Assembly (NCBI GenBank): GCA_964441285.1
Contig: CAYTUK010000007.1
Coordinates: 17,736 to 81,735 of the forward strand
DNA: 64,000 nucleotides
From: an uncultured Thiotrichaceae bacterium
Lineage (GTDB): Bacteria > Pseudomonadota > Gammaproteobacteria > SZUA-229
Direction of reading: 5' to 3'
The position numbers were made by a program, and so were the translations under genes. Of this stretch, positions 1 through 64,000 are shown piece by piece. The notes below the pieces were generated by a model. It worked only from the letters and a program-made list of their open reading frames with translations. It searched no databases and was not told where the DNA came from. Numbering within the stretch: position 1 is the stretch's first letter; each line of letters opens with the position of its first letter.

Positions 1-1
1 T

Positions 2-496
2 GTCCCCGGCATAGAAAGCGGTAATGATGTTGAAATACTCAGCGGCATTAAAGCTGGCGATGATGTGGTTACTTCGGCACAGTTCCTGATTGATTCTGAA
101 GCAAACATGCGAGCCAGTCTTGAACGTATGTCACCAGTGGAGAATAAATCTACGGGTAAAAAAGCTGTGGATAATAAATCGACTAAGAGCAAAAAGAAAG
201 CTAAAACGGCCGCCGCAGCAATGCAAATGATTACGGCAAAAGGTGTTGTTAAAGCGATTGATGTAAAGACAGGAAAACTCACTTTACAGCATGATGCGAT
301 TAAGGTGCTGGGATGGCCAGCAATGACCATGCGTTTCTCGCTGATGAGAAATATTGACATCAGTCAGTTTCAGTTGGGTGAAAAAATCACCTTTGAGCTG
401 ATGAAAATGGGTAAGAACTATATAATTTCGTCAGCACATAAAACGAGTCCAATGGTTATGCGCGATAGTGGCATGAGATCACAGGGAGAGCAGTAA
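2..496 (+). CDS. cusB: 3' part of a CusB-type RND periplasmic adaptor fused to a C-terminal CusF copper/silver chaperone domain (starts before the window)
   Basis: Frame is open from base 2 (VPGIESGNDVEILSGIKAGDDVVTSAQFLIDSE, the typical CusB C-terminus). A Lys-rich linker follows, then the CusF motif QH..I..LGWPAMTM.F. Stop overlaps the cusA start. Confidence 0.85.
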   Translation, partial: VPGIESGNDVEILSGIKAGDDVVTSAQFLIDSEANMRASLERMSPVENKSTGKKAVDNKSTKSKKKAKTAAAAMQMITAKGVVKAIDVKTGKLTLQHDAIKVLGWPAMTMRFSLMRNIDISQFQLGEKITFELMKMGKNYIISSAHKTSPMVMRDSGMRSQGEQ

Positions 497-3400
497 TGAT
501 TGCGAAAATTATTAGCTGGTCCATTGATAACCGTTTTATGGTGCTGATGTTAACGGCGATCCTGATTGGTCTTGGTGTTTACTCTATCAAACAGACACCG
601 CTGGATGCATTGCCAGACCTTTCTGATGTGCAGGTAATTATTAAAACCTCCTTCCCTGGACAGGCACCACAGGTGGTGGAAGATCAGGTAACTTATCCGC
701 TTACCACGGCGATGTTATCTGTGCCTAAAGCGGTTAATGTGCGAGGCTATTCTTTTTTTGGTGACTCGTATGTTTATGTTATTTTTAAAGACGGGACCAA
801 TCTGTACTGGGCGCGCTCGCGAGTACTTGAATATTTAAGCCAGGTAAGTAGCACGCTACCCGCAGCAGCACGGCCTGAATTAGGGCCGGATGCTACGGGT
901 GTTGGCTGGGTGTATGAATATGCACTGGTTGACCCAACCGGAAAACATGACCTGTCGCAACTAACCACGCTCCAAAACTGGTTTTTAAAATATGAGCTGC
1001 AAACTGTGCCGGGAGTTTCAGAAGTTGCGACTATCGGCGGGATGGTAAAGGAGTATCAGGTAGTCATTGATCCAGATAGCTTGCGTGCTTATAACATACC
1101 ACTGGAGAAAGTAAAAAAAGCGATTCAAAATGCTAATCACGAAGCTGGTGGTTCGGTGGTGGAAATGGCCGAGGCCGAGTATATGGTTCGTGCAACGGGT
1201 TATATTAAATCATTGAAGGATTTGCGAGAAGTTCCGCTGGGGGTCAATAAAGAAGGGATTCCTATTTTGTTAAAAGATGTAGCGCAGATTCGAATCGGTC
1301 CGCAGGCGCGTCGTGGTGTTGCAGAATTAAATGGGAAAGGCGAAGTAGTTGGTGGGGTAATTCTAATGCGTTTTGGCGAAAATGCGTTGACCACCATTGA
1401 AGCTGTTAAAGCCAAACTGAAAGAACTGTCTCGCAGTTTACCTAAAGGGGTAAAAATTGTTGAAACCTATGATCGTTCTTCATTAATTAAACGTTCGGTT
1501 GAAACATTGAAAGGCAAACTACTGGAAGAATTTATTGTTGTTGCCATCGTGTGTGCTATTTTTCTGTTTCACCTGCGTTCAGCGCTGGTGGTTATATTAT
1601 CGTTGCCCGTTGGTATTCTGATCGCGTTTATTGTTATGGATCGCATTGGTATTAGCGCAAATATCATGTCACTTGGAGGGATTGCGATAGCCATTGGTGC
1701 AATGGTAGATGCGGCCATTGTAATGATTGAAAATGTCCATAAACACATGGAGGGTGTGGAGGTGACGGATGAAAATCGCTGGCAGATAGTGAGAGGTGCG
1801 GCAATGGAGGTTGGACCACCTTTGTTTTTCTCGTTATTAGTGATTACGCTGAGTTTCCTGCCTGTGTTTACCCTGCAGGCACAAGAAGGGCGAATGTTTG
1901 CACCACTTGCTTTTACTAAAACATTTTCTATGGCAGGTGCTGCCTTTCTTTCTATTACTCTGGTGCCAGTATTAATGGGGTATTTTATTCGTGGACGCAT
2001 TCTGCCTGAGCATAAAAACCCGGTTAACCGGTTTCTCATTGCGGGTTATCGTCCGTTTATTAATGCTGTATTAAAGGCACCAAAGACAGTTTTATTCCTG
2101 GCATTTATTGTTGTTGTGGTTGGTTTCTGGCCGTTGAACCAACTTGGCTCTGAGTTTATGCCTGAATTGAATGAAGGTGACTTACTTTATATGCCCAGTC
2201 TTTATCCTGCGATTTCAGTGGGTAAAGGCGAGCAGATTTTACAGCAAACAGATCGGTTGATAAAAACTGTACCAGAGGTAAAAAGTGTTTTTGGGAAAAT
2301 TGGACGCGCCCAAACGGCAACAGACCCCGCGCCTCTCACCATGATAGAGACCACAGTTCAGTTAAAACCAAAGAGTGAATGGCGCAAAGGTATGACAATA
2401 GATAAATTGAAGAAGGAACTCAATGCGCTAGTTAAGTATCCAGGGTTGACTAATGCCTGGGTAATGCCAATTAAAAACCGCATTGATATGCTGGCAACCG
2501 GAATTAAAACCCCCGTTGGTATCAAAGTGGCGGGTCCGAGTCTGAAGGTAATTCAGAAGATAGGCCAGCAGATTGAAAAAGTATTAAACAAGGTGCCGGG
2601 GACGGTATCGGTTTATGCTGAACGGGTGGTTGGTGGACGTTATATCACGGTAGATATAAATCGTGTGGCTGCGTCACGTTTTGCATTAAATATTTCAGAT
2701 ATTCAGGATGTTGTTCGTATTGCAATGGGTGGGGAAAATGTAACGACAACAGTTGAAGGGCTGGAACGATACCCGGTTAATCTTCGTTACCCACGGGATG
2801 TACGTGATTCACTGAAAAAAATCCGTAACTTGCCGCTGGTTACACCGACTGGTGCCACCATTCCTTTAGCTGAGGTGGCTAATGTGCGGATTGATAATGG
2901 GCCAGGTGTGATTAAAACAGAAAATGCCCGTCTCAACGGCTGGATTTATATCGACATCGCAGGTCGTGATCTGGGTTCTTATGTACTGGATGCACAGAAG
3001 GCCGTGAAAGATAATATTAAGTTACCTACAGGATATTCTCTCTCGTGGTCGGGTCAGTATGAATTTATGGTGCGAGCAGTACAGCGTTTGAAAACAGTAG
3101 TGCCGATTACACTGGTTATTATTATCTTGTTACTGTATATCAATTTCAGGAATATAACCGAAGTATTAATCATCATGGGTACCTTACCGTTAGCATTAAT
3201 TGGTGGTTTCTGGTTATTGTATTTGCTTCACTACAATATGTCAGTTGCAGTGGGGGTTGGTTTTATCGCCCTGTCCGGCGTCACAGTTGAAATCGGCGTG
3301 GTTATGCTGGTCTACCTGAATCAGGCATTACAGAAACATCTCGATGAAGCAAACCGTAAAGGTAAGGCCTTAACCATTGATGAAGTACGTGCAGCTGTTA

Positions 3401-3624
3401 TTGATGGGGCATTGTTACGTGTACGCCCGATTATGATGACAGTCGCCGCGGTGATTGCTGGTTTATTGCCCATTATGATTGGTGGTGGTACTGGTTCTCA
3501 GGTGATGAGACGAATTGCTGCACCAATGGTAGGGGGAATGATCAGTGCGACTTTATTAACTCTGATTGTTCTTCCCGCTGTATTCCTGATTTGGAAAAGC
3601 ATGGGCTTGAAAAAGAAAGCATAA
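496..3624 (+). CDS. cusA: CusA/CzcA family heavy-metal efflux RND permease (Cu/Ag)
   Basis: 1042 aa; DALPDLSDVQV, GPDATGVGWVYEYAL, GGIAIAIGAMVDA, TDPAPLTMIET, RIDMLATG (Met triad region). Confidence 0.96.
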   Translation: MIAKIISWSIDNRFMVLMLTAILIGLGVYSIKQTPLDALPDLSDVQVIIKTSFPGQAPQVVEDQVTYPLTTAMLSVPKAVNVRGYSFFGDSYVYVIFKDGTNLYWARSRVLEYLSQVSSTLPAAARPELGPDATGVGWVYEYALVDPTGKHDLSQLTTLQNWFLKYELQTVPGVSEVATIGGMVKEYQVVIDPDSLRAYNIPLEKVKKAIQNANHEAGGSVVEMAEAEYMVRATGYIKSLKDLREVPLGVNKEGIPILLKDVAQIRIGPQARRGVAELNGKGEVVGGVILMRFGENALTTIEAVKAKLKELSRSLPKGVKIVETYDRSSLIKRSVETLKGKLLEEFIVVAIVCAIFLFHLRSALVVILSLPVGILIAFIVMDRIGISANIMSLGGIAIAIGAMVDAAIVMIENVHKHMEGVEVTDENRWQIVRGAAMEVGPPLFFSLLVITLSFLPVFTLQAQEGRMFAPLAFTKTFSMAGAAFLSITLVPVLMGYFIRGRILPEHKNPVNRFLIAGYRPFINAVLKAPKTVLFLAFIVVVVGFWPLNQLGSEFMPELNEGDLLYMPSLYPAISVGKGEQILQQTDRLIKTVPEVKSVFGKIGRAQTATDPAPLTMIETTVQLKPKSEWRKGMTIDKLKKELNALVKYPGLTNAWVMPIKNRIDMLATGIKTPVGIKVAGPSLKVIQKIGQQIEKVLNKVPGTVSVYAERVVGGRYITVDINRVAASRFALNISDIQDVVRIAMGGENVTTTVEGLERYPVNLRYPRDVRDSLKKIRNLPLVTPTGATIPLAEVANVRIDNGPGVIKTENARLNGWIYIDIAGRDLGSYVLDAQKAVKDNIKLPTGYSLSWSGQYEFMVRAVQRLKTVVPITLVIIILLLYINFRNITEVLIIMGTLPLALIGGFWLLYLLHYNMSVAVGVGFIALSGVTVEIGVVMLVYLNQALQKHLDEANRKGKALTIDEVRAAVIDGALLRVRPIMMTVAAVIAGLLPIMIGGGTGSQVMRRIAAPMVGGMISATLLTLIVLPAVFLIWKSMGLKKKA

Positions 3625-3681
3625 ATGCTCGTTAATGGAGATGACAATGATATTTTTTATGGTTAATCAAAGAGTAATCGA

Positions 3682-4380
3682 ATGACGATAAAGATTGAAT
3701 ATTTTAGCGATGTATTGTGTGTCTGGGCTTACAGTGGGCAGATACGCATGGATAAACTTAAAGATGAATTTTCTGACCAGATTGAAATTGAATATCGTTT
3801 TGTTCCCATTTTTGGTGCTGGCAAACAGCATATTGAAAAAGTTTGGGAAGAGAATGGCGGGGCCAGAGGATTTAATCAGCATCTACAGGATGTGGCTAAA
3901 AAATGGGATCACATAACGCTGTCACCTGAGCTGTGGGTTACCGTTTCACCCGCATCGTCCATCGCCGCGCATTTATATTTAAAGGCTATTCAGTTACTGG
4001 TCAAACAGGATGAAATTGATGACCTGCCAGTGGCAAACTTTAATAACAGAACGCCGTTTGAAGAAGCACTCTGGTTATTTAGAGAGTCTTTTTTCTTTAA
4101 GGCGAAAGATATAGCGCAGCGTTGTGTGCAGGATGAAATTGCGGCAGAACTTGCACTACCAATAGAAAAGATTCATGGCTTAATGGATTCGGGAAAAGCC
4201 TATGCGGCATTGTACCTCGATGATGAGTCTTGGCAGACGTACAAAGTTCCTGGTAGTCCAACGTTGGTTTTAAATGAAGGGAGACAGTTACTTTATGGCA
4301 ATGTGGGTTATCGGATTATTCAGGCCAATGTGCGAGAATTACTGCATAACCCGGATCATGGTGAGGCAAGCTGGTGTTAA
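3682..4380 (+). CDS. DsbA/FrnE-like thioredoxin-fold protein with a single-Cys motif
   Basis: N-terminal IEYFSDVLCVWAY and late VPGSPTLVLNEG cis-Pro loop. Confidence 0.75.
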   Translation: MTIKIEYFSDVLCVWAYSGQIRMDKLKDEFSDQIEIEYRFVPIFGAGKQHIEKVWEENGGARGFNQHLQDVAKKWDHITLSPELWVTVSPASSIAAHLYLKAIQLLVKQDEIDDLPVANFNNRTPFEEALWLFRESFFFKAKDIAQRCVQDEIAAELALPIEKIHGLMDSGKAYAALYLDDESWQTYKVPGSPTLVLNEGRQLLYGNVGYRIIQANVRELLHNPDHGEASWC

Positions 4381-4413
4381 TGATATCGAACGCCTCTGCT
4401 TTGCTTTATGGTG

Positions 4414-4526
4414 GGATACTTATGGTTCAAGACCGTCAGCCGCAAGGATGCGGATGTCGAGCCGACATGGATGTATTCACCGTGTGTTTTTAACCATGGG
4501 TATCCTTTTCATTCATCACTGTTAGT
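4414..4526 (+). repeat. Family A palindromic MITE-like repeat, copy 1 (left arm eroded)
   Basis: TTCAAGACCGTCAGCCGCAAGGATGCGGATGTCGAGCCGACATGGATGTATTCACCG core, shared with other copies in the window. Confidence 0.9.
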
Positions 4527-4543
4527 GATTAACCAGAATAAGT

Positions 4544-4625
4544 TTAAGGAACCGCTGATTAATTCTGTATGCAATATTGTAAGTTGAATGCTTACAGCTT
4601 TATAAATTGATCAGAGATTCCTTAG
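4544..4625. mobile_element. Short non-autonomous element with IS5-like terminal inverted repeats
   Basis: TTAA-GGAACCGCTGATTAATT ... AATTGATCAGAGATTCC-TTAG: 17-bp imperfect TIRs with YTAR-type flanks; related ends at 48839-48995. Confidence 0.55.
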
Positions 4626-4633
4626 AAGAAACC

Positions 4634-4666
4634 TTGACCTGTGACCCAGGGTATAGGTTGTAGTAT
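4634..4666 (+). promoter_or_regulatory. MerR-family (CueR-like) metal-responsive promoter/operator for the YHS-copA unit
   Basis: TTGACC -35 overlapping the dyad ACCTGTGACCC-A-GGGTATAGGT, then TAGTAT after an over-long spacer. Resembles the E. coli PcopA ACCT..AGGT dyad. Confidence 0.65.
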
Positions 4667-4768
4667 TGGGTAGAGCTTGTATACATAGCTTATATATAGA
4701 CGCTTGTATCAGGAAACGAATGGATTCCTGTTTAGGATAAATAGATAACTTTAAATGAGGTGAGTATT

Positions 4769-5167
4769 ATGTTTGGTAAAAATTTGTTTGGTAAAAATAA
4801 AAACGTAACAGATAATACGACAAACAAACTGGAGCTGAAAGATATTGTGTGTGGCATGACCGTCACAGATAAAAGTGAGCACCATATTAATTTACAGAGC
4901 CATGATTATTATTTCTGTAGTAGCAGTTGTCACGATAAATTTAAAACTGATCCAGAACAGTATGTATCGCCACCTGATAGCAGTAAAAATGTGCAACTTA
5001 AAGATCCCGTCTGTGGTATGAATATTACTGCGGATAGTAATTTTCATCTTCACCATGATAATCAGGAATATTATTTTTGCAGCCAGGGGTGTGAAGATAA
5101 ATTTCAATCGGCACCAGATGAATATGTGAATTTAGACGATGCGGCAGGGCATTCTGTAAAAAAGTAA
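4769..5167 (+). CDS. Tandem YHS-domain metal-binding protein; probable N-terminus of a frameshift-fused CopA
   Basis: Two D(I/P)VCGM...YYFCS..C..KF...P..Y repeats; GAGGTG SD 6 nt before ATG 4769. Confidence 0.85.
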
Positions 5168-5222
5168 AAACGGAAATAGTGGATGATTGCTTGCATAAAG
5201 CAGGTGCCATTAATTCCGTTTT
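5158..5222 (+). promoter_or_regulatory. Candidate -1 programmed ribosomal frameshift signal
   Basis: In-frame A_AAA_AAG at 5158-5164, TAA at 5165-5167, and stem 5167-5182/5207-5222 (15 of 16 positions pair). The -1 frame is the copA frame. Confidence 0.7.
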
Positions 5223-7440
5223 CTATACCTGTCCGATGCACTCTGAGGTTACTCAGGAAAAGCCAGGTTCATGCCCAAAGTGTGGTATGGCATTAGAAAC
5301 GGCGGGTGCCCCGATAGCCATAACAAGCACAGAATATACCTGTCCAATGCACCCTGAAGTGATACAGGATCATCCCGGTAATTGTCCAAAATGCGGTATG
5401 GCACTGGAAGCAAAAACCATTGTTGCTGAAGATAAAAATGAAGAGCTTGACGATATGAGTCGGCGTTTCTGGTTTAGTACAGTGCTGGCAATACCCGTAT
5501 TTCTGCTTGCCATGATTGCTGATTTAATGCCGGCATTATTGCCTGATGCTTTATCCATGCAATATGTGCAATGGATTGAGTTCGTGCTGGCGACACCGGT
5601 TGTTTTCTGGGGTGGCTGGCCTTTTTATGTGCGCGCAGTACAATCGGTCAGAACATGGAACCTGAATATGTTTACTCTGATTGGTCTGGGAGTCTCTGTT
5701 ACCTGGATTTATAGTACTGTAGCGTTGTTGTTTCCAGAAATCTTTCCAAAAGTCATGCAAATGGAAGGCGGCATAGTCGATGTTTATTTTGAAGCTGCAG
5801 CAGTTATTACGGCTCTGGTTCTGTTGGGACAGGTGCTTGAGCTACGTGCTCGTAGTCAGACAAATTCAGCAATAAAAATGTTACTTGGTCTGGCACCAAA
5901 TACCGCACGTATTGTTCGTGATGATGGCAGTGAAGAAGATATTCCATTAGAGCAGGTGAAAGTTGGTGATGTGTTACGTGTCAGACCCGGTGAAAAAGTT
6001 CCGGTTGATGGTCGCGTTACCAGCGGCAGTAGTTCGATTGATGAATCAATGGTAAGTGGAGAACCGATTCCTGTTGGTAAAGAGGAAGGTGATCATGTTA
6101 TTGGTGCTACCGTTAATGGTACGGGTAGCCTATTAATGCGTACGGAAAAAGTTGGTGCAGATACGCTGTTGTCACAGATAGTCCACATGGTAAGTGAAGC
6201 ACAACGCTCACGCGCACCAATTCAAAAGCTGGCAGATGTGGTTGCCGCCTATTTTGTACCAGCCGTGGTGACTGTCGCTGTTATTGCTTTTTTTGTCTGG
6301 TGGCTTGCTGGCCCTGAGCCTCAGCTAGCTCATGCTGTGGTGAATGCGGTTGCCGTTTTAATTATTGCCTGTCCATGTGCATTAGGTCTGGCGACACCGA
6401 TGTCGATTATGGTTGGAACGGGTAAAGGTGCAACGATGGGGGTGTTGATTAAAAATGCTGAAGCGCTAGAAATTCTAGAAAAAGTTGATGTTCTGGTTGT
6501 CGATAAAACAGGGACCTTAACAGAAGGTAAACCAAAATTGGTCGCGGTTAAAACGGTGAATGATTTTGATGAGAACACAGTACTATCACTGGTTGCTAGT
6601 CTGGAGCGTTCGAGCGAGCACCCGTTGGCTGCGGCAATTGTACAGGGAGCAAAAGAACGTAATGTTAGTTTCTCACAAACCGACGAGTTTGAGTCGGTAA
6701 CCGGTAAAGGTGTTAGCGGCGTGGTGAATGCGAAGCGTGTGGCTTTGGGCAATCTTAAACTTATGCAAAGTTTAAATATAGATATGGGTGATTTATCTTC
6801 GCAGGCAGAAGCAGGGCGTGCTAAAGGTCAAACGGTTATGTTTATCTCGATTGATGGTCAGGCTGCGGGTCTCATTGGGGTGGCCGATCCGATTAAAGCT
6901 TCAACCAGCGAAGCAATTAACCATCTGCATAAAGCCGGGGTGCAGGTTGTAATGCTTACGGGAGACAGTAAAACAACTGCTGAAGCGGTTGCAAAAGAAT
7001 TGAACATTGACCGGGTGGAAGCCGAAGTATTGCCTGATCAAAAAGCCAGTATTGTTAAACAGCTTCAGACGGAAGGGAAAATTGTTGCTATGGCCGGTGA
7101 TGGGATTAACGATGCTCCAGCACTGGCACAATCTCATGTTGGTATTGCAATGGGAACAGGTGCTGATGTGGCAATGGAAAGTGCCGGAGTTACTCTGGTA
7201 AAAGGGGACTTGCGCGGCATTGTGAGAGCACGGCGACTCAGTCATGCGGTAATGAATAATATTCGGCAAAATTTATTTTTTGCGTTTATTTATAACCTGC
7301 TTGGTGTACCCGTTGCAGCGGGTGTGCTTTACCCATTTTTCGGTATATTACTGTCGCCCGTTATTGCCGCTGCAGCGATGAGTTTTAGTTCAGTCTCTGT
7401 GATTACAAATTCATTAAGGTTAAAGCATACGGAATTATAA
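5179..7440 (+). CDS. copA: Copper-translocating P1B-type ATPase (frame open from 5122; probably entered by frameshift)
   Basis: Two YTCPMH...CPKCGM metal-binding domains, [30 protein letters not shown] and MSFSS. Confidence 0.95.
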
Positions 7441-7601
7441 AGTGTTTTTAGACGGCATTATAATCCTTCTAAGGTAAAGATGAAGAGACTTATCTGTCGC
7501 TAGAAATCGTTATACATACGGTGAAATTAATCAGCAACAACAGGCAGCTTTGAAGCAGGAGCTAAACAATAACCTGATATTTATTTAATGAGGTATGAGC
7601 A

Positions 7602-7931
7602 ATGAAGTTTCGTAAAATTACAGCAATTATACGACCTGAGCGACTTGAGGCAGTGGAAGAATGCCTGAAAAAAATGAATGTTCCTGGCATTAGTGTTACC
7701 AAAGTAAAAGGTTTTGGTGAACATGCTAATTTTTTTGAGTCAGACTGGATGTGCCAGAATGTCAGAGTGGAAGTTTTTACTGAAATCAGGCAGGCAGATG
7801 AGGTTGCCAGGAAGATTATGGACGCTGCACACACGGGTATTGAAGGTGATGGCATCGTCGCCATTTTACCAGTAGAAACGATTTACCATATTCGCACCAA
7901 AGAGAAATGCGAACACGAAGTTTGTAAGTAG
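7602..7931 (+). CDS. PII-family (GlnB-like) protein of the heavy-metal-efflux-associated type
   Basis: KITAIIRPERLEAV, VKGFG, AAHTG..GDG.V; T-loop short and without the uridylylated Tyr. Confidence 0.85.
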   Translation: MKFRKITAIIRPERLEAVEECLKKMNVPGISVTKVKGFGEHANFFESDWMCQNVRVEVFTEIRQADEVARKIMDAAHTGIEGDGIVAILPVETIYHIRTKEKCEHEVCK

Positions 7932-7947
7932 CCTGGTTGCTACTTAT

Positions 7948-8079
7948 TACTGAAACGAATGAAAAGGCTACTCATGTGTTAAAGACATGCGGTGAATCCA
8001 TCCCTGTCAGCTCGACACCCGCATCTCTGCGGCTGATGGTCTCGAACAATGGGTAGCCTTTTCATCTGTACTGTTAGTA
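7948..8079 (-). repeat. Family A repeat, copy 2
   Basis: TACTGAAACGAATGAAAAGGCTAC ... GTAGCCTTTTCATCTGTACTGTTAGTA; core on the minus strand. Confidence 0.92.
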
Positions 8080-8096
8080 ATTTGTTAAAGGGGGAA

Positions 8097-9560
<1,464 letters not shown>

Positions 9561-9636
9561 TCACGACTTATTCAGAGCCTTCCTAGTATATCATTGCAAT
9601 TCTGCTATGAGATATTCAAATGAGGCAAACAAGCGA

Positions 9637-11034
9637 ATGAGTAAGTACAGAGTTGAAAAAGACAGTATGGGTGAGCTTGAAGTTCCGGCGGATGCGTTTT
9701 ATGGCGCACAGACGCAGCGTGCAGTCAATAATTTTCCAATCAGTGGCTTAACCATACCTCCAGCATTTATTCATGCGCTGGGACGCGTTAAACAAGCCTG
9801 TGCCAAAGCGAATCATAGTTTGGGTGGGTTGGATGCACTGCAGTTACAAGTGATCAGTGACATTTGTGAACAGATGGTTGCTGGTAAACTGGATGCACAG
9901 TTCCCGATTGATGTTTTTCAGACAGGTTCAGCAACCAGCACCAATATGAACGCAAATGAAGTTATTGCGCATCTGGCGACTGCTGCCATTTCAGTAACGA
10001 ACCAAACGGCTTATGTACACCCCAATGATCATGTCAATATGAGCCAGAGTTCAAATGATGTGATTCCAACCACGATTCATGTTTCTGCCAGCTTGGTCTG
10101 TGAGCAACAGCTCTTGCCCGCACTGGAACATTTGCATTCAGTGATTACACAGCGTGCGGGAGAGTTAAAAAATGTGGTAACAACCGGCCGTACACATTTG
10201 ATGGATGCCATGCCTGTTAGTCTGGGACAGGTGCTTTCCGGTTGGGCGATGCAGATTGCTAACGGCATTACCCGCATTCGTTCTACCTTGCCGCATTTGC
10301 ATCAGCTCGCAATTGGTGGGACGGCAGTTGGAACCGGTATTAATGCGGATAAAAGGTTTGGCGATGAAGTTGCAAAAATTTTATCGGCTTCAACCCGGAT
10401 TGATTTTTCTACCGCAGAGAACCACTTTGAAGCACTAAGCTCACAGGATGCAGCGGTTGCTCTTAGCGGTCAGCTAAAGACTCTTGCCGTCAGCTTAATG
10501 AAAGTTGCCAACGATCTGCGCTGGATGAATAGTGGGCCACTGTCAGGCATTGGTGAAATTGCCCTGCCCGCATTACAGCCTGGCAGCAGTATTATGCCGG
10601 GTAAGGTTAACCCGGTTATTGCAGAGTCGGTCACGATGGTATGTGCACAAGTTATCGGTAACGATACCACCATTACAGTTGCGGGGCAGTCGGGCAATTT
10701 TCAGTTAAATGTTATGTTGCCACTGGTGGCCTATAATTTATTACAAAGCCTGGAAATATTATCCACTGCAGCAACTGTACTGGCAGATAAAGCCATCGCT
10801 GGCTTTACAGTAAAGCAGGACAATATTGATACTACGCTGGCAAAAAATCCAATACTGGTCACCGCGCTTAATCGTGTGATAGGTTATGAGCTGGGTGCGA
10901 AAATTGCTAAAAAAGCTTATGCTGAAGGCCGCACCGTGATTGATGTTGCGGTCGAATTAACGGACTTAAGCGAAGCTGAGTTGAAGTGTTTGCTTGATCC
11001 AATCCGGTTGGTTGAAGGGGGTATACAGCAATAA
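9637..11034 (+). CDS. fumC: Class II fumarate hydratase
   Basis: RVEKDSMG, YGAQTQRA, QSSNDVIPT, GRTHLMDA, GSSIMPGKVNP. Confidence 0.93.
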   Translation: MSKYRVEKDSMGELEVPADAFYGAQTQRAVNNFPISGLTIPPAFIHALGRVKQACAKANHSLGGLDALQLQVISDICEQMVAGKLDAQFPIDVFQTGSATSTNMNANEVIAHLATAAISVTNQTAYVHPNDHVNMSQSSNDVIPTTIHVSASLVCEQQLLPALEHLHSVITQRAGELKNVVTTGRTHLMDAMPVSLGQVLSGWAMQIANGITRIRSTLPHLHQLAIGGTAVGTGINADKRFGDEVAKILSASTRIDFSTAENHFEALSSQDAAVALSGQLKTLAVSLMKVANDLRWMNSGPLSGIGEIALPALQPGSSIMPGKVNPVIAESVTMVCAQVIGNDTTITVAGQSGNFQLNVMLPLVAYNLLQSLEILSTAATVLADKAIAGFTVKQDNIDTTLAKNPILVTALNRVIGYELGAKIAKKAYAEGRTVIDVAVELTDLSEAELKCLLDPIRLVEGGIQQ

Positions 11035-11082
11035 TATCGGTCTGCAAAAAATGAATGCTGAGGTAACTTTTTAGCATTCTGC

Positions 11083-12969
11083 TTAACTCTCTTCACCTGA
11101 CTGTTCGGTCACATCAATATATAACTTAAGCCGCTGACCAGGTTGAAGGTATTTCTTTTTCAGCCGATTCCAGCGGTGTAGCTGTTTCATCTTTACATTA
11201 TAGCGGCTGGCAATGCGGGATAATGAATCCCCCGATTTTACGGTATATGAAATTGTCTGGATATGGTGACTGGATTTTTTAATCGACGTTCTTCTTGCGA
11301 CATGAATGCGGTGATGGCTGCGCCAGATGATCAGTGTCTTTCCTGGTTTCAGCGGGTCATGAATGGACATGCCATTCCATTTGGCCAGGGTATACATGTT
11401 CACTTTGAACTTACGTGCAATGGTCCAGAAGCTCTCACCATGTTTTATGTCATGTTTAATGCGCCGAGTATTATAGTGTGTTTTTGTTTGCAGGGCTTTT
11501 AGGCGCTGGCTGGAACTGAGTGTGTACGCAGATCGATTCCGACTGGCGACGGGGATGAGTATATATTTACCTGCACGAATATATTTACCATGAATATGGT
11601 TTACCTTACGCAGGTGTCTGACCAGGGTGTCGTACTTAACTGCAATCTCGCTGAGTGTCTCACCCGATTTAATTTTGTGCCGTATCCATTTTAAATATTG
11701 ACTGCGGGGTAGTTTGGCATAATTATGCTTGAAGGTTGCAGCGGCATTCGCAGGCAAAATGAATGTGTAAGGGCCATCTGGATCAGTTGCCCAGCGATTA
11801 AAAGCCGGGTTGTAGCGGTAAAGCGCATTAAGTTTGATGCGTGCCAGTTTTGCCGCCAGTGCCAGGTCGATCTGGCTGTGAGTTTTTACCTGCACAAATC
11901 CCGGTGCGTTAGCAACATGGCGCAGGCTAATACCGTATTTTTTCGGGTGTTCAATAATTGCTTTTAGTGCCAGCAGTTTAGGCACGTAAGCGCGTGTTTC
12001 CTTCGGTAGATTCAGGTGCCAGAAATCAGTGGGTCGGTGCAGGTGCTTATTATGACGAATGGCGCGTTTTACTGTGCCTGAACCAGAATTGTATGCTGCA
12101 AGCGCGAGCAACCAGTCACCTTTGAAAGTTTTATTTAAATTGTTCAGATAATTAAGGGCAGCCTGTGTGGAAGCATGAATATCACGCCGCCCATCGTACC
12201 ACCAGTTTTGTTTTAAACCGTATAAGCGCCCAGTGGAAGGAATGAATTGCCATATTCCTGCTGCGCGTCCCTGTGAATAGGCAAATGGCTGGTAAGCACT
12301 TTCAACAATAGGTAAAAGCACAAGCTCGGTCGGTAAACCGCGTTTTTCAGCTTCAACAGTAATGTAATAAAGAAAAGGGTCTGCGCGTTTCATCACCCGA
12401 TTAAGGTAAGCGTTATGTCTGGAGAACCACTTGATTTCTCTTTTCAGATCAGGGTGATTGGTATTATCAGTAAGCTGGAATCCTGCACGAATGCGGGGCC
12501 AGATGCTATTGTTGTCTGGTTCAGGTTTTTTATTCTTAACCGCAGTGGCAGCGGTCAAATCGTTTGCATGGGTATCGCCTTTGGCGCACCTGAAACTGGC
12601 ATTGAAATCGACAGGTTTGACTTCATATCGGGCAACGGCATCGCGATTCAGGTATTTTTTTAATATCTGTTGTGCTAATGGTGGTGATGGCAGGGTCTTA
12701 TGACTAACTGGAACCGAGGCGATATTGTTGTTATCGGGTTTTAGATTTAAGCAGCCAGTCAGTAATATGGGCAGCAGAATTAATGAACCGAAGCGAAAAA
12801 ATCGGCCAGCGAAAGCAGACCACCGGCATCGCGCCGATTGTTTTGCTTTCGCTGCATTGGTGGGGCCTCGTGTGGTTCGGCCATCCGTCTGCTGAGAAAA
12901 GGTTGGCTTATAAAAGGCCCGTTTATGGGCTGGGGCTTGTCGAGTAATTTGTGAAATGTATTTAATCAA
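11083..12969 (-). CDS. mltD: Membrane-bound lytic murein transglycosylase D (SLT plus three LysM domains); start uncertain
   Basis: LLTGC lipobox, LPIVESAY, AAGIWQFIPSTG, LAAYNSG, ETRAYVPK, three LysM repeats; next to rnhA/dnaQ. Confidence 0.9.
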   Translation of the reverse strand: MIKYISQITRQAPAHKRAFYKPTFSQQTDGRTTRGPTNAAKAKQSARCRWSAFAGRFFRFGSLILLPILLTGCLNLKPDNNNIASVPVSHKTLPSPPLAQQILKKYLNRDAVARYEVKPVDFNASFRCAKGDTHANDLTAATAVKNKKPEPDNNSIWPRIRAGFQLTDNTNHPDLKREIKWFSRHNAYLNRVMKRADPFLYYITVEAEKRGLPTELVLLPIVESAYQPFAYSQGRAAGIWQFIPSTGRLYGLKQNWWYDGRRDIHASTQAALNYLNNLNKTFKGDWLLALAAYNSGSGTVKRAIRHNKHLHRPTDFWHLNLPKETRAYVPKLLALKAIIEHPKKYGISLRHVANAPGFVQVKTHSQIDLALAAKLARIKLNALYRYNPAFNRWATDPDGPYTFILPANAAATFKHNYAKLPRSQYLKWIRHKIKSGETLSEIAVKYDTLVRHLRKVNHIHGKYIRAGKYILIPVASRNRSAYTLSSSQRLKALQTKTHYNTRRIKHDIKHGESFWTIARKFKVNMYTLAKWNGMSIHDPLKPGKTLIIWRSHHRIHVARRTSIKKSSHHIQTISYTVKSGDSLSRIASRYNVKMKQLHRWNRLKKKYLQPGQRLKLYIDVTEQSGEES

Positions 12970-13104
12970 TGTTAAAAGGGGGGTGAAATCTGTCTATGTT
13001 TATTAGGTGGATACTGAGAGTATGGTATATTAATTCAAATTTAAGTCTGCGGACACTATAAATTGCAATTTAATATCAAAATACTCGATTAAAAACGCTG
13101 TCCT

Positions 13105-13575
13105 ATGAAAAATCCTTTGTCTGCTGCAGTCGAAATTTATACTGACGGTGCCTGCCGTGGAAATCCTGGTGTGGGCGGCTGGGGTGTTAGTTTACGTTTT
13201 AATGGTCAGCATAAAAATTTAAAAGGTGCTGCCGTGCAAACCACCAATAATCAGATGGAATTAATGGCAGCGATTCAGGCACTGGAAGCACTTAACCGAC
13301 TTTGTAGCGTGCGTCTCTATACAGATTCAAAATATGTGCTTGATGGGGCCACAAAATGGATGCCTAACTGGAAGAAAAATGGCTGGAAAACAGCCGCTAA
13401 AAAGCCAGTAAAAAATGTAGAACTCTGGCAGCGGCTGGATCAGGCGCTGCAACAACATCAGGTTGACTGGCAATGGGTAAAGGGGCATTCCGGTGATGCA
13501 GGCAATGAGTGTGCGGACACATTAGCGAATCAGGCTATTGATGAAATGTTATTAAATAAAGCGGGCAGTATTTAG
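13105..13575 (+). CDS. rnhA: Ribonuclease HI
   Basis: [32 protein letters not shown]...NECAD. Confidence 0.97.
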
Positions 13576-13657
13576 TTGGCAGCAAAAAGTAAAAATGCTT
13601 CATCGGTACGGTTTCCTTTGCGTGAAATGGACTGCCAACTGCCAACGAGACAAGCAT

Positions 13658-14365
13658 ATGCGACAAATAGTACTTGACACAGAAACCACCGGTCTGGACC
13701 CTGAACAGGGACATAAAATGATTGAAATTGGTTGCGTCGAAATGATTAACCGCCGCTTGACGGGGAATAATTACCACCAATACTTGCAGCCTGATCGTGA
13801 GATTGATGAGGGTGCTCAGGCAGTGCACGGTATTTCCAGTCAATTTCTTGCGGATAAACCGCATTTTATTGATGTGGTCAGTAGTTTTCTGGACTACATC
13901 AAAGGTGCTGAGCTGATTATTCATAATGCACCCTTTGATATTGGTTTTATCAATCATGAGCTAAAGCAGGCTGGGTCGGAGTATGGCTGTGTCAATCACT
14001 ACTGTAGCGTTATTGACACGTTGATAATGGCACGTAAAAAGCGGCCTGGGAAAAAGAATAATCTGGATGCATTATGTAAGCACTACGAAGTGAATAATTC
14101 GCAACGTGACCTGCACGGCGCTTTACTCGACTCCGAGTTACTGGCAGAAGTCTACCTGCATATGACCGGCGGGCAGAGTGCTTTACTGCTGGATAGTGAA
14201 GAGAGGCAAGATGATGGGCAGTTAGTTAATGCCGATGCTGCCGTGCGCCGAATCTCAAAAGATCGGGCGCGATTAAAGATAGTTCAACCGAGTGAAGATG
14301 AACAGGTTGCTCATCAGGCTTTTATCGAAAAAATGGGTGAGAACTGCTTATGGGGGAACCACTGA
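13658..14365 (+). CDS. dnaQ: DNA polymerase III epsilon subunit
   Basis: MRQIVLDTETTG, HNAPFD, LHGALLDSELLAEVYL.MTGGQ. Confidence 0.97.
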   Translation: MRQIVLDTETTGLDPEQGHKMIEIGCVEMINRRLTGNNYHQYLQPDREIDEGAQAVHGISSQFLADKPHFIDVVSSFLDYIKGAELIIHNAPFDIGFINHELKQAGSEYGCVNHYCSVIDTLIMARKKRPGKKNNLDALCKHYEVNNSQRDLHGALLDSELLAEVYLHMTGGQSALLLDSEERQDDGQLVNADAAVRRISKDRARLKIVQPSEDEQVAHQAFIEKMGENCLWGNH

Positions 14366-14468
14366 ATACGGTGTCTTTAAATGTGGTTAAGGGCAGGGTA
14401 GATCAGATTACTGTCGGCACTTATGTTAGTGGGTGTTCGCCTGTGAGCGTTTAAATTTGATAAAAAAA

Positions 14469-14605
14469 GTAAAGAATCCCGACTAAACAATGTCCCAGGC
14501 CTTAAAATTTATGGTGTTCTTTACACATTAGCCATTGATAAAAAGCTAATAGTTCAATAGACCATTAATTTTTCAGGGATTATTTTTTTAGGCATGATAA
14601 TTGCT
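14469..14605 (+). promoter_or_regulatory. Putative sigma-54 promoter with upstream enhancer-like boxes
   Basis: GGCATGATAATTGC (GG-N10-GC) at 14591-14604; GTAAAGAATCCCGAC at 14469 and CTTTACA at 14519; upstream of a PEP-CTERM-class gene. Confidence 0.6.
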
Positions 14606-14724
14606 CTATTTTTCCTGCTATAGGTTTATTCCCTATTATATGCCGTACCTTGCCAATGTGGTTGCAGTATCAATTTATCCTTTAAGATAAAAATTTAAGT
14701 TTGATAAATTTAATGGAGTTAAAA

Positions 14725-15654
14725 ATGAAATTAGTAAAACACCACCACCCAGTACTCCGCAAGTTAGTCCTTGCCAGTCTGTTAGGTATGGTTAGTCAGC
14801 AGGTTGCGGCGATTAATATTCAGTTCGATTATACATACGATACAAATAATTTTTTTAGCTCGCAGCTGAGAAAAAATATACTGAATGTGGCGGGTTCCTA
14901 TTTCGATGGCATTATTGGTGATAATCTAACCGCTATTTCTTCGTCTGGTGTGAACCACTTTACAGCGGATTTTTACAATCCGGGTAATGGCGCAACGCAA
15001 ACCATTAATAATTTTAGCGTTGCTACAAATACCCTGACAGTTTATGTTGGCGGTCAGATTATGGCAGGCAGTGCGCTAGGCTTAGGTGGTCCTGGCGGCT
15101 TTAATGTGAGTGGTACGTCCAGTTTTGTAAGTAACGCTAGCAGTCGTGGTCAGTCGGCACCAACAGCGGGTTCAACGGCCACCGATTTCGCCCCCTGGGG
15201 CGGGTCTATCTCGTTTAATAGTAGCGCAAACTGGTATTTCGATCCTAATCTAGCAACCAGTGGCGACATTGTTGGCAATGATTTTTACACGGTGGCGCTG
15301 CATGAGTTGGGGCATATGCTCGGTATTGGCACAGCAGATTCCTGGAGAAACCAAATTTCTGCTACTACTTTTACCGGCACGGCATCTACGGTTGCATTTG
15401 GTTCTCCTGTGCCACTCAATAGTGGCCTGGATCACTGGGCAAAAGGCACACTTAGCACTGTTAATGGCATTAGTCAGAAAGCGGTAATGACTCCTTCCAT
15501 CACCACGGGAACACGTAAAGTATTCACTAAACTGGACAAAGCGGGATTAAGCGATGTTGGTTGGCAGGTTTCTGCCGTCCCAATACCTGCGGCGGTGTGG
15601 TTATTTGGCTCGGGTTTGCTGGGGCTGATCGCTGTTGCCAGAAGGCGTGTATAA
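14725..15654 (+). CDS. Secreted zinc metalloprotease-like (matrixin-like) protein with a VPLPA-CTERM/PEP-CTERM sorting signal
   Basis: Signal peptide, HELGHMLG zincin motif, C-terminal VPIPAAVWLFGSGLLGLIAVARRRV. Confidence 0.85.
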   Translation: MKLVKHHHPVLRKLVLASLLGMVSQQVAAINIQFDYTYDTNNFFSSQLRKNILNVAGSYFDGIIGDNLTAISSSGVNHFTADFYNPGNGATQTINNFSVATNTLTVYVGGQIMAGSALGLGGPGGFNVSGTSSFVSNASSRGQSAPTAGSTATDFAPWGGSISFNSSANWYFDPNLATSGDIVGNDFYTVALHELGHMLGIGTADSWRNQISATTFTGTASTVAFGSPVPLNSGLDHWAKGTLSTVNGISQKAVMTPSITTGTRKVFTKLDKAGLSDVGWQVSAVPIPAAVWLFGSGLLGLIAVARRRV

Positions 15655-15774
15655 CACTGGATTTGTCGTTAGCGGTGCTTTAATCATGTGTCGCAGAATG
15701 AGGGCCAACATTGTGATGAACAGATATTGCAGGGAACAATTTTGTTTGCAGCGTGAATTTTCTCTTGTATAAAT

Positions 15775-16206
15775 ATGGTTCGATTTTCGCTAATGATTCT
15801 TGTGTTTGTTTTTCTTGTTTCGAGCACAGGCTGTAAAAAGCTGGTGGCTGAGGGGGCACCGAGACACGCATCAGCTGCCCACACGGTTTCTGGTACCTTA
15901 AAGTTATTTTTGCATCAGCGTAAAATAACGGGTTTATATGCCTGTTTTGAGCTTAAAGATGTTACTCAGGGTCGCCGCATCGCGCAGTTAAAGTGTAAGC
16001 GAATAATAGAAAACTCGGTTCATTTTTCACTTGGTTACTCGGCTGAGCAGGTTTCCCCGCAGAACCGATACTTGTTAATTGCGACTGTTGCAGAGGATTC
16101 GCAGGGAAAAAAAGCCATTGCTATTATGTCGGCACCTGTGCTGACACAGGGTCATCCTGCGGTACTTGAAATGGCAATAAACACGCCGGTTGTGCCGCTT
16201 GAATAA
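15775..16206 (+). CDS. YbaY/YscW-like lipoprotein
   Basis: Hydrophobic signal peptide plus TGC lipobox; ELKDV..., F.L.Y...Q.....RY...A.V, PVLTQG. Confidence 0.6.
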   Translation: MVRFSLMILVFVFLVSSTGCKKLVAEGAPRHASAAHTVSGTLKLFLHQRKITGLYACFELKDVTQGRRIAQLKCKRIIENSVHFSLGYSAEQVSPQNRYLLIATVAEDSQGKKAIAIMSAPVLTQGHPAVLEMAINTPVVPLE

Positions 16207-16262
16207 GCGATGTTTGCGTATTGATAAAACATGCTTTATTGCTGACGATCAAGTACTTGCGA

Positions 16263-16955
16263 TCAAGCTGGATCCAGACCGCACTGTAAGTTGCCCGGCA
16301 CAGCGATGTCGATGCGTGCTGGTGGTTCGAGAATCAGTGAGTTCATAATGGCGACAAATTCCGCTTCTGTTTTGTTCTTTCCCAGACGCGGGTTAAAGGC
16401 TTTTTCACGGCCGATGCTGCTCGATGTAAAACCGTTATAATCATGGCCGGGATAAACGATGGTGTTATCGTCCAGGCTAAACAGTTTCTCAGTGATCGAA
16501 TGATAGAGTGTGTGTGCATCACCGGACTGAAAATCAGTGCGCCCGCAACCGTTAATTAGCAGTGCGTCACCAGTAAACACCACGCTGCCTAGACGATAAC
16601 TTATATCGGTATTGGTGTGGCCGGGAGTGTAGATGATGTCGATGCTTTCATCCCCCAGTTTCTGCGAGTCGCCATCAGCCAGTAAAATATCGGCACACGA
16701 CGATCCACTGTTTTTATGTACTGCCACCTGGCTGTTAAACACCTCACGCAACAGGCCAGAGCCAGTCACATGGTCAGCATGGATGTGCGTTTCCAACGTG
16801 TACTTCAATTGTAGGTCCAGCTGTTTGATCAGCTTGATGTCACGCGTGGTCTGCTCTTTTACAGAGTCGATCAGGGCGGCCTGTCTGGTTTTTTCATCCC
16901 ACAATAAATAGCTGTAAGTGCTGGTTGCGGGATCGAATAATTGTTCAATTTTCAT
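16263..16955 (-). CDS. Persulfide dioxygenase (ETHE1/SdoA-like MBL-fold hydrolase)
   Basis: QLFDPATSTYSYL, ETHIHADHVTG, TPGHT, GDALLI.GCGRTDFQ, YPGHDY, EKAFNPRL. Confidence 0.9.
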   Translation of the reverse strand: MKIEQLFDPATSTYSYLLWDEKTRQAALIDSVKEQTTRDIKLIKQLDLQLKYTLETHIHADHVTGSGLLREVFNSQVAVHKNSGSSCADILLADGDSQKLGDESIDIIYTPGHTNTDISYRLGSVVFTGDALLINGCGRTDFQSGDAHTLYHSITEKLFSLDDNTIVYPGHDYNGFTSSSIGREKAFNPRLGKNKTEAEFVAIMNSLILEPPARIDIAVPGNLQCGLDPA

Positions 16956-17030
16956 CGTTTTTCTCCCAGTTTATTGGGGTTAAAAAATACTGACTCAAGT
17001 AACGGTTTATAGTGTGGTCATGAGAAAGCT

Positions 17031-17342
17031 TTAGTGGCAGTGCTGATAATGCACGATGCCGCCGATGTTAGTGACATGGTTAAACCCCAGACTGGACAGA
17101 ATTTTCTCTGCCATGATTGCGCGTCCGCCAGAGCGGCAATAAACCAGTATGGGCTTATCTTTGTCCAGGTGCTCGTGTGCAAGAACCGGCAAAACAGCTA
17201 ACGGAATATTTTTTGCAGCAGGCAGGCTGCTGGTATTAAATTCACTGGTGGTACGGACATCCAGCAAGATGGCACCTGATTGTATAGTCTGGCGAATATC
17301 ATCACAAGTTAAATTAGAATATGTCGATGTGTCAAAGATCAT
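17031..17342 (-). CDS. Rhodanese-like sulfurtransferase
   Basis: LLDVRT..EF, YCRSGGRA active-site loop, NIGG. Confidence 0.9.
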   Translation of the reverse strand: MIFDTSTYSNLTCDDIRQTIQSGAILLDVRTTSEFNTSSLPAAKNIPLAVLPVLAHEHLDKDKPILVYCRSGGRAIMAEKILSSLGFNHVTNIGGIVHYQHCH

Positions 17343-17604
17343 GACTTTTACCCTCGTTAGTTACCTATCTATTAGTATAGTCTTATATAGTGAAATTCAA
17401 GGGGTGTCTCCATAATTAATGTCGAGCTGGTTGATGTTGTTAACAAAAACCCATTAGAACATGGTTTGAAAAGGATAAGAATGGAGTATCAGAAGTATTT
17501 AAATCAATGGCTTACATATGGATAGGCGGGACAAATCAAGCATTCATAAAAATTTCTCACCGACTATTTCCGACCTGGTAAGAGGGAGCAGATATTACTG
17601 GCGA

Positions 17605-18084
17605 TCAACGAATTTTCAGCATGCGGGCTTTTTCACGGTTCCAGTCGCGTTCTTTTATTGCGGCACGTTTATCGCGCTCTTTTTTACCTTTTGCCAGTCC
17701 GATATCCATTTTAACGCTACCTTTTTTATTCCAGTATAGCGTTAGTGGTACTAGCGTATACCCTTTGCGTTCAATCTGGCCGATCAGACGGTCGATTTCC
17801 AGGCGATGGAGGAGTAATTTTCTGCTGCGTGTTGGGGCAGCGTGAAGATGTGTTGAAGTCGTAATGAGTGGTGTTATACTGCCGCCAACCCATTCAAGTT
17901 CGCCCGCTTTAACCATAATGTAGCTGTCATTAAGCTGCACTTTTCCAGCGCGCATACTTTTAACTTCCCAACCTTCTAGCACCAGTCCGGCCTCGTAGTT
18001 AGACTCAATGGCGTAATCGAAGCGCGCACGGCGATTGCGTGCAATGGTATTATCGTGGGAAGTTTTTTTGGATTTTTTTGCCAT
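17605..18084 (-). CDS. smpB: SsrA-binding protein
   Basis: [37 protein letters not shown]. Confidence 0.97.
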
Positions 18085-18296
18085 GTTTCGGAGTTGTCTA
18101 TATTTTGAGCAGGACGAGAAAGCCTGCAAGTATAAATTATGTGATGAGATGTGTCATTTTTTACCAGGTATTCGCACTGAGGCGAAATAAAGTTCAGGTT
18201 TCTATTGAGTCAATGATTTAAATTGTTGAAAATATATGCATAAGTGTTTACCACAACCAATTTACAGCCCTGCCCACATAACAATGTAGAGAATCT

Positions 18297-19667
18297 ATGA
18301 CAACACCTACGAAAATCATACACGAACAATGGTCTAGCCGCACAGCGTTTATTCTTGCTGCCACTGGTTCTGCTGTTGGCCTGGGTAATATCTGGAAGTT
18401 TCCCTATATAACAGGTGAGAATGGTGGTGGTACTTTTGTGCTGATATATCTGTGTTGTATCGCGCTAATTGGTATCCCGGTGATGATCGCTGAAATTATG
18501 CTGGGTCGTCGCGGTAAGCAGAGCCCGATTAATACGATGATTACCCTGGCGCGTCAGGAAGGGCGGAGCAAATACTGGGTTTGGTTGGGCTGGATGGGGG
18601 TGATAGCAGGTTTTCTGATTCTTTCCTATTACAGCGTCATTGCGGGCGAGGCGCTAAGCTATGTTTTTAGAACGGCTAGCGGCATGTTTCTGGGCGTGAC
18701 GGCAGATGGTGCGAGCAGTATTTATAACAATTTGGTTAGTGATCCTGAAAAACTGCTGGCCTGGCACACCCTGTTTATGGTGATGACCATGATGGTCGTG
18801 TCTCGTGGAGTAAAAAATGGGCTAGAAAAAGCCGTGACGTATTTGATGCCGTTGTTGTTTATTTCATTGCTGGTGGTGGTGCTATATGCCATGAGTACAG
18901 GGCATTTTATGCAGGGCATAGACTTTATGTTTAGTCCCGGTAAAATTACTGGTAAGGCCGTGCTGATTGCTATGGGGCATGCTTTCTTTACCCTGAGTCT
19001 GGGTATGGGAGCGATTATGGTCTACGGTTCCTACCTGACAAAAGAGCATTCGATTGTACAGGCTTCCATTTATATAGCACTGGCCGATACGGTGGTTGCA
19101 TTACTTGCCGGAATGGCGATTTTTCCGATTGTTTTTGCTAATGGGCTGGAACCGAGTGCGGGGCCCGGACTTATTTTTCTGAGCCTGCCAATTGCGTTTG
19201 GCCATATGGAAGGTGGTGTGTTGGTTGGTGTTATCTTCTTTTCCTTACTGGTCTTTGCCGCCTGGACATCGGCTATTTCACTGATTGAGCCAGCAGTGGC
19301 CTGGTTGGTTGAGAACCGTGGGCATACGCGTGTTTATGCCTCAGTTTTAATGGGTGTGCTCACCTGGATACTTGGGTTGGGGACCATTTTTTCGTATAAT
19401 ATCTGGAAAGGACACACCTGGAGCATTCCCTTTCTGTTCCAGAACTTTAATTTTTTTGATACTCTGGATTATTTAACCGCAAATATTATGTTGCCGCTGG
19501 GCGGTCTGTTTATTGCAATATTTTCTGCCTGGATTATGCACGAAACATCAACACGTTCTGAGCTGAATACAACCCCTGGGATCTATAAAATTTGGCATTT
19601 CCTGCTCCGTTATATTACACCGATTGCCATTATTATCGTATTTCTCAGGGCAGTTGGAGCAATATAA
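18297..19667 (+). CDS. Sodium-dependent transporter (NSS/SNF family)
   Basis: GSAVGLGNIWKFPY...NGGG.F, AFFTLSLGMG, GPGLIF. Confidence 0.93.
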   Translation: MTTPTKIIHEQWSSRTAFILAATGSAVGLGNIWKFPYITGENGGGTFVLIYLCCIALIGIPVMIAEIMLGRRGKQSPINTMITLARQEGRSKYWVWLGWMGVIAGFLILSYYSVIAGEALSYVFRTASGMFLGVTADGASSIYNNLVSDPEKLLAWHTLFMVMTMMVVSRGVKNGLEKAVTYLMPLLFISLLVVVLYAMSTGHFMQGIDFMFSPGKITGKAVLIAMGHAFFTLSLGMGAIMVYGSYLTKEHSIVQASIYIALADTVVALLAGMAIFPIVFANGLEPSAGPGLIFLSLPIAFGHMEGGVLVGVIFFSLLVFAAWTSAISLIEPAVAWLVENRGHTRVYASVLMGVLTWILGLGTIFSYNIWKGHTWSIPFLFQNFNFFDTLDYLTANIMLPLGGLFIAIFSAWIMHETSTRSELNTTPGIYKIWHFLLRYITPIAIIIVFLRAVGAI

Positions 19668-19719
19668 AAAATGCATACTTCATCATGTATCAGGCTAATT
19701 TATTTACTGGAGAGTCGAA

Positions 19720-20163
19720 TTGTCGCACACGTATCGTAGCGCGCTGGTGTATTATTCTCCGGCAGAAATGTATAAATTGGTGAATTCGATCAATGACTAT
19801 GCCCGTTTTCTGCCGTGGTGCCGCTCGGCGCGTATTCTTACGCAAACAGAGACTGAAATAGTTGCCAGCATAGAAATTGCCAAAGGTGTGTTGAATAAAA
19901 CCTTCACCACTCGAAATACATTAACCAAAGATAAGCGTATTGAACTTGAGCTGGTTGATGGCCCGTTTAAACGCTTGCAGGGTTATTGGCAGTTTGATGC
20001 ACTTAAGACAGAAATGGCGTGTAAAGTGAATCTTGATCTTGAATTCGAATTTGATAGCGCGATGATTTCGATTGCAGCTAAACCTATTTTTATGCAGATC
20101 GCAACAACGATGGTTGATGCTTTCTGTAAACGTGCGGTGGAGGTGTACGGTGAGCGTTTCTGA
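19720..20163 (+). CDS. ratA: RatA/Coq10 START-domain protein
   Basis: MYKLVN.I..Y..FLPWC, FTTRN, GPFKRLQGYWQF; synteny with smpB and bamE. Confidence 0.92.
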   Translation: MSHTYRSALVYYSPAEMYKLVNSINDYARFLPWCRSARILTQTETEIVASIEIAKGVLNKTFTTRNTLTKDKRIELELVDGPFKRLQGYWQFDALKTEMACKVNLDLEFEFDSAMISIAAKPIFMQIATTMVDAFCKRAVEVYGERF

Positions 20164-20539
20164 GACTAAAAATGCGAATATTATCCCCGTGACTGAAACC
20201 GGCATCAGGTCACTGGAGCCGCAGCCGCAGTCAATTAATACAGAGGTGGCATACGCAACGTTAGAGAAACAAATTATTCGTTGTGTCAATGTTGATCAGG
20301 GCACCACACTTGGCGCTGCGATAGTCCAGTCTGGCATTATGATGGATTTTCCTGATCTTGAGCTTGAAAATGCCAAAGTGGGTATTTTTGGTAAAGTCGC
20401 AAGCATGGTTACCATATTAAATGCAGGTGATCGCGTAGAGATTTATCGCCCACTCATCGCTGATCCTAAGGAAATGAGGCGTAAATGCGCTGCTGAGGGC
20501 AAGGTTATGAAAAAGGGAAGTGGCAGCACTAATAGTTAA
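20150..20539 (+). CDS. rnfH: RnfH/RatB ubiquitin-like protein
   Basis: EVAYA, KVGIFGK, GDRVEIYRPLIADPKE.RR. Confidence 0.9.
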   Translation: MSVSETKNANIIPVTETGIRSLEPQPQSINTEVAYATLEKQIIRCVNVDQGTTLGAAIVQSGIMMDFPDLELENAKVGIFGKVASMVTILNAGDRVEIYRPLIADPKEMRRKCAAEGKVMKKGSGSTNS

Positions 20540-20582
20540 TTATCGACATTTTTTGACGGTTTTATGAACTTAACCAGCCAGG

Positions 20583-21014
20583 TTAGTCAGCATCAGGCAG
20601 GCCTGTCTCTGATGATCTGTTGACTAATTCAGATTCTGCATAACTTTTGTCAACATAGTGTTTAGCATCAATTTTTTTGAGCCGGTTATGGTTAAAAAAT
20701 AGCGTTAAGCGGGATTCTTTTTCGGCACCGTGCCCTGGAATGAAGCGATAGATATAATCCCAGCGCTGGTTGTGGAAGGGGTCAGCGAGTATAGGTGAGC
20801 CAAGAATTTTATGCACCTCAGCTTTACTCATCCCCATCTTCAATTGTTTAATTTGCGTTAGCTTTATGGTATTACCCTGTTGCAGATTTTGCCGGTAAGC
20901 ATTAGGCAGCCATGCGGTACATGCACTGAGTGACACTAGTATCAATAGTGTCATGCATGGCAAAAAAGAGCGCGAAAATTGATTTGTGCGAGTGGTTCTC
21001 AGGCGTATAAACAT
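20583..21014 (-). CDS. bamE: Outer membrane assembly lipoprotein BamE
   Basis: LSAC lipobox, QQGN, GMSK.EV..ILGSP...DPFH..RWDYIY. Confidence 0.92.
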   Translation of the reverse strand: MFIRLRTTRTNQFSRSFLPCMTLLILVSLSACTAWLPNAYRQNLQQGNTIKLTQIKQLKMGMSKAEVHKILGSPILADPFHNQRWDYIYRFIPGHGAEKESRLTLFFNHNRLKKIDAKHYVDKSYAESELVNRSSETGLPDAD

Positions 21015-21116
21015 GTAAGAATAGTATTTTCGTTATTAAGTGTTTCAATTAAGGACAGAAATGATACCGTAAATGTTAGCATTAATCAGCAGAAATTATT
21101 AATCGGCAGGAATTAT

Positions 21117-21524
21117 ATGGAATCCAGTGATTTAAAAAAAGTTGGTCTTAAAATTACCTTGCCAAGAATGAAAATTCTTGAACTTCTGGAAGCGTCCAGT
21201 GTTCGTCATCAGACGGCAGAAGATGTTTATCGAGCTTTGCTTAATGACGGTGAAGAAATCGGGTTAGCGACTGTGTATCGTGTTTTAACACAGTTTGAAG
21301 CTGCCGGGTTGGTTGAACGTCATCATTTTGAGGGTGGGCAGGCGGTTTTTGAACTCAATGAAAAGGGCCACCATGACCATGTTGTTTGTGTCGTTTGTGG
21401 TAAAGTTGAAGAATTTTTTGATGAGCTGATAGAAAATCGCCAGCGTGAAATTGCAACTAAAATGGGTTATGACGTAACTGAGCACAGTATGACGTTGTAC
21501 GGTAAATGCCCTGATTGCCAGTGA
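21117..21524 (+). CDS. fur: Ferric uptake regulator
   Basis: GLKITLPRMKIL, EEIGLATVYRVLTQFE, HHDHVVCVVCG. Confidence 0.97.
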   Translation: MESSDLKKVGLKITLPRMKILELLEASSVRHQTAEDVYRALLNDGEEIGLATVYRVLTQFEAAGLVERHHFEGGQAVFELNEKGHHDHVVCVVCGKVEEFFDELIENRQREIATKMGYDVTEHSMTLYGKCPDCQ

Positions 21525-21568
21525 ACTATCGGCTTCTCCATCAATACGACTAATGTAATCACCCAGTC

Positions 21569-23740
21569 ATGCAAGGTACTCAACGCTTCAACCGGATTAC
21601 ACAGGATTATTCTATCAATGAGTTCCTCTGTCAGCTAACGGGTGCAGAGGTTAAAACAAATAGTTTATTGCGCGCAGCCTGCGATCTGGTCTGGGATTTA
21701 CCCGCCGAGGGGAGTCTGCCATCCAGCCTGGATGTTGCACTATTATTGAGTGAATTGGGTGCCGATGAAATCACCTTAACAGCCGCATTATTAAGTAGTT
21801 CTCGGCTACAGCCAAAAGTGACTCCACATAAACTGGCGCAGCAGTTTGGGGGTGGAATTATGAAGTTGGTTAACAGCGTGTTACAGCTTCATAACTTTCA
21901 GAGTGAAAAAATAAATAGTACGCCGGAACAGGCTGAGCGGCTTCGCCGGATGTTGTTATCAATGGTGGATGATGTCCGTGCGGTGTTGATTAAAATGGCA
22001 TATCGGGTACAACGCTTGCGTCAGTTGAAACTGGCAACCCCTGATGAACAGATTGAGATCGCACGAGAAAGCCTGGAAATATTTGCGCCCATCGCCAATC
22101 GTCTGGGTATGGGGCAGCTAAAATGGGAACTTGAAGATCTTGCCTTTCGTTATCTTGACCCCGCGATTTATAAATCAGTTGCAGCACACCTCGATGAGAA
22201 ACGTGATGAGCGTGAACAATTTATTCATGATTTTGTTGAAAAACTCAAAGACATAACTACACAGGAAGGTATCTCGGTCGATATATATGGTCGTCCAAAA
22301 CATATTTACAGTATCTGGAAAAAAATGTTAGCTAAACAGCGCAGCTTTGATGAACTGTTTGATGTGCGAGCGGTGCGTGTTGTAGTCGATTCTATTGCAA
22401 AATGTTATGTGGTGCTGGGTCTTGTGCATGCACAATGGCGTCACATCGATAAAGAGTTTGATGATTATATTGCGAACCCTAAAAAAAATGGTTATCAGTC
22501 TTTACATACCGCTGTTTTTGGTTCGCAGGGTAAACCTGTTGAAGTGCAGATTCGCACAAAAAAAATGCATGAATTTGCTGAATATGGAGTGGCTGCACAC
22601 TGGCGTTATAAAGAAGCAGGTAATGATAGTGCAAAGTTGCAGGCAAATATCGACTCATTAAGAAAATTGCTCGATACATCACAAACCAGTGATGAAGAAT
22701 TACTGGAAGATTTTCAGTCTGAAATGTTTCAGGATAGAGTTTTTGTACTAACACCTGAAGGTCGAGTAATTGATTTACCCGAAGGTGCGACACCACTGGA
22801 TTTTGCTTATGCGGTGCACACGGAAATTGGCCATCGTTGTCGTGGTGCTAAAGTTAATGGCCGTATTGTACAGCTGACCTACTTGTTACAAAGTGGTCAG
22901 CGTGTAGAAATTCTAACGACGAAGGAAGCGGCACCGAGGCGTAACTGGATGATCACACACCTGGGTTTTATAAAAACTTCACGGGCACGTAATCGTATCC
23001 GTAGTTGGTATAGAAAACAGGATCGCGAAAAAAATTGTCAGGGTGGGAAAACTATTTTTGAGCGTGAGTTAAAACGTCATGGCGTTAAACCCTCAATCGA
23101 TAAAATTGTTAGTCATTTTAAACAGAATTCCATTGATGATCTGTATGTAAGTTTGGGTTGCGGCGATATTAGCGAAGCGCAGTTATCTTCAATTTTGCAT
23201 GAATTTATTGTCGAAAATGCGCCGCTTACATTCCCTGTTCATTCGAGGGATCAAAGAAATAAAAATGATAAGTCTGGTGGTAGTATTAATGTTCTGGGGG
23301 TTGGTAATTTACTTACCAGTATTGCTAATTGTTGTATGCCAGTACCGTATGATGAAATTATTGGTTATATTACCAAAGACAAAGGTGTGAGCGTACACCG
23401 TAAAGATTGCAAAAATATTCTTTACCTGAAAGAAAAAGATCAGCCACGGTTGATTGAAGTCGAATGGGGTGATACGGATGTGCGGAGTTACCCGGTTAAT
23501 ATTCTAATTAATGCAATTGACCGTCACGGACTACTGAGTGATATTACCTCAACCTTGTCTATGGATAAAATTAATGTAATTGCAGTCAATACGCAGTCAA
23601 ATAAAAGTGATCAGACAGCACGAATGGCAGTTACTATTGAAATACGTGACTTGCAACAACTGAATCGAGTGATAGATAAACTCAGCCTGCTAAGAAATGT
23701 ACAGCAGGTTCGTCGTGGTACTAACGGTGAACATAACTAA
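21569..23740 (+). CDS. relA: (p)ppGpp synthetase RelA
   Basis: Degenerate HD domain, GRPKHIYSIW, EFDDY, YQSLHT, EVQIRT, TGS and ACT domains. Confidence 0.92.
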   Translation: MQGTQRFNRITQDYSINEFLCQLTGAEVKTNSLLRAACDLVWDLPAEGSLPSSLDVALLLSELGADEITLTAALLSSSRLQPKVTPHKLAQQFGGGIMKLVNSVLQLHNFQSEKINSTPEQAERLRRMLLSMVDDVRAVLIKMAYRVQRLRQLKLATPDEQIEIARESLEIFAPIANRLGMGQLKWELEDLAFRYLDPAIYKSVAAHLDEKRDEREQFIHDFVEKLKDITTQEGISVDIYGRPKHIYSIWKKMLAKQRSFDELFDVRAVRVVVDSIAKCYVVLGLVHAQWRHIDKEFDDYIANPKKNGYQSLHTAVFGSQGKPVEVQIRTKKMHEFAEYGVAAHWRYKEAGNDSAKLQANIDSLRKLLDTSQTSDEELLEDFQSEMFQDRVFVLTPEGRVIDLPEGATPLDFAYAVHTEIGHRCRGAKVNGRIVQLTYLLQSGQRVEILTTKEAAPRRNWMITHLGFIKTSRARNRIRSWYRKQDREKNCQGGKTIFERELKRHGVKPSIDKIVSHFKQNSIDDLYVSLGCGDISEAQLSSILHEFIVENAPLTFPVHSRDQRNKNDKSGGSINVLGVGNLLTSIANCCMPVPYDEIIGYITKDKGVSVHRKDCKNILYLKEKDQPRLIEVEWGDTDVRSYPVNILINAIDRHGLLSDITSTLSMDKINVIAVNTQSNKSDQTARMAVTIEIRDLQQLNRVIDKLSLLRNVQQVRRGTNGEHN

Positions 23741-23757
23741 AATTTTCCAATTAAAAT

Positions 23758-25110
23758 TTATCGCATGGTGACCAGCTCTTCCGCACTGGTGGGATGAATG
23801 GCAATGGTATCATCCAGATCTTTTTTGGTCGCTCCCATGCGTATTGCCACTGCAAATCCCTGTAACATTTCATCAGCGCCAGGGCCGATAATGTGGCAGC
23901 CAATAACTTTTTCCTGTGCTCCGATCACCACCAGTTTTATCGATGTCTTGATTTCATGCTCGGTTAATGCGTTATACATGGCGGTAAAACGTGTCTGGTA
24001 AATTTTTACCGCTTCACCATGAATTTCACGGGCCTGGGTTTCAGTGAGTCCAATGGTTGCAATGGGCGGGTGGCTAAAGACAACAGTGGGGATGTTATTG
24101 TAATCTAAGTGTCTATCTGTTTGATGGTTATATAAGCGATCTGCAAGGCGACGGCCAGCGGCAATTGCGACTGGTGTCAAGGGTGCACGGCCACAAACAT
24201 CCCCCAATGCGAAGATATTATCAATATTGGTGTTCTGGAAATCATCAACCTGAATATACCCCTTTTCATCCAGCTTGACACCGGCGTTATCCAGTCCGAG
24301 CGCCTGTGTCTGCGGTTGGCGGCCAATGGCCCAGATTAAGTGGTCGATATTTTTATTCTCACCACCCTTGTCACAGGTTAATGTAAGCTTCCCATTGGAC
24401 TGTTTTTGTATATCAGTAATTTGTGAGCGAGGTAAGATATTAATGCCATCATCAATCATGGTTTCCATCAAATTCTCTCGTAACATGGCATCAAATTCGC
24501 GGAGCACATGACCTTTACGCAGATACATCACGACTTCAGTTCCCAGGCTGTTTAATACACCGGCGATTTCAACTGCGATATACCCCGAGCCAACAATGGC
24601 GACACGCTCAGGTTGTTGTGTTAGCGCAAAAAAACCATCCGAGCTAATGCCGTGTTTTGCACCACTGGTAGGGGGAATAACAGGTACTGTACCGGTGGCA
24701 ATGGCAATATGTCTGGCATGGAGAGTCCGTCCATTCACGTCAATGGTATGAGCATCAATAAACACAGCAGAGCCCTGTATTTCATCTATATTCGAGTCTT
24801 TTAAATACTGATGATACCAGCTGTTGATTTTGTTGATGTAGGCCTCGCGTTTATCGACCAGTTGTTGCCAGTCAAAACCTTCTTTCTTCAGGCTAAAGCC
24901 ATAGCTTTTAGCATCCATTATGGACTGCTGTAAGCTTGCTGCGTACCACATGATTTTTTTAGGCACACAGCCAACATTGACACAGGTACCCCCCATTTTT
25001 CCTGATTCAATTAAGGCAACTTTTTTACCATATAAGGCGGCACGTTCGGCAATGGACAAACCCCCACTACCGCCGCCGATAGCAATTAGATCGTAATCAA
25101 ATTTTTTCAT
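23758..25110 (-). CDS. gor: Glutathione reductase
   Basis: [35 protein letters not shown]. Confidence 0.96.
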
Positions 25111-25239
25111 GTCTATTTAGTGAGTGTGTTTATGGACAAAGGCGATAGTATGTCGGTTTTTATTAAAAACAGACAGCGTGTTGTTTATTCACGGCCTTGC
25201 TGCAATGCCTTTTATTTTAAGTCATTGTCTGATATTTAT

Positions 25240-25370
25240 TACTGAAACGAATGAAAAGGCTGCCCATGGTTAAAGACACGCGGTGAATACATCCATGTCG
25301 GCTCGACATCCGCATCCCTGCGGTTGACGGTCTTGAACAATGGGTAACCTTTTCATCTGTACTGTTAGTA
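25240..25370 (-). repeat. Family A repeat, copy 3 (131 bp, near consensus)
   Basis: TACTGAAAC...GTTAGTA ends; core on the minus strand with both GGA motifs intact. Confidence 0.93.
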
Positions 25371-25530
25371 GTATACATAAATTATCCATTTGCGGGGCTA
25401 CAGTAATCGACCGCACTAAGGTAAAATTAGCCGATTAATAATTATTCCAACTGAGTTTTCTGACTTGAACTGCCATTAAAATCAGTTGGCTGTCTTCTTT
25501 TTTATGCTCTCTTACATTCTGGAACGCAAT

Positions 25531-26787
25531 ATGGCTTTTGAAAAAATTGAAATCCCGGTAACGGGTGAGAAAATAACGGTTAATGCCGATTATTCTTTAA
25601 ATGTCCCTGATCAGCCCATTATTCCTTTTATTGAAGGGGATGGTATTGGTGTCGATATTACGCCAGTGATGCAGTCAGTAGTGAATGCAGCGGTTGAAAA
25701 AGCCTATGCAGGCAAGAAAAAAATTGCCTGGATGGAGGTTTATGCGGGTGAAAAAGCCAATAAGGTTTATGGCAGTGAACGCTGGATGCCGGATGAAACC
25801 ATGCAGGTCATTAAAGACTATGTGGTCTCCATTAAAGGTCCGTTAACCACACCAGTTGGTGGTGGTATACGCTCATTAAATGTGCTCCTGCGGCAGACGC
25901 TTGATCTGTATGTCTGTCAGCGTCCAGTACGTTATTTTGCAGGTTGCCCAAGTCCGGTTAAAGCGCCAGAAAAGACAGATATGGTGATTTTTCGTGAGAA
26001 TGCAGAAGATATTTATGCCGGTATTGAGTGGGAGGCGGGCTCGGTTGAGGTTAAAAAAGTGATTAATTTTCTGCAAAATGAGATGGGCGTTACCCAGATT
26101 CGTTTTCCAGAAACATCGGGGATTGGTATCAAACCTGTCTCCAGTGAAGGCACTAAACGCTTGGTGCGCAAAGCCATTCAATATGCGATTGATAATGATC
26201 GCGATTCACTGACACTGGTACATAAAGGCAATATAATGAAATTTACCGAAGGTGGGTTTAAAACCTGGGGTTACGAACTTGTCAGAGATGAGTTTGGTGC
26301 GACATTGCTCGATGATGGCCCCTGGTACAGGGTAAAGAATCCGAATACGGGTAAAAATATTATTATTAAAGATGTGATTGCAGATGCCTTTTTACAGGAA
26401 ATTCTGCTTCATCCTGAACAATACAGTGTGATTGCGACATTGAATCTGAATGGCGACTATATCTCTGACGCACTTGCGGCGCAGGTGGGTGGTATTGGTA
26501 TCGCTCCGGGGGCAAACTTGTCCGATAGTATTGGCCTGTTTGAGGCCACACATGGAACTGCACCGAAATTTGCAGGCCAGAATAAGGTGAATCCTGGTTC
26601 CATTATTCTGTCAGCAGAAATGATGTTAAGGCATTTGGGCTGGCTTGAAGCCGCAGAGCTGATTATTAATGGCGTATCAGGTGCAATTCGCTCTGGCTCT
26701 GTCACCTTTGACCTTGCTGATTTAATGGCAGGCGCAACCGAAGTGAGCTGTACAGATTTTGGTGAGGCAATTGTCCGTGCCATGTAA
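25531..26787 (+). CDS. icd: Homodimeric isocitrate dehydrogenase
   Basis: [52 protein letters not shown]. Confidence 0.96.
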
Positions 26788-26904
26788 AACTGAGTGGCTG
26801 AATACAGTCTATAGATTGACCGGTTATGAAGATAAAATTGTGGTATAAATTTATGCTGGTATTTAGAAAAAATGAACAGTATGTTCTACACTGAAAGGTA
26901 AGAC

Positions 26905-27228
26905 ATGAGTAATTCTGATTTTGATCATGACTATGATAGTGGTCTCGCGGTTGAAGAAGACAAACCGAAACTGAAACCACCAAAGCGATATAAGGTCGTA
27001 ATTAACAATGATGATTTTACTCCAATGGAATTTGTGGTGCAGGTACTGGTTATGTTCTTCGCAATGGACAATGCTAAAGCAACACGGGTGATGATGTCTG
27101 TGCATACAAAAGGCAAAGGTATTTGTGGTAGTTATAGCCATGAAATTGCAGAAACTAAAGTGGATCAGGTGAATGAGTTTTCACGGATTAACCAGCATCC
27201 ACTGCTATGCACGATGGAAGCAGAATAA
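26905..27228 (+). CDS. clpS: Clp protease adaptor ClpS
   Basis: PPKRYKV..NNDDFTPMEFVV, VHTKGKG, HPLLCTME. Confidence 0.96.
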   Translation: MSNSDFDHDYDSGLAVEEDKPKLKPPKRYKVVINNDDFTPMEFVVQVLVMFFAMDNAKATRVMMSVHTKGKGICGSYSHEIAETKVDQVNEFSRINQHPLLCTMEAE

Positions 27229-27271
27229 TCAGGGAAGTTAATTGTATTAATTCCTGTCGATAGGTGCTGAC

Positions 27272-29536
27272 ATGTTAAGTAAAGAGCTGGAATCATCATT
27301 AAACAAAGCGTTTAATGATGCGCGCGAAAAACGCCATGAATACATTACGGTCGAGCATTTGTTGCTGTCGCTGTTAAACAATAACAGCGCCAACATTGTC
27401 TTACAGGCCTGTGGTGCGGATATCGAATTATTGAGCGTTGAGCTGATTGAATACCTTAACCATAATACCCCCGTCTTTGGTGACGTTGTTGGCGGTGAGG
27501 TACAGCCCACTTTGGGTTTTCAGCGCGTCCTGCAACGTGCCGTTTTTCATGTGCAATCTTCAGGAAAAAAAGAAGTGGTTGGAGCCAATGTACTCGTTGC
27601 CATGTTTGGTGAGCAGGAATCGCAGGCGGTTTATCTATTAAACCAGCAGAATGTAAACCGTCTTGATATTGTTAACTATATTTCTCACGGCATTACGAAA
27701 GTTCCTAACGAAACTGAAAAGCTTGAAGATCACTCGGAACAGACCGTCTCAACTGAGACTGAAGCACAACCACTGGAAAATTTTGCAACCAACCTGAATC
27801 AGCGTGCGATGCGTGGTCTGGTTGACCCATTGATCGGGCGTGATGCTGAAGTTGAGCGTACGGTTCAGGTATTGTGTCGGCGTAGAAAAAATAATCCACT
27901 GCTAGTCGGTGAAGCAGGCGTAGGGAAAACGGCGCTGGCCGAGGGACTGGCAAAACGTATTGTTGATAAGGAAGTGCCAGAAGTACTGCTGAATAACACC
28001 ATCTATTCACTGGATCTGGGTTCGTTGGTGGCGGGTACAAAATACCGTGGTGATTTTGAAAAAAGGCTTAAGGGTATATTAAAACAGCTTAAGCAAACCC
28101 CCGGTGCCATTTTATTTATTGATGAGATACATACCATTATTGGTGCAGGTTCGGCTTCGGGTGGTGTAATGGATGCATCGAATCTGATTAAACCCATGCT
28201 GGCAAGCGGTGAGCTTAAATGTATCGGTTCAACCACGTACACTGAATTTAGAAGCGTTTTCGAAAAAGATCATGCGCTTGCACGCCGGTTTCAGAAAATT
28301 GATCTGGAAGAACCCAGCGTCGAAGAAACCGTCGAAATTTTGAAAGGGTTAAAAACGCGCTTTGAAGAACATCATGATGTTAAATATAGCAATAATGCTC
28401 TGCGTGCGGCGGCGGAATTATCCGAGCGTTACATCATGGACCGTTTTTTACCTGACAAGGCCATTGACGTTATTGATGAAGCTGGTGCAAGTCGTCAGCT
28501 ACAATCGAGTGTGGCACGTAAAGTGAACAAAAAATCAATCAATGTGCATGATATTGAAGGCATTGTTGCAAGCATTGCCCGAATTCCTGCGAAAACAGTT
28601 AATACAACGGACACGGAAATGTTAAAAAATCTTGAGCGCGACTTAAACATGGTTGTTTTTGGTCAGGCTGAAGCAATTAGTTCACTGGTCACCTCTATTC
28701 GTATGGCACGTTCTGGTCTTGCCGACCCTGAAAAACCGATTGGCTCCTTCCTGTTCGCCGGACCGACAGGGGTGGGAAAAACAGAAGTTTGTCGGCAGCT
28801 TGCAAGTGTTCTGGGTGTCGAATTAATTCGTTTTGATATGTCTGAATACATGGAGCGTCATACCGTATCGAGATTGATTGGTGCACCGCCAGGTTATGTT
28901 GGTTTTGATGATGGTGGTTTGTTGACAGAAGCGGTAAATAAACAACCACATTGTGTTTTATTGCTGGATGAAATAGAAAAAGCACACTCTGAAGTATTTA
29001 ATATTTTATTACAGGTCATGGATCACGGCACTTTAACCGACAGTAACGGGCGTAAAACAGATTTTCGGAATGCCATTTTAGTCATGACCAGTAATGCAGG
29101 TGCGCAGTTGATTTCACGTCGTTCAATGGGCTTTACTGAGCAGCAAAATGAACTCGATGGGATGGAAGAAATTAAGAAAATATTTACCCCGGAATTCAGA
29201 AATCGTCTGGATTCCATTGTTCATTTTGATCCACTGGATGCGCATGCGCTGGCAAATGTTGTGGATAAATTCCTGATAGCACTTGAAATGCAGCTCAACG
29301 AGAAAAAAGTGACACTAAGTGTGGATAAGGCAGCTCGTGCCTGGCTGGCAGAAAAAGGTTATGACCCAAAAATGGGTGCAAGGCCGATGGCGCGAGTTAT
29401 TCAGGAGCAGGTAAAAAAACCGTTGGCGGATGAACTGCTATTTGGGGAACTCAAAAAAGGCGGCCAGGTAACCGTGACAGTTACGGCTGAAAATACGCTG
29501 AATATTGCAGTCGAATCTGAGTCACTCAAGGCCTGA
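27272..29536 (+). CDS. clpA: ATP-dependent Clp protease ATP-binding subunit
   Basis: Two AAA modules ([16 protein letters not shown]); [13 protein letters not shown]. Confidence 0.97.
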
Positions 29537-29653
29537 TACCTGCCTGGAATAAAGTGAAGTGCTGAGGTGCGCTTAATGCGGGAAATTGGTCGATTGTACG
29601 ACCAGATTCGATTTGTCAGAATGGCTTGCTGTTGCTCGAATCGGCACGAGAAA

Positions 29654-29689
29654 ATAAAAAAGGTCTGGGTGAAAACAGACCTTTTTTAT
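29654..29689. terminator. Bidirectional intrinsic terminator between clpA and infA
   Basis: ATAAAAAAGGTCTG-GGTGAAAA-CAGACCTTTTTTAT. Confidence 0.85.
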
Positions 29690-29700
29690 GGCTGAATGCA

Positions 29701-29919
29701 TTATTTAGCGCGGTAGATAATGCGGCCTTTCTCAAGGTCGTAAGGAGTTAGTTCAACGGTTACTTTATCACCAGTCATAATTCGAATGTAATGCTTGCGC
29801 ATTTTACCTGAAATATGCGCGATCACAGTGTGACCATTTTCGAGTTCAACGCGGAACATTGTGTTAGGCAGGGTTTCTGTTACCGTGCCTTCCATTTGTA
29901 TTGCTTCTTCTTTAGCCAT
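29701..29919 (-). CDS. infA: Translation initiation factor IF-1
   Basis: [29 protein letters not shown]...AHISGKMR. Confidence 0.98.
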
Positions 29920-30098
29920 GGTTTACCAGTTTTAGTGTGCGAGTGAGTCGATGCAGCTTACCTTCGATAGAGCCGGCGAGGTTTATCTGCATAACGACTA
30001 AATTTCCGTCTTTTATAAAAGTTGCGCAATTATCGTCGTTTTTGGCGTAAGCGCAAGTGTTTTTATCGCGAATCGGTTATTTTGCCACTAATTGTAAT

Positions 30099-30980
30099 TT
30101 ATTGGACGTGTATTTTAGCTGCTACGAGCTTTTTGTTCGTTTTTTTTCTCTGTGACTGAGTGTTAGTGATTTTTTTCGGTAGCATCAAAACTGGGTCAAT
30201 TAAAACCTGATTAGCAATAACAGCAAAGTGAAGGTGTGGGCCAGTCGCACGGCCAGTATGACCAACCTCACCAATAATATCGCCCTGTTTGACTTTGTCT
30301 CCCGGTTTTACATTGATTTTACTGAGGTGTGCATAAAGACTGATAATGCCTTCGCCGTGATTGATGAAAATCATATTACCACTGAAAAAGAAGTTGCCAG
30401 CATCAATAACAGTCCCATCAGCGGCCGCTTTGATGGGTGTCCCTTCGGGTACCGCAATGTCCAGACCATTGTGTGGCCGACGTTCCTGGCCATTAAAGAA
30501 GCGCCTTAAACCAAAAATACTACTAATAGGTCCCGTTACCGGCCAGATGAAATTTACTCTGGGCGTGTTTTTGGTAAACAGGTGTTTGGCTTTCTTCTTG
30601 CGTTTACTTTCTGCAATGATACGCAGCATATCTTTTTTATTGGGATTTACTTCACGTTTATTTTTAATGCTGAGATACTGTCTCCGGTATTTTTTCGGTT
30701 TAATATGAATTTTTACATTAAGCGTTAAACCATCAGGCTGGTGGATTGAAAACGCATAATCACCTGGCCTGGTTTTAAGTCCAATACCGGCAAGCGCTAC
30801 CCAGCTATTTTTGTAAGCAAAAACGGCAACGTGTTTACCGTTGAAAAAAATCTGTGTTTTACGGGTGTAATTGGGTAGTTGTAATAATGCAATGCCACCC
30901 GGTACTAACGCCTGTTGGGGGTGAGCAAACAGTGAGGGCGAAACAATAGCGAGTAGTAAGAGTAATATCAGGGGTTTCAT
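30099..30980 (-). CDS. M23 family peptidoglycan DD-metalloendopeptidase
   Basis: Signal peptide; FGLRRFFNGQ.R.PHNGLDIA, YAHL, GRATGPHLH. Confidence 0.92.
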   Translation of the reverse strand: MKPLILLLLLAIVSPSLFAHPQQALVPGGIALLQLPNYTRKTQIFFNGKHVAVFAYKNSWVALAGIGLKTRPGDYAFSIHQPDGLTLNVKIHIKPKKYRRQYLSIKNKREVNPNKKDMLRIIAESKRKKKAKHLFTKNTPRVNFIWPVTGPISSIFGLRRFFNGQERRPHNGLDIAVPEGTPIKAAADGTVIDAGNFFFSGNMIFINHGEGIISLYAHLSKINVKPGDKVKQGDIIGEVGHTGRATGPHLHFAVIANQVLIDPVLMLPKKITNTQSQRKKTNKKLVAAKIHVQ

Positions 30981-31013
30981 CGAAAGAAATTATTGTATTT
31001 TTTATTCGTCTGT

Positions 31014-31144
31014 TACTTAACAGAATGGATGAAAAGATACCTGGTGTTCAAGACCGTCAGCCGCAGGGATGCGGGTGTCGAGCTTGCATGGAGGTGTTTA
31101 CAGCGTGTCTTGAACAATTAGATATCCCTTTATCTGTTTCAGTA
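31014..31144 (+). repeat. Family A repeat, copy 4
   Basis: TACTTAACAG...GTTCAAGACCGTCAGCCGCAGGGATGCGGG...GTTTCAGTA. Confidence 0.9.
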
Positions 31145-31294
31145 ATATGTCAGCCTGCGGCTGTGAGCCTATACTACGCGCAATTTTGGTTAATGTTAAT
31201 ACTTCAGTGGAAGCGTAAAATAGACCATCTCGGCGGAGAGTTGACTGAATTGGTTGGCTCGATAGATTGGCTAACAAAAAAAGTAAAAACCACG

Positions 31295-32455
31295 ATGACA
31301 CAGATTCAGCTATCACAACGTGCGGTGCAGCTAAAACCCTTTCATGTAATGGCGATACTTGCGCGTGCAAAACAACTGGAGGCGCAGGGGCGCTCAATTA
31401 TCCACCTCGAAGTTGGAGAGCCAGATTTCGCCACTGCACCGGCTGTCATTGAGGCGGGTCTTGTCGCGTTAAATACCCATAAAATACATTACACTCCGGC
31501 AACAGGATTGCCTGAGTTACGGCAGGCGGTTGCTGACTATTATCAGCGAAAATTTAAACTCTCCATTGATGCAAAGCGCATTATTATTACTCCAGGGGCA
31601 TCCGGGGCGCTACAACTTGCATTATTAGCACTGCTTGATGCAGGTGAGAGTGTTGTACTGACCGATCCGGGTTACCCCTGTAATCGGAATATTGTACAGA
31701 TACTGGCTGGTGAAGTTATTCCTGTTCCAGTAACTGCAGAGAGTAACTATCAATTAACAGCTGAACACATTGAGCAGTACTGGCAAGCACTAACCCGTGT
31801 TGCAATGGTGGCGAGTCCGTCTAACCCTACAGGGACATTAATTGATTCTAAGCAACTGCAACAGTTGATTGCAGCGGTAGGTAGAAAAAAAGGTCGGCTG
31901 ATTATTGATGAGATTTATCAGGGGCTGGTTTATGATACTGAAGACAGCACGGCTTTGTCACTGTCAGATGACTGTTTTATCATCAATAGTTTTTCTAAGT
32001 ATTTTGGTATGACCGGATGGCGACTGGGCTGGATGGTGGTACCGGATGTTTATGTTGACGTTATTGATCGAATTAGCCAGAATATTTTTCTGGCGGCCTC
32101 AACCATCGCGCAATATGCGGCAATGGCTGCGCTTAAGATCGAAACAGAAACGGTTCTGCAACAGCGAAGCGATGAATTTAAACGCCGTCGAGATTATTTA
32201 TTGCCGGCACTGACATCGCTGGGTTTTGAGTTTGCAGTAAAACCACAGGGCGCTTTTTATCTTTATGCCCGGTGTGTGGCGATGACTGATAATAGTTTTG
32301 CCTGGACACAGCAGCTACTTGAACGCCAGGGCGTTGCGATTGCACCGGGGCTGGATTTCGGCGCGTTTAATGCCCATCAATACTGCCGGTTTGCCTATAC
32401 CCAGCCGGTGGATGTACTTGAGCAGGCAGTTGCCAGAATTAGACAGTTTATCTAA
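31295..32455 (+). CDS. Class I/II PLP-dependent aminotransferase
   Basis: HLEVGEPDF, SPSNPTG, DEIY, NSFSKYFGMTGWRLGW. The ORF-track N-terminal extension is repeat-derived and excluded. Confidence 0.92.
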   Translation: MTQIQLSQRAVQLKPFHVMAILARAKQLEAQGRSIIHLEVGEPDFATAPAVIEAGLVALNTHKIHYTPATGLPELRQAVADYYQRKFKLSIDAKRIIITPGASGALQLALLALLDAGESVVLTDPGYPCNRNIVQILAGEVIPVPVTAESNYQLTAEHIEQYWQALTRVAMVASPSNPTGTLIDSKQLQQLIAAVGRKKGRLIIDEIYQGLVYDTEDSTALSLSDDCFIINSFSKYFGMTGWRLGWMVVPDVYVDVIDRISQNIFLAASTIAQYAAMAALKIETETVLQQRSDEFKRRRDYLLPALTSLGFEFAVKPQGAFYLYARCVAMTDNSFAWTQQLLERQGVAIAPGLDFGAFNAHQYCRFAYTQPVDVLEQAVARIRQFI

Positions 32456-32515
32456 GCCCGATAATCCGTATAAAATAATAAAAAGTAATAGCCATTAGAG
32501 GAATCAGGTAGAAAA

Positions 32516-33331
32516 ATGAACGGTAATATTAAAAAAATGCGGACATCACTGGCACAGCCGGTGCAATACCATTTACCTGTGGGTGATGCGTGTATATCGA
32601 TGAACTCACATATCGGGCAGACAATGACACTTGATTATCTAAATGAAATATATTGTGTAGCCTGTGGCCGTAAAACCAGTAAAAGTTTTGCCCAAGGGCA
32701 TTGTTATCCCTGTTTTCGGCAACTGGCTTCGTGCGACCTGTGTATTATGAAACCTGAGACCTGTCATTATGCAGCGGGTACCTGCCGTGAGCCTGAGTGG
32801 GGTGAGCAAAACTGCTTTCAGCCGCATTATGTTTATCTGGCGAATTCTTCAGGTGTGAAAGTAGGCATTACGCGTGGTTCACAGATACCAACCCGCTGGA
32901 TGGATCAGGGGGCGACGCAGGCTTTGCCAATATTTAAGGTGGCATCACGATATCAGTCGGGTTTGATCGAAGTCGCATTAAAACAGCATGTGTCTGATCG
33001 GACAGACTGGCGTAAAATGCTTAAGGCAGATGCTGAGTCCGTTGATCTATATCAGCTTCGTGATGATTTACTGACTCAGTGTGAAGCTGAAATAGATACC
33101 ATTCAGCGACAATATGGTGAAGCAGAAATTGCGCGAATAGATGAATCAATCGTCGAAATAAAGTACCCTGTTGATGCATACCCTGCAAAAATTAAATCAC
33201 TGAATTTTGATAAACAGCCACAGATTGAAGGTAAATTATCAGGGATCAAAGGCCAGTATCTAATCCTTGATGGCGGCGTACTCAATATCCGTAAGTTTTC
33301 AGGATATAACCTCAGTATTGATTTTCATTAA
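32516..33331 (+). CDS. DUF2797 domain (Cys-rich, zinc-binding) protein
   Basis: CVACGRKT.KSF.QG.CYPC, CD.CIMKPE.CHY, H.VYLANSSG.KVGITR..QIPTRW.DQGA. Confidence 0.85.
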   Translation: MNGNIKKMRTSLAQPVQYHLPVGDACISMNSHIGQTMTLDYLNEIYCVACGRKTSKSFAQGHCYPCFRQLASCDLCIMKPETCHYAAGTCREPEWGEQNCFQPHYVYLANSSGVKVGITRGSQIPTRWMDQGATQALPIFKVASRYQSGLIEVALKQHVSDRTDWRKMLKADAESVDLYQLRDDLLTQCEAEIDTIQRQYGEAEIARIDESIVEIKYPVDAYPAKIKSLNFDKQPQIEGKLSGIKGQYLILDGGVLNIRKFSGYNLSIDFH

Positions 33332-33378
33332 GCGATAGACCTTAAGCATAAAAATTAATTTTATCAGGAGTTATTGTT

Positions 33379-34152
33379 ATCAGCCTTCGAGAAGATATTC
33401 AATGCGTGTTCGACCGCGACCCCGCAGCACGAAATACACTGGAAGTATTAACTGCCTATCCGGGCGTGCACGCCATCATCGCGCACCGTTTTAACCATTT
33501 TTTATGGAAGTTAGGGTTGAAATGGTTGGCACGTATTTTTTCCCAGCTTGCGCGCTGGTTTACCGGCATAGAAATTCATCCTGGTGCAAAAATCGGGCGA
33601 CGCTTTTTTATTGATCATGGCATGGGTGTAGTGATCGGAGAAACGGCTGAAATTGGTGACGACTGTACCCTCTATCATGGCGTGACGTTGGGTGGCACGA
33701 GCTGGGAGGCTGGAAAACGCCACCCAACATTAATGAATAACGTGGTGGTGGGTGCGGGTGCAAAAGTGCTGGGGCCGATTACGCTAAATGACCGCGTTCG
33801 TGTTGGTTCCAATGCTGTTGTGACAAAAAGTATCGAAAGTGATTCGACGGTAGTTGGTGTGCCAGGTCGAGTGGTACACCGCAGTGATGTGAATGAAGTG
33901 AAGCGGCAGATGATGGCGGAAAAAATGGGTTTCGACGCATATGGTGTAACCAGTGATGCGCCTGACCCCGTAGCTTCAGCGATTAATAAAATGCTGGATC
34001 ATATTCATGCGATGGATGAAAAAATGGAAACTATGTGCGCGGCGCTAAAACAGTTCGGCGCAGAAATTGATGTGTCCAGATTGCCTGATCTGGGATCCTG
34101 CTCAATTGCATCAAACCATGACGAAATAGATGAGAAAAAGGATAAAATCTGA
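33379..34152 (+). CDS. cysE: Serine O-acetyltransferase (start uncertain; first canonical in-frame start is 33406)
   Basis: [47 protein letters not shown]; upstream of iscR. Confidence 0.93.
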
Positions 34153-34282
34153 AGACAGATAACGCCCCGCCCAGTAGTTATTTCTGTGATATTGCTGTAT
34201 TTGCAGGATATTAATGCTTGCGACTAATACTGACATAGTGCTCTAGTTGCATGAATTAAAACGAAATTAATCGAATTTATTA

Positions 34283-34341
34283 ATACCTGACTAAATTACT
34301 CGGATTAATACTTGACTATTTTACTAGGGATTAAGTAAAAT
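34283..34341 (+). promoter_or_regulatory. Tandem type-1 IscR operators overlapping the isc promoter
   Basis: ATACCTGACTAAATTACTCGGATTA and ATACTTGACTATTTTACTAGGGATT; TTGACT-18 nt-TAAAAT. Confidence 0.8.
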
Positions 34342-34410
34342 TAGCACCAGGTAATATTGATGATTACCTGTTGATGGCTACATATTGATGACTACAGGCG
34401 AGTATTAGTT

Positions 34411-34872
34411 ATGCGTTTAACAACAAAAGGCCGCTACGCGGTAACAGCAGTGCTGGATTTAGCTTTGCACCAGGCGAATGGCCCGGTATCGTTGGCAGCC
34501 ATTTCCGAACGTCAGGGTATTTCGCTTTCTTATCTTGAACAACTGTTTGCAAAATTGCGGCGTAATGAGATTGTTGGTAGTACCCGTGGTCCGGGTGGTG
34601 GTTACAAACTAAAGGATAGCGCGGCGAACATCAGTGCTTCTGATATTATTCTTGCCGTTGATGAAGACTGTCGGGTTGTGGATTGTGACGGTGGTGAGGA
34701 TTGTCATAGTGGATACCAATGTCTCACACATGATTTATGGCAGGAGCTAAGTAATGAAATACGTGGCTTTCTTGATGGTATTACCTTGTCTGAAATTCTA
34801 TCTCAAGAGTCGGTGCATGATATTAGTGTGCGTCAGGATAAAGCCTGTAGTAACAAGCGTGAGTTAGCGTAA
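34411..34872 (+). CDS. iscR: Fe-S cluster assembly transcriptional regulator
   Basis: MRLTTKGRYAV, SLSYLEQLF, RGPGGGY, C-x5-C-x5-C-x2-H ligands. Confidence 0.96.
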   Translation: MRLTTKGRYAVTAVLDLALHQANGPVSLAAISERQGISLSYLEQLFAKLRRNEIVGSTRGPGGGYKLKDSAANISASDIILAVDEDCRVVDCDGGEDCHSGYQCLTHDLWQELSNEIRGFLDGITLSEILSQESVHDISVRQDKACSNKRELA

Positions 34873-34879
34873 AACTTCT

Positions 34880-36055
34880 GTGATGGCTATTTATCTGGAT
34901 AACAACGCAACCACTGCGTTACATGCGCAGGTACTGGAAGCAATGTTGCCCCACATGGGCAAGATTTGCGGCAATCCCTCCAGTCTGCATCGTTTTGGCC
35001 GCCTGCAGCGGGATGCCATCGAGCAGGCGCGTACACAGATAGCGATGCTGGTCGGTGCTCGATCTGAACAGGTCGTATTTACCAGCGGCGGCACAGAGTC
35101 GAATAATTTAATTCTACGCGGCATGGCAGGGTATGGCCGATATGCGCAGACAGGTGGGTTGGGTACGATTAAACGTATTGCAGTTAGCCGCATTGAACAT
35201 CCATCGATACTTGAGTTAGCTAGATCGCTGCCCTTTGAAGTTGATTACATTGATGTTGATGCAGACGGGTATATTACCCCTGCAATGTTTGAACAGGCAA
35301 TAAAAATGGACACTGGCCTAGTGTCGATTATGACAGCAAATAATGAAACGGGCGTTATTCAGTCGCTGGATGGATTTATTGAACGGTGTCGCGAGCAGAA
35401 TATTTATTTTCATACCGATGCTTCACAGGCGGCGGGGAAAATAGCACTAAATTTTGCTGCCAGTGGTGCACATGCAATGACTCTGTCAGCACATAAATTT
35501 TATGGTCCAGTTGGTGCGGGCGCATTAATCATTGATCGTTCATTACCGCTAGAGGCGGTGCAACTGGGTGGCTCACAGGAAAAAAATCTGCGCGCAGGAA
35601 CAGAAAATATTGCCGCCATTGTGGGGTTTGGTAAAGCGGCTGAAATCGCGATAGAACATCTGGAACAGCGCTGCGCACATACGCAACAATTACGTGATCT
35701 GCTTGAGCAGGGTTTGAAAAAGATCCCTGCCGTGACAATTTTTTCTGAACAGGCAAAACGTTTACCGAATACAGTGCAGTTTGGTGTGGCCGGTTTTGAT
35801 GGTGAAAGTTTACTGATGCAACTGGACCGAAAAGCTATTGCCGTTTCATCCGGGTCGGCCTGCGGCAGTGGCAAGGCTGAACCCAGTCATGTTTTACAGG
35901 CAATGAAGGTGCCGACTGAGATTGCCAATGCAGCAATTCGGGTAAGTTTTGGTGAAAATAACACGGGTTTAGATGTGGACGTATTGCTGAGCGCTCTGCA
36001 TAACATTCTAACAGCAAATACTCACTCGCCTGTCATGATGGCAGCGAGTCTTTAA
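34880..36055 (+). CDS. Second cysteine desulfurase (IscS-like paralog)
   Basis: YLDNNATT, FTSGGTES, ANNETG, SAHKFYGP, SSGSAC. Confidence 0.92.
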   Translation: MMAIYLDNNATTALHAQVLEAMLPHMGKICGNPSSLHRFGRLQRDAIEQARTQIAMLVGARSEQVVFTSGGTESNNLILRGMAGYGRYAQTGGLGTIKRIAVSRIEHPSILELARSLPFEVDYIDVDADGYITPAMFEQAIKMDTGLVSIMTANNETGVIQSLDGFIERCREQNIYFHTDASQAAGKIALNFAASGAHAMTLSAHKFYGPVGAGALIIDRSLPLEAVQLGGSQEKNLRAGTENIAAIVGFGKAAEIAIEHLEQRCAHTQQLRDLLEQGLKKIPAVTIFSEQAKRLPNTVQFGVAGFDGESLLMQLDRKAIAVSSGSACGSGKAEPSHVLQAMKVPTEIANAAIRVSFGENNTGLDVDVLLSALHNILTANTHSPVMMAASL

Positions 36056-36064
36056 TTTATAAAG

Positions 36065-37327
36065 GTGAAAAAAGTGAGCAAACAAATCGATCAGGCTGAA
36101 AGCAAACTCGCTATCGACAAACCTATTTATATGGATTATTCCGCAACCACACCAACCGATGAGCGAGTAGTTGTTGAAATGTTGAAATATCTGGGGCCAG
36201 ATGCGGCTTTTGGTAATCCTGCCTCGCGCAGCCATAGTTATGGTTGGGCAGCGGAGTCCGCAGTGGAGCAGGGCCGTAAACATGTTGCCGACCTGGTGGG
36301 TGCAAACCCCAAGGAAATTGTTTTTACTTCTGGTGCCACCGAGTCAGACAATCTGGCAATAAAAGGTGCTGCGCATTTCAATCGGAAACGGGGTAATCAT
36401 ATTATTACCTGTAAAACGGAGCATAAGGCAGTGCTGGATACCTGTCGTCAACTGGAGCGTGAAGGTTTTGAAGTGACGTATCTGGACCCAATGAAAAATG
36501 GGCTGCTTGATCTCGATGTTTTTAAAGCTGCCATAAGGGAAGAGACGATTCTTGCTTCGATTATGCATGTGAATAATGAAATTGGCGTGATTCAGGATAT
36601 CGAAGCAATCGGTAATATCTGCCGTGAAAATAAAATTATCTATCATGTTGATGCTGCCCAAAGTGCCGGTAAAGTGGAGATTAACCTGGAGGCGCTTCCG
36701 GTTGACTTGATGAGTTTTTCCGCGCATAAAATTTACGGGCCAAAAGGTATTGGTGCATTGTATGTGCAGCGTAAACCACGTATCCGTCTGGAAGCACAGA
36801 TGCATGGTGGTGGCCATGAACGTGGCATGCGTTCAGGCACGTTAGCCACGCATCAGATTGCCGGCATGGGCGAAGCCTTTCGGATTGCAAAAGCAGAAAT
36901 GAAAGCAGAAAATACGCGCCTGCTAACATTACGCAATAAGCTTTGGGACGGCGTTAAGGATATGGAGGAAGTTTATATAAACGGTGATATAGATCAGCGC
37001 ATTGCGGGAAATATTAATATCAGTTTCAATTTTGTTGAAGGCGAAAGTTTATTAATGGCATTAAAAGACCTGGCCATTTCCAGTGGCAGCGCCTGTACCT
37101 CAGCAAGCCTGGAACCGAGTTATGTTTTGCGTGCACTGGGGCGTAATGACGAGCTTGCACATAGCTCCATTCGGTTTACCCTGGGTCGTTATACGACTGA
37201 AGAAGAAATTGATCGTGCGATTAAACATCTGCGCACTGCGGTTGAAAAATTGCGTCAACTGTCCCCCCTGTGGGATATGTACAAGGCTGGTATTGATCTG
37301 GATAGCGTTAAATGGGCGGCGCATTAA
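36065..37327 (+). CDS. iscS: Cysteine desulfurase IscS
   Basis: [46 protein letters not shown]-terminus. Confidence 0.97.
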
Positions 37328-37422
37328 ACAGTAACAAAATAGCAGAATAACTGTGGTGATAGATGGTGCATCGCCGATGCGGATGCACCACAGTAAAAAA
37401 CGATTTAATTGAAGAGAGACTT

Positions 37423-37746
37423 ATGGCTATTACAATGACAGAACCGGCGGCTGAACGCGTTAAAATGTTTCTGGAAAATCGAGGTAAAGGCGTTGGCTTA
37501 CGTTTAGCAGTTAAAACTACCGGTTGTTCGGGTATGTCCTATGTGCTCGAATTTGTTGATACAGTTAATTCTGACGATGAAGTATTTGAGGATCACGGTG
37601 TCAAAGTTATTGTGGATAAAAAAAGTCTGGTTTACATTGATGGTACAGAGGTGGACTTTTCCAGAGAAGGATTAAGTGAAGGTTTTAAATTCAATAATCC
37701 AAAAGAAAAAAATCAGTGTGGTTGCGGTGAAAGTTTTACCGTATAG
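37423..37746 (+). CDS. iscA: Fe-S carrier IscA
   Basis: [27 protein letters not shown]. Confidence 0.96.
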
Positions 37747-37756
37747 TATTGCTTAA

Positions 37757-38317
37757 GTGTTTAACGATATTCTAAATCGCAATTTTTTTGCGTTGTTCGA
37801 GCTGCCGCTGGCCTATGACATTGATCTGGCACAGGCACAGCAACGGTATATAGCATTACAGTCAAAAGTGCATCCCGATAAATTTGCCAGTGCGAGTGAT
37901 ACTCAAAAACGTATTGCTATGCAGTTGACTTCGCATATCAATGAAGCCCTGCAAACATTAAAAGATCCGGTCTTACGCGCCAGTTATTTGCTTAAGTTAA
38001 AGGGGCTGGATATTAATCTGGAAACTGAAACCACGATGGATGCAGTTTTTTTAATGCAGCAACTTGAACTACGTGAGTCTATGTCAGATATCAGGAATCA
38101 TTATAATTCTGCGACAGACGCGCTTGCAGCGCTTGACCGTATGGGCGCGGATGTAAATAAAAAAATACAGGCTGCAATGTCGAATTTTTCTGCGCTGCTT
38201 GACAGTGACCAGCTCGAAGAGGCAAGAGAGTGGGTGCGTAAGTTACAGTTTTTACAAAAGGCCAAACAGGAAGTCAATCAGCTTGGTATTAAAATAGAAG
38301 ATGAGTTGATGGGTTAA
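37757..38317 (+). CDS. hscB: Fe-S co-chaperone HscB
   Basis: J-domain [26 protein letters not shown]. Confidence 0.95.
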
Positions 38318-38328
38318 CAGGTATAAAC

Positions 38329-40230
38329 GTGGGATTATTACAGATAACAGAACCCGGACAATCGACTGCGCCGCACCAGCATAAACTTGCGGTGGGTATC
38401 GATCTTGGCACCACCAATTCACTGGTCGCTACAGTCCGTAGTGGGCGAGTAGAATCCTTGCCAGATGCACAGGGCGAACACCTGTTACCCTCAGTCGTTC
38501 ATTATGCTGAACAGGGCATTGAAGTGGGTTATTCGGCTGAACAATACAGTATTTCTGACCCACTTAATACCGTGATATCGGTGAAACGGATGATGGGCAG
38601 AGGCAGTGATGATATAGCTAAAAGTGGTATGCATCATACCTGCCGGTTTGCACCAACCGATAGCGCCGTCCCCAGAATTCAAACCCGTTCAGGGAATATT
38701 AGTGCCGTTGAAGTTTCCGCAGAAATATTAAAAGTGCTAAAAAAACGTGCCGTTGATACGCTGGGTGGTGAACTTGCGGGGGTGGTAATAACCGTGCCAG
38801 CCTATTTCGATGAGGCCCAGCGTCAGGCAACAAAAGATGCCGCAAGACTGGCGGATTTAAATGTGTTGCGGTTATTAAATGAGCCCACCGCTGCCGCTGT
38901 TGCCTATGGTCTGGATTCAGGTAACCGAGGTATTATTGCTGTTTATGATCTGGGTGGGGGTACCTTCGATATTTCTATCCTCAGATTAAATAAAGGTGTA
39001 TTTGAAGTATTGGCAACAGGCGGTGATAGCGCACTGGGCGGTGATGATTTTGATCACATAATTGCAGACTGGGTGTTTTCTACAGCCGGCATGGAGAAAT
39101 TGACAGAATACAGGGATAATCCTGCATTAATCCGTACCGTGTTAAAACAGGCTCGGTTGGCAAAAGAGGCGCTGGCTCAACAGCACCAGGTCGATATTAA
39201 TATTGACACTGATGGCCTGCACTGGCAGGGTCAGTTAAGTCGCGAAAAAATGCAGGCACTTATTTCACCACTGGTTAAAAAAACCCTGATGTCCTGTCGT
39301 CGTGCCATGCGTGATGCGGATGTTGAAAACAAAGATATACGTGAAGTGGTTATGGTTGGCGGGTCTACCCGAACATGCCTGGTTCGTGAAATGGTGGGTG
39401 AGTTCTTTGAGTGTGAACCGCTCACCAGTATTGACCCCGACAAAGTTGTTGCGACGGGGGCGGCGTTGCAGGCTGATGTGCTGGCGGGAAACAAACCGGA
39501 TGACAGCATGGTATTGCTTGATGTTATCCCCCTGTCTCTGGGAATAGAGACAATGGGTGGTTTAACAGAAAAAATTATTTATCGAAATACGGCGATCCCG
39601 GTTGCCAAAGCACAGGATTTTACTACCTATAAAGACGGTCAGACTGCCATGTCGATTCATGTGATGCAGGGTGAACGTGAATTAGTGGACGATTGCCGAT
39701 CACTGGCACGGTTTGAGTTACGCGGCATTCCGCCTCAGGTGGCGGGTGGGGCTAGAATTCGAGTGACTTTCCAGGTGGATGCGGATGGTTTGCTTTTGGT
39801 TAGTGCAAAAGAAGAAAACAGTGGCGTTGAAGCCAGTGTTGATGTGAAGCCCTCCTTTGGACTGACGGACAGTGAAATTGAAACTATGCTGAGAGAGTCA
39901 ATGACTCACGCAAAAGATGACCTGCTATCAAGAAGTTTACGCGAGCAGCAGGTTGAAGCTGATCGTACCATTGAAGCACTGGATACAGCATTGGCTAAAG
40001 ATGGGGATGCATTACTATCAGAAGTTGAAAAACAGAATATTATGCATGCTCGGCAAACATTAATGGATACCAGAACCAGTAGTGATGTAGATGCCATTAT
40101 CGATGCAATTAAGGAGCTGGAATCAAGTTGTGAGAATTATGTTGCCCGTCGGATGAATACCAGCATTCGTCATGCAATGCAGGGGCACTCGATTAATGAA
40201 TACAATAAAGACGACGCAGGAGAATCCTGA
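38329..40230 (+). CDS. hscA: Fe-S chaperone HscA
   Basis: [35 protein letters not shown]. Confidence 0.96.
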
Positions 40231-40232
40231 AG

Positions 40233-40571
40233 ATGCCAAAAATTATCATTCTACCGCATGATGAATTGTGCCCCGATGGTGTAGTGATTGAAGCTAAACC
40301 GGGGGTATCAATCTGTGATGCCGCACTACGACATAATGTTGAAATTGAACATGCTTGCGAAAAGTCCTGTGCCTGTACCACCTGTCACGTTTATGTGCGT
40401 GAAGGTATGGAATCGCTTAATGAAAACACGGAAGAAGAAGATGACATGCTGGATAAGGCCTGGGGTCTTGATTCGGATTCCAGATTAAGTTGTCAGGCCA
40501 TTGTGGGTGACGAAGATCTGGTCATAGAGATTCCAAAATACACCATTAATATGGTTTCAGAAAGCCATTAA
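40233..40571 (+). CDS. fdx: ISC [2Fe-2S] ferredoxin
   Basis: [21 protein letters not shown]...SRLSCQ. Confidence 0.97.
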
Positions 40572-40598
40572 GCAAAATGAACCGAAAGGGTGAATGTT

Positions 40599-40802
40599 AT
40601 GGGTTTAAAATGGGGTGACTCACTGGATATTGCTATTGAACTGGACGCGTTACATTCTGAGGTAGATCCTCAGTATGTAAATTTTGTCGATTTACAACGC
40701 TGGATTGTTGGAATGGCAGAATTTGATGATGACCCAGCGCATTCGGGTGAAAGAATTCTGGAAGCAGTCCAGCTTGCCTGGATTGAGGAACGAGAAAGCT
40801 GA
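40599..40802 (+). CDS. iscX: Fe-S assembly protein IscX
   Basis: MGLKW.D...IAI.L, F.DL..W, ERILEA.Q.AWIEE. Confidence 0.94.
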   Translation: MGLKWGDSLDIAIELDALHSEVDPQYVNFVDLQRWIVGMAEFDDDPAHSGERILEAVQLAWIEERES

Positions 40803-40974
40803 AAGCCCGATTATCTGTCGGGAGTAGAAAGGCCGTTCCGGTTCTGTGCAAGGTTGGAGCGGCTGTTTTAAATAGAACTGTCTTAAATATACAATTCCGC
40901 GTAATATATCGGGTTTTGGTGGCTCAATTAAAGATCGCCGTTGTCCTGTAAAGGGGCGGCTGTGCTTATGACTA

Positions 40975-42144
40975 TTGCGAATGAATACCTCTCCTACAAT
41001 CTGCCCTGCTACATCTGATATGATTTCTTTAGATTGGTGTAGCACCGAACAAAAACAGAATCTGCTGGATTTTGATCGCGAAGCATTGACCGCCTATTTT
41101 GCTAGTATGGGAGAGAAAAGTTTTCGTGCAACGCAGCTCATGAAATGGATACATCAGGCTGGAGTGACCGATTTTCAGCAAATGGATAACTTACCTAAAG
41201 TCTTGCGCCTGGCGCTTGAGAAAAAGGCTGTTGTGGCGAATTTGCAGGTTGTTAGTGATGCGCTTTCTACGGATGGAACGCGAAAATGGTTGCTTCAACT
41301 TGCTGATGGCAATGTGATTGAAACGGTTTTTATACCGGAAGCAGGCCGTGGCACACTATGCATTTCTTCACAGGCCGGTTGTGCGTTAGATTGCAGTTTT
41401 TGTGCAACGGGCAGACAGGGGTTTAACCGTAACCTCACCACTGGTGAGATTATTTCACAGCTCTGGCTGGCTGCACAATTGCTGGACAATGACAGCAAAT
41501 CGGGTAAGAGAATTACCAATGTAGTCATGATGGGCATGGGTGAACCATTATTGAATTTTGATAATGTTGTACGTGCGATACGCATAATGATGGATGATTT
41601 TGCTTATGGCTTAAGTAAACGACGGGTAACGGTTAGCACCGCAGGGGTTGTACCCGCAATGGATCGACTTGCCGATATACTGGATATGCGGCTAGCAGTT
41701 TCATTGCATGCGACCAATGATAAATTAAGAAATGAGCTGGTGCCATTAAATAAAAAATATCCATTAAAGGAATTGTTCCAGGCCTGCCATCGATTTGTTG
41801 ATAAACAAAAAGCGCGTTATCGTATAACCTTTGAATACGTGCTACTTGATGGTGTGAACGATAAACCTGAGCATGCCAGAGCGCTGATTAAACTGCTTGA
41901 TGGTTTGCCAACGCTATTAAATTTGATACCGTTTAATCCGTTTGAAGGTTCAGGCTATAAAACCTCATCACCGCAGGCAATAAAACGTTTTAGCGAACAA
42001 CTACATAAAGCGGAGATTACGACAGTAATTCGAAAAACCCGTGGTGAGGATATTGCTGCCGCCTGCGGTCAACTGGCCGGTAACATTCAGGACAAAAGTC
42101 GACGTTCACGTCGTTTTGAAACACCCAGATTTGGAATGAAATAA
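40975..42144 (+). CDS. rlmN: 23S rRNA/tRNA m2A methyltransferase (radical SAM); start uncertain
   Basis: [35 protein letters not shown]. Confidence 0.96.
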
Positions 42145-42926
42145 TGGCATTATCACGTTGGTTAGTTTTTTTATTACTGGTCAGTCTTGCTGGTTGCGCA
42201 GGGCTGGGTGGCGGACAGACTGAAGACCAATCCTCTAGTCTGAATTTAAAAGAAGCCTCTAAACTGAACACTGAGTTAGGCGTCGGTTATATCAAACGTC
42301 ATCAATACAAAGTTGCCGCACATAAACTGGAAAAAGCCATTAATGAAAACAGTAAAAATGTTTTAGCATATAAGAATCTGGCTTATTTATATTCAATTTT
42401 AGGGTTAACAGATAAAGCCAGAGAAAACTACGAAACAGCACTGGACATAGAACCCAAAAACCCGGATGTGTTAAACAGTTATGGTGCTTTTTTATGTGTT
42501 ACAGGTAAAATTGATGAAGCGCAGAAAAAATTTAAACAGGCATACAGTAACCCTTTTTATAGTTCAATTTATCTGGCTGAAAGTAACGCCGGTATTTGTT
42601 ACCTTAAGCAGGGAAAATATGTGGAGGCGGAGGCTTTGCTAAGAAAATCTTTACGTATACAGCCAAAACTACCGAGTTCATTGTTATCAATGGCTGACAT
42701 AGGGATTAGAACAGGAAGGTATTTAATGGCGAGAGCGTATATTGAACGTTATCATGCGATTAAAAAACCGTCTGCGGAAAGTTTGTGGATACAGGTACGA
42801 GAAGAAAAAGCGCTTGGTGATAAAACAAGTTATATGAAGTATGTACATCAGCTAATGGATGATTTTCCTGATTCAGATGAAGCAGGTTTAGCAGAGACAC
42901 AGGCGCGGCATGAGCAGCTCAGATAG
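42144..42926 (+). CDS. pilW: Type IV pilus biogenesis/stability TPR lipoprotein (PilW/PilF)
   Basis: LAGC lipobox, TPRs, NSYGAFLC, NAGIC; rlmN-rodZ synteny. Confidence 0.88.
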   Translation: MALSRWLVFLLLVSLAGCAGLGGGQTEDQSSSLNLKEASKLNTELGVGYIKRHQYKVAAHKLEKAINENSKNVLAYKNLAYLYSILGLTDKARENYETALDIEPKNPDVLNSYGAFLCVTGKIDEAQKKFKQAYSNPFYSSIYLAESNAGICYLKQGKYVEAEALLRKSLRIQPKLPSSLLSMADIGIRTGRYLMARAYIERYHAIKKPSAESLWIQVREEKALGDKTSYMKYVHQLMDDFPDSDEAGLAETQARHEQLR

Positions 42927-43851
42927 CGGTGATGTAGAAAAAAATATTGAGTTCGGTGAAACACTGAAGCAGGCAAGGGAAGCACAAAAGCTTAGCATTG
43001 ATGACATTGCTGAACTATTGAAAGTGCCGTCGAAGATAATTTTATTAATCGAAGCTTCTGATGTCAGGCAACTCCCTGCGCCAACCTTTGCGCGTGGTTA
43101 TCTTTGCGCGTATGCAAAACGGGTGGGAATTCAGGATGTTAATATTCTTGCAGCCTATGACCGCGTTATGCCACGCAAGATACAGTTAAGACCACGTTCG
43201 AATCTGCCCAGAAAAACGACCAGTCAATCACCTTTAGTTAAGGCCGTTACTTTTATATTAATTATTCTTGGCGTGTTAGCCATTGCTTACAGCGGTTATC
43301 AATATTATGGTAAAAAAGTTAGTAGTATGGAAGCGAGTCTTCAGTATCAGGCTGAACAGAATGCGGGTAAAGTAAACGCGCTGACTGGGTTAAAACAGCA
43401 GGTTTCAGCTGAGAAGAAAACTGCTGATAGAATATCCGGTTTTAATGTAACTCCAGCACTGACCGATAAAGCAGATAACTCTGCCAGGGGGGAATTAGCC
43501 AGTGCCAGGGTATTAATAAAAAACAAACAGGTACAGATAAACACGAGAAACACATCTAACGTACCGCAGGGTGTTGATAATATTCAATTGCTGGCAAAAA
43601 ATGGTGCATGGGTTGAAATTAGTGATGCGACGGATAAACGCCTGCATTATAATATGATCCCCAAAGACAAATGGGTGAGTTATAACGGTACTGCGCCATT
43701 CAAAGTCTCTCTGGGCAATGCACGCTCAACCCGTATCAAGGTTAACAATTTGACAATTGATATGTCGAAACATATTCGCAGTAATAATACGGCTAAGTTT
43801 AAAATATCAACAATCAAACGTAATGGGCACCAAATTGCTGTTTTCCACTAA
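42910..43851 (+). CDS. rodZ: Cytoskeleton protein RodZ
   Basis: N-terminal HTH (G..LK.ARE, FARGYL..YAK), one TM helix, C-terminal DUF4115-like region (WVEI.DA, PF...LGN). Confidence 0.88.
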   Translation: MSSSDSGDVEKNIEFGETLKQAREAQKLSIDDIAELLKVPSKIILLIEASDVRQLPAPTFARGYLCAYAKRVGIQDVNILAAYDRVMPRKIQLRPRSNLPRKTTSQSPLVKAVTFILIILGVLAIAYSGYQYYGKKVSSMEASLQYQAEQNAGKVNALTGLKQQVSAEKKTADRISGFNVTPALTDKADNSARGELASARVLIKNKQVQINTRNTSNVPQGVDNIQLLAKNGAWVEISDATDKRLHYNMIPKDKWVSYNGTAPFKVSLGNARSTRIKVNNLTIDMSKHIRSNNTAKFKISTIKRNGHQIAVFH

Positions 43852-43860
43852 ACCTGAATT

Positions 43861-43991
43861 TACTAACCGTACAAATGAAAAGGCGACCCATGGTTCAAGA
43901 CCGTCAGCCGCAGGGATGCGGGTGTCAAGCCGACATGGATATATTCACCGCGTGCCTTTAATAATGGGTCGCCTTTTTCTTTGTTTCAGTA
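43861..43991 (+). repeat. Family A repeat, copy 5 (131 bp)
   Basis: TACTAACCG...AAAAGGCGACCCAT...core...ATGGGTCGCCTTTT...GTTTCAGTA. Confidence 0.93.
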
Positions 43992-44007
43992 ATAAATATT
44001 CATTCTG

Positions 44008-45327
44008 ATGTCTAAAATATTACAGTCCATTCGTGGAATGCATGATATATTACCGGCGGAATCACCTCGGTGGCAGGCACTCGAAGCCACGGTTCATCGC
44101 ATCATGCAGCAGTATGGTTATAGTGAAATTCGTATGCCACTGGTTGAATCGAGCGAGCTGTTTTGCCGTTCGATTGGTGAAGTAACGGATATTGTGGAAA
44201 AGGAAATGTATACCTTTGATGACAGAAACGGTGACAAACTGTCTTTACGGCCAGAAGGTACGGCCAGTTGCGTGCGCGCAGGTATTCAGCATGGTTTGTT
44301 ACATAATCAGATTCAACGGTTGTGGTATAGCGGCTCGATGTTTCGGCATGAGCGTCCGCAAAAAGGGCGTTATCGGCAGTTTCATCAGTTGGGCGTTGAA
44401 GTGTTTGGTATTGGGTCGCCGGATATTGATGCAGAATTAATTCTTATCAGTGCGCGTTTATGGAAACAACTTGGGCTTGATGATGTGCATCTGGAGCTGA
44501 ACTCACTAGGTTCGGTCGAGTCGAGAACACGATACAGGCAGATATTGATTGATTACTTAAAGTCGCATCAGTCAGGTTTGGATGCGGACAGTTTGCGTCG
44601 TCTGGAGACAAATCCACTGCGGATACTGGATAGTAAAAATCCTGAGTTAAAAATTATACTGGACAATGCGCCGCAGCTACTGGATTATCTTGACGAGGAA
44701 TCAAGTGAGCAGTTTAACAAACTAAAACAATACCTTGATATGGCTGGTATTACATATACGATCAACCCGCGGTTGGTACGTGGCCTGGATTATTACTGCA
44801 AAACAGTATTTGAATGGGTAACCGATAAACTGGGAGCACAGGGAACGGTTTGTGCTGGTGGCCGTTACGATGCGCTGGTGCAACAGCTGGGTGGTAAACC
44901 AACACCCGCGATTGGTTTTGCAATGGGCATTGAAAGAGTGCTGGCCTTGCTGGAACAGTCTGCAGCGGACGATTTATACCGTACGACAGATTTGTACATT
45001 ATAGTCCAGGGTGTTCATAGTGAAAAACAGGGGCTGATATTGGCAGAATCTTTACGTGAACAGATACTGCCATTAAAAGTAACCATGCATTGTGGTGGAG
45101 GCTCAATTAAAAGCCAGATGAAAAAAGCGGACAAAAGCGGTGCATTACTGGCTTTAATACTGGGAGAAAATGAAATTGCTCACCAAACGGTTACAGTGAA
45201 GTTTTTACGTGAAAGCAAAGAACAGATAAATATGAAGCAATCAGAAATTATTAATTATATTAATGAAACGATAGCGCACGAAGCGTCTGCCAGCATAAAA
45301 CCGGCTACGCGATTAAAGCAGGATTAA
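44008..45327 (+). CDS. hisS: Histidine--tRNA ligase
   Basis: [43 protein letters not shown]. Confidence 0.98.
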
Positions 45328-45330
45328 TTT

Positions 45331-45987
45331 ATGAGCGATTTTGAAACACAAGACCAGCAGGTTGAAGCGGTTAAGACGTGGTTGAAGGAAAATTTTAGTT
45401 CCATAATTTTGGGTTTAAGTCTGGGAGTGCTGGTCTTAGTCGGCTGGAATTATTATACCGGCCACCGCAATAGTCATACCATTAAGGCCAGTAATTTGTA
45501 TATGACAGCCGCACAGCTAATTGCTATTAATGGTGTTAACGAAGAAGTTATTGATATTAATAATCAGTTGAATAATGATTATGAAGATACACCTTATGCA
45601 GCGATTACATCGTTATTAATGGCCAGTAAAGAATATGAGAAGGGCGACGTAAGCGATGCCATCGAGCAGCTTAAATGGGCAGCGAAACATGCGACGACCG
45701 ATGAAATTAAACAAATTTCTGTTTTACGCCTTAGTCGAATATTGATTGAAAAGAAACAATACGATAAAGCCATGTCATACCTGAATAAAAAACATGCCTC
45801 CAGTTTTGATGCTTTTTATAAAGAACTAAAAGGGGATATTTATGTGGCAAAAGGACAGCTTTCTGCAGCACGTAAGGCTTACGATAAAGCCATTAGTTTG
45901 AGTGCTAATCCAGGTAAACTCTTAATGTTAAAACGAGAAAACCTTGGCGACAATCAGCCTTCTTCCAGTGATTCTGTAGCGTCATGA
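45331..45987 (+). CDS. yfgM: YfgM ancillary SecYEG translocon TPR protein
   Basis: QVEAVK.W.KEN, one TM helix, TPR; hisS-bamB synteny. Confidence 0.85.
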   Translation: MSDFETQDQQVEAVKTWLKENFSSIILGLSLGVLVLVGWNYYTGHRNSHTIKASNLYMTAAQLIAINGVNEEVIDINNQLNNDYEDTPYAAITSLLMASKEYEKGDVSDAIEQLKWAAKHATTDEIKQISVLRLSRILIEKKQYDKAMSYLNKKHASSFDAFYKELKGDIYVAKGQLSAARKAYDKAISLSANPGKLLMLKRENLGDNQPSSSDSVAS

Positions 45988-46059
45988 TCCGTCCTGTTAG
46001 TATGTTACATTGCCGTATCACTTCCCATAACTATCATTAATAAACATAATCCTGTTACC

Positions 46060-47292
46060 GTGTATTTAAACCTGCTTACTCAAAACAAATTCCAACTTAA
46101 AAAAGTTAAACATGCTGTTAATGTTTGTTTGCTTCTCCTTTTCTCATCGATGCTTTTTTCCTGTGCAGATAAAAGCAATATTGATCAGCCGACTGAACTG
46201 CTTCCGCTTAACAGCCATTACGCATTTACTGTTAACTGGCTCGCCTCGACGGGGAAAGGGGTTGGTAGTCAGTATCTATTTTTAAGGCCTTTAGTCCTTA
46301 AAAAGAATATCATTACCACCAGCCGTAATGGTGTCATTAATGTTATTAATTTGCACACAGGAGAATCTACAAAAAAGATTGATTTGCATGTAACCATTAG
46401 TGCCGGGCTCGGTGGCAATGAGAAAACCTGGCTGGTTGCGACTCGTGGAGCCTACGTTATTGCTATCGACGCTAAAACAGAAAAAGAAATATGGCGTACG
46501 CGTGTTTCCAGTGAAGTTCTGGCAACTCCGGTTATTTATCAGGGCGCAGTACTGGTAAGAACGATTGACGGAAAAATTATAAGTCTTGATCTCTCGAATG
46601 GAAAATTACGCTGGCAGTATGAACATGTGTTGCCCAATTTAACCTTACGTGGTAACGGTGCACTGGTTATTTTTCGTGGACATATAATTGCTGGTCTGGC
46701 AAGTGGGCGTATTCTTGCACTGTCTCCCAGGACGGGTGCAGTACTGTGGAATGTTGCACTGGCAGTACCAAAAGGCAGTTCGGAAATTCAGCGACTGGTT
46801 GATGTTGATGGCCATGCGGAGTTGTATGGACGAATATTATACGCAGCCAGTTACCAGGGTAGAATGGCAGCGATAGATGTTGAACGCGGAAAATTTTTAT
46901 GGGCACGTAATTTTTCAACACACACAGGTGTAACGGTTGATAGTGAAGTTATATACAGTACCGATGACAATGGGTTTATTTGGGCAATGAACCGCTTCAG
47001 TGGAGCAACCTTATGGAAGCAGACAAAACTTGCCCATCGTCGTGTCACACGTCCGGTAATTATAGGCAATTATCTAGCTGTAGGTGACTATCAAGGTTAT
47101 ATCCATTTATTATCACGCATTGATGGGCATCTCGTTGCAAGATTTCAGATTGGTCAATACGACCAAAAGGGCTGGCAGCTTGCGTCAGGGATTATTGTCC
47201 CGCCTGTTGTTATAAGTAAGAACAAATTATTGATCATATCTCGCGGTGGCATGGCTTACTTATTACAATTTCATCAGAAGAATAAAAATTAA
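46060..47292 (+). CDS. bamB: Outer membrane assembly lipoprotein BamB
   Basis: Lipobox FSC, PQQ-like beta-propeller, LTLRG, EIQRLVDVD. Confidence 0.92.
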   Translation: MYLNLLTQNKFQLKKVKHAVNVCLLLLFSSMLFSCADKSNIDQPTELLPLNSHYAFTVNWLASTGKGVGSQYLFLRPLVLKKNIITTSRNGVINVINLHTGESTKKIDLHVTISAGLGGNEKTWLVATRGAYVIAIDAKTEKEIWRTRVSSEVLATPVIYQGAVLVRTIDGKIISLDLSNGKLRWQYEHVLPNLTLRGNGALVIFRGHIIAGLASGRILALSPRTGAVLWNVALAVPKGSSEIQRLVDVDGHAELYGRILYAASYQGRMAAIDVERGKFLWARNFSTHTGVTVDSEVIYSTDDNGFIWAMNRFSGATLWKQTKLAHRRVTRPVIIGNYLAVGDYQGYIHLLSRIDGHLVARFQIGQYDQKGWQLASGIIVPPVVISKNKLLIISRGGMAYLLQFHQKNKN

Positions 47293-47421
47293 TTATTCTC
47301 AAGTTCATGCTGTCGATAAAACTACCTTTTCTAATACCCATAAAAACTGGCTTATTTCAGCTGCTTTATCGTGGTTATTTTATTAAGGCCATTTTTTTAC
47401 ACAGTAATATGAGATAGTTTT

Positions 47422-48825
47422 ATGTCCAGTTTTGTTGTTGCATTAGTTGGACGACCTAATGTTGGAAAGTCTACTTTATTTAACGTGCTTACAAAGTCGC
47501 GTGATGCGCTGGTTGCTGATTTTCCCGGCTTAACCCGGGATCGAAAATATGGCCATATTACTTATGGCAATAATAATTTTATTATTATTGATACCGGCGG
47601 TTTAAGTGGTAATCTCGATGTGCTGGACACAGAGATGGAAAAACAGACTTTACTGGCAGTCAATGAGTCAGATGCCGTTGTCTTTATGGTGGATGCCAGA
47701 GTAGGATTAACTTCTGCTGATGAAGCGATCGCGACATCGCTACGCCGAGCGGGTAAAAATATAACTCTGATTGTAAATAAAACCGATGGTCTCGACCATC
47801 GTATTGCGACGCATGATTTTTATGCGTTGGGTCTTGGTGAGCCAGTTGCCATTGCTGCATCGCAAAACCGGGGTATTCAAACACTAATCGCTGCACTGGT
47901 TCAACACATAAAACCGCTGGATACTGCCGCTGAAAAAAATACTGCAGAAGGCAATAGCAAAGGGATTAAGGTTGCTATTATTGGTCGGCCGAATGTCGGC
48001 AAGTCTACCCTGATTAACCGTTTTCTAGGTGAAGAGCGGGTGGTTGTTTTTGATATGCCCGGCACGACACGCGACAGTATTTATATTCCTTTTGAACGTG
48101 ATGGTAAGCAATATACTTTTATTGATACCGCAGGTGTACGGCGTAAACGTTCTGTACATGAAGTCGTCGAAAAATTCAGTGTAATAAAATCTATGCAGGC
48201 CATCGATGATGCAAATGTTGTTATCATGATGATTGATGCCCGCACAGAAATAGCCGATCAGGATTTGCACCTAATTGGTTACGTACTGGAAGCGGGAAGG
48301 GCACTGGTTCTCACTATAAATAAGTGGGATGGTCTGGGTGATTATCAGAAAGATAAAATTCTTGCCGGTATTGATAAGCAGTTACCCTTTGTTCGGTTTG
48401 CCGAAAACTTTTTTATTTCAGCATTACATGGTTCCGGTGTCGGCAAACTCTTTGCCGCCGTTAATCGTGCTTATGCATCGGCAACCAGAAATTATTCCAC
48501 ATCCGAATTAACCCGGTTACTGGAAAAAGCGGTACAGGGACATCAGCCACCCAGGATACAAGGCCGGCGTATCAAGTTACGCTATGCTCATCAGGGCGGG
48601 ATGAACCCGCCAAGAATAATTATTCATGGCAACCAGGTGAATAAAGTGCCTTCGGGGTATCAGCGCTATCTGATGAATTTTTTTCGTGACGCGCTTAAAT
48701 CGGTGGGTACGCCAATAAAAATTGAATTTAAAGGGGGGAATGCTAACCCTTATACCAGCGATAAAAAGCCTGGCAGAAAAAAAATCAGCGGTAAAAATAT
48801 CAGTAATAAACGATACAAAAACTAA
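47422..48825 (+). CDS. der: Ribosome biogenesis GTPase Der
   Basis: Two GRPNVGKS G-domains and KH-like C-terminus. Confidence 0.98.
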   Translation: MSSFVVALVGRPNVGKSTLFNVLTKSRDALVADFPGLTRDRKYGHITYGNNNFIIIDTGGLSGNLDVLDTEMEKQTLLAVNESDAVVFMVDARVGLTSADEAIATSLRRAGKNITLIVNKTDGLDHRIATHDFYALGLGEPVAIAASQNRGIQTLIAALVQHIKPLDTAAEKNTAEGNSKGIKVAIIGRPNVGKSTLINRFLGEERVVVFDMPGTTRDSIYIPFERDGKQYTFIDTAGVRRKRSVHEVVEKFSVIKSMQAIDDANVVIMMIDARTEIADQDLHLIGYVLEAGRALVLTINKWDGLGDYQKDKILAGIDKQLPFVRFAENFFISALHGSGVGKLFAAVNRAYASATRNYSTSELTRLLEKAVQGHQPPRIQGRRIKLRYAHQGGMNPPRIIIHGNQVNKVPSGYQRYLMNFFRDALKSVGTPIKIEFKGGNANPYTSDKKPGRKKISGKNISNKRYKN

Positions 48826-48838
48826 CAGATTATCCTCA

Positions 48839-49002
48839 GGAATCTCTGCGTAAGCGATGAAATCATCGCTTACAAACTGAAATATCCAGTTTCGGCATGG
48901 CGGAACGCCGCAATTGCCAGATATTACAGGCGTTGTACGCCTTGAAGCTGAGTCCTTCAGCTTGCAATCGATTTCATCTCGAATTAATCAGCGCCCCCCC
49001 CC
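48839..49002. repeat. Multi-hairpin intergenic element with IS5-like ends
   Basis: GGAATCTCTG...AATTAATCAGCG ends resemble the 4548-4621 element; five consecutive internal inverted repeats. Confidence 0.5.
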
Positions 49003-49190
49003 TGAAAAATACGGTGTCTATTGGCATCCATTATGCGGTGGTCTAAAAATATTAGACATATTAGGCAGCTATAAACCCTTTTTGATTAATTAATTAACAT
49101 ATTCGTGGCGTTTGCTTGCCAATGATCATTTTTCGACTATCTTCAATTTATTATTAATTTATAATTACAAGAGTAAGCGGAGTTTACCAA

Positions 49191-50462
49191 ATGAAAAAGC
49201 AGTTAAATCGTATTGCAGTTGCTATTTTTGCAGCCCTTGCTACAACGTCCGCACAGGCAATTCAGTTTGATGGGTTTATGACAGCCGGCGCTTCTATCCA
49301 TGATGGCGGCAGTAATAAAGTCTATCTCGGTAGCCTGGGTGATCGAGGCGTAACCAATAACCTGACTTTTGAAAAAGATACGCGCTTTGGTTTGCAAATC
49401 AGCTCTGACGTGGCTAAAAATATGTCGGTGGTGGCCCAGCTTCTGGGAACCGGTGTCAACAGTAATTTTAATGCCATTGTCGAATGGGCCTATATTGATT
49501 ATACGGTTAATGACTTTGCCAGCATTCATGTGGGTAAAATTAAGCAGCCCGTATACCTGGTAAACGATTATGTCGAAGTCGGTTATGCCTATCCGTGGAT
49601 TCGGCCACCAGGTGAAGTGTATTATCAGAATAATCCGTTAGATACCATTAATGGTATTGAAGTATTATTACGCTTTCCTGTGGGTAATGGCACCTTGTCC
49701 TTCCAGCCTTATTTTGGCTCAAACCGCGATAAAATTCCTAATGCAGGTGGTGCTTATTTTGAAGCCGATAATATTTATGGTCTGGACATCGCCTATTCTG
49801 GCAAGGGTTATACTGCACATGCCAGCGATTTCCACTGTAACCAGGTGAGAACGGTAGGGCAGTTAAATAATGTACCAGCAGGGCCATTAGGAACGGTAAA
49901 TATTAACCTTAACGGTATTGGCGAGTGTAATGTTGCGGCCGTTGGCTTTAATCTGGACATTGACAATGTAGTGGTGTATTCCGAATGGCAGCGACGCACC
50001 ACCACCAAAGGACTGTCGCGCCCATTTGGTGATCAGACCGGCTGGTATACCACCGTGGGTTATCGTATGGGTAAATGGTTGCCTCACCTTACCTTTGCCA
50101 GTACTTATGGTAGCGCATCGACTTACGGATTAAGTAGTGGTACTGGGGCAATTACTGGGGCACCACCAGGTCCGCCTAATTTACCAACAGGCGCATCGCT
50201 GAATTTCCCAGTCGCAATACAGACCTCCATTACGGCTGGATTACGTTATGAAGTGAATGATAGCGCTGCCTTAAAAGTGGAATATGAGGTGGTTAATGTA
50301 GAAACGAATCAGGCTAAGCTGGCGGCGGCGAATGAACCAGGTGGCGGCTTGCTTCCTCGTGTAAACTATGGTTTGTTTAATACTAATTTCTCCGGCTTCC
50401 CCGGTAACTTGCCCACCAAGAATATTGGTATTCTTAGTGTCGCGCTGGATGTGATTTTTTAG
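49191..50462 (+). CDS. Putative outer membrane beta-barrel porin
   Basis: Signal peptide (AQA), DTRFGLQ, EWAY, DYVEVGYAYPWIRPP.EVY family motif, terminal Phe. Confidence 0.75.
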   Translation: MKKQLNRIAVAIFAALATTSAQAIQFDGFMTAGASIHDGGSNKVYLGSLGDRGVTNNLTFEKDTRFGLQISSDVAKNMSVVAQLLGTGVNSNFNAIVEWAYIDYTVNDFASIHVGKIKQPVYLVNDYVEVGYAYPWIRPPGEVYYQNNPLDTINGIEVLLRFPVGNGTLSFQPYFGSNRDKIPNAGGAYFEADNIYGLDIAYSGKGYTAHASDFHCNQVRTVGQLNNVPAGPLGTVNINLNGIGECNVAAVGFNLDIDNVVVYSEWQRRTTTKGLSRPFGDQTGWYTTVGYRMGKWLPHLTFASTYGSASTYGLSSGTGAITGAPPGPPNLPTGASLNFPVAIQTSITAGLRYEVNDSAALKVEYEVVNVETNQAKLAAANEPGGGLLPRVNYGLFNTNFSGFPGNLPTKNIGILSVALDVIF

Positions 50463-50533
50463 GTGGTTGGCATGAGTAAGAGAATTATACCGGCGTTAAA
50501 TTGATAATATTTTTATAGTGTAGAGCTTATAAG

Positions 50534-51481
50534 TTGATGATTATGCTTAATGCAAAACAGAAAAACTTTTTTGAGTTATTGATTGCCGAGAAGGGCAGTA
50601 ATACGCAACTTAACCGGTTGATGCTGTTGCTGTTATTATTAATTATAATAATGCTAATTATCCCCAGCTTTGCTTATGCGAATGGCCTGTTTGATTTTCA
50701 AATGAAAATGGCTAAAAGGGGCAGTGCTGAGGCACAGTTTAAAGTCGGTGAAATGTATGAAACGGGTTTTGGTATAAAACAGAATAAACAGAAAGGCATT
50801 AAATGGATTAAAGAAGCGGCTAAAAATGGTCATGAAACAGCGGGTTTTAAACTGCTGTACTGGGATTTGGAAAAAAATGGTATTACCCGTGCAAACAAAA
50901 CAAAATTTGCGGCTTTAAAAGCGAAAGCGATGGCAGCGAATCCTCAGGCGATGTATTACATGGGGAAGATGTATGCGCACGGTGCGGGGGTAAAAACCAA
51001 CTATGTGAAATCTTTGCGGTGGCTGAATAAAGCGGCACTGGTCGGTATACAGTCCGCTGAGCAGGAAATGGACACGGTTCGTGAGAAACAGCAACTCCGG
51101 TTAACCGTTAAACGCCGGGCCTATGAGAAAAAACGTGCCCAGTTAAAGGCCAGTCAGGATGCTGAGAGACAGAAGCAGAAGGCTAAAAGACAGAAGCAGC
51201 TTCAATTGAAAAAACAACAGCAGACGAGAGCCAGGGCTAAGGCGCAGATTGAAGCATTATATAAAAACCAGCAGATTAAAAAGGCCGCTGCCGCGTCATT
51301 GCAAAAGCAAAAAGCAAGCACCGCAGCAGCAACGGCAAAACAAAAGGCAGAGCAGCGCCAGCTGGAAGAAAAAAAACAGGCATTGCTTAGAAAACGTGCC
51401 ATCAAACAGCAACATAAAGAAAAATTTGAATCTGACCCCTGTAGTAGCCGGTCAGCCCGCTTTTTATCAACCTGCCGCTGA
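50534..51481 (+). CDS. Exported Sel1-like repeat protein with a coiled-coil tail; start uncertain
   Basis: AEAQFKVGEMYETG.G, AMYYMGKMYAHG.GV; Lys/Gln/Ala-rich tail. Confidence 0.85.
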   Translation: MMIMLNAKQKNFFELLIAEKGSNTQLNRLMLLLLLLIIIMLIIPSFAYANGLFDFQMKMAKRGSAEAQFKVGEMYETGFGIKQNKQKGIKWIKEAAKNGHETAGFKLLYWDLEKNGITRANKTKFAALKAKAMAANPQAMYYMGKMYAHGAGVKTNYVKSLRWLNKAALVGIQSAEQEMDTVREKQQLRLTVKRRAYEKKRAQLKASQDAERQKQKAKRQKQLQLKKQQQTRARAKAQIEALYKNQQIKKAAAASLQKQKASTAAATAKQKAEQRQLEEKKQALLRKRAIKQQHKEKFESDPCSSRSARFLSTCR

Positions 51482-51484
51482 TTT

Positions 51485-51629
51485 TACTAACAGGATGGAT
51501 GAAAGGCTATGGATGGATGAAAGGCTATCTGTTGTTCACCGTCAGCCGCAGGGATGCGGGTGCCGGGCTTACATAGCAGTGTTTACCGCGTGTCTTGAAC
51601 ACCAGGTAGCTTTTTTATCTGTTTCAGTA
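51485..51629 (+). repeat. Family A repeat, copy 6, with an internal 18-bp duplication
   Basis: TACTAACA-(GGATGGATGAAAGGCTAT)x2...CCGTCAGCCGCAGGGATGCGGG...GTTTCAGTA. Confidence 0.9.
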
Positions 51630-51847
51630 ATGCGATAAAGTGTCTTGCTCTCGCACTGATCTGGACTTGTGGGAGGTTTTTCTGTCTGTTGCTTATCCAG
51701 TCCAGCTAATAACCCGAGCCTCTCTGGTTATTAGCACATAAGTTTTATTTTACAGCTTTGTCCCGACATGGTTCGGGGTATAATCAACTTCCTGTTTTTT
51801 CCTACCGTTATTAACTCGGCAGATTTCTCTGAAAAATCCATGTTTTT

Positions 51848-53857
51848 ATGACAGAGCCTTTTTTACACGCATCAGATTATCTTGCTTCAGAAGGACCATT
51901 TTGTGAGCAAATCAGTGGTTATCAGGTAAGAGATAACCAGCTGATGCTTTGTGATGCAATCGAAACAGCGATTGAGAATCAGGGTGTATTGAGTGCGGAG
52001 GCGGGAACCGGCATTGGTAAAACATTTGCGTATCTGGTGCCCGCATTACTGTCCGCGCGTAAGGTTGTTATTTCAACTGGGACACGCCACTTACAGGATC
52101 AGCTCTATCATACTGATCTACCGCGTGTCATCAAAGCATTAAGCATTAATACCAAAACAGCTTTATTAAAAGGTCGGAGCAATTACTTATGTTTCCACCG
52201 TTTGAATTTATCCCCCCATCTAGGTTTCGTGAATCAGGAAACTGCGGCACTTTTACATGCTATTGGTGCGTGGTCAAAACAGACGGCAGTGGGAGACATT
52301 GCAGAATTAAGCCAGATTGCTGAAGATTCCCCTGTCTGGCCGATGGTAACTTCCACCGCAGATAACTGCCTTGGTGGTGAATGTGACTACTGGTCAGACT
52401 GTTTCATCGTTAAGGCGAGAAAGAAAGCACAGGAAGCCGATGTGCTGGTGATTAATCACCATTTACTGTTGGCAGATATGACACTGAAAAACGAAGGCTT
52501 TGCCGAATTACTCCCCACTGCTGAGGCATTTGTAATTGATGAAGCGCATCAACTTTATGCTGTGGCAGCACGATTTTTTGGCAGTAAAGTGAGTAGTCGA
52601 CAGATTATTTCTCTGGTAAAAGACACGATTGCAGAGCAGATAAATGGTGCGGCTGATATGGCAGAATTAAGAGAGTTCGCTGAAAATTTGGAGAAAGCAG
52701 CGCGTGACTTTCGACTGGTGTTAGGTGATATGGGTCTGCGCGAAGCCTGGTCAGGAATTAAACATACCACTTTAGTTGCTCGGGCTGTCGACAGGCTTTT
52801 AAATTCGATAAAAAATTTGTTAGCGGCGTTACAGATTGCAGCAGAGCGAACGCGTGGGCTGGACCAATGCTGTGAGCGTTGTGCGGTACTGCTGGCGCGC
52901 TTCGAATGCTTTATCACGCCAGCCGATACTCAGCAATCGGCGGATAAAAAAGGTCAATCTGTGAAGCCGGAAAAAGTAGCCGAGGTACTCTGGTATGAAA
53001 CATTTAGCCGTAGTTTTATCTTGCATTCAACTCCTGTCGATATTGCCAGCCTGTTTCAACAACATACCAATAATTTTGAAAAAGCATGGGTTTTCACCTC
53101 TGCCACCTTGCAGGTAAACCAGACGTTTGGACATTTTACACAGAATATAGGGCTGGATAACAGCGATAAAAATTTCCGCAGTGGTGTTTGGGAAAGCCCC
53201 TTTGACTATCAGCAGCAAAGTTTATTGTATCTGCCGCCAGCATTACCACAGCCATCAGCAGCGAATTATATACAACAATTTATTGATGCAGCGCTGCCAG
53301 TATTAACCGCAAGTCAGGGCCGAGCCTTTATACTCTTTACCAGTTACCGTGCAATGCATACTGCACATAATATTTTAAAAAATAAGCTTTCTTATCCATT
53401 GCTGGTACAGGGTGATTTACCTAAACATCAGTTGCTGGAAACTTTTCGAGAAACAGATCATGCCATTCTTCTGGGCACTTCCAGTTTCTGGGAAGGTGTC
53501 GATGTTCGCGGTAGCGCCCTGTCCTGTGTCATTATTGACAAGCTGCCATTTGCTTCACCAGGTGATCCGGTTATGCAGGCGCGAATTGATGCGATAAAAA
53601 AACGTGGCGGTAATGCGTTTATGGAATTTCAGGTACCGCAGGCTGTAATTACCTTGAAGCAAGGTATTGGCCGCTTAATTCGTGATGTAAAAGATCAGGG
53701 TGTGGTGATGATTGGTGACCCAAGAATTCAGCAAAAATTATACGGCAGGATCTTCCTGAACAGCCTGCCATTGATGTCGCGCACATCAAAGATTGAAGAT
53801 GTCATTAATTTTTTTCAGCACAGTATCAGTGCTGCAACGAAGGTTGTGGTTAAATGA
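51848..53857 (+). CDS. yoaA: DinG-family ATP-dependent DNA helicase
   Basis: EAGTGIGKT, KGRSNYLC, DEAH, TSATL, FWEGVDV, LKQGIGRLIR; next to tsaB. Confidence 0.92.
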   Translation: MTEPFLHASDYLASEGPFCEQISGYQVRDNQLMLCDAIETAIENQGVLSAEAGTGIGKTFAYLVPALLSARKVVISTGTRHLQDQLYHTDLPRVIKALSINTKTALLKGRSNYLCFHRLNLSPHLGFVNQETAALLHAIGAWSKQTAVGDIAELSQIAEDSPVWPMVTSTADNCLGGECDYWSDCFIVKARKKAQEADVLVINHHLLLADMTLKNEGFAELLPTAEAFVIDEAHQLYAVAARFFGSKVSSRQIISLVKDTIAEQINGAADMAELREFAENLEKAARDFRLVLGDMGLREAWSGIKHTTLVARAVDRLLNSIKNLLAALQIAAERTRGLDQCCERCAVLLARFECFITPADTQQSADKKGQSVKPEKVAEVLWYETFSRSFILHSTPVDIASLFQQHTNNFEKAWVFTSATLQVNQTFGHFTQNIGLDNSDKNFRSGVWESPFDYQQQSLLYLPPALPQPSAANYIQQFIDAALPVLTASQGRAFILFTSYRAMHTAHNILKNKLSYPLLVQGDLPKHQLLETFRETDHAILLGTSSFWEGVDVRGSALSCVIIDKLPFASPGDPVMQARIDAIKKRGGNAFMEFQVPQAVITLKQGIGRLIRDVKDQGVVMIGDPRIQQKLYGRIFLNSLPLMSRTSKIEDVINFFQHSISAATKVVVK

Positions 53858-54582
53858 AAATATTGGCGCTTGATACTGCAACAGAATCCTGTTCGGCGGC
53901 GCTGTATCAGGACGGTGGAATTATTTCGCGTTATCAGCTCGCGCCGCGAAAGCACAGCCAGCTAATCCTTAAAATGATTGATGAATTAATGCAGGAAGCG
54001 GGTGTGAAACTGTCTAATCTGGACGCAATTGCGTTTGGTCGTGGTCCTGGTGCTTTTATGGGTGTTCGTATTGCTGCTGGCGTTGTTCAAGGTCTTGCTT
54101 TTGCACAGGATCTACCTGTTATTCCAGTGTCAAATCTTCTCGCGATTGCAGCAGAAGCTCGCTACCAGACGGGTGCAGAAAACATTCTCTGCGCCATTGA
54201 TGCGCGCATGAGTGAAGTTTACTGGGCCGCTTACCAGTTTAACAAAACTGGCAGCTGGGAAAATATTGTTGATGAATGTGTCTGTTCGCCACAACGTGTC
54301 ATTTATCCAAATAAAGGTATCTGGCTGGGTGCAGGCACAGGCTGGGGCAGTTACGCTGACAGGTTGTCGATGGCAGCAATTAATCTAAAAACTATTTTGC
54401 CTGCATGTTTACCTTCAGCCACGGCAATTGTTCATCTGGCAGTGAAAGACTATCAGCAGGGACGTACTGTTGTCGCGGCAGAAGCACAACCCGTCTATTT
54501 GCGTAATAATGTAGCAAAGAAACCACAGCAGAAGACCTACGCTTCCTATTTGAATTTGAAAAACACAAAGTCTGGTAATTGA
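53854..54582 (+). CDS. tsaB: t6A biosynthesis protein TsaB
   Basis: ILALDTATE.CS, GRGPGAF.GVRI, IDARM.EVY, PVYLRN. Confidence 0.95.
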   Translation: MKILALDTATESCSAALYQDGGIISRYQLAPRKHSQLILKMIDELMQEAGVKLSNLDAIAFGRGPGAFMGVRIAAGVVQGLAFAQDLPVIPVSNLLAIAAEARYQTGAENILCAIDARMSEVYWAAYQFNKTGSWENIVDECVCSPQRVIYPNKGIWLGAGTGWGSYADRLSMAAINLKTILPACLPSATAIVHLAVKDYQQGRTVVAAEAQPVYLRNNVAKKPQQKTYASYLNLKNTKSGN

Positions 54583-54642
54583 AACAAGAGCGAATAGTGT
54601 TAACGATCTATCTTTATACAACATGGCGATACAATGGTTACA

Positions 54643-54668
54643 TACTAACAGTACAGATGAAAAGGCTG
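54643..54668 (+). repeat. Family A repeat, copy 7 (isolated arm)
   Basis: TACTAACAGTACAGATGAAAAGGCT is the exact reverse complement of the end of copy 2. Confidence 0.75.
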
Positions 54669-54734
54669 GCGGTATGCTTTTACGGGTTTCTCCGGTAAAA
54701 TTCGATGATTAGACAAACAGGTGTTAAATAAAGT

Positions 54735-55830
54735 ATGGAAATTAATCCAGTTACCAATAAAATAAATGACCTTGGTGAGCGTACGCAGTCGCTAAGGGGG
54801 TATCTTTGACTTTGACAGGCGTAAAGAAGAGCTTGAAGAAGTCAATCGTGAGTTAGAACAACCAGGGGTTTGGAATAACGCCGAGAACGCGCAGAAACTT
54901 GGCCAGGAACGTGTTCGCCTGGAAAAAATTGTACTCGTTATTGAAAGCTTAAACGCAGCACTGGATGATGCTGGAGTGCTACTGGAGATGGCGGTAGAAG
55001 ATAATGATGAGAGCAGTGTTGCCGCTGTTATTGAGGATTTAACCGCACTGGAATCAAAGGTTATTGAGCTAGAGTTTCGGCGTATGTTCTCCGGCGAAAT
55101 GGATGCCAACAACGCATTTCTGGATATACAGTCTGGTTCTGGTGGCACTGAAGCACAGGACTGGGCCGAAATGCTATTGCGTATGTACTTACGCTGGGGT
55201 GAGGCGCATGGTTTTACAACGGAACTGATGGAAGCATCGCCCGGTGATGTTGCGGGTATAAAAAGTGCTACGATTCGAATTGCCGGTGAATATGTCTATG
55301 GTCGGTTGCGTACCGAAACAGGCGTGCATCGTCTGGTAAGAAAATCTCCGTTTGATTCCGGTAATCGTCGCCATACTTCTTTTGCAGCGGTATTTGTATC
55401 GCCCGAAATTGATGATGACATCGAAATTGATATTAATCCGGCAGACCTGCGGATTGATGTTTATCGTGCCAGTGGTGCGGGTGGTCAGCATGTGAACCGA
55501 ACCGAATCAGCGGTACGTATTACGCACAACCCGACCGGGACTGTCGTACAATGTCAGAATGATCGGTCACAACATAAAAATAAAGCCAGCGCGATGAAGC
55601 AGTTAAAGGCTAAACTGTATGAACTGGAAATACAGAAACGCAATGCCAATCAGCAGGCGATTGAAGAAACCAAATCGGATATAGGCTGGGGTAGCCAGAT
55701 ACGTTCGTATGTACTCGATCAGTCACGGATTAAAGATTTACGCACCAATGTTGAAACAGGGAATACCCAGGCAGTGCTGGATGGTGATCTTGATCAGTTT
55801 ATTGAGGCAAGTTTAAAACTTGGGTTCTAG
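54735..55830 (+). CDS. prfB: Peptide chain release factor 2, with programmed +1 frameshift
   Basis: ATG 54735; AGGGGG-TAT-CTT-TGA-C at 54795-54810; +1 frame carries SPF and GGQ. Confidence 0.97.
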
Positions 55831-55890
55831 GCCAGCGCTGATTAACGCCTGCATGTTTTTACTACGGTCGCGTTAATCTTATATATCCAT

Positions 55891-56033
55891 GTTGTATAAG
55901 GATTGTTTATGATAATACATGGTGATATGAAATGGGGTTTATTGCGGTGACCGTCTGTCGCATGGAAGCGGCAGCCGAGCGTACAGGGAGGTATTCACAG
56001 CGGGTCACAGCAATAAACCTTAGTTCATATCAC
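55891..56033 (+). repeat. Family B palindromic repeat, copy A (core related to family A, different arms)
   Basis: GTGATATGAA...GGTTTATTGC.GTGACCGTC...GGTCACAGCAATAAACC...TTCATATCAC; relatives at 59077 and 63901. Confidence 0.85.
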
Positions 56034-56140
56034 TGATAGTTAACGAGACAGCAATAATATATTTTATATTTACTGTTGAGTCGTATAAAAATGTAAATCC
56101 ATTAGTATAATAAGTAAATTATGATGAATAAAAAAAATTT

Positions 56141-57676
56141 ATGAGTAGCGAAAATACAATCGATAAAAAGGGTGTTGATGCAGGGATTAGTGCTGAAGAC
56201 GAAAATAAATTTATTGCACAACGTCGTGAGAAATTAAATAATTTACGCAACCAGGGGAATGCTTTTCCTAATGACTTTCGGCGTGATAGTTATGCGACGG
56301 ATTTGCATCAGGCATACGACAGTAAAAGTCGTGAGGAGCTGGAAGCACTCTCGATCTCTGTTGCGGTTGCCGGACGCATGATGGCCAAACGTGTTATGGG
56401 TAAGGCCAGTTTTACCCAGGTTCAGGATATGACCGGTCGGATTCAGTTGTTTTTGCAGCGCGACAGTTTACCAGAAGGAGTCTACAACGAAGGCTTTAAA
56501 AAATGGGATGTTGGTGACATTATTGGTGCAACCGGTACATTGTTCAAAACTAAAACAAATGAACTTTCGATTAAAGTGGAGACTATCCATCTACTGACAA
56601 AATCTTTACGGCCATTGCCAGAAAAATTTCATGGCCTGACCGATACTGAAATGCGTTATCGTCAACGTTATGTTGATTTAATTATGAACGAAGAGGTTAA
56701 GCAAACCTTTCGGATGCGGACAAAAATTATCGGTTTTATTCGGCAGTATTTTACGGCACATGATTTCATGGAAGTTGAAACCCCGATGATGCAAATAATT
56801 CCTGGCGGAGCGACGGCAAAGCCTTTTGAAACGTATCATAATGCACTCGACCTGCCAATGTATTTGCGTATAGCGCCTGAATTATATTTAAAACGCCTGG
56901 TTGTTGGTGGGTTTGAACGCGTATTTGAAATAAATCGAAGTTTTCGTAACGAAGGTATTTCCACACGACACAATCCAGAATTTACCATGCTGGAATTTTA
57001 TCAGGCCTATGCGGATTATCATGATCTAATGGATACCACGGAAGATCTTTTGCGTAAGCTGACTGAAAATGTTCTCGGTAGTAGCATGATACAAAGTGAA
57101 AAGACTAGCTTTGATTTTGGTAAAGTGTTTGATCGTTTATCCGTGTTTGATTCAATTTTAAAATTTAATCCTGCGCTTGATGCACAACAGCTAAGAACGC
57201 TAGATGGCGCACGAAAAATTGCCGAAGGCCTGGGTATTCCTTTTAAAGATAGTTATGGACTGGGTAAAATACAAATCGAGATTTTTGAGAAAACAGTGGA
57301 ACATCGCTTAATCAACCCAACCTTTATTACTGAGTACCCAACAGAAGTTTCCCCACTGGCACGGCGCAGTGATAAAGACCCTTTTGTGACTGATCGGTTT
57401 GAATTTTTTGTTGGTGGTCGTGAAATTGCCAATGGTTTTTCCGAGTTAAATGATGCCGAGGATCAGGCGGAACGCTTTCAGGCTCAGGTGGCAGAAAAAG
57501 AGGCGGGTGATGATGAAGCCATGCATTATGATGCCGACTATATTCGTGCACTGGAATACGGTTTACCACCAACGGCAGGCGAAGGGATTGGCATTGATCG
57601 TCTGGTGATGTTATTGACGAATTCAGCATCAATTCGAGATGTGATTTTATTTCCGCATATGAAAAAAGTGGATTAG
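56141..57676 (+). CDS. lysS: Lysine--tRNA ligase (class II)
   Basis: [43 protein letters not shown]. Confidence 0.98.
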
Positions 57677-57720
57677 TTTCCCTAAAGCTATAACACCTGT
57701 TTCTTAAAAACATTTGAGCA

Positions 57721-57755
57721 TAAAAAAACCGCTGTAAGCAACAGCGGTTTTTTTA
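57721..57755. terminator. Bidirectional intrinsic terminator between lysS and adk
   Basis: TAAAAAAACCGCTGT-AAGCA-ACAGCGGTTTTTTTA. Confidence 0.9.
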
Positions 57756-57779
57756 ATACAGCTAATTGAAAAGCAGACC

Positions 57780-58421
57780 TTACAAACCAAGCTTTTCTTT
57801 AATGGCATTAATAACTGCATCAGAAGATGTCGCATTAACGGATAACAGCATATCTTCATTTTTATAGAAACCAACCAGCGGCGCGGTTTGCTCGTTGTAA
57901 ACATTTAGACGGTTGCTGATCGCTTCTTCAGTTTCGTCGTCGCGCTGTACGACCGGGCCACCACATTTGTCGCAGATAGCGTCTACTTTTGGTGGGTTGG
58001 ATTTAACATTATAAATTTCACCGCATTTGGTGCAGGTGCGACGGGTGGTTAAACGGTCGAGAATCACATCACGGGGCACGTCAATCTCTACTGCGCAATC
58101 CAGCTTTTCACCCATTTTTTCCAGTAGCACTTTGAGTGCTTCTGCCTGTGGAATAGTGCGTGGGAAACCATCCAGTAAATAGCCGGTTTTACAGTCATCT
58201 TGTTGTAGCCGTGCTTCCATAATGCCCATAATCAGCTCATCCGATACCAGATCGCCCGCTTTCATTGCGGCCTGTGCCTGTTTTCCCAGCTCAGTACCCG
58301 CAGCAACGGCACCGCGCAGGATGTCACCCGTTGATATTTGAACAGAGCCGTCCATTTTTGTTAGCAGTTTTGCGACCGTGCCTTTGCCAGCACCGGGCGC
58401 ACCTAAAAGAATCAGTTTCAT
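57780..58421 (-). CDS. adk: Adenylate kinase with a four-Cys LID
   Basis: GAPGAGKGT, STGDILR, LDGFPRT, QRDDE; GAGG SD before ATG 58421. Confidence 0.96.
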   Translation of the reverse strand: MKLILLGAPGAGKGTVAKLLTKMDGSVQISTGDILRGAVAAGTELGKQAQAAMKAGDLVSDELIMGIMEARLQQDDCKTGYLLDGFPRTIPQAEALKVLLEKMGEKLDCAVEIDVPRDVILDRLTTRRTCTKCGEIYNVKSNPPKVDAICDKCGGPVVQRDDETEEAISNRLNVYNEQTAPLVGFYKNEDMLLSVNATSSDAVINAIKEKLGL

Positions 58422-58639
58422 CGTAGTTCCTCGAAAAGAGTTAATGGTTGCAGACGATAATTCGCCAATATGTGTAAAATCAGGGGCATATTGTCTAGTT
58501 TTTGTGCATGGAAAGCAAATATAATGCATGGTATTGTGATTTTACTCGTTCAGCCGATTTTAACTGTTACTGGCTCACAGAGATTGCCGTTAACGTGCTG
58601 ATGATGGGCAACATTTATTAAGGTTTATGGATAATCGTT

Positions 58640-59050
58640 ATGTGTAGAAAAGAAGTTGGTGCATTTGTCTATCAGCTTGATGAAGATGGCTTAAAACTGG
58701 TGCTGATAAATAATCGAAAGCAAACGCGCTGGATTTTACCCAAGGGACAAATTGAAGAGAATTTAAGCGATAAGAAAGTGGCGCTTAAAGAAGTTTATGA
58801 AGAGGCCGGTATTATCGGTATGCTGGAAAAGGATCTTCCGGTAAAAGTGGTGCGTTATATGAGCCGCACCGGTTCAGTAGAATTACATGTTTACACTGTG
58901 CAGATAGCCTATATGCTGGACCAGTGGCCGGAAAAACACTTCAGGCAGCGTGTTATGGTTGATGTGGATGTGGCACTATTAATGGTCAGGAAAAAGGCGT
59001 TACGTGTGTTGATTACGCAGCTAGCCACTGAAATTGAACAGGGTTATTAA
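58640..59050 (+). CDS. NUDIX hydrolase (DIPP/Ddp1-like)
   Basis: RWILPKGQIE......VALKEVYEEAG Nudix box, WPE...RQR. Confidence 0.85.
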   Translation: MCRKEVGAFVYQLDEDGLKLVLINNRKQTRWILPKGQIEENLSDKKVALKEVYEEAGIIGMLEKDLPVKVVRYMSRTGSVELHVYTVQIAYMLDQWPEKHFRQRVMVDVDVALLMVRKKALRVLITQLATEIEQGY

Positions 59051-59076
59051 TACTGGCGAGGCGCACACGCTCTTGT

Positions 59077-59161
59077 GCAGGAGGTATTTACAGTGGGTCA
59101 TAGAAATAAATCCCAGTTCACGTCACAATGTATTATCATAAACAATCTATCCTTATACAAC
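59077..59161 (+). repeat. Family B repeat, copy B (right half)
   Basis: AGGAGGTATTTACAGTGGGTCA...; its ATGTATTATCATAAACAATC...CTTATACAAC tail is the reverse complement of 55891-55920. Confidence 0.75.
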
Positions 59162-59263
59162 CTTTACCTAGGAGCCTGTCCGAGAAAATTAACGGGACAG
59201 TCGTGGTTGGTTATTTATACTGTCGGTAAGTGGCTAATCGATTATTAGCGAAAGCAGAGAAAC

Positions 59264-60130
59264 ATGGGAGCCATGATGGATTACGATGAATTTTTTGAGA
59301 AAGTAAAAGATAATGATGATGGCTTTTTAAAAAAAGTTTATAAACGCTACAGTAAATATACACAGGAGCAGACGTTAAGACCTTACCAGGCAGAGTTAAT
59401 AAAACTTCAGAATCATCTCGAAAAGCACCAGAAAAAAATGATTATTCTGATTGAAGGCCGCGATGCGTCAGGGAAGGGTGGTGGTATTCGCCGTATTACC
59501 CGTTTTATGAATGAAAAGCACTATCGTGTGGTTGCACTGGGGAAGCCTTCCAATGTTCAGCTAAGCCAGTGGTATTTTCAGCGTTATATCGAACAGTTCC
59601 CGCGTGGAGGAGAAATTGTTCTGTTTGACCGTAGCTGGTATAACCGTGCAATGGTTGAGCCGATATTTGGTTTTTGCAGTCAAGATGAATATGCTACTTT
59701 TATGAAAACCGTACCGCGTTTTGAAGAAGACCTGGTTGCCCATGGAATTATCTTTTTAAAAATTTATTTTTCAGTATCAAAGCGTGAACAGGCTGCTCGG
59801 TTTAAAGAGCGTGAGGAAAATCCATTAAAACGCTGGAAGCTGAGTGAAATTGATGTGCAGATGCAGGAGCGTTGGGATGAGTTTACACAGATGAAGTATC
59901 AAATGTTAAAACAAACCCACACCTATACTGCTCCCTGGTATGTTATTCGCAGTAATAATAAATTTCTTGCTCGTCTTAATGCCATTAAAAGTATTTTAAA
60001 TAATATTGAGTATGAAGATAGAAACCTTAATCTGGATTATATGGTTGATGACTCTGTTTTTTATTCCGGTGCACACGAAGTTGAATTGATGGAAAATCAC
60101 CTGCATGAAAAAGGCAAGTTTATGGTTTAA
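59264..60130 (+). CDS. ppk2: Polyphosphate kinase 2
   Basis: EGRDASGKGG, QWYFQRY, FDRSWYNR, PLKRWKLS. Confidence 0.95.
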   Translation: MGAMMDYDEFFEKVKDNDDGFLKKVYKRYSKYTQEQTLRPYQAELIKLQNHLEKHQKKMIILIEGRDASGKGGGIRRITRFMNEKHYRVVALGKPSNVQLSQWYFQRYIEQFPRGGEIVLFDRSWYNRAMVEPIFGFCSQDEYATFMKTVPRFEEDLVAHGIIFLKIYFSVSKREQAARFKEREENPLKRWKLSEIDVQMQERWDEFTQMKYQMLKQTHTYTAPWYVIRSNNKFLARLNAIKSILNNIEYEDRNLNLDYMVDDSVFYSGAHEVELMENHLHEKGKFMV

Positions 60131-60194
60131 GCCTGGTGATTTTATGGGTACGAACATGAGTGAGAGCAACCCAGCCCGTATCACGCTGATCATT

Positions 60195-60317
60195 GACTAA
60201 CAGGATGGATGAAACGGATACTTAAGGTGTCAAGACACGCTGTCAATTCATCAATGTTGGCCCGACACCCACATCCCTGCGGCTGATGGTCTTGAACCAT
60301 AAATATCCGTTTCAGTA
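60195..60317 (-). repeat. Family A repeat, copy 8 (core inverted relative to arms)
   Basis: ACTAACAGGATGGATGAAA left arm, but core reads CAAGACACGC...CCCTGCGGCTGATGGTCTTGAAC. Confidence 0.85.
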
Positions 60318-60331
60318 ATAGGTGCTGGTTC

Positions 60332-61345
60332 TTAACCGCCTGTCATGCTCATTAACCGAACGACCTGCTCAGGTTTTTCATTGAATTCATGTTTTTCAGG
60401 TTTTTGTTTGATGGCATGAATGATAACGGTTTTTAATTCGGCGTTACTGATACCCTGGCGTAATAGTGGACGTAGTTCAACTTTATCGTTCTGCCCCAGG
60501 CATAAGTGAAGTGTGCCATTAACGGATAAACGTACCCGATTACAGCTTGCACAAAAGTGTTGTGAGATCGGAGTGATAAATCCAATACGTAGATTTGTGT
60601 TTTTAATTTGAACGTATCTTGCCGGGCCGCCACCTGGCATAACACCTGGAATGAATGTATAACGGTTTGCCAGTTGTTGTTTAACAGACTGTAAATCGAT
60701 ATAGTGTTTACTTGCCTCATCGCTGGTGCTTCCCATTGGCATGGTTTCAATAAGACGTAGCGTGAAGTCATGTTGCAAACAAAATTCCACCATGTTTTCA
60801 AACTCATCTTCATTGCGCCCTTTCATGGCAACCATGTTGATTTTTATCGGTGAAAAACCGGCCTGTTTTGCTGCCATTAAGCCATCCAGGACGGGTTGTA
60901 GTTTCCCGCCGGTAATGGCTTTAAATCTCTCTGGGTTTAATGTGTCAAGACTGACATTGATTCTTGATACACCCGCATCATAGAGCTTGTTAGACTGTTT
61001 ATCGAGTAAGATGGCATTGGTGCTCAGTGATAAATCATCAAGACCGGGCAGTGCAGTTAGCTGTTGTGCCAGCGTGCTAATATTTTTTCTAACCAGGGGT
61101 TCACCACCCGTTAAACGTACGCGGGAAACTCCCAGTTCGGTAAAGGCTTTGACAATTTGCGTAATCTCACTAAAAGTTAACCAGTGTTCAGGTTGTTCAA
61201 AATCCTTAAAGCCATTGGGCATACAATAGAAACAACGCAGATTACATTTATCCGTTACCGATAGACGCAGATACTCAATGCGACGGCCAAATGGGTCGAT
61301 GAGTGACGTTTGTTTGTGCTGCATGTGCGTGTTCATAATGTGCAA
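60332..61345 (-). CDS. moaA: GTP 3',8-cyclase; start uncertain
   Basis: YLRLSVTDKCNLRCFYC, RLTGGEP, FCASCNRVR, C-terminal GG. Confidence 0.97.
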   Translation of the reverse strand: MHIMNTHMQHKQTSLIDPFGRRIEYLRLSVTDKCNLRCFYCMPNGFKDFEQPEHWLTFSEITQIVKAFTELGVSRVRLTGGEPLVRKNISTLAQQLTALPGLDDLSLSTNAILLDKQSNKLYDAGVSRINVSLDTLNPERFKAITGGKLQPVLDGLMAAKQAGFSPIKINMVAMKGRNEDEFENMVEFCLQHDFTLRLIETMPMGSTSDEASKHYIDLQSVKQQLANRYTFIPGVMPGGGPARYVQIKNTNLRIGFITPISQHFCASCNRVRLSVNGTLHLCLGQNDKVELRPLLRQGISNAELKTVIIHAIKQKPEKHEFNEKPEQVVRLMSMTGG

Positions 61346-61490
61346 TGTTTAGAGTGTACTAGCTTATTGGTGTTGGCAACATGCTGGCATGATCTACGTC
61401 AAATGGGAATATCCAGTAGTTGACAGGTGGTTATATGCCCAGAGTTGCTTTGTTATGGTGAAACCAGCTGTTATCAGGTACCTTAAAAGT

Positions 61491-61609
61491 TACTCACAGG
61501 ATAGATGAAAAGGCTAGCCATTGTTCAAGACCGTCAGCCGCGGGGATGCGGGTGTCGAGTCTATAGGGATGTATTCACCAGGTGTCTTTAACTATCCGTC
61601 CTGTTAGTA
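61491..61609 (+). repeat. Family A repeat, copy 9
   Basis: TACTCACAGGATAGATGAAAAGGCT...core...CCTGTTAGTA (same arm type at both ends). Confidence 0.88.
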
Positions 61610-61700
61610 TATTGCATATCAGAAAAAAATTTAAAAAAGGTGATGCAAATTTCCAATGTATAAAAACCCGTTATGGTTTTGGTTGTCAGTGGTTGTGTAA

Positions 61701-63305
61701 ATGAAAATACGCACGAAATTATTTATCTTCAGTTTAATTTTTGTTGCTATTGTGCCCTGGTTAGGGGTTCGCTTTGTGGATAAAATTGAACAGTCTTTAT
61801 TGCAGGGGCAGGAAGAAACACAGTCGATGACAGCATCAGCAATAGCTATGGTGTTAAAAGGCTATACACGTCTGTTTAATATTGATAAAAATGCGTTATA
61901 TGTTTATCCAGTTAAACATAATATTATTATAGATGGTTATGATGAAGACTGGGATCAGTTAAAGCAACGTTTTGTCTCCTATGCAGGTGGAAAATTTTCA
62001 TTATTGCTGGCGAGCAATGCGAATTATTTATATGGTTTCCTGAAAGTAAAAGACAGGAATATTGTTTATCGTAATCCACGCAATGTCTCGCTCGATGCAA
62101 GCGACCACGTTCGGCTGGAATATATTGATAAAAATAACCAACTTAAGCGTCTGGTTTTAGTGACGGAAGGTCAGGGTAGTATTAGTGTGTATGCGGTAGA
62201 TGATAGCTGGAAAACAGGCCAACCTGTATACACGGTAAAAGGTGTCTGGCGTGAAACGAAACAGGGTTATAATCTTGAATATCAATTACCTAAAGAATGG
62301 TTGCTGCCTGCCAGACAGTTTGTATTAAGTGTTGTCAATGTTTCCTCCGCAAGTACGCCCGCTTCAGAGACGATTGTTTCTACACATTCACCAAATAATA
62401 ATGGATTAAATACATTATTATTTCAATCGCAGGCAATGCGTAATGTGATTAAAAATTTAAGTGAGTCGGATTCACACATTTGCATTATTGATAAATACCG
62501 TCGGGTTCGTGCAGTGACTGGTGGTTCGACATTCAGTGCATTGTTTTGTCAGCATATAGATAAGCTTAGTAACAACTTGATAACGGGAGCTTTGGCTGCA
62601 CAGGTTCCGCTTAAGGAGGAGAATAAAAAGTTAGTATCGCGTATTAACCTGGGGCTTGAGACATTAATTGTTGCGGCACAACCTGTCTTTGATGGCGATA
62701 AAGTTATCGGTGCCGTGCTGGTAAGCAAAAACAGTCAGCGAGTGCTTTCGCTACAACGCGATACATTAAATGATGTTATCGTTGCAACGCTGGTTATTTT
62801 TGTTCTTGTTATAGTTAGTCTGCTTATTTTCAGTTTCTGGCTGACATTTCGAATCAACCGATTAAAAAAGCAGACGACTTTGCTGATTGATGATAAAGGG
62901 CATTTTATCAGCCAGATTGATTTATCTGACGGTAAGAAAAATGATGAAATTGGTGATCTGTCACGCAGCTTTAATGTGTTACTGGGTAAACTTAATCGTT
63001 ACTCCCATTTTCTTGAAACAGTCCCCAGGATGTTACCCCATGAAATATTAAATCCGGTGAACACGATCAGTATGGCATTGCAGACAATGCCGCAGCAAAC
63101 TAATCTAGCGGATATGGCCACACTGGAGAGTGCCATTAAACAGTTGCAACGTATTGTCTCGAGTTTAACTGAGGCGGCAAGCATTGATGATGGTTTAACC
63201 AGGGATGAAGTCAAACTATTTAATATTGCGGTGTTGCTCCATGAGTACGTGCAGAATTTACAGAACCGGCAGGGTAAGAGTCCGTTACGCTGTAACCGCC
63301 CATGA
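61701..63305 (+). CDS. PdsS-like (proteobacterial dedicated sortase system) sensor histidine kinase, C-terminally truncated
   Basis: N-terminus KIR.KL...PWLG...E..L.QGQE, IDG..DW, second TM, HAMP (DEIGDLSRSF), HisKA-like HEILNP; no HATPase N/G boxes before the stop. Confidence 0.7.
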   Translation: MKIRTKLFIFSLIFVAIVPWLGVRFVDKIEQSLLQGQEETQSMTASAIAMVLKGYTRLFNIDKNALYVYPVKHNIIIDGYDEDWDQLKQRFVSYAGGKFSLLLASNANYLYGFLKVKDRNIVYRNPRNVSLDASDHVRLEYIDKNNQLKRLVLVTEGQGSISVYAVDDSWKTGQPVYTVKGVWRETKQGYNLEYQLPKEWLLPARQFVLSVVNVSSASTPASETIVSTHSPNNNGLNTLLFQSQAMRNVIKNLSESDSHICIIDKYRRVRAVTGGSTFSALFCQHIDKLSNNLITGALAAQVPLKEENKKLVSRINLGLETLIVAAQPVFDGDKVIGAVLVSKNSQRVLSLQRDTLNDVIVATLVIFVLVIVSLLIFSFWLTFRINRLKKQTTLLIDDKGHFISQIDLSDGKKNDEIGDLSRSFNVLLGKLNRYSHFLETVPRMLPHEILNPVNTISMALQTMPQQTNLADMATLESAIKQLQRIVSSLTEAASIDDGLTRDEVKLFNIAVLLHEYVQNLQNRQGKSPLRCNRP

Positions 63306-63895
63306 TGCACAATGACAACAAGAGTGAAGCAATGACGAATAAAACCATAAACAGTAAAACGATAAAGGATAAAGCGATAAAAAATAAAACATGGGTGCCA
63401 GTAAAAATTGTAATTTTAACAATCTCTGACAGTCGCACTGAGGCAGACGATACGTCAGGGGATGCATTAGTTGAGCGCTTGACACAGGCCGATCATGTAC
63501 TGGTCGAAAGAATGATTATAGTGGACGACAAATATAAAATTCGTGAAGCCATCTCACGCTGGATTGCCGATAAAAATGTTGATGTGGTGATCAGTACCGG
63601 GGGCACAGGTTTAACCGGCCGGGATATTACGCCAGAAGCCGTTAAGCCGTTATTTGATAAAGAGATAGAGGGTGTCGGAGAACTGTTTCGTCTAGTTTCC
63701 TATGAGGAGATTGGTACTTCAACCATTGCTTCACGATGCATTGGCGGAGTGGCTAATGGTACCTTTATTTTCTGCCTGCCGGGTTCCACGGGTGCCTGTC
63801 GAACTGGCTGGGATAAAGTGATTGCACCACAGCTCGATTGCAATACACGGCCCTGTAATATCGTGGCACTCATGCCCAGGTTGCTGGAAAAATAA
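63302..63895 (+). CDS. moaB: Molybdenum cofactor biosynthesis protein B; start uncertain
   Basis: LTISDSR...DDTSG, TGGTGLTGRD.TPEA, IGTSTI.SR, LPGSTGAC.TGW, RPCN. Confidence 0.95.
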   Translation: MMHNDNKSEAMTNKTINSKTIKDKAIKNKTWVPVKIVILTISDSRTEADDTSGDALVERLTQADHVLVERMIIVDDKYKIREAISRWIADKNVDVVISTGGTGLTGRDITPEAVKPLFDKEIEGVGELFRLVSYEEIGTSTIASRCIGGVANGTFIFCLPGSTGACRTGWDKVIAPQLDCNTRPCNIVALMPRLLEK

Positions 63896-63900
63896 AACAG

Positions 63901-64000
63901 GATGACATGAACTGGAGTTTATTGCTGAGACACGCTGTAAATATCTCCCTGTACGCCCATCTGCCACCTCCATGCGGCAGACGGTCACAGCAATAAACAC
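63901..64000 (-). repeat. Family B repeat, copy C (runs off the window end)
   Basis: Reverse complement reads TTTATTGCTGTGACCGTCTGCCGCATGGAGGTGGCAG...ACAGGGAGATATTTACAGCG. Confidence 0.85.

Follow-up and report, generated by a model that had tools for sequence, protein, structure and literature searches.

The repeats dispersed through the 64,000-nt stretch of DNA analysed here (the window) belong to a recently mobile element, and its identity as a YPAL-type mobile hairpin element is, taken alone, very probable. Our preferred reading is that it is a non-autonomous hairpin element of the YPAL/RU-2 superfamily whose core, once transcribed in the sense direction, would bind CsrA; for this whole statement, predicted binding included, we estimate a probability of about 0.48. 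Across 31 genomes the stems of the core covary while its loops stay invariant, and within the present genome there is no sign of selection on individual copies.

Repeat copies in the window

The first-pass annotation of this DNA had described 11 core-containing copies. An nhmmer profile built from 8 of the window copies recovered all 11 and found no further copy within the 64,000 nt. The word GACCGTC is present 12 times in the window, versus 2.6 expected, a count that none of 100 shuffles reached; 7 occurrences lie inside repeat copies and 5 elsewhere. An origin of these repeats by chance is excluded. The details of that description also held: two arm families share one core, the longer family (about 170 nt) comprising copies 55882, 59075 and 63902, and a CCGC/GCGG stem carries the first GGA in its loop. 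The second, sixth and eighth copies each have one degenerate motif, by an AGA in the first loop of the second, in the second loop of the sixth, and by a truncation of the eighth that removes the first hairpin. The features are as follows.

4396..4530, + strand: family-1 copy (nhmmer match C7:22131-22265), 9 nt past the stop of ORF 3682-4380; outer arms flipped relative to the core (B arrangement)
7941..8084, - strand: family-1 copy, flanked by the copA-like gene 5179-7440 / ORF 7602-7931 and by the stop of purB (8097-9551, -); GGA lost from the first loop (AGA instead)
25232..25375, - strand: family-1 copy in the divergent gap between the glutathione reductase gene (23758-25110, -) and icd (25486-26787, +)
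31009..31152, + strand: family-1 copy in the divergent gap between an M23 peptidase gene (30099-30980, -) and an aminotransferase gene
43849..43999, + strand: family-1 reference copy, in the sense direction of both its neighbours, rodZ (42910-43851) and hisS (44008-45327)
43899..43956, + strand: 58-nt conserved core of the reference copy, basal helix strands at both ends and two hairpins inside
43905..43924, + strand: hairpin 1 of the reference copy, loop A-G-G-G-A-T, GGA at 43914-43916
43932..43943, + strand: region of hairpin 2 in the reference copy, containing the GGA at 43937-43939; copies of this subfamily have a weak stem here, with a small competing hairpin predicted
51473..51635, + strand: family-1 copy that follows the stop of ORF 50534-51481 by at most 4 nt; left arm with a short internal duplication, GGA lost from the second loop
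55882..56050, + strand: family-2 copy of about 170 nt with the other arms and the same core, sense to both prfB and lysS, between which it lies
59075..59163, + strand: truncated family-2 copy, reduced to hairpin 2, right arm and outer extension
60190..60334, - strand: family-1 copy with flipped arms in the convergent gap between PPK2 (59264-60130, +) and moaA (60332-61345, -)
61479..61625, + strand: family-1 copy lying upstream of a gene for a histidine kinase (61701-63305); its right arm is degraded
63902..64000, - strand: family-2 copy directly past the stop of moaB (63895); the window ends within it, and in the genome it extends to C7:81752

Copy number and mobility in the genome

Searched genome-wide (2.4 Mb), the nhmmer profile gave 209 matches at E<=1e-3 (best 2.5e-45). 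Removal of overlaps left 189 copies, of which 128 are near full length and 150 contain the core; together the 189 occupy 22,096 bases, or 0.92% of the genome. The copies are nearly all intergenic, with only 1 match lying mostly within a gene call, and many sit in transcribed gaps near stop codons (a stop-side distance of <=25 nt in 34 of 87 cases).

The proposal that the repeats are MITE-like and mobile is borne out by their distribution. Using blastn, the element was detected in 5 of 30 other relatives, a patchy pattern, and one congener carries the core only, with different arms. The rodZ-hisS gap, filled here, is empty in two congeners, and insertions differ between congeners. No flanking duplication of fixed length was seen in 96 full copies, and the empty congener sites are too diverged for the ends to be placed. 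Self-blastp of the 2069 gene calls gave no partner insertion sequence with the same ends, in a 24-contig assembly from which collapsed repeats may be missing; the sole duplicated transposase was of the IS5 family, with ends unlike those of the element.

Relation to named elements

The element resembles YPAL/RU-2 as a 130-170-bp intergenic repeat that forms one long hairpin, was recently mobile and reaches about 100 copies per genome; YPAL has 101 copies in Y. pestis (PMC2267715). Comparison at the sequence level places the core as a homologue of the YPAL/RU-2 centre and of Ysr224. The Y. pestis RU-2 sequence (PMC2759123, Table 1b), which was compared by eye and not by computed identity, has the same core in its centre, sharing the linker, the second hairpin and the 3' strand, with a first hairpin of the same loop type and a compensated stem. 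Its arms are unrelated in sequence to those of the present element, and its host is an enterobacterium, whereas the host here is an uncultured vent gammaproteobacterium. Target-site duplications of YPAL are reported as variable, of 3-26 bp, beside dyad symmetries (PMC2229807). No mention of CsrA was found in the YPAL literature consulted.

The Rfam family RF02770 (Ysr224) represents the other strand of RU-2, its consensus being the reverse complement of the 3' two-thirds of RU-2; the modelled strand thus reads UCC rather than GGA, and a single arm is covered. On the strand opposite to the core, the Ysr224 model matched all 10 related loci weakly, reaching 41 bits on locus L063 (E 2.9e-7), and gave 87 weak matches of 12-33 bits in the element's own genome, the best at 33.1 bits; the gathering cut-off of 70 bits was reached in neither set.

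TwoAYGGAY (RF01731) has the same layout as the element, and common descent of the two is plausible. Its model aligned end to end, on the GGA strand, with one of the 10 related loci (L027) at 33.9 bits against a cut-off of 43, and found 0 of 20 further foreign loci at E<=0.1, no gathering match in the window and none at E<=10 in the own genome. The element differs from TwoAYGGAY in a free second loop position (any base, most often G or U), a much shorter hairpin 2 and the absence of flanking arrays of 5-6-mers or REPs.

ERIC, Correia/NEMIS and other MITEs are likewise small, with terminal inverted repeats, intergenic and co-transcribed placement and a long RNA hairpin, but compared with the usual MITE the present arrangement is reversed, the inside being conserved and the arms variable. 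No blastn match (words of 11, E<=0.01) was obtained in 5,426 genomes of E. coli, a species whose genomes carry ERIC. Like REPs and REPINs, the element is a hairpin repeat, and RAYT-like genes are present and co-occur with it statistically; REPs are of 20-40 bp with a GTAG or CGTC tag (PMC3733652).

Fold of the element

Each copy forms a long, MITE-like hairpin in which arms of about 40 nt surround a 58-nt asymmetric core. The arms vary between lineages and between the two families of this genome, where the element measures 135 and 170 nt. The core is a three-way junction. Its basal helix is short, bears a bulge and includes a conserved U.G pair; the loops of its two hairpins both read A-N-G-G-A-N and are closed by C-G. 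Paired cells amounted to 86.5%, compared with 67.2% in shuffles (0 of 500 reached the observed value) and 33-43% with the partners slid. In the arms, which are terminal inverted repeats, 86.7% of the cells are paired and 17 of 23 pairs covary. In single-sequence folds of the main subfamily of this genome, hairpin 2 was often displaced by another small hairpin.

Either strand gives a highly stable fold (-47 to -56 kcal/mol, z -4.7 to -8.3). Together with the intergenic, co-transcribed placement, this would suit the view that the long hairpin alone matters, its loops having no partner, and acts on mRNA stability, processing or termination through RNase III/E or hairpin effects, as has been proposed for ERIC, NEMIS and YPAL; according to De Gregorio 2006 as given in the Delihas review (PMC2229807), YPAL is transcribed together with upstream genes, whose transcript stability it may influence. 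Such an explanation leaves unaccounted for an asymmetric 58-nt core with invariant loops across 37 families in which the arms are replaced, and a U.G pair conserved on one strand, and we regard it as very improbable.

Conservation of the core across the class

Of 150 other genomes of the class, 37 were matched by a covariance model of the core (R1), and no two of these 37 belong to the same family. In the 33 full matches, which come from 31 genomes, every first and every second loop contains GGA (33 of 33 each), and the U.G pair is retained in 31, the matches having been chosen by a model that itself rewards loops and G.U pairs. In the same matches 7 pairs of hairpin 1 and 3 of hairpin 2 covary, and the second position of the first loop is Y in 10 of 33 and G or A in the remainder. 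A linker ending in AGC and the word TTNAC, both unpaired, are likewise conserved; CsrA contacts give no explanation for these two.

The two hairpins could instead be recognition sites of the enzyme that moves the element, their likeness to CsrA sites being coincidental. The enzyme would be a dimeric transposase binding DNA hairpins, e.g. of the Y1/HUH type (IS200/RAYT), acting on one DNA strand; the core would be conserved as a need of transposition, and the arms would need only to pair. As a transposition signal predicts, conservation is seen between lineages and not among the copies within a genome, it concerns the entire core rather than GGA alone, and the arms vary freely yet stay complementary. 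A RAYT-like Y1 transposase was detected in 33 of 38 element-bearing genomes versus 65 of 113 others (p=6e-4), a stronger association over these 151 genomes than that of csrA, and two RAYT-like genes exist in the present genome. In Pseudomonas fluorescens SBW25, moreover, TwoAYGGAY copies are reported to occupy a constant position next to REP arrays (2026 preprint, 10.64898/2026.09.22.753630).

Against this stands the loop pattern, with free N around A..GGA and C-G closure, which is exactly that of CsrA sites. The inverted repeats on either side of the two RAYT-like genes here are their own and are not copies of the element, and five element-bearing genomes gave no RAYT-like match, including two of high quality, one with 9 copies and one with at least 28. 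The association may merely reflect repeat-rich, free-living genomes that carry both. Orientation relative to the replication strand was unbiased (66:81), which also speaks against such an enzyme; IS200/IS605 elements show a replication-strand bias, in contrast to the element. Recognition by a transposase is, on balance, rather unlikely as the reason for the two hairpins.

Predicted binding of CsrA

The gene csrA, whose presence the first-pass annotation had left to be confirmed, was identified at C7:137571-137726 (PF02599, 94.2 bits); its product is almost the same as CsrA of E. coli. All 27 high-quality element-bearing genomes have csrA, and none of 16 high-quality genomes lacking csrA has the element (Fisher p=0.014). 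Over all 151 genomes, csrA was detected in 34 of 38 element-bearing genomes versus 89 of 113 others (p=0.11). The four element-bearing genomes in which csrA was not detected are all 67-88% complete; the gene that neighbours csrA in the present genome ends at a contig edge in one of them and was not found in the other three.

Both loops fit the CsrA-type site C-A-N-G-G-A-N-G, and this C-A-N-GGA-N-G setting occurs in 33 of 33 cases for each loop across the 31 genomes. The loops match the CsrA/RsmE consensus, and their spacing of roughly 23 nt falls within the range that one CsrA dimer can bridge. Binding of CsrA by the element, predicted from the loops, is plausible but unproven.

For similar elements, the idea of mobile hairpins with CsrA-type loops has been published before. 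A 2015 paper (PMC4333381) proposed that TwoAYGGAY binds CsrA, and the 2026 preprint (10.64898/2026.09.22.753630) reports TwoAYGGAY as multi-copy in Pseudomonadota, with a 'mobile-element-like expansion', and raises a possible role as 'multivalent Csr/Rsm sponges'. With CsrB, RsmY and RsmZ the element shares paired GGA in hairpin loops and a genome with csrA; each of these RNAs comes from one gene that has a promoter and terminator of its own, and offers 5-20 sites, whereas the element is dispersed, promoter-less, with two sites per copy and in either orientation. None of the three Rfam models for CsrB, RsmY and RsmZ scored above threshold in this genome, and a separate GGA-rich, classical-looking candidate sponge RNA was located at C14:28291-28500, containing the same (C)A-N-GGA words as the element.

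Retention of the sites within the genome

In gaps between co-directional genes, 47 copies are sense and 39 antisense, a random orientation (p=0.45). Over 148 copies the exact GGA was retained at 0.70 and 0.72 in the two loops, ranks 27 and 36 among 66 core triplets, and both GGAs are intact in 95 copies. Sense copies keep both GGAs no better than antisense ones (28 of 46 versus 28 of 39), and their core identity of 0.856, versus 0.883 for antisense copies (p=0.04), indicates that they are, if anything, slightly more decayed. The expectation that GGA is kept better than its neighbours thus failed in this genome, where it decays like the rest of the core, the outcome that the first-pass annotation had named beforehand as refuting its idea. 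Between lineages, across the 31 genomes, the loops are invariant. Within this genome there was also no sign that individual copies are kept as CsrA sites.

These data bear directly on the view that the host keeps the copies as regulatory devices, either for CsrA control of neighbouring genes or as a distributed CsrA sponge. The fit of the motif, the presence of csrA, the conservation of the loops at family level, the 95 copies with both GGAs and the many copies in transcribed gaps near stop codons would all agree with it. The random orientation, the ordinary decay of GGA and the retention in sense copies do not, and a dedicated sponge candidate is already encoded in the genome. Because the GGA loops lie about 40 nt or deeper inside the element, they do not overlap the ribosome-binding site of the neighbouring gene and could not cover it, and since insertions differ between congeners the regulated gene set would be unstable. 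We consider maintenance by the host distinctly improbable; a distributed sponge role is possible, with the copies as candidates.

Proposed mechanism and consequences

According to the reading that we prefer, the GGA strand would be the working strand, and upon sense transcription of a copy its two loops would clamp one CsrA dimer. Most copies would be neutral passengers. The core would remain constant because only core-intact elements, or a few master copies, go on multiplying. Roughly 95 copies with two intact loops, about half of them sense to a neighbouring gene, might then constitute a diffuse pool of CsrA sites beside the dedicated sponge RNA candidate of the genome.

A bolder version, which we hold to be rather unlikely, is a class-wide selfish hairpin family whose only invariant part is a two-loop CsrA clamp site. 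The element would need CsrA, either to be tolerated in transcripts or to spread; alternatively, it would have descended repeatedly from a few functional CsrA-sponge 'master' genes, as SINEs have from small RNA genes. In genomes like the present one, with about a hundred intact copies, mobile DNA would form a sizeable, fast-changing share of the CsrA-binding pool, and the names YPAL, Ysr224 and TwoAYGGAY would each denote a branch of a single superfamily.

If CsrA binds the cores, a mobile element of about a quarter of the sampled gammaproteobacterial families would spread high-grade sites for this global regulator of translation across transcriptomes, differently in each species. This would offer a route to rapid rewiring or buffering of the Csr system and would also assign a function to YPAL, Ysr224 and possibly TwoAYGGAY, repeats that have carried unrelated names through twenty years of annotation. 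Should CsrA not bind, the core offers the strongest clue so far to the enzyme behind the movement of YPAL-type elements. In either case, current Rfam models miss the branch of this element entirely. Ysr224 is reported among the sRNAs annotated most often per genome (PMC9029176), a frequency that is what a repeat would give.

Copies of the repeat in the genome

We searched the genome of the uncultured Thiotrichaceae bacterium (2.40 Mb in 24 contigs, 99.9% complete, about 43% G+C) with an nhmmer profile of the repeat made from eight window copies, with a cut-off of E ≤ 1e-3. The profile matched 209 places (best E-value 2.5e-45), and 189 copies were left once overlaps and self-matches on the other strand were taken out. 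Near full length is reached by 128 of these copies, and 150 contain the core; together they amount to 22,096 bases, i.e. 0.92% of the genome. With our own gene calls (2069 genes, coverage 88%), only 1 of the 189 lies mostly within a gene. All 11 copies named in the first-pass annotation were recovered, and the profile search gave no further copy in the 64-kb window, which spans positions 17736-81735 of contig C7. Its description of two arm families around a single common core was borne out, the second family being about 170 nt long with some 10-15 copies plus fragments; the first GGA does lie in the loop of a CCGC/GCGG stem, and one motif is missing in copies 2, 6 and 8. A 92-nt query of core plus arms had no match in a plasmid collection at E ≤ 1e-3.

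A constant core within exchangeable arms

A family-1 copy, of about 135 nt, presents an arm of about 40 nt, then the 58-nt non-palindromic core and the complementary arm. Whole copies fold on either strand, with energies of -47 to -56 kcal/mol and z-scores of -4.7 to -8.3. The outer arm ends are asymmetric and the core is found in both orientations relative to them, so that either the core was inverted inside the arms or the arms were inverted around the core. A crude motif test assigns at least 63 copies to one arrangement and 15 to the other, and leaves 72 unclassified. In the window, the variation in core orientation was noted for two copies:

4396-4530, repeat copy
60190-60334, repeat copy

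Additionally, a hybrid copy (contig C8, 86643-86787) has a left arm of family 1 and a right arm of family 2, with the junction inside the core; this points to recombination between the families at the common core. The two core orientations together with this hybrid copy indicate that the arms are exchangeable and that the core is the constant part.

A separate locus on contig C11 (18080-18330, minus strand; L112) shows four tandem 7-nt units with AGGGA in each, followed by a perfect core-less hairpin of sequence like the repeat arms. The locus resembles a derivative of the element with the core missing.

Structure and loops across genomes

The proposed structure combines the arms with two hairpins and a basal helix of 7 bp that has a single bulge. 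It was evaluated on a core alignment (A1) of 6 window copies and 32 foreign loci, one or few per genome and arm type, gathered by a pattern that fixes hairpin 1. On this alignment, in which kin and transferred elements are not independent, 86.5% of the cells are paired, compared with 67.2% after shuffling (none of 500 shuffles reached the observed value), and sliding the partners lowers the pairing to 33-43%.

A covariance model of the core (R1) was derived from this structure. Its search of 32 loci, with the genome's own locus (L075) left out, yielded 33 full-length matches in 31 genomes. Among these matches the 7-bp stem of hairpin 1 takes on many sequences, its paired bases changing together, and hairpin 2 has three covarying pairs. 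Loop 1 reads A-N-GGA-N in 33/33 and loop 2 reads N-GGA in 33/33, with a C-G closure, and the U.G pair of the basal helix is retained in 31/33, these being the best matches per genome under a model that itself rewards the loops and G.U pairs and in which related and transferred elements are likewise not independent. In the arms, read on the GGA strand, G.T outnumbers A.C by 15:3. The same loops are found on different stems in family 2 of this genome, in the Yersinia repeat YPAL and in the consensus of the Rfam family TwoAYGGAY.

Strand-specific wobbles in the arms of the genome's own copies (G.T 187 vs A.C 106) first seemed significant and were dropped, since three subfamily-fixed pairs (51+27+17) cause the excess and the remainder is 92:83.

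Kinship with YPAL, Ysr224 and TwoAYGGAY

No Rfam family reached its gathering threshold within the 64-kb window. A 23-letter core pattern, scanned against one genome per species, gave at least 62 loci, and about 57 of the 62 loci listed present the whole core within arms of quite different, always complementary sequence. Five others (L012, L019, L025, L054 and L057) were rejected as chance matches of the pattern inside other sequence. The hosts among the core loci listed are mostly gammaproteobacterial metagenome bins, along with Alteromonas, Aestuariibacter, Cellvibrionaceae, Chromatiales and Competibacteraceae.

When ten core loci were scanned permissively against Rfam, two families matched below threshold, Ysr224 (RF02770) and TwoAYGGAY (RF01731). 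Ysr224 aligns on the strand opposite the GGA (best 41 bits, E 2.9e-7). TwoAYGGAY aligns on the GGA strand in one of the ten loci, with 33.9 bits vs a cut-off of 43, and this alignment spans the full model, with both CAUGGAUG hairpins as well as the outer stem. In the genome studied here, TwoAYGGAY had no match even at E ≤ 10, and Ysr224 had 87 weak matches of 12-33 bits vs a cut-off of 70. In 20 further loci from 20 genomes, four weak Ysr224 matches were obtained and none of TwoAYGGAY at E ≤ 0.1.

The 168-nt Yersinia RU-2 repeat, which is YPAL, is printed in Delihas 2007 (PMC2759123, Table 1b). When compared by eye, its centre is the same core: the linker, the second hairpin and the 3' strand are identical, and in the first hairpin the loop is of the same type and the stem is compensated. 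Also by eye, the right two-thirds of RU-2 proved to be the reverse complement of the Ysr224 consensus. According to the summary in PMC2229807, YPAL was reported in 2006 to be a miniature insertion sequence of Yersinia that is mobile and co-transcribed. Considering that the RU-2 centre matches the core, the element is a relative of YPAL, and we put the probability that it is a YPAL-type mobile hairpin element at about 0.9. It belongs to a known kind of mobile structured repeat, with new arms and with scores under the Rfam thresholds. An ERIC identity was ruled out by sequence, with no blastn match in E. coli genomes.

TwoAYGGAY was discovered in 2010 (PMC2864571), and CsrA binding via both of its loops was proposed by Gardner and Eldai in 2015 (PMC4333381). 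A September 2026 preprint (10.64898/2026.09.22.753630) gives a median of 11-23 copies per genome in most Pseudomonas groups with a maximum of 202 in one strain, and reports frequent divergent doublets and flanking repeats; it does not mention YPAL, Ysr224 or Yersinia. The link between YPAL, Ysr224 and TwoAYGGAY-like elements is added by the present analysis.

Spread and mobility

R1 was searched in an even sample of the class, made up of 150 further genomes that each represent a different family. Matches were found in 37 of the 150, and several genomes contain at least 28 copies each; with the genome studied here included, 27 of 123 high-quality genomes have the element. This measured spread of the core, the invariant loops on covarying stems and the exchangeable arms are likewise additions of this work. 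Two unpublished genomes of the sample (G057 and G159), which count only among the 150, lack the element and possess csrA and RAYT-like genes.

By blastn, the element occurs in 5 of 30 closer relatives, and one congener has only the core, within other arms. The rodZ-hisS gap holds a copy in the window and is empty in both congeners, which together with the patchy relatives indicates recent movement and a patchy spread. No target-site duplication of fixed length was found at the element ends, the empty sites of the congeners being too diverged to compare, and no partner insertion sequence was found in the genome. The only duplicated protein-coding pair of note is an IS5-family transposase (contig C6, 88022-89353, L101, with a fragment on contig C23), whose ends do not resemble the arms of the repeat.

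CsrA-site likeness of the loops and presence of csrA

The CsrA-site consensus, the SELEX sequence and the range that one dimer bridges served as reference for the loops. Both loops fit C-A-N-GGA-N-G, loop 2 is a near fit to the SELEX consensus cited in the first-pass annotation, and the two GGAs are about 23 nt apart. At the motif level the loops therefore look like CsrA sites. A csrA gene was confirmed in the genome (94.2 bits), about 56 kb past the window end:

contig C7, 137571-137726 (L001), csrA

Of the 151 genomes in the class sample, 123 have a csrA match. Among the high-quality genomes, csrA accompanies the element in 27 of 27, and the 16 that lack csrA are all free of the element (Fisher one-sided p=0.014). 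With all 151 genomes counted, the association is weak (34/38 vs 89/113, p=0.11). Completeness is 67-88% in the four genomes that carry the element but gave no csrA match; the neighbour of csrA in the present genome ends at a contig edge in one of them and was not found in the other three. As csrA is often at contig edges, both here, where some 200 bp separate it from the contig end, and for many of the matches in other assemblies, its absence from fragmented assemblies is unreliable.

The CsrA idea is sound and arrives independently at an already published hypothesis, with support at the level of the family and none at that of the copies in this genome. It is close to an even chance that the loops would bind CsrA when a copy is transcribed in sense. 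The literature searched gave no report of CsrA linked to a bacterial MITE.

Decay and placement of the copies

Within the genome, the GGAs are not kept above their neighbours, contrary to what had been proposed: over 148 copies their exact retention is 0.70 and 0.72, i.e. ranks 27 and 36 of 66 core triplets. Ninety-five copies have both GGAs, 30 have the first alone, 15 have the second alone, and 8 have neither. Copies in co-directional gene gaps divide into 47 in sense and 39 in antisense orientation (p=0.45), and the others are in divergent gaps (40), convergent gaps (23) or at a contig edge (1). Both GGAs are retained in 28/46 sense vs 28/39 antisense copies (p=0.36), and core identity is slightly lower in the sense copies (0.856 vs 0.883, p=0.04). 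Since the GGA loops are at least 40 nt from the element ends, masking of a neighbour's ribosome-binding site is impossible. There is no sign at the copy level that the copies are used as CsrA sites, and we consider it improbable that they are selected regulators or a selected sponge.

The median distance of the element ends is 80 nt to start codons vs 37 nt to stop codons. Among the 87 ends that face a stop codon, 34 are at most 25 nt away and 4 reach 6-7 nt into the end of the reading frame; one further stop-facing end is at -110 nt, well within the gene call.

Conservation between lineages together with neutral decay of the copies is also the pattern of a transposition signal. The loops might thus serve the enzyme that moves the element and not CsrA, and a dimeric hairpin-binding enzyme would equally account for two look-alike hairpins; we hold this to be rather unlikely, though less so than selection on the copies. 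Two Y1 transposase genes of RAYT-like type occur in the genome:

contig C8, 109165-110076 (L105), minus strand, RAYT-like gene, 303 aa, C-terminal helix-turn-helix
contig C4, 160-876 (L104), plus strand, RAYT-like gene, 238 aa, preceded by a tandem array of 13-nt units at the contig start

Such genes track the element in the class sample (33/38 vs 65/113 genomes, p=6e-4), an association that may only mirror repeat-rich genomes in general. However, the repeats that flank the two genes differ from this element, no replication-strand bias of the copies was found (66:81), and five element-bearing genomes have no RAYT-like gene, including two of high quality with 9 and at least 28 copies. The repeats around each of the two genes are inverted, carry GGGGTCA and are particular to that gene. 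The analysis thus adds two opposing correlates of the element, csrA and the RAYT-like genes.

A candidate sponge RNA and other features

Outside the window, an intergenic region contains 13 A-N-GGA words in about 200 nt and terminates in a strong GC-rich hairpin followed by a T run:

contig C14, 28291-28500 (L111, 192-401), plus strand, candidate sponge RNA gene

It is likely a Csr/Rsm-type sponge RNA gene, and is classical-looking as a candidate. Its fold is of unremarkable stability (z -1.2) and it has no likeness to an Rfam family; CsrB, PrrB_RsmZ and RsmY gave no match over their cut-offs in the genome. The candidate gene is immediately followed by a repeat copy (28513-28643, minus strand).

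Two features in the window are ordinary. The prfB gene (RF2, 54792-55830) is open only from model position 73 on (reading frame 54976-55830), in keeping with the programmed +1 frameshift that is usual early in this gene. A copA-like P-type ATPase gene contains a 75-nt direct repeat (5224-5298 and 5335-5409, 76% identity), presumably two N-terminal metal-binding motifs.

What the first reader, a model, noticed from the sequence alone, without database searches (positions are those of the whole stretch)
4769..7440. Candidate -1 programmed frameshift: one locus giving a free tandem-YHS metal-binding protein and a YHS2-CopA pump
Seen: the YHS ORF ends GTA AAA AAG TAA, so it carries the in-frame heptamer A_AAA_AAG (5158-5164) followed at once by a stop. 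The -1 frame reads AAA AAA GTA AAA ACG GAA ATA GTG... straight into copA. Downstream, AAAACGGAAATAGTGG (5167-5182) pairs with CCATTAATTCCGTTTT (5207-5222) at 15 of 16 positions (one G-U). Its first C-G pair lies 6 nt after the heptamer, and an upper TGCTT/AAGCA stem caps it. The stem buries the ORF-finder GTG at 5179, which has no good SD. A weak AGGG lies 8 nt upstream of the heptamer. Established: A_AAA_AAG with a 3' stem is the dnaX/IS3-type -1 signal, and E. coli copA uses a -1 shift to make the short chaperone CopA(Z). Inference: here the logic is inverted. The default product is a 132-aa soluble YHS-YHS protein, and only shifted ribosomes make a ~890-aa ATPase, which would fix a chaperone-excess stoichiometry with a different (YHS) domain.
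Basis: partly seen in the sequence, partly recalled or inferred. Interest (0 to 1): 0.9.

Follow-up and report, generated by a model that had tools for sequence, protein, structure and literature searches.

The report
Frameshifted copper pump with slippery site
A vent bacterium's copper-pump gene is split by a one-base frameshift that sits on a classic ribosome-slippage signal, so the full pump may be made only by slipping ribosomes, but no relative shares the signal and this is untested.

Summary
A 132-codon tandem-YHS ORF (4769-5167) ends in A_AAA_AAG plus TAA. copA continues in the -1 frame. A 15+6 bp hairpin starts 2 nt after the heptamer, with its first G:C pair after 6 nt.

The A6 run is real. 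Contigs from 4 runs of 3 studies match 4700-5700 with no difference at 26-112x.

Comparison changes the reading. In 164 of 189 homologous loci, including the closest relatives, YHS is fused in frame to the pump, and none carries the heptamer. So this is a one-lineage 1-nt frameshift in an ancestrally fused YHS2-HMBD2-CopA gene, not a conserved recoding site.

Both halves evolve at the normal rate and keep their motifs. The hairpin is exceptional: z -6.1, rank 1 of 164 loci, and 5 of 3000 synonymous recodings fold as well. The heptamer alone is not special, with 124 in-phase copies in this genome.

Best reading (about 0.42): a compensatory -1 frameshift gives an 890-aa pump beside excess free YHS2. 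Main rival (about 0.3): termination-reinitiation at GTG 5179 or TTG 5191, both inside the hairpin, gives a YHS-less pump of a kind that relatives have naturally. Gene decay and artefact are less likely. No expression data exist.

The parts
4769..5167 (+). Tandem-YHS ORF (132 codons plus TAA), the default product. GAGGTG Shine-Dalgarno at 4757-4762.
   Evidence: Pfam YHS PF04945, 2 stretches, E 8.7e-25. This exact 132-aa protein is on record on 4 contigs.
5146..5149 (+). Weak Shine-Dalgarno-like AGGG, 8 nt upstream of the heptamer.
   Evidence: Read directly. Its role is inferred only.
5158..5164 (+). Slippery heptamer A_AAA_AAG in the zero-frame phase.
   Evidence: Only a tRNA-Lys(UUU) was found in the assembly (34 tRNAs, an incomplete set).
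5165..5167 (+). Zero-frame stop TAA directly after the heptamer.
5167..5222 (+). Hairpin of 9 + 6 bp lower stem and a 6-bp cap. The first G:C pair is 6 nt after the heptamer. It buries GTG 5179 and part of TTG 5191.
   Evidence: fold; rank 1 of 164 loci, z -6.1; 5 of 3000 synonymous recodings; not a genomic repeat; no terminator-like call and no Rfam family on the stem.
5164..7440 (+). -1 frame continuation: 758 codons plus stop, comprising linker, 2 HMBD motifs and the CopA P1B-type ATPase. With the 132 upstream codons this gives an 890-aa trans-frame product.
   Evidence: TIGR01511 595 bits against cut-off 397; 80-82% identity to fused relatives.
5179..5181 (+). GTG, a possible independent or reinitiation start, 11 nt after the stop. 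Only GGA (5172-5174) serves as a Shine-Dalgarno. It is paired in the stem.
5191..5193 (+). TTG, the start chosen by a gene caller (749-aa protein on record).
5224..5304 (+). First HMBD motif (YTCPMH...CPKCGM).
5335..5415 (+). Second HMBD motif.
   Evidence: PF19335, 2 stretches, E 8.8e-28.

Best explanation
An ancestrally single gene, YHS-YHS-linker-HMBD-HMBD-CopA, carries in this lineage a real 1-nt frameshift inside an A-run in the linker. Standard decoding ends at TAA 5165-5167 and releases a soluble 132-aa tandem-YHS metal-binding protein.

A minority of ribosomes slip -1 on A_AAA_AAG. The two tRNA-Lys(UUU) re-pair from AAA-AAG to AAA-AAA. The adjacent stop and the hairpin, whose G:C core starts 6 nt downstream, hold the ribosome on the heptamer. 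These ribosomes read on through the linker into copA and make an 890-aa pump with the ancestral architecture.

This makes it a lineage-specific, compensatory -1 frameshift site of the dnaX/IS911 type that also fixes an excess of free YHS2 over pump. Some reinitiation at GTG 5179 or TTG 5191 may add a YHS-less pump.

Shown: the DNA state, the signals, the ancestral fusion, and normal evolutionary rates of both halves. Inferred: that slippage happens, how efficient it is, and that it was selected.
For: - Heptamer in phase, immediate stop, and -1 frame open into copA.
- Hairpin at dnaX-like spacing, MFE -24.3, stable in a larger context. It is the most structured of 164 homologous linker segments (z -6.1, next -3.2). 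It is stronger than 2995 of 3000 synonymous recodings and is not a repeat element.
- Among 132 in-phase A_AAA_AAG sites in this genome it ranks 2nd for downstream structure. It is one of only 2 with a -1 continuation of 100 codons or more. The other is an ordinary overlapping gene pair with ATG and a Shine-Dalgarno.
- Homology to fused relatives crosses the shift point, so the -1 product restores the ancestral protein.
- Both halves are intact and not accelerated. Residues unique to one sequence in the pump part number 33 for the window, against 30 for G011 and 19 each for G001 and G002. In YHS2 the counts are 4 against 4-6. All P-type motifs are present.
- Candidate independent starts have only GGA-type Shine-Dalgarno sequences and lie inside the stem.
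- Only tRNA-Lys(UUU) was found. The same heptamer with a stem-loop and an upstream SD-like element gives 70-80% shifting in E. coli dnaX, which has a single tRNA-Lys (PMC6787027, passages). A_AAA_AAG is among the most efficient motifs when stimulators are present (PMC4066793, passages).
- A6 is confirmed in contigs of 3 studies.
Against: - There is no conservation. None of the fused homologs has the heptamer or this hairpin.
- In-phase A_AAA_AAG is common and not avoided here (124 observed against 93 +/- 9.5 expected). The motif alone is therefore weak evidence and is presumably tolerated.
- An A7-to-A6 deletion would put the heptamer in phase automatically, so its phase is not independent evidence.
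- Starts at 5179 and 5191 exist close to the stop, and YHS-less pumps occur naturally, so the fusion product is not required.
- Homologs are found frameshifted at other, non-slippery places: G079, G080, L176, L179, L183, P0002-P0004. Broken copies of this gene are therefore not rare in assemblies.
- The hairpin could have arisen in one mutational step, such as quasi-palindrome template switching, rather than by selection.
- dnaX of this genome has no A_AAA_AAG, so there is no internal positive control.
- Only contigs, not raw reads, were laid.
Confidence: 0.42

Rival explanations
1. A split operon with translational coupling. The frameshift turned one gene into two. Ribosomes that terminate at TAA 5165-5167 have already melted the lower stem and reinitiate at GTG 5179 or TTG 5191, giving a 749-753-aa HMBD2-CopA without YHS. 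The hairpin blocks independent initiation, so pump synthesis depends on, and is a fixed fraction of, YHS2 translation. Frameshifting is negligible.
For: The stop-to-start distances are 11 and 23 nt, and both starts are paired in the hairpin. A 749-aa protein from TTG 5191 is what a gene caller recorded. Natural pumps that begin 4-9 residues before the first HMBD and lack YHS exist at 79-82% identity: P0049 of 746 aa and P0099 of 743 aa. A separate YHS gene upstream of a pump gene occurs elsewhere (L103). The linker's CxDxxC motif, conserved in the fused relatives, is lost here, as expected if the tether is no longer used.
Against: The starts are GTG and TTG with only a GGA as Shine-Dalgarno. 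The hairpin of 21 bp over 56 nt is much larger than needed to mask a start. It sits at the spacing typical of -1 stimulators, directly after the most shift-prone bacterial heptamer.
Confidence: 0.3
2. A young pseudogene. The frameshift simply inactivated copA. The heptamer is a by-product of an indel in an A-run, the hairpin is a mutational accident, and the pump is not made in useful amounts.
For: No relative shares the arrangement. Other homologs are also seen frameshifted. A second P1B ATPase exists in the genome (C1, 36% identity, 835-aa frame).
Against: The 758 downstream codons have no further lesion. All catalytic motifs are kept, and unique substitutions are no more frequent than in an intact relative (33 against 30). 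The paralog is only 36% identical and is probably not a substitute. The allele is the only one seen in contigs from 3 studies. The linker has diverged strongly, which argues against a very recent event.
Confidence: 0.13
3. The hairpin is a leaky transcription terminator or attenuator between the YHS gene and copA. If the A:U base pairs are left open, the stem is followed by TTTTCTAT. This would lower copA mRNA relative to YHS2 mRNA.
For: An A-run, a hairpin and a T-rich tail are present at 5167-5230.
Against: The terminator scan did not call it. The stem is long, interrupted and AT-rich, and only 4 consecutive T follow it. It lies inside the conserved reading frame of the pump.
Confidence: 0.05
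4. A sequencing or assembly artefact. The true sequence has A7 and one continuous ORF.
For: The site is a homopolymer. Only contigs, which drop rare variants, could be laid.
Against: Identical A6 appears in contigs of 4 runs from 3 studies at depth 26-112 with no indel. The window assembly and a separate public protein record agree.
Confidence: 0.04

Closest known systems
E. coli dnaX -1 programmed frameshift (tau/gamma)
   Same: Identical heptamer A_AAA_AAG, a downstream stem-loop a few nt away, an upstream SD-like element, and decoding by a single tRNA-Lys(UUU) (PMC6787027, passages; window).
   Different: In dnaX the shifted ribosome stops at once and makes the shorter product, and the signal is conserved. 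Here the shifted ribosome makes the longer product, the SD-like element is only AGGG, and no homolog shares the signal. No Rfam frameshift element matched. This genome's own dnaX has no such heptamer.
IS911/IS3 OrfA-OrfAB frameshift
   Same: The topology is the same. A short default product ends just after A_AAA_AAG, a -1 shift stimulated by a stem-loop fuses it to the downstream ORF, and the downstream ORF also has a weak non-ATG start of its own near the signal. The IS911 AUU start is known to me only from a title in the reference list of PMC4066793.
   Different: This is a chromosomal metal pump, not a transposase, and it is not a conserved family feature.
E. coli copA frameshift giving the chaperone CopA(Z)/CopZ
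   Same: A copper P1B ATPase gene that yields a small soluble metal-binding protein and a pump from one locus by -1 frameshifting (PMC10187127 and PMC5009743, passages).
   Different: The logic is inverted. In E. coli the shift truncates after the first metal-binding domain and standard decoding gives the pump. The domain there is of the HMA/CopZ type, while here it is tandem YHS. The E. coli slippery site and stimulators are different (recalled; the primary paper was not held).
Compensatory frameshifting on an indel ('corrective' or 'savior indel' class)
   Same: A DNA indel in a homopolymer run is partly compensated at translation (PMC5009743, passages).
   Different: In that class the unshifted product is usually useless. 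Here the unshifted product is an intact two-domain metal-binding protein, and a strong stimulator is present.
Natural separate YHS genes and YHS-less HMBD2-CopA pumps
   Same: L103 has a small YHS ORF directly upstream of a pump gene. P0049 and P0099 are pumps that start just before the first HMBD.
   Different: Those have ordinary ATG starts and no overlap-free -1 continuation, heptamer or hairpin.

Membership tests
-1 programmed ribosomal frameshift site (dnaX/IS3 type) | X_XXY_YYZ heptamer in the zero-frame phase | tested here: met
   A_AAA_AAG at 5158-5164 in the phase of the ORF from 4769. Such in-phase heptamers are common in this genome (124).
-1 programmed ribosomal frameshift site (dnaX/IS3 type) | Stable downstream RNA structure about 5-9 nt from the heptamer | tested here: met
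   Hairpin at 5167-5222, with its G:C core from 5171. MFE -24.3. z -3.8 to -6.1.
-1 programmed ribosomal frameshift site (dnaX/IS3 type) | -1 frame open into a functional coding region | tested here: met
   758 codons encode HMBD x2 and a complete Cu P-type ATPase.
-1 programmed ribosomal frameshift site (dnaX/IS3 type) | Heptamer, frame arrangement and structure conserved among homologs | tested here: not met
   164 of 189 loci are in-frame fusions. None of the other broken copies has the heptamer. The hairpin is unique.
-1 programmed ribosomal frameshift site (dnaX/IS3 type) | Trans-frame protein detected, dependent on heptamer and structure | not testable with these tools
   No RNA run is listed and no proteomics is available.
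-1 programmed ribosomal frameshift site (dnaX/IS3 type) | AAG read by tRNA-Lys(UUU) only, with no CUU isoacceptor | tested here: inconclusive
   Only Lys-UUU was found, but only 34 tRNAs are assembled and several others are missing.
P1B-1 copper-exporting ATPase (CopA) | Family model above cut-off, with CPC, DKTGT and GDGxND motifs | tested here: met
   TIGR01511 595 bits (cut-off 397) and TIGR01525 631 bits (cut-off 346). The motifs are visible in the alignment.
YHS domain protein (PF04945) | YHS model above the gathering score | tested here: met
   86.9 bits against 30.3, in 2 stretches.
E. coli-type copA recoding (CopA(Z)) | The shift truncates after the first metal-binding domain, and standard decoding gives the pump | tested here: not met
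   Here standard decoding gives the small protein and the shift would give the pump.
Translationally coupled gene pair (termination-reinitiation) | A start codon within a few to about 20 nt of the upstream stop, with a usable ribosome-binding site | tested here: inconclusive
   GTG is 11 nt and TTG 23 nt after the stop. Only a GGA serves as Shine-Dalgarno, and both starts are paired in the stem.

The most novel reading that the evidence does not exclude
A programmed frameshift caught near its birth. A 1-nt loss in an A-run split a fused YHS2-CopA gene. The lineage then kept, or built, an unusually strong hairpin at stimulator distance, at the cost of a conserved CxDxxC linker motif. One mRNA now delivers a fixed excess of free tandem-YHS metal-binding protein over an 890-aa pump. 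This is the reverse of the E. coli CopA/CopA(Z) arrangement and uses a different metal-binding fold.
Probability: 0.33. Interest if true: 0.7.

Novelty: new member of a known kind. Interest (0 to 1): 0.45.

Why it matters
If slippage is shown, this would be a second and independent case of a copper pump locus using -1 frameshifting to set a ratio of small metal-binding protein to pump. It would have the opposite polarity to E. coli and a YHS domain instead of a CopZ-like domain.

It would also be a rare example of how a recoding site can arise from an indel in a homopolymer plus a newly acquired hairpin, because the fused ancestral state is preserved in every relative examined.

It would give a first handle on what free YHS domains do next to a Cu ATPase.

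If it is only coupling or decay, it is an ordinary split gene. Annotators should still note that the two ORFs are halves of one ancestral gene.

Tried and rejected
- **RNA evidence.** No RNA holder was listed among the public runs, so expression could not be examined. Only Logan contigs, not raw reads, could be laid, so a minority A7 allele was not tested.
- **Internal positive control.** The dnaX open frame of this genome (C9, 653 codons) has no AAAAAAG or AAAAAAA. The script printed none before stopping on a faulty third pattern.
- **Genome-wide avoidance of the heptamer as a sign of shiftiness.** It is not avoided.
- **A second candidate site.** C11 near 29257 has an in-phase heptamer and a 920-codon -1 continuation. 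It is an ordinary overlapping gene pair with AGGA plus ATG.
- **Hairpin as a repeat element.** There are no other copies in the genome.
- **Hairpin as a known RNA family or simple terminator.** Neither was found.
- **Copper-regulator (MerR-type) operator upstream.** Only a 12-nt AT palindrome at 4687-4704 was reported. The TTGACC at 4634-4639 with an imperfect dyad was seen by eye only.
- **dN/dS.** Not attempted because the relatives are only 53-82% identical and silent sites would be saturated. Counts of unique residues were used instead.
- **Closer relatives.** The best non-self pump hit among 5.8 billion proteins is 84% identical, so the age of the frameshift cannot be bracketed.
- **Short YHS2 proteins found by homology.** P0002, P0003 and P0004 are frameshifted at other positions and are not further examples of this site. 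Their DNA could not be fetched.
- **Primary E. coli copA paper.** It was not held.
- **Supplements.** The supplement tables of the heptamer survey (PMC4066793) were not seen. They may list efficiencies per motif.
- **Complex and structure prediction.** Not used, because no binding claim is made.
Full report
**What is there.**
- The window holds a 132-codon ORF from ATG 4769, with a GAGGTG Shine-Dalgarno at 4757-4762. It ends GTA AAA AAG TAA at 5156-5167.
- Pfam finds two YHS domains in it (PF04945, 86.9 bits against a cut-off of 30.3).
- The next long ORF is in the -1 frame, open from 5122 to the stop at 7438-7440.
- It holds two HMBD motifs (PF19335), the E1-E2 ATPase domain and the HAD domain. 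It passes the NCBIfam copper P-type ATPase model (TIGR01511, 595 bits against 397).
- The heptamer A_AAA_AAG (5158-5164) is in the zero-frame phase. The stop follows at once, and AGGG lies 8 nt upstream.

**The hairpin.**
- 5167-5222 folds into 9 + 6 base pairs with a 6-bp cap. MFE is -24.3 kcal/mol and 1 of 200 shuffles is as stable.
- The same structure is the centroid in a 201-nt context.
- Four A:U pairs come first, so the G:C core starts 6 nt after the heptamer.
- GTG 5179 and part of TTG 5191 are paired.

**Is the frameshift real?**
- Six public runs hold all sampled words of 4700-5700.
- Contigs of four of them, from three studies, cover the stretch with 0 other letters and 0 gaps at word depth 26-112. 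X1 and X4 have equal contig lengths and may be one data set.
- The exact 132-aa protein is on record from 4 contigs.
- An assembly slip is therefore unlikely. Contigs cannot exclude a minority A7 allele.

**What relatives show.**
- I searched 61 related genomes and then all 97 genomes of the family. I also fetched 80 metagenome loci and 80 genome loci with tandem-YHS relatives.
- The 189 loci other than the window's own were not de-duplicated. They sort as follows:

| Class | Loci |
|---|---|
| YHS and pump in one open frame | 164 |
| YHS ORF closed, no pump on that strand within the locus | 14 |
| YHS frame runs off the locus | 5 |
| No YHS hit | 1 |
| Scored 'split' | 5 |

- Of the 5 'split' loci, L097 is a different arrangement. 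L103 is a small YHS gene followed by a YHS-pump gene with its own ATG.
- L176, L179 and L183 are frameshifts at other places without a slippery heptamer. L183 has two shifts within 200 nt.
- In the family search, 44 of 53 match rows lie in open frames of 691-898 aa. The 8 short ones other than the window's own break down as:
  - two (G073, G108) checked as cut by a contig end with the pump still in frame;
  - two (G006/L005, G025/L013) whose frame ran off the stored locus and one (G115) not checked, all three lying close to a contig start by their coordinates;
  - one separate small YHS ORF (G020);
  - two frameshifts at other, non-slippery places, G079 after the first HMBD and G080 in the membrane part.
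- The two same-genus genomes (G001, G002) and G011 have fused genes of 869-875 aa.
- Homology to them crosses the shift point. Residues just before the heptamer match in frame 0, and residues just after it, upstream of GTG 5179, match in frame -1.
- The ancestral state is therefore a fusion, and a -1 shift on the heptamer would restore it as an 890-aa protein.
- Losing one A from an A7 run would create the stop and put the heptamer in phase in one step. The phase is therefore not independent evidence.

**Are the halves alive?**
- In a four-way alignment, the pump part is 80-82% identical to G001, G002 and G011, and YHS2 is 53-57% identical. These match the identities the relatives show to each other.
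- Positions where one sequence differs from three identical others number 33 for the window, against 30 for G011 and 19 each for the sister pair. In YHS2 the counts are 4 against 4-6.
- There is no second lesion in 758 codons, and the CPC, DKTGT and GDGxND motifs are kept.
- Only the linker is unusual. It is 15-30% identical to relatives, against 52% between G001 and G002. It is four residues longer and has lost the CxDxxC motif that the fused family members keep.

**How special are the signals?**
- The heptamer alone is not special. There are 124 in-phase copies in 1465 ORFs of 200 codons or more, against 93 +/- 9.5 after codon shuffling.
- The hairpin is special:
  - Among the 60-nt segments preceding the first HMBD in 164 loci, it has z -6.1 against -3.2 for the next, at only 38% G+C.
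  - Holding the amino-acid sequence fixed, 5 of 3000 recodings drawn from this genome's codon usage fold as well. So does 1 of 3000 codon permutations.
  - It ranks 11th of 1406 for structure after any AAAAAAG in the genome, where the leaders look like terminators. It ranks 2nd of 132 in-phase sites.
  - It is not a repeat, not a simple terminator by the scan and not an Rfam family.
- Only tRNA-Lys(UUU) was found, but the assembled tRNA set is incomplete.

**Mechanism.**
- The cassette copies the E. coli dnaX signal: the same heptamer, a downstream stem-loop, an upstream SD-like element and a single tRNA-Lys. dnaX shifts at 70-80% (PMC6787027, passages).
- A_AAA_AAG is among the most efficient motifs once stimulators are present (PMC4066793, passages).
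- I therefore think that a measurable share of ribosomes slips here and makes the fused pump, while most terminate and release free YHS2.
- Because nothing is conserved, I class it as a lineage-specific compensatory frameshift on an indel, a class reviewed in PMC5009743 (passages), rather than an established programmed site.

**The main rival.**
- The main rival is termination-reinitiation. GTG 5179 and TTG 5191 lie 11 and 23 nt after the stop.
- A gene caller recorded the 749-aa protein that starts at TTG 5191.
- Pumps without YHS that begin 4-9 residues before the first HMBD occur naturally at 79-82% identity (P0049, P0099).
- A start-masking hairpin is also what a coupled pair would use.
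- The two mechanisms are not exclusive, and either gives an excess of YHS2 over pump.
- A hairpin created in one step by template switching on a quasi-palindrome would remove the argument from selection. It would not remove the hairpin's effect on ribosomes.

**Other rivals.**
- Young pseudogene: unlikely given intact, normally evolving halves, but it cannot be excluded if the event is recent. A 36%-identical second P1B ATPase exists.
- Attenuator: weak.
- Artefact: largely excluded.

**Comparison with known systems.**
- The site works like IS911 OrfA/OrfAB and uses dnaX-type signals.
- It recalls E. coli copA, where a -1 shift makes the chaperone CopZ (PMC10187127 and PMC5009743, passages). 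The polarity here is opposite and the metal-binding domain is different.
- It fails the conservation criterion for a programmed site and could not be tested for a trans-frame product.
- My searches of the held library turned up no frameshift linked to a YHS domain:
  - 'YHS domain' + 'P-type ATPase' + copper gave 2 papers;
  - 'programmed ribosomal frameshifting' + copA + chaperone gave 36 papers, of which 10 were listed.
- For these two searches I read only the result listings, plus passages of two papers.

**Verdict.** This is a good experimental candidate of moderate interest: one lineage, no expression data and a credible non-recoding alternative.

Noticed in passing
window 4772-4798: The YHS2 ORF begins with a 12-nt unit, TTTGGTAAAAAT, repeated 15 nt apart (FGKN-L-FGKN). 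It lies within a 10-residue N-terminal insertion that G001, G002 and G011 lack.
   Followed up: no
window 5185-5206; L004, L006, L003, L008, L009, L011: Fused relatives keep a CxDxxC motif (for example CPDGSC) in the linker just before the first HMBD. The window has lost the second Cys exactly where the hairpin's cap lies. The function of the motif is unknown.
   Followed up: partly
G079:C24 (L197), G080:C25 (L196), L176, L179, L183; proteins P0002, P0003, P0004: Homologous YHS-CopA genes appear frameshifted at various other, non-slippery positions in several assemblies. One of them is named for a sulfur-oxidizing endosymbiont of Gigantopelta aegis. They may be assembly errors or real recurrent breakage.
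   Followed up: partly
G000:C11 about 29233-29263: This is the only other in-phase A_AAA_AAG in the genome with a long (920-codon) -1 continuation. It is an ordinary stop/start overlap between a periplasmic-binding-like ORF and a hybrid sensor kinase with AGGA plus ATG, and it has no hairpin.
   Followed up: yes
G000:C9:17007-19303 and G000:C1:165102-167027: There are more metal genes elsewhere in the genome. One is a 174-aa frame with a YHS match beside a 704-aa frame holding three HMBD-like repeats. Another is a second P1B ATPase, 36% identical to this one.
   Followed up: no
whole genome G000: In-phase A_AAA_AAG is slightly over-represented rather than avoided (124 against 93 +/- 9.5). The dnaX open frame has no such heptamer.
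   Followed up: yes
window 3682-4380 and 4630-4666: A DsbA/FrnE-like thioredoxin-fold ORF upstream is syntenic in G001 and G002. It has no NCBIfam hit. Between it and the YHS ORF lies TTGACC with an imperfect dyad that might be a MerR-type promoter. This was seen by eye only and not confirmed by the repeat finder.
   Followed up: partly
L103 560-660: A metagenome contig has a small single-YHS ORF ending in TGA. It is followed 30 nt later by a YHS-pump gene with its own ATG in the same frame, a natural two-gene version of the arrangement.
   Followed up: partly
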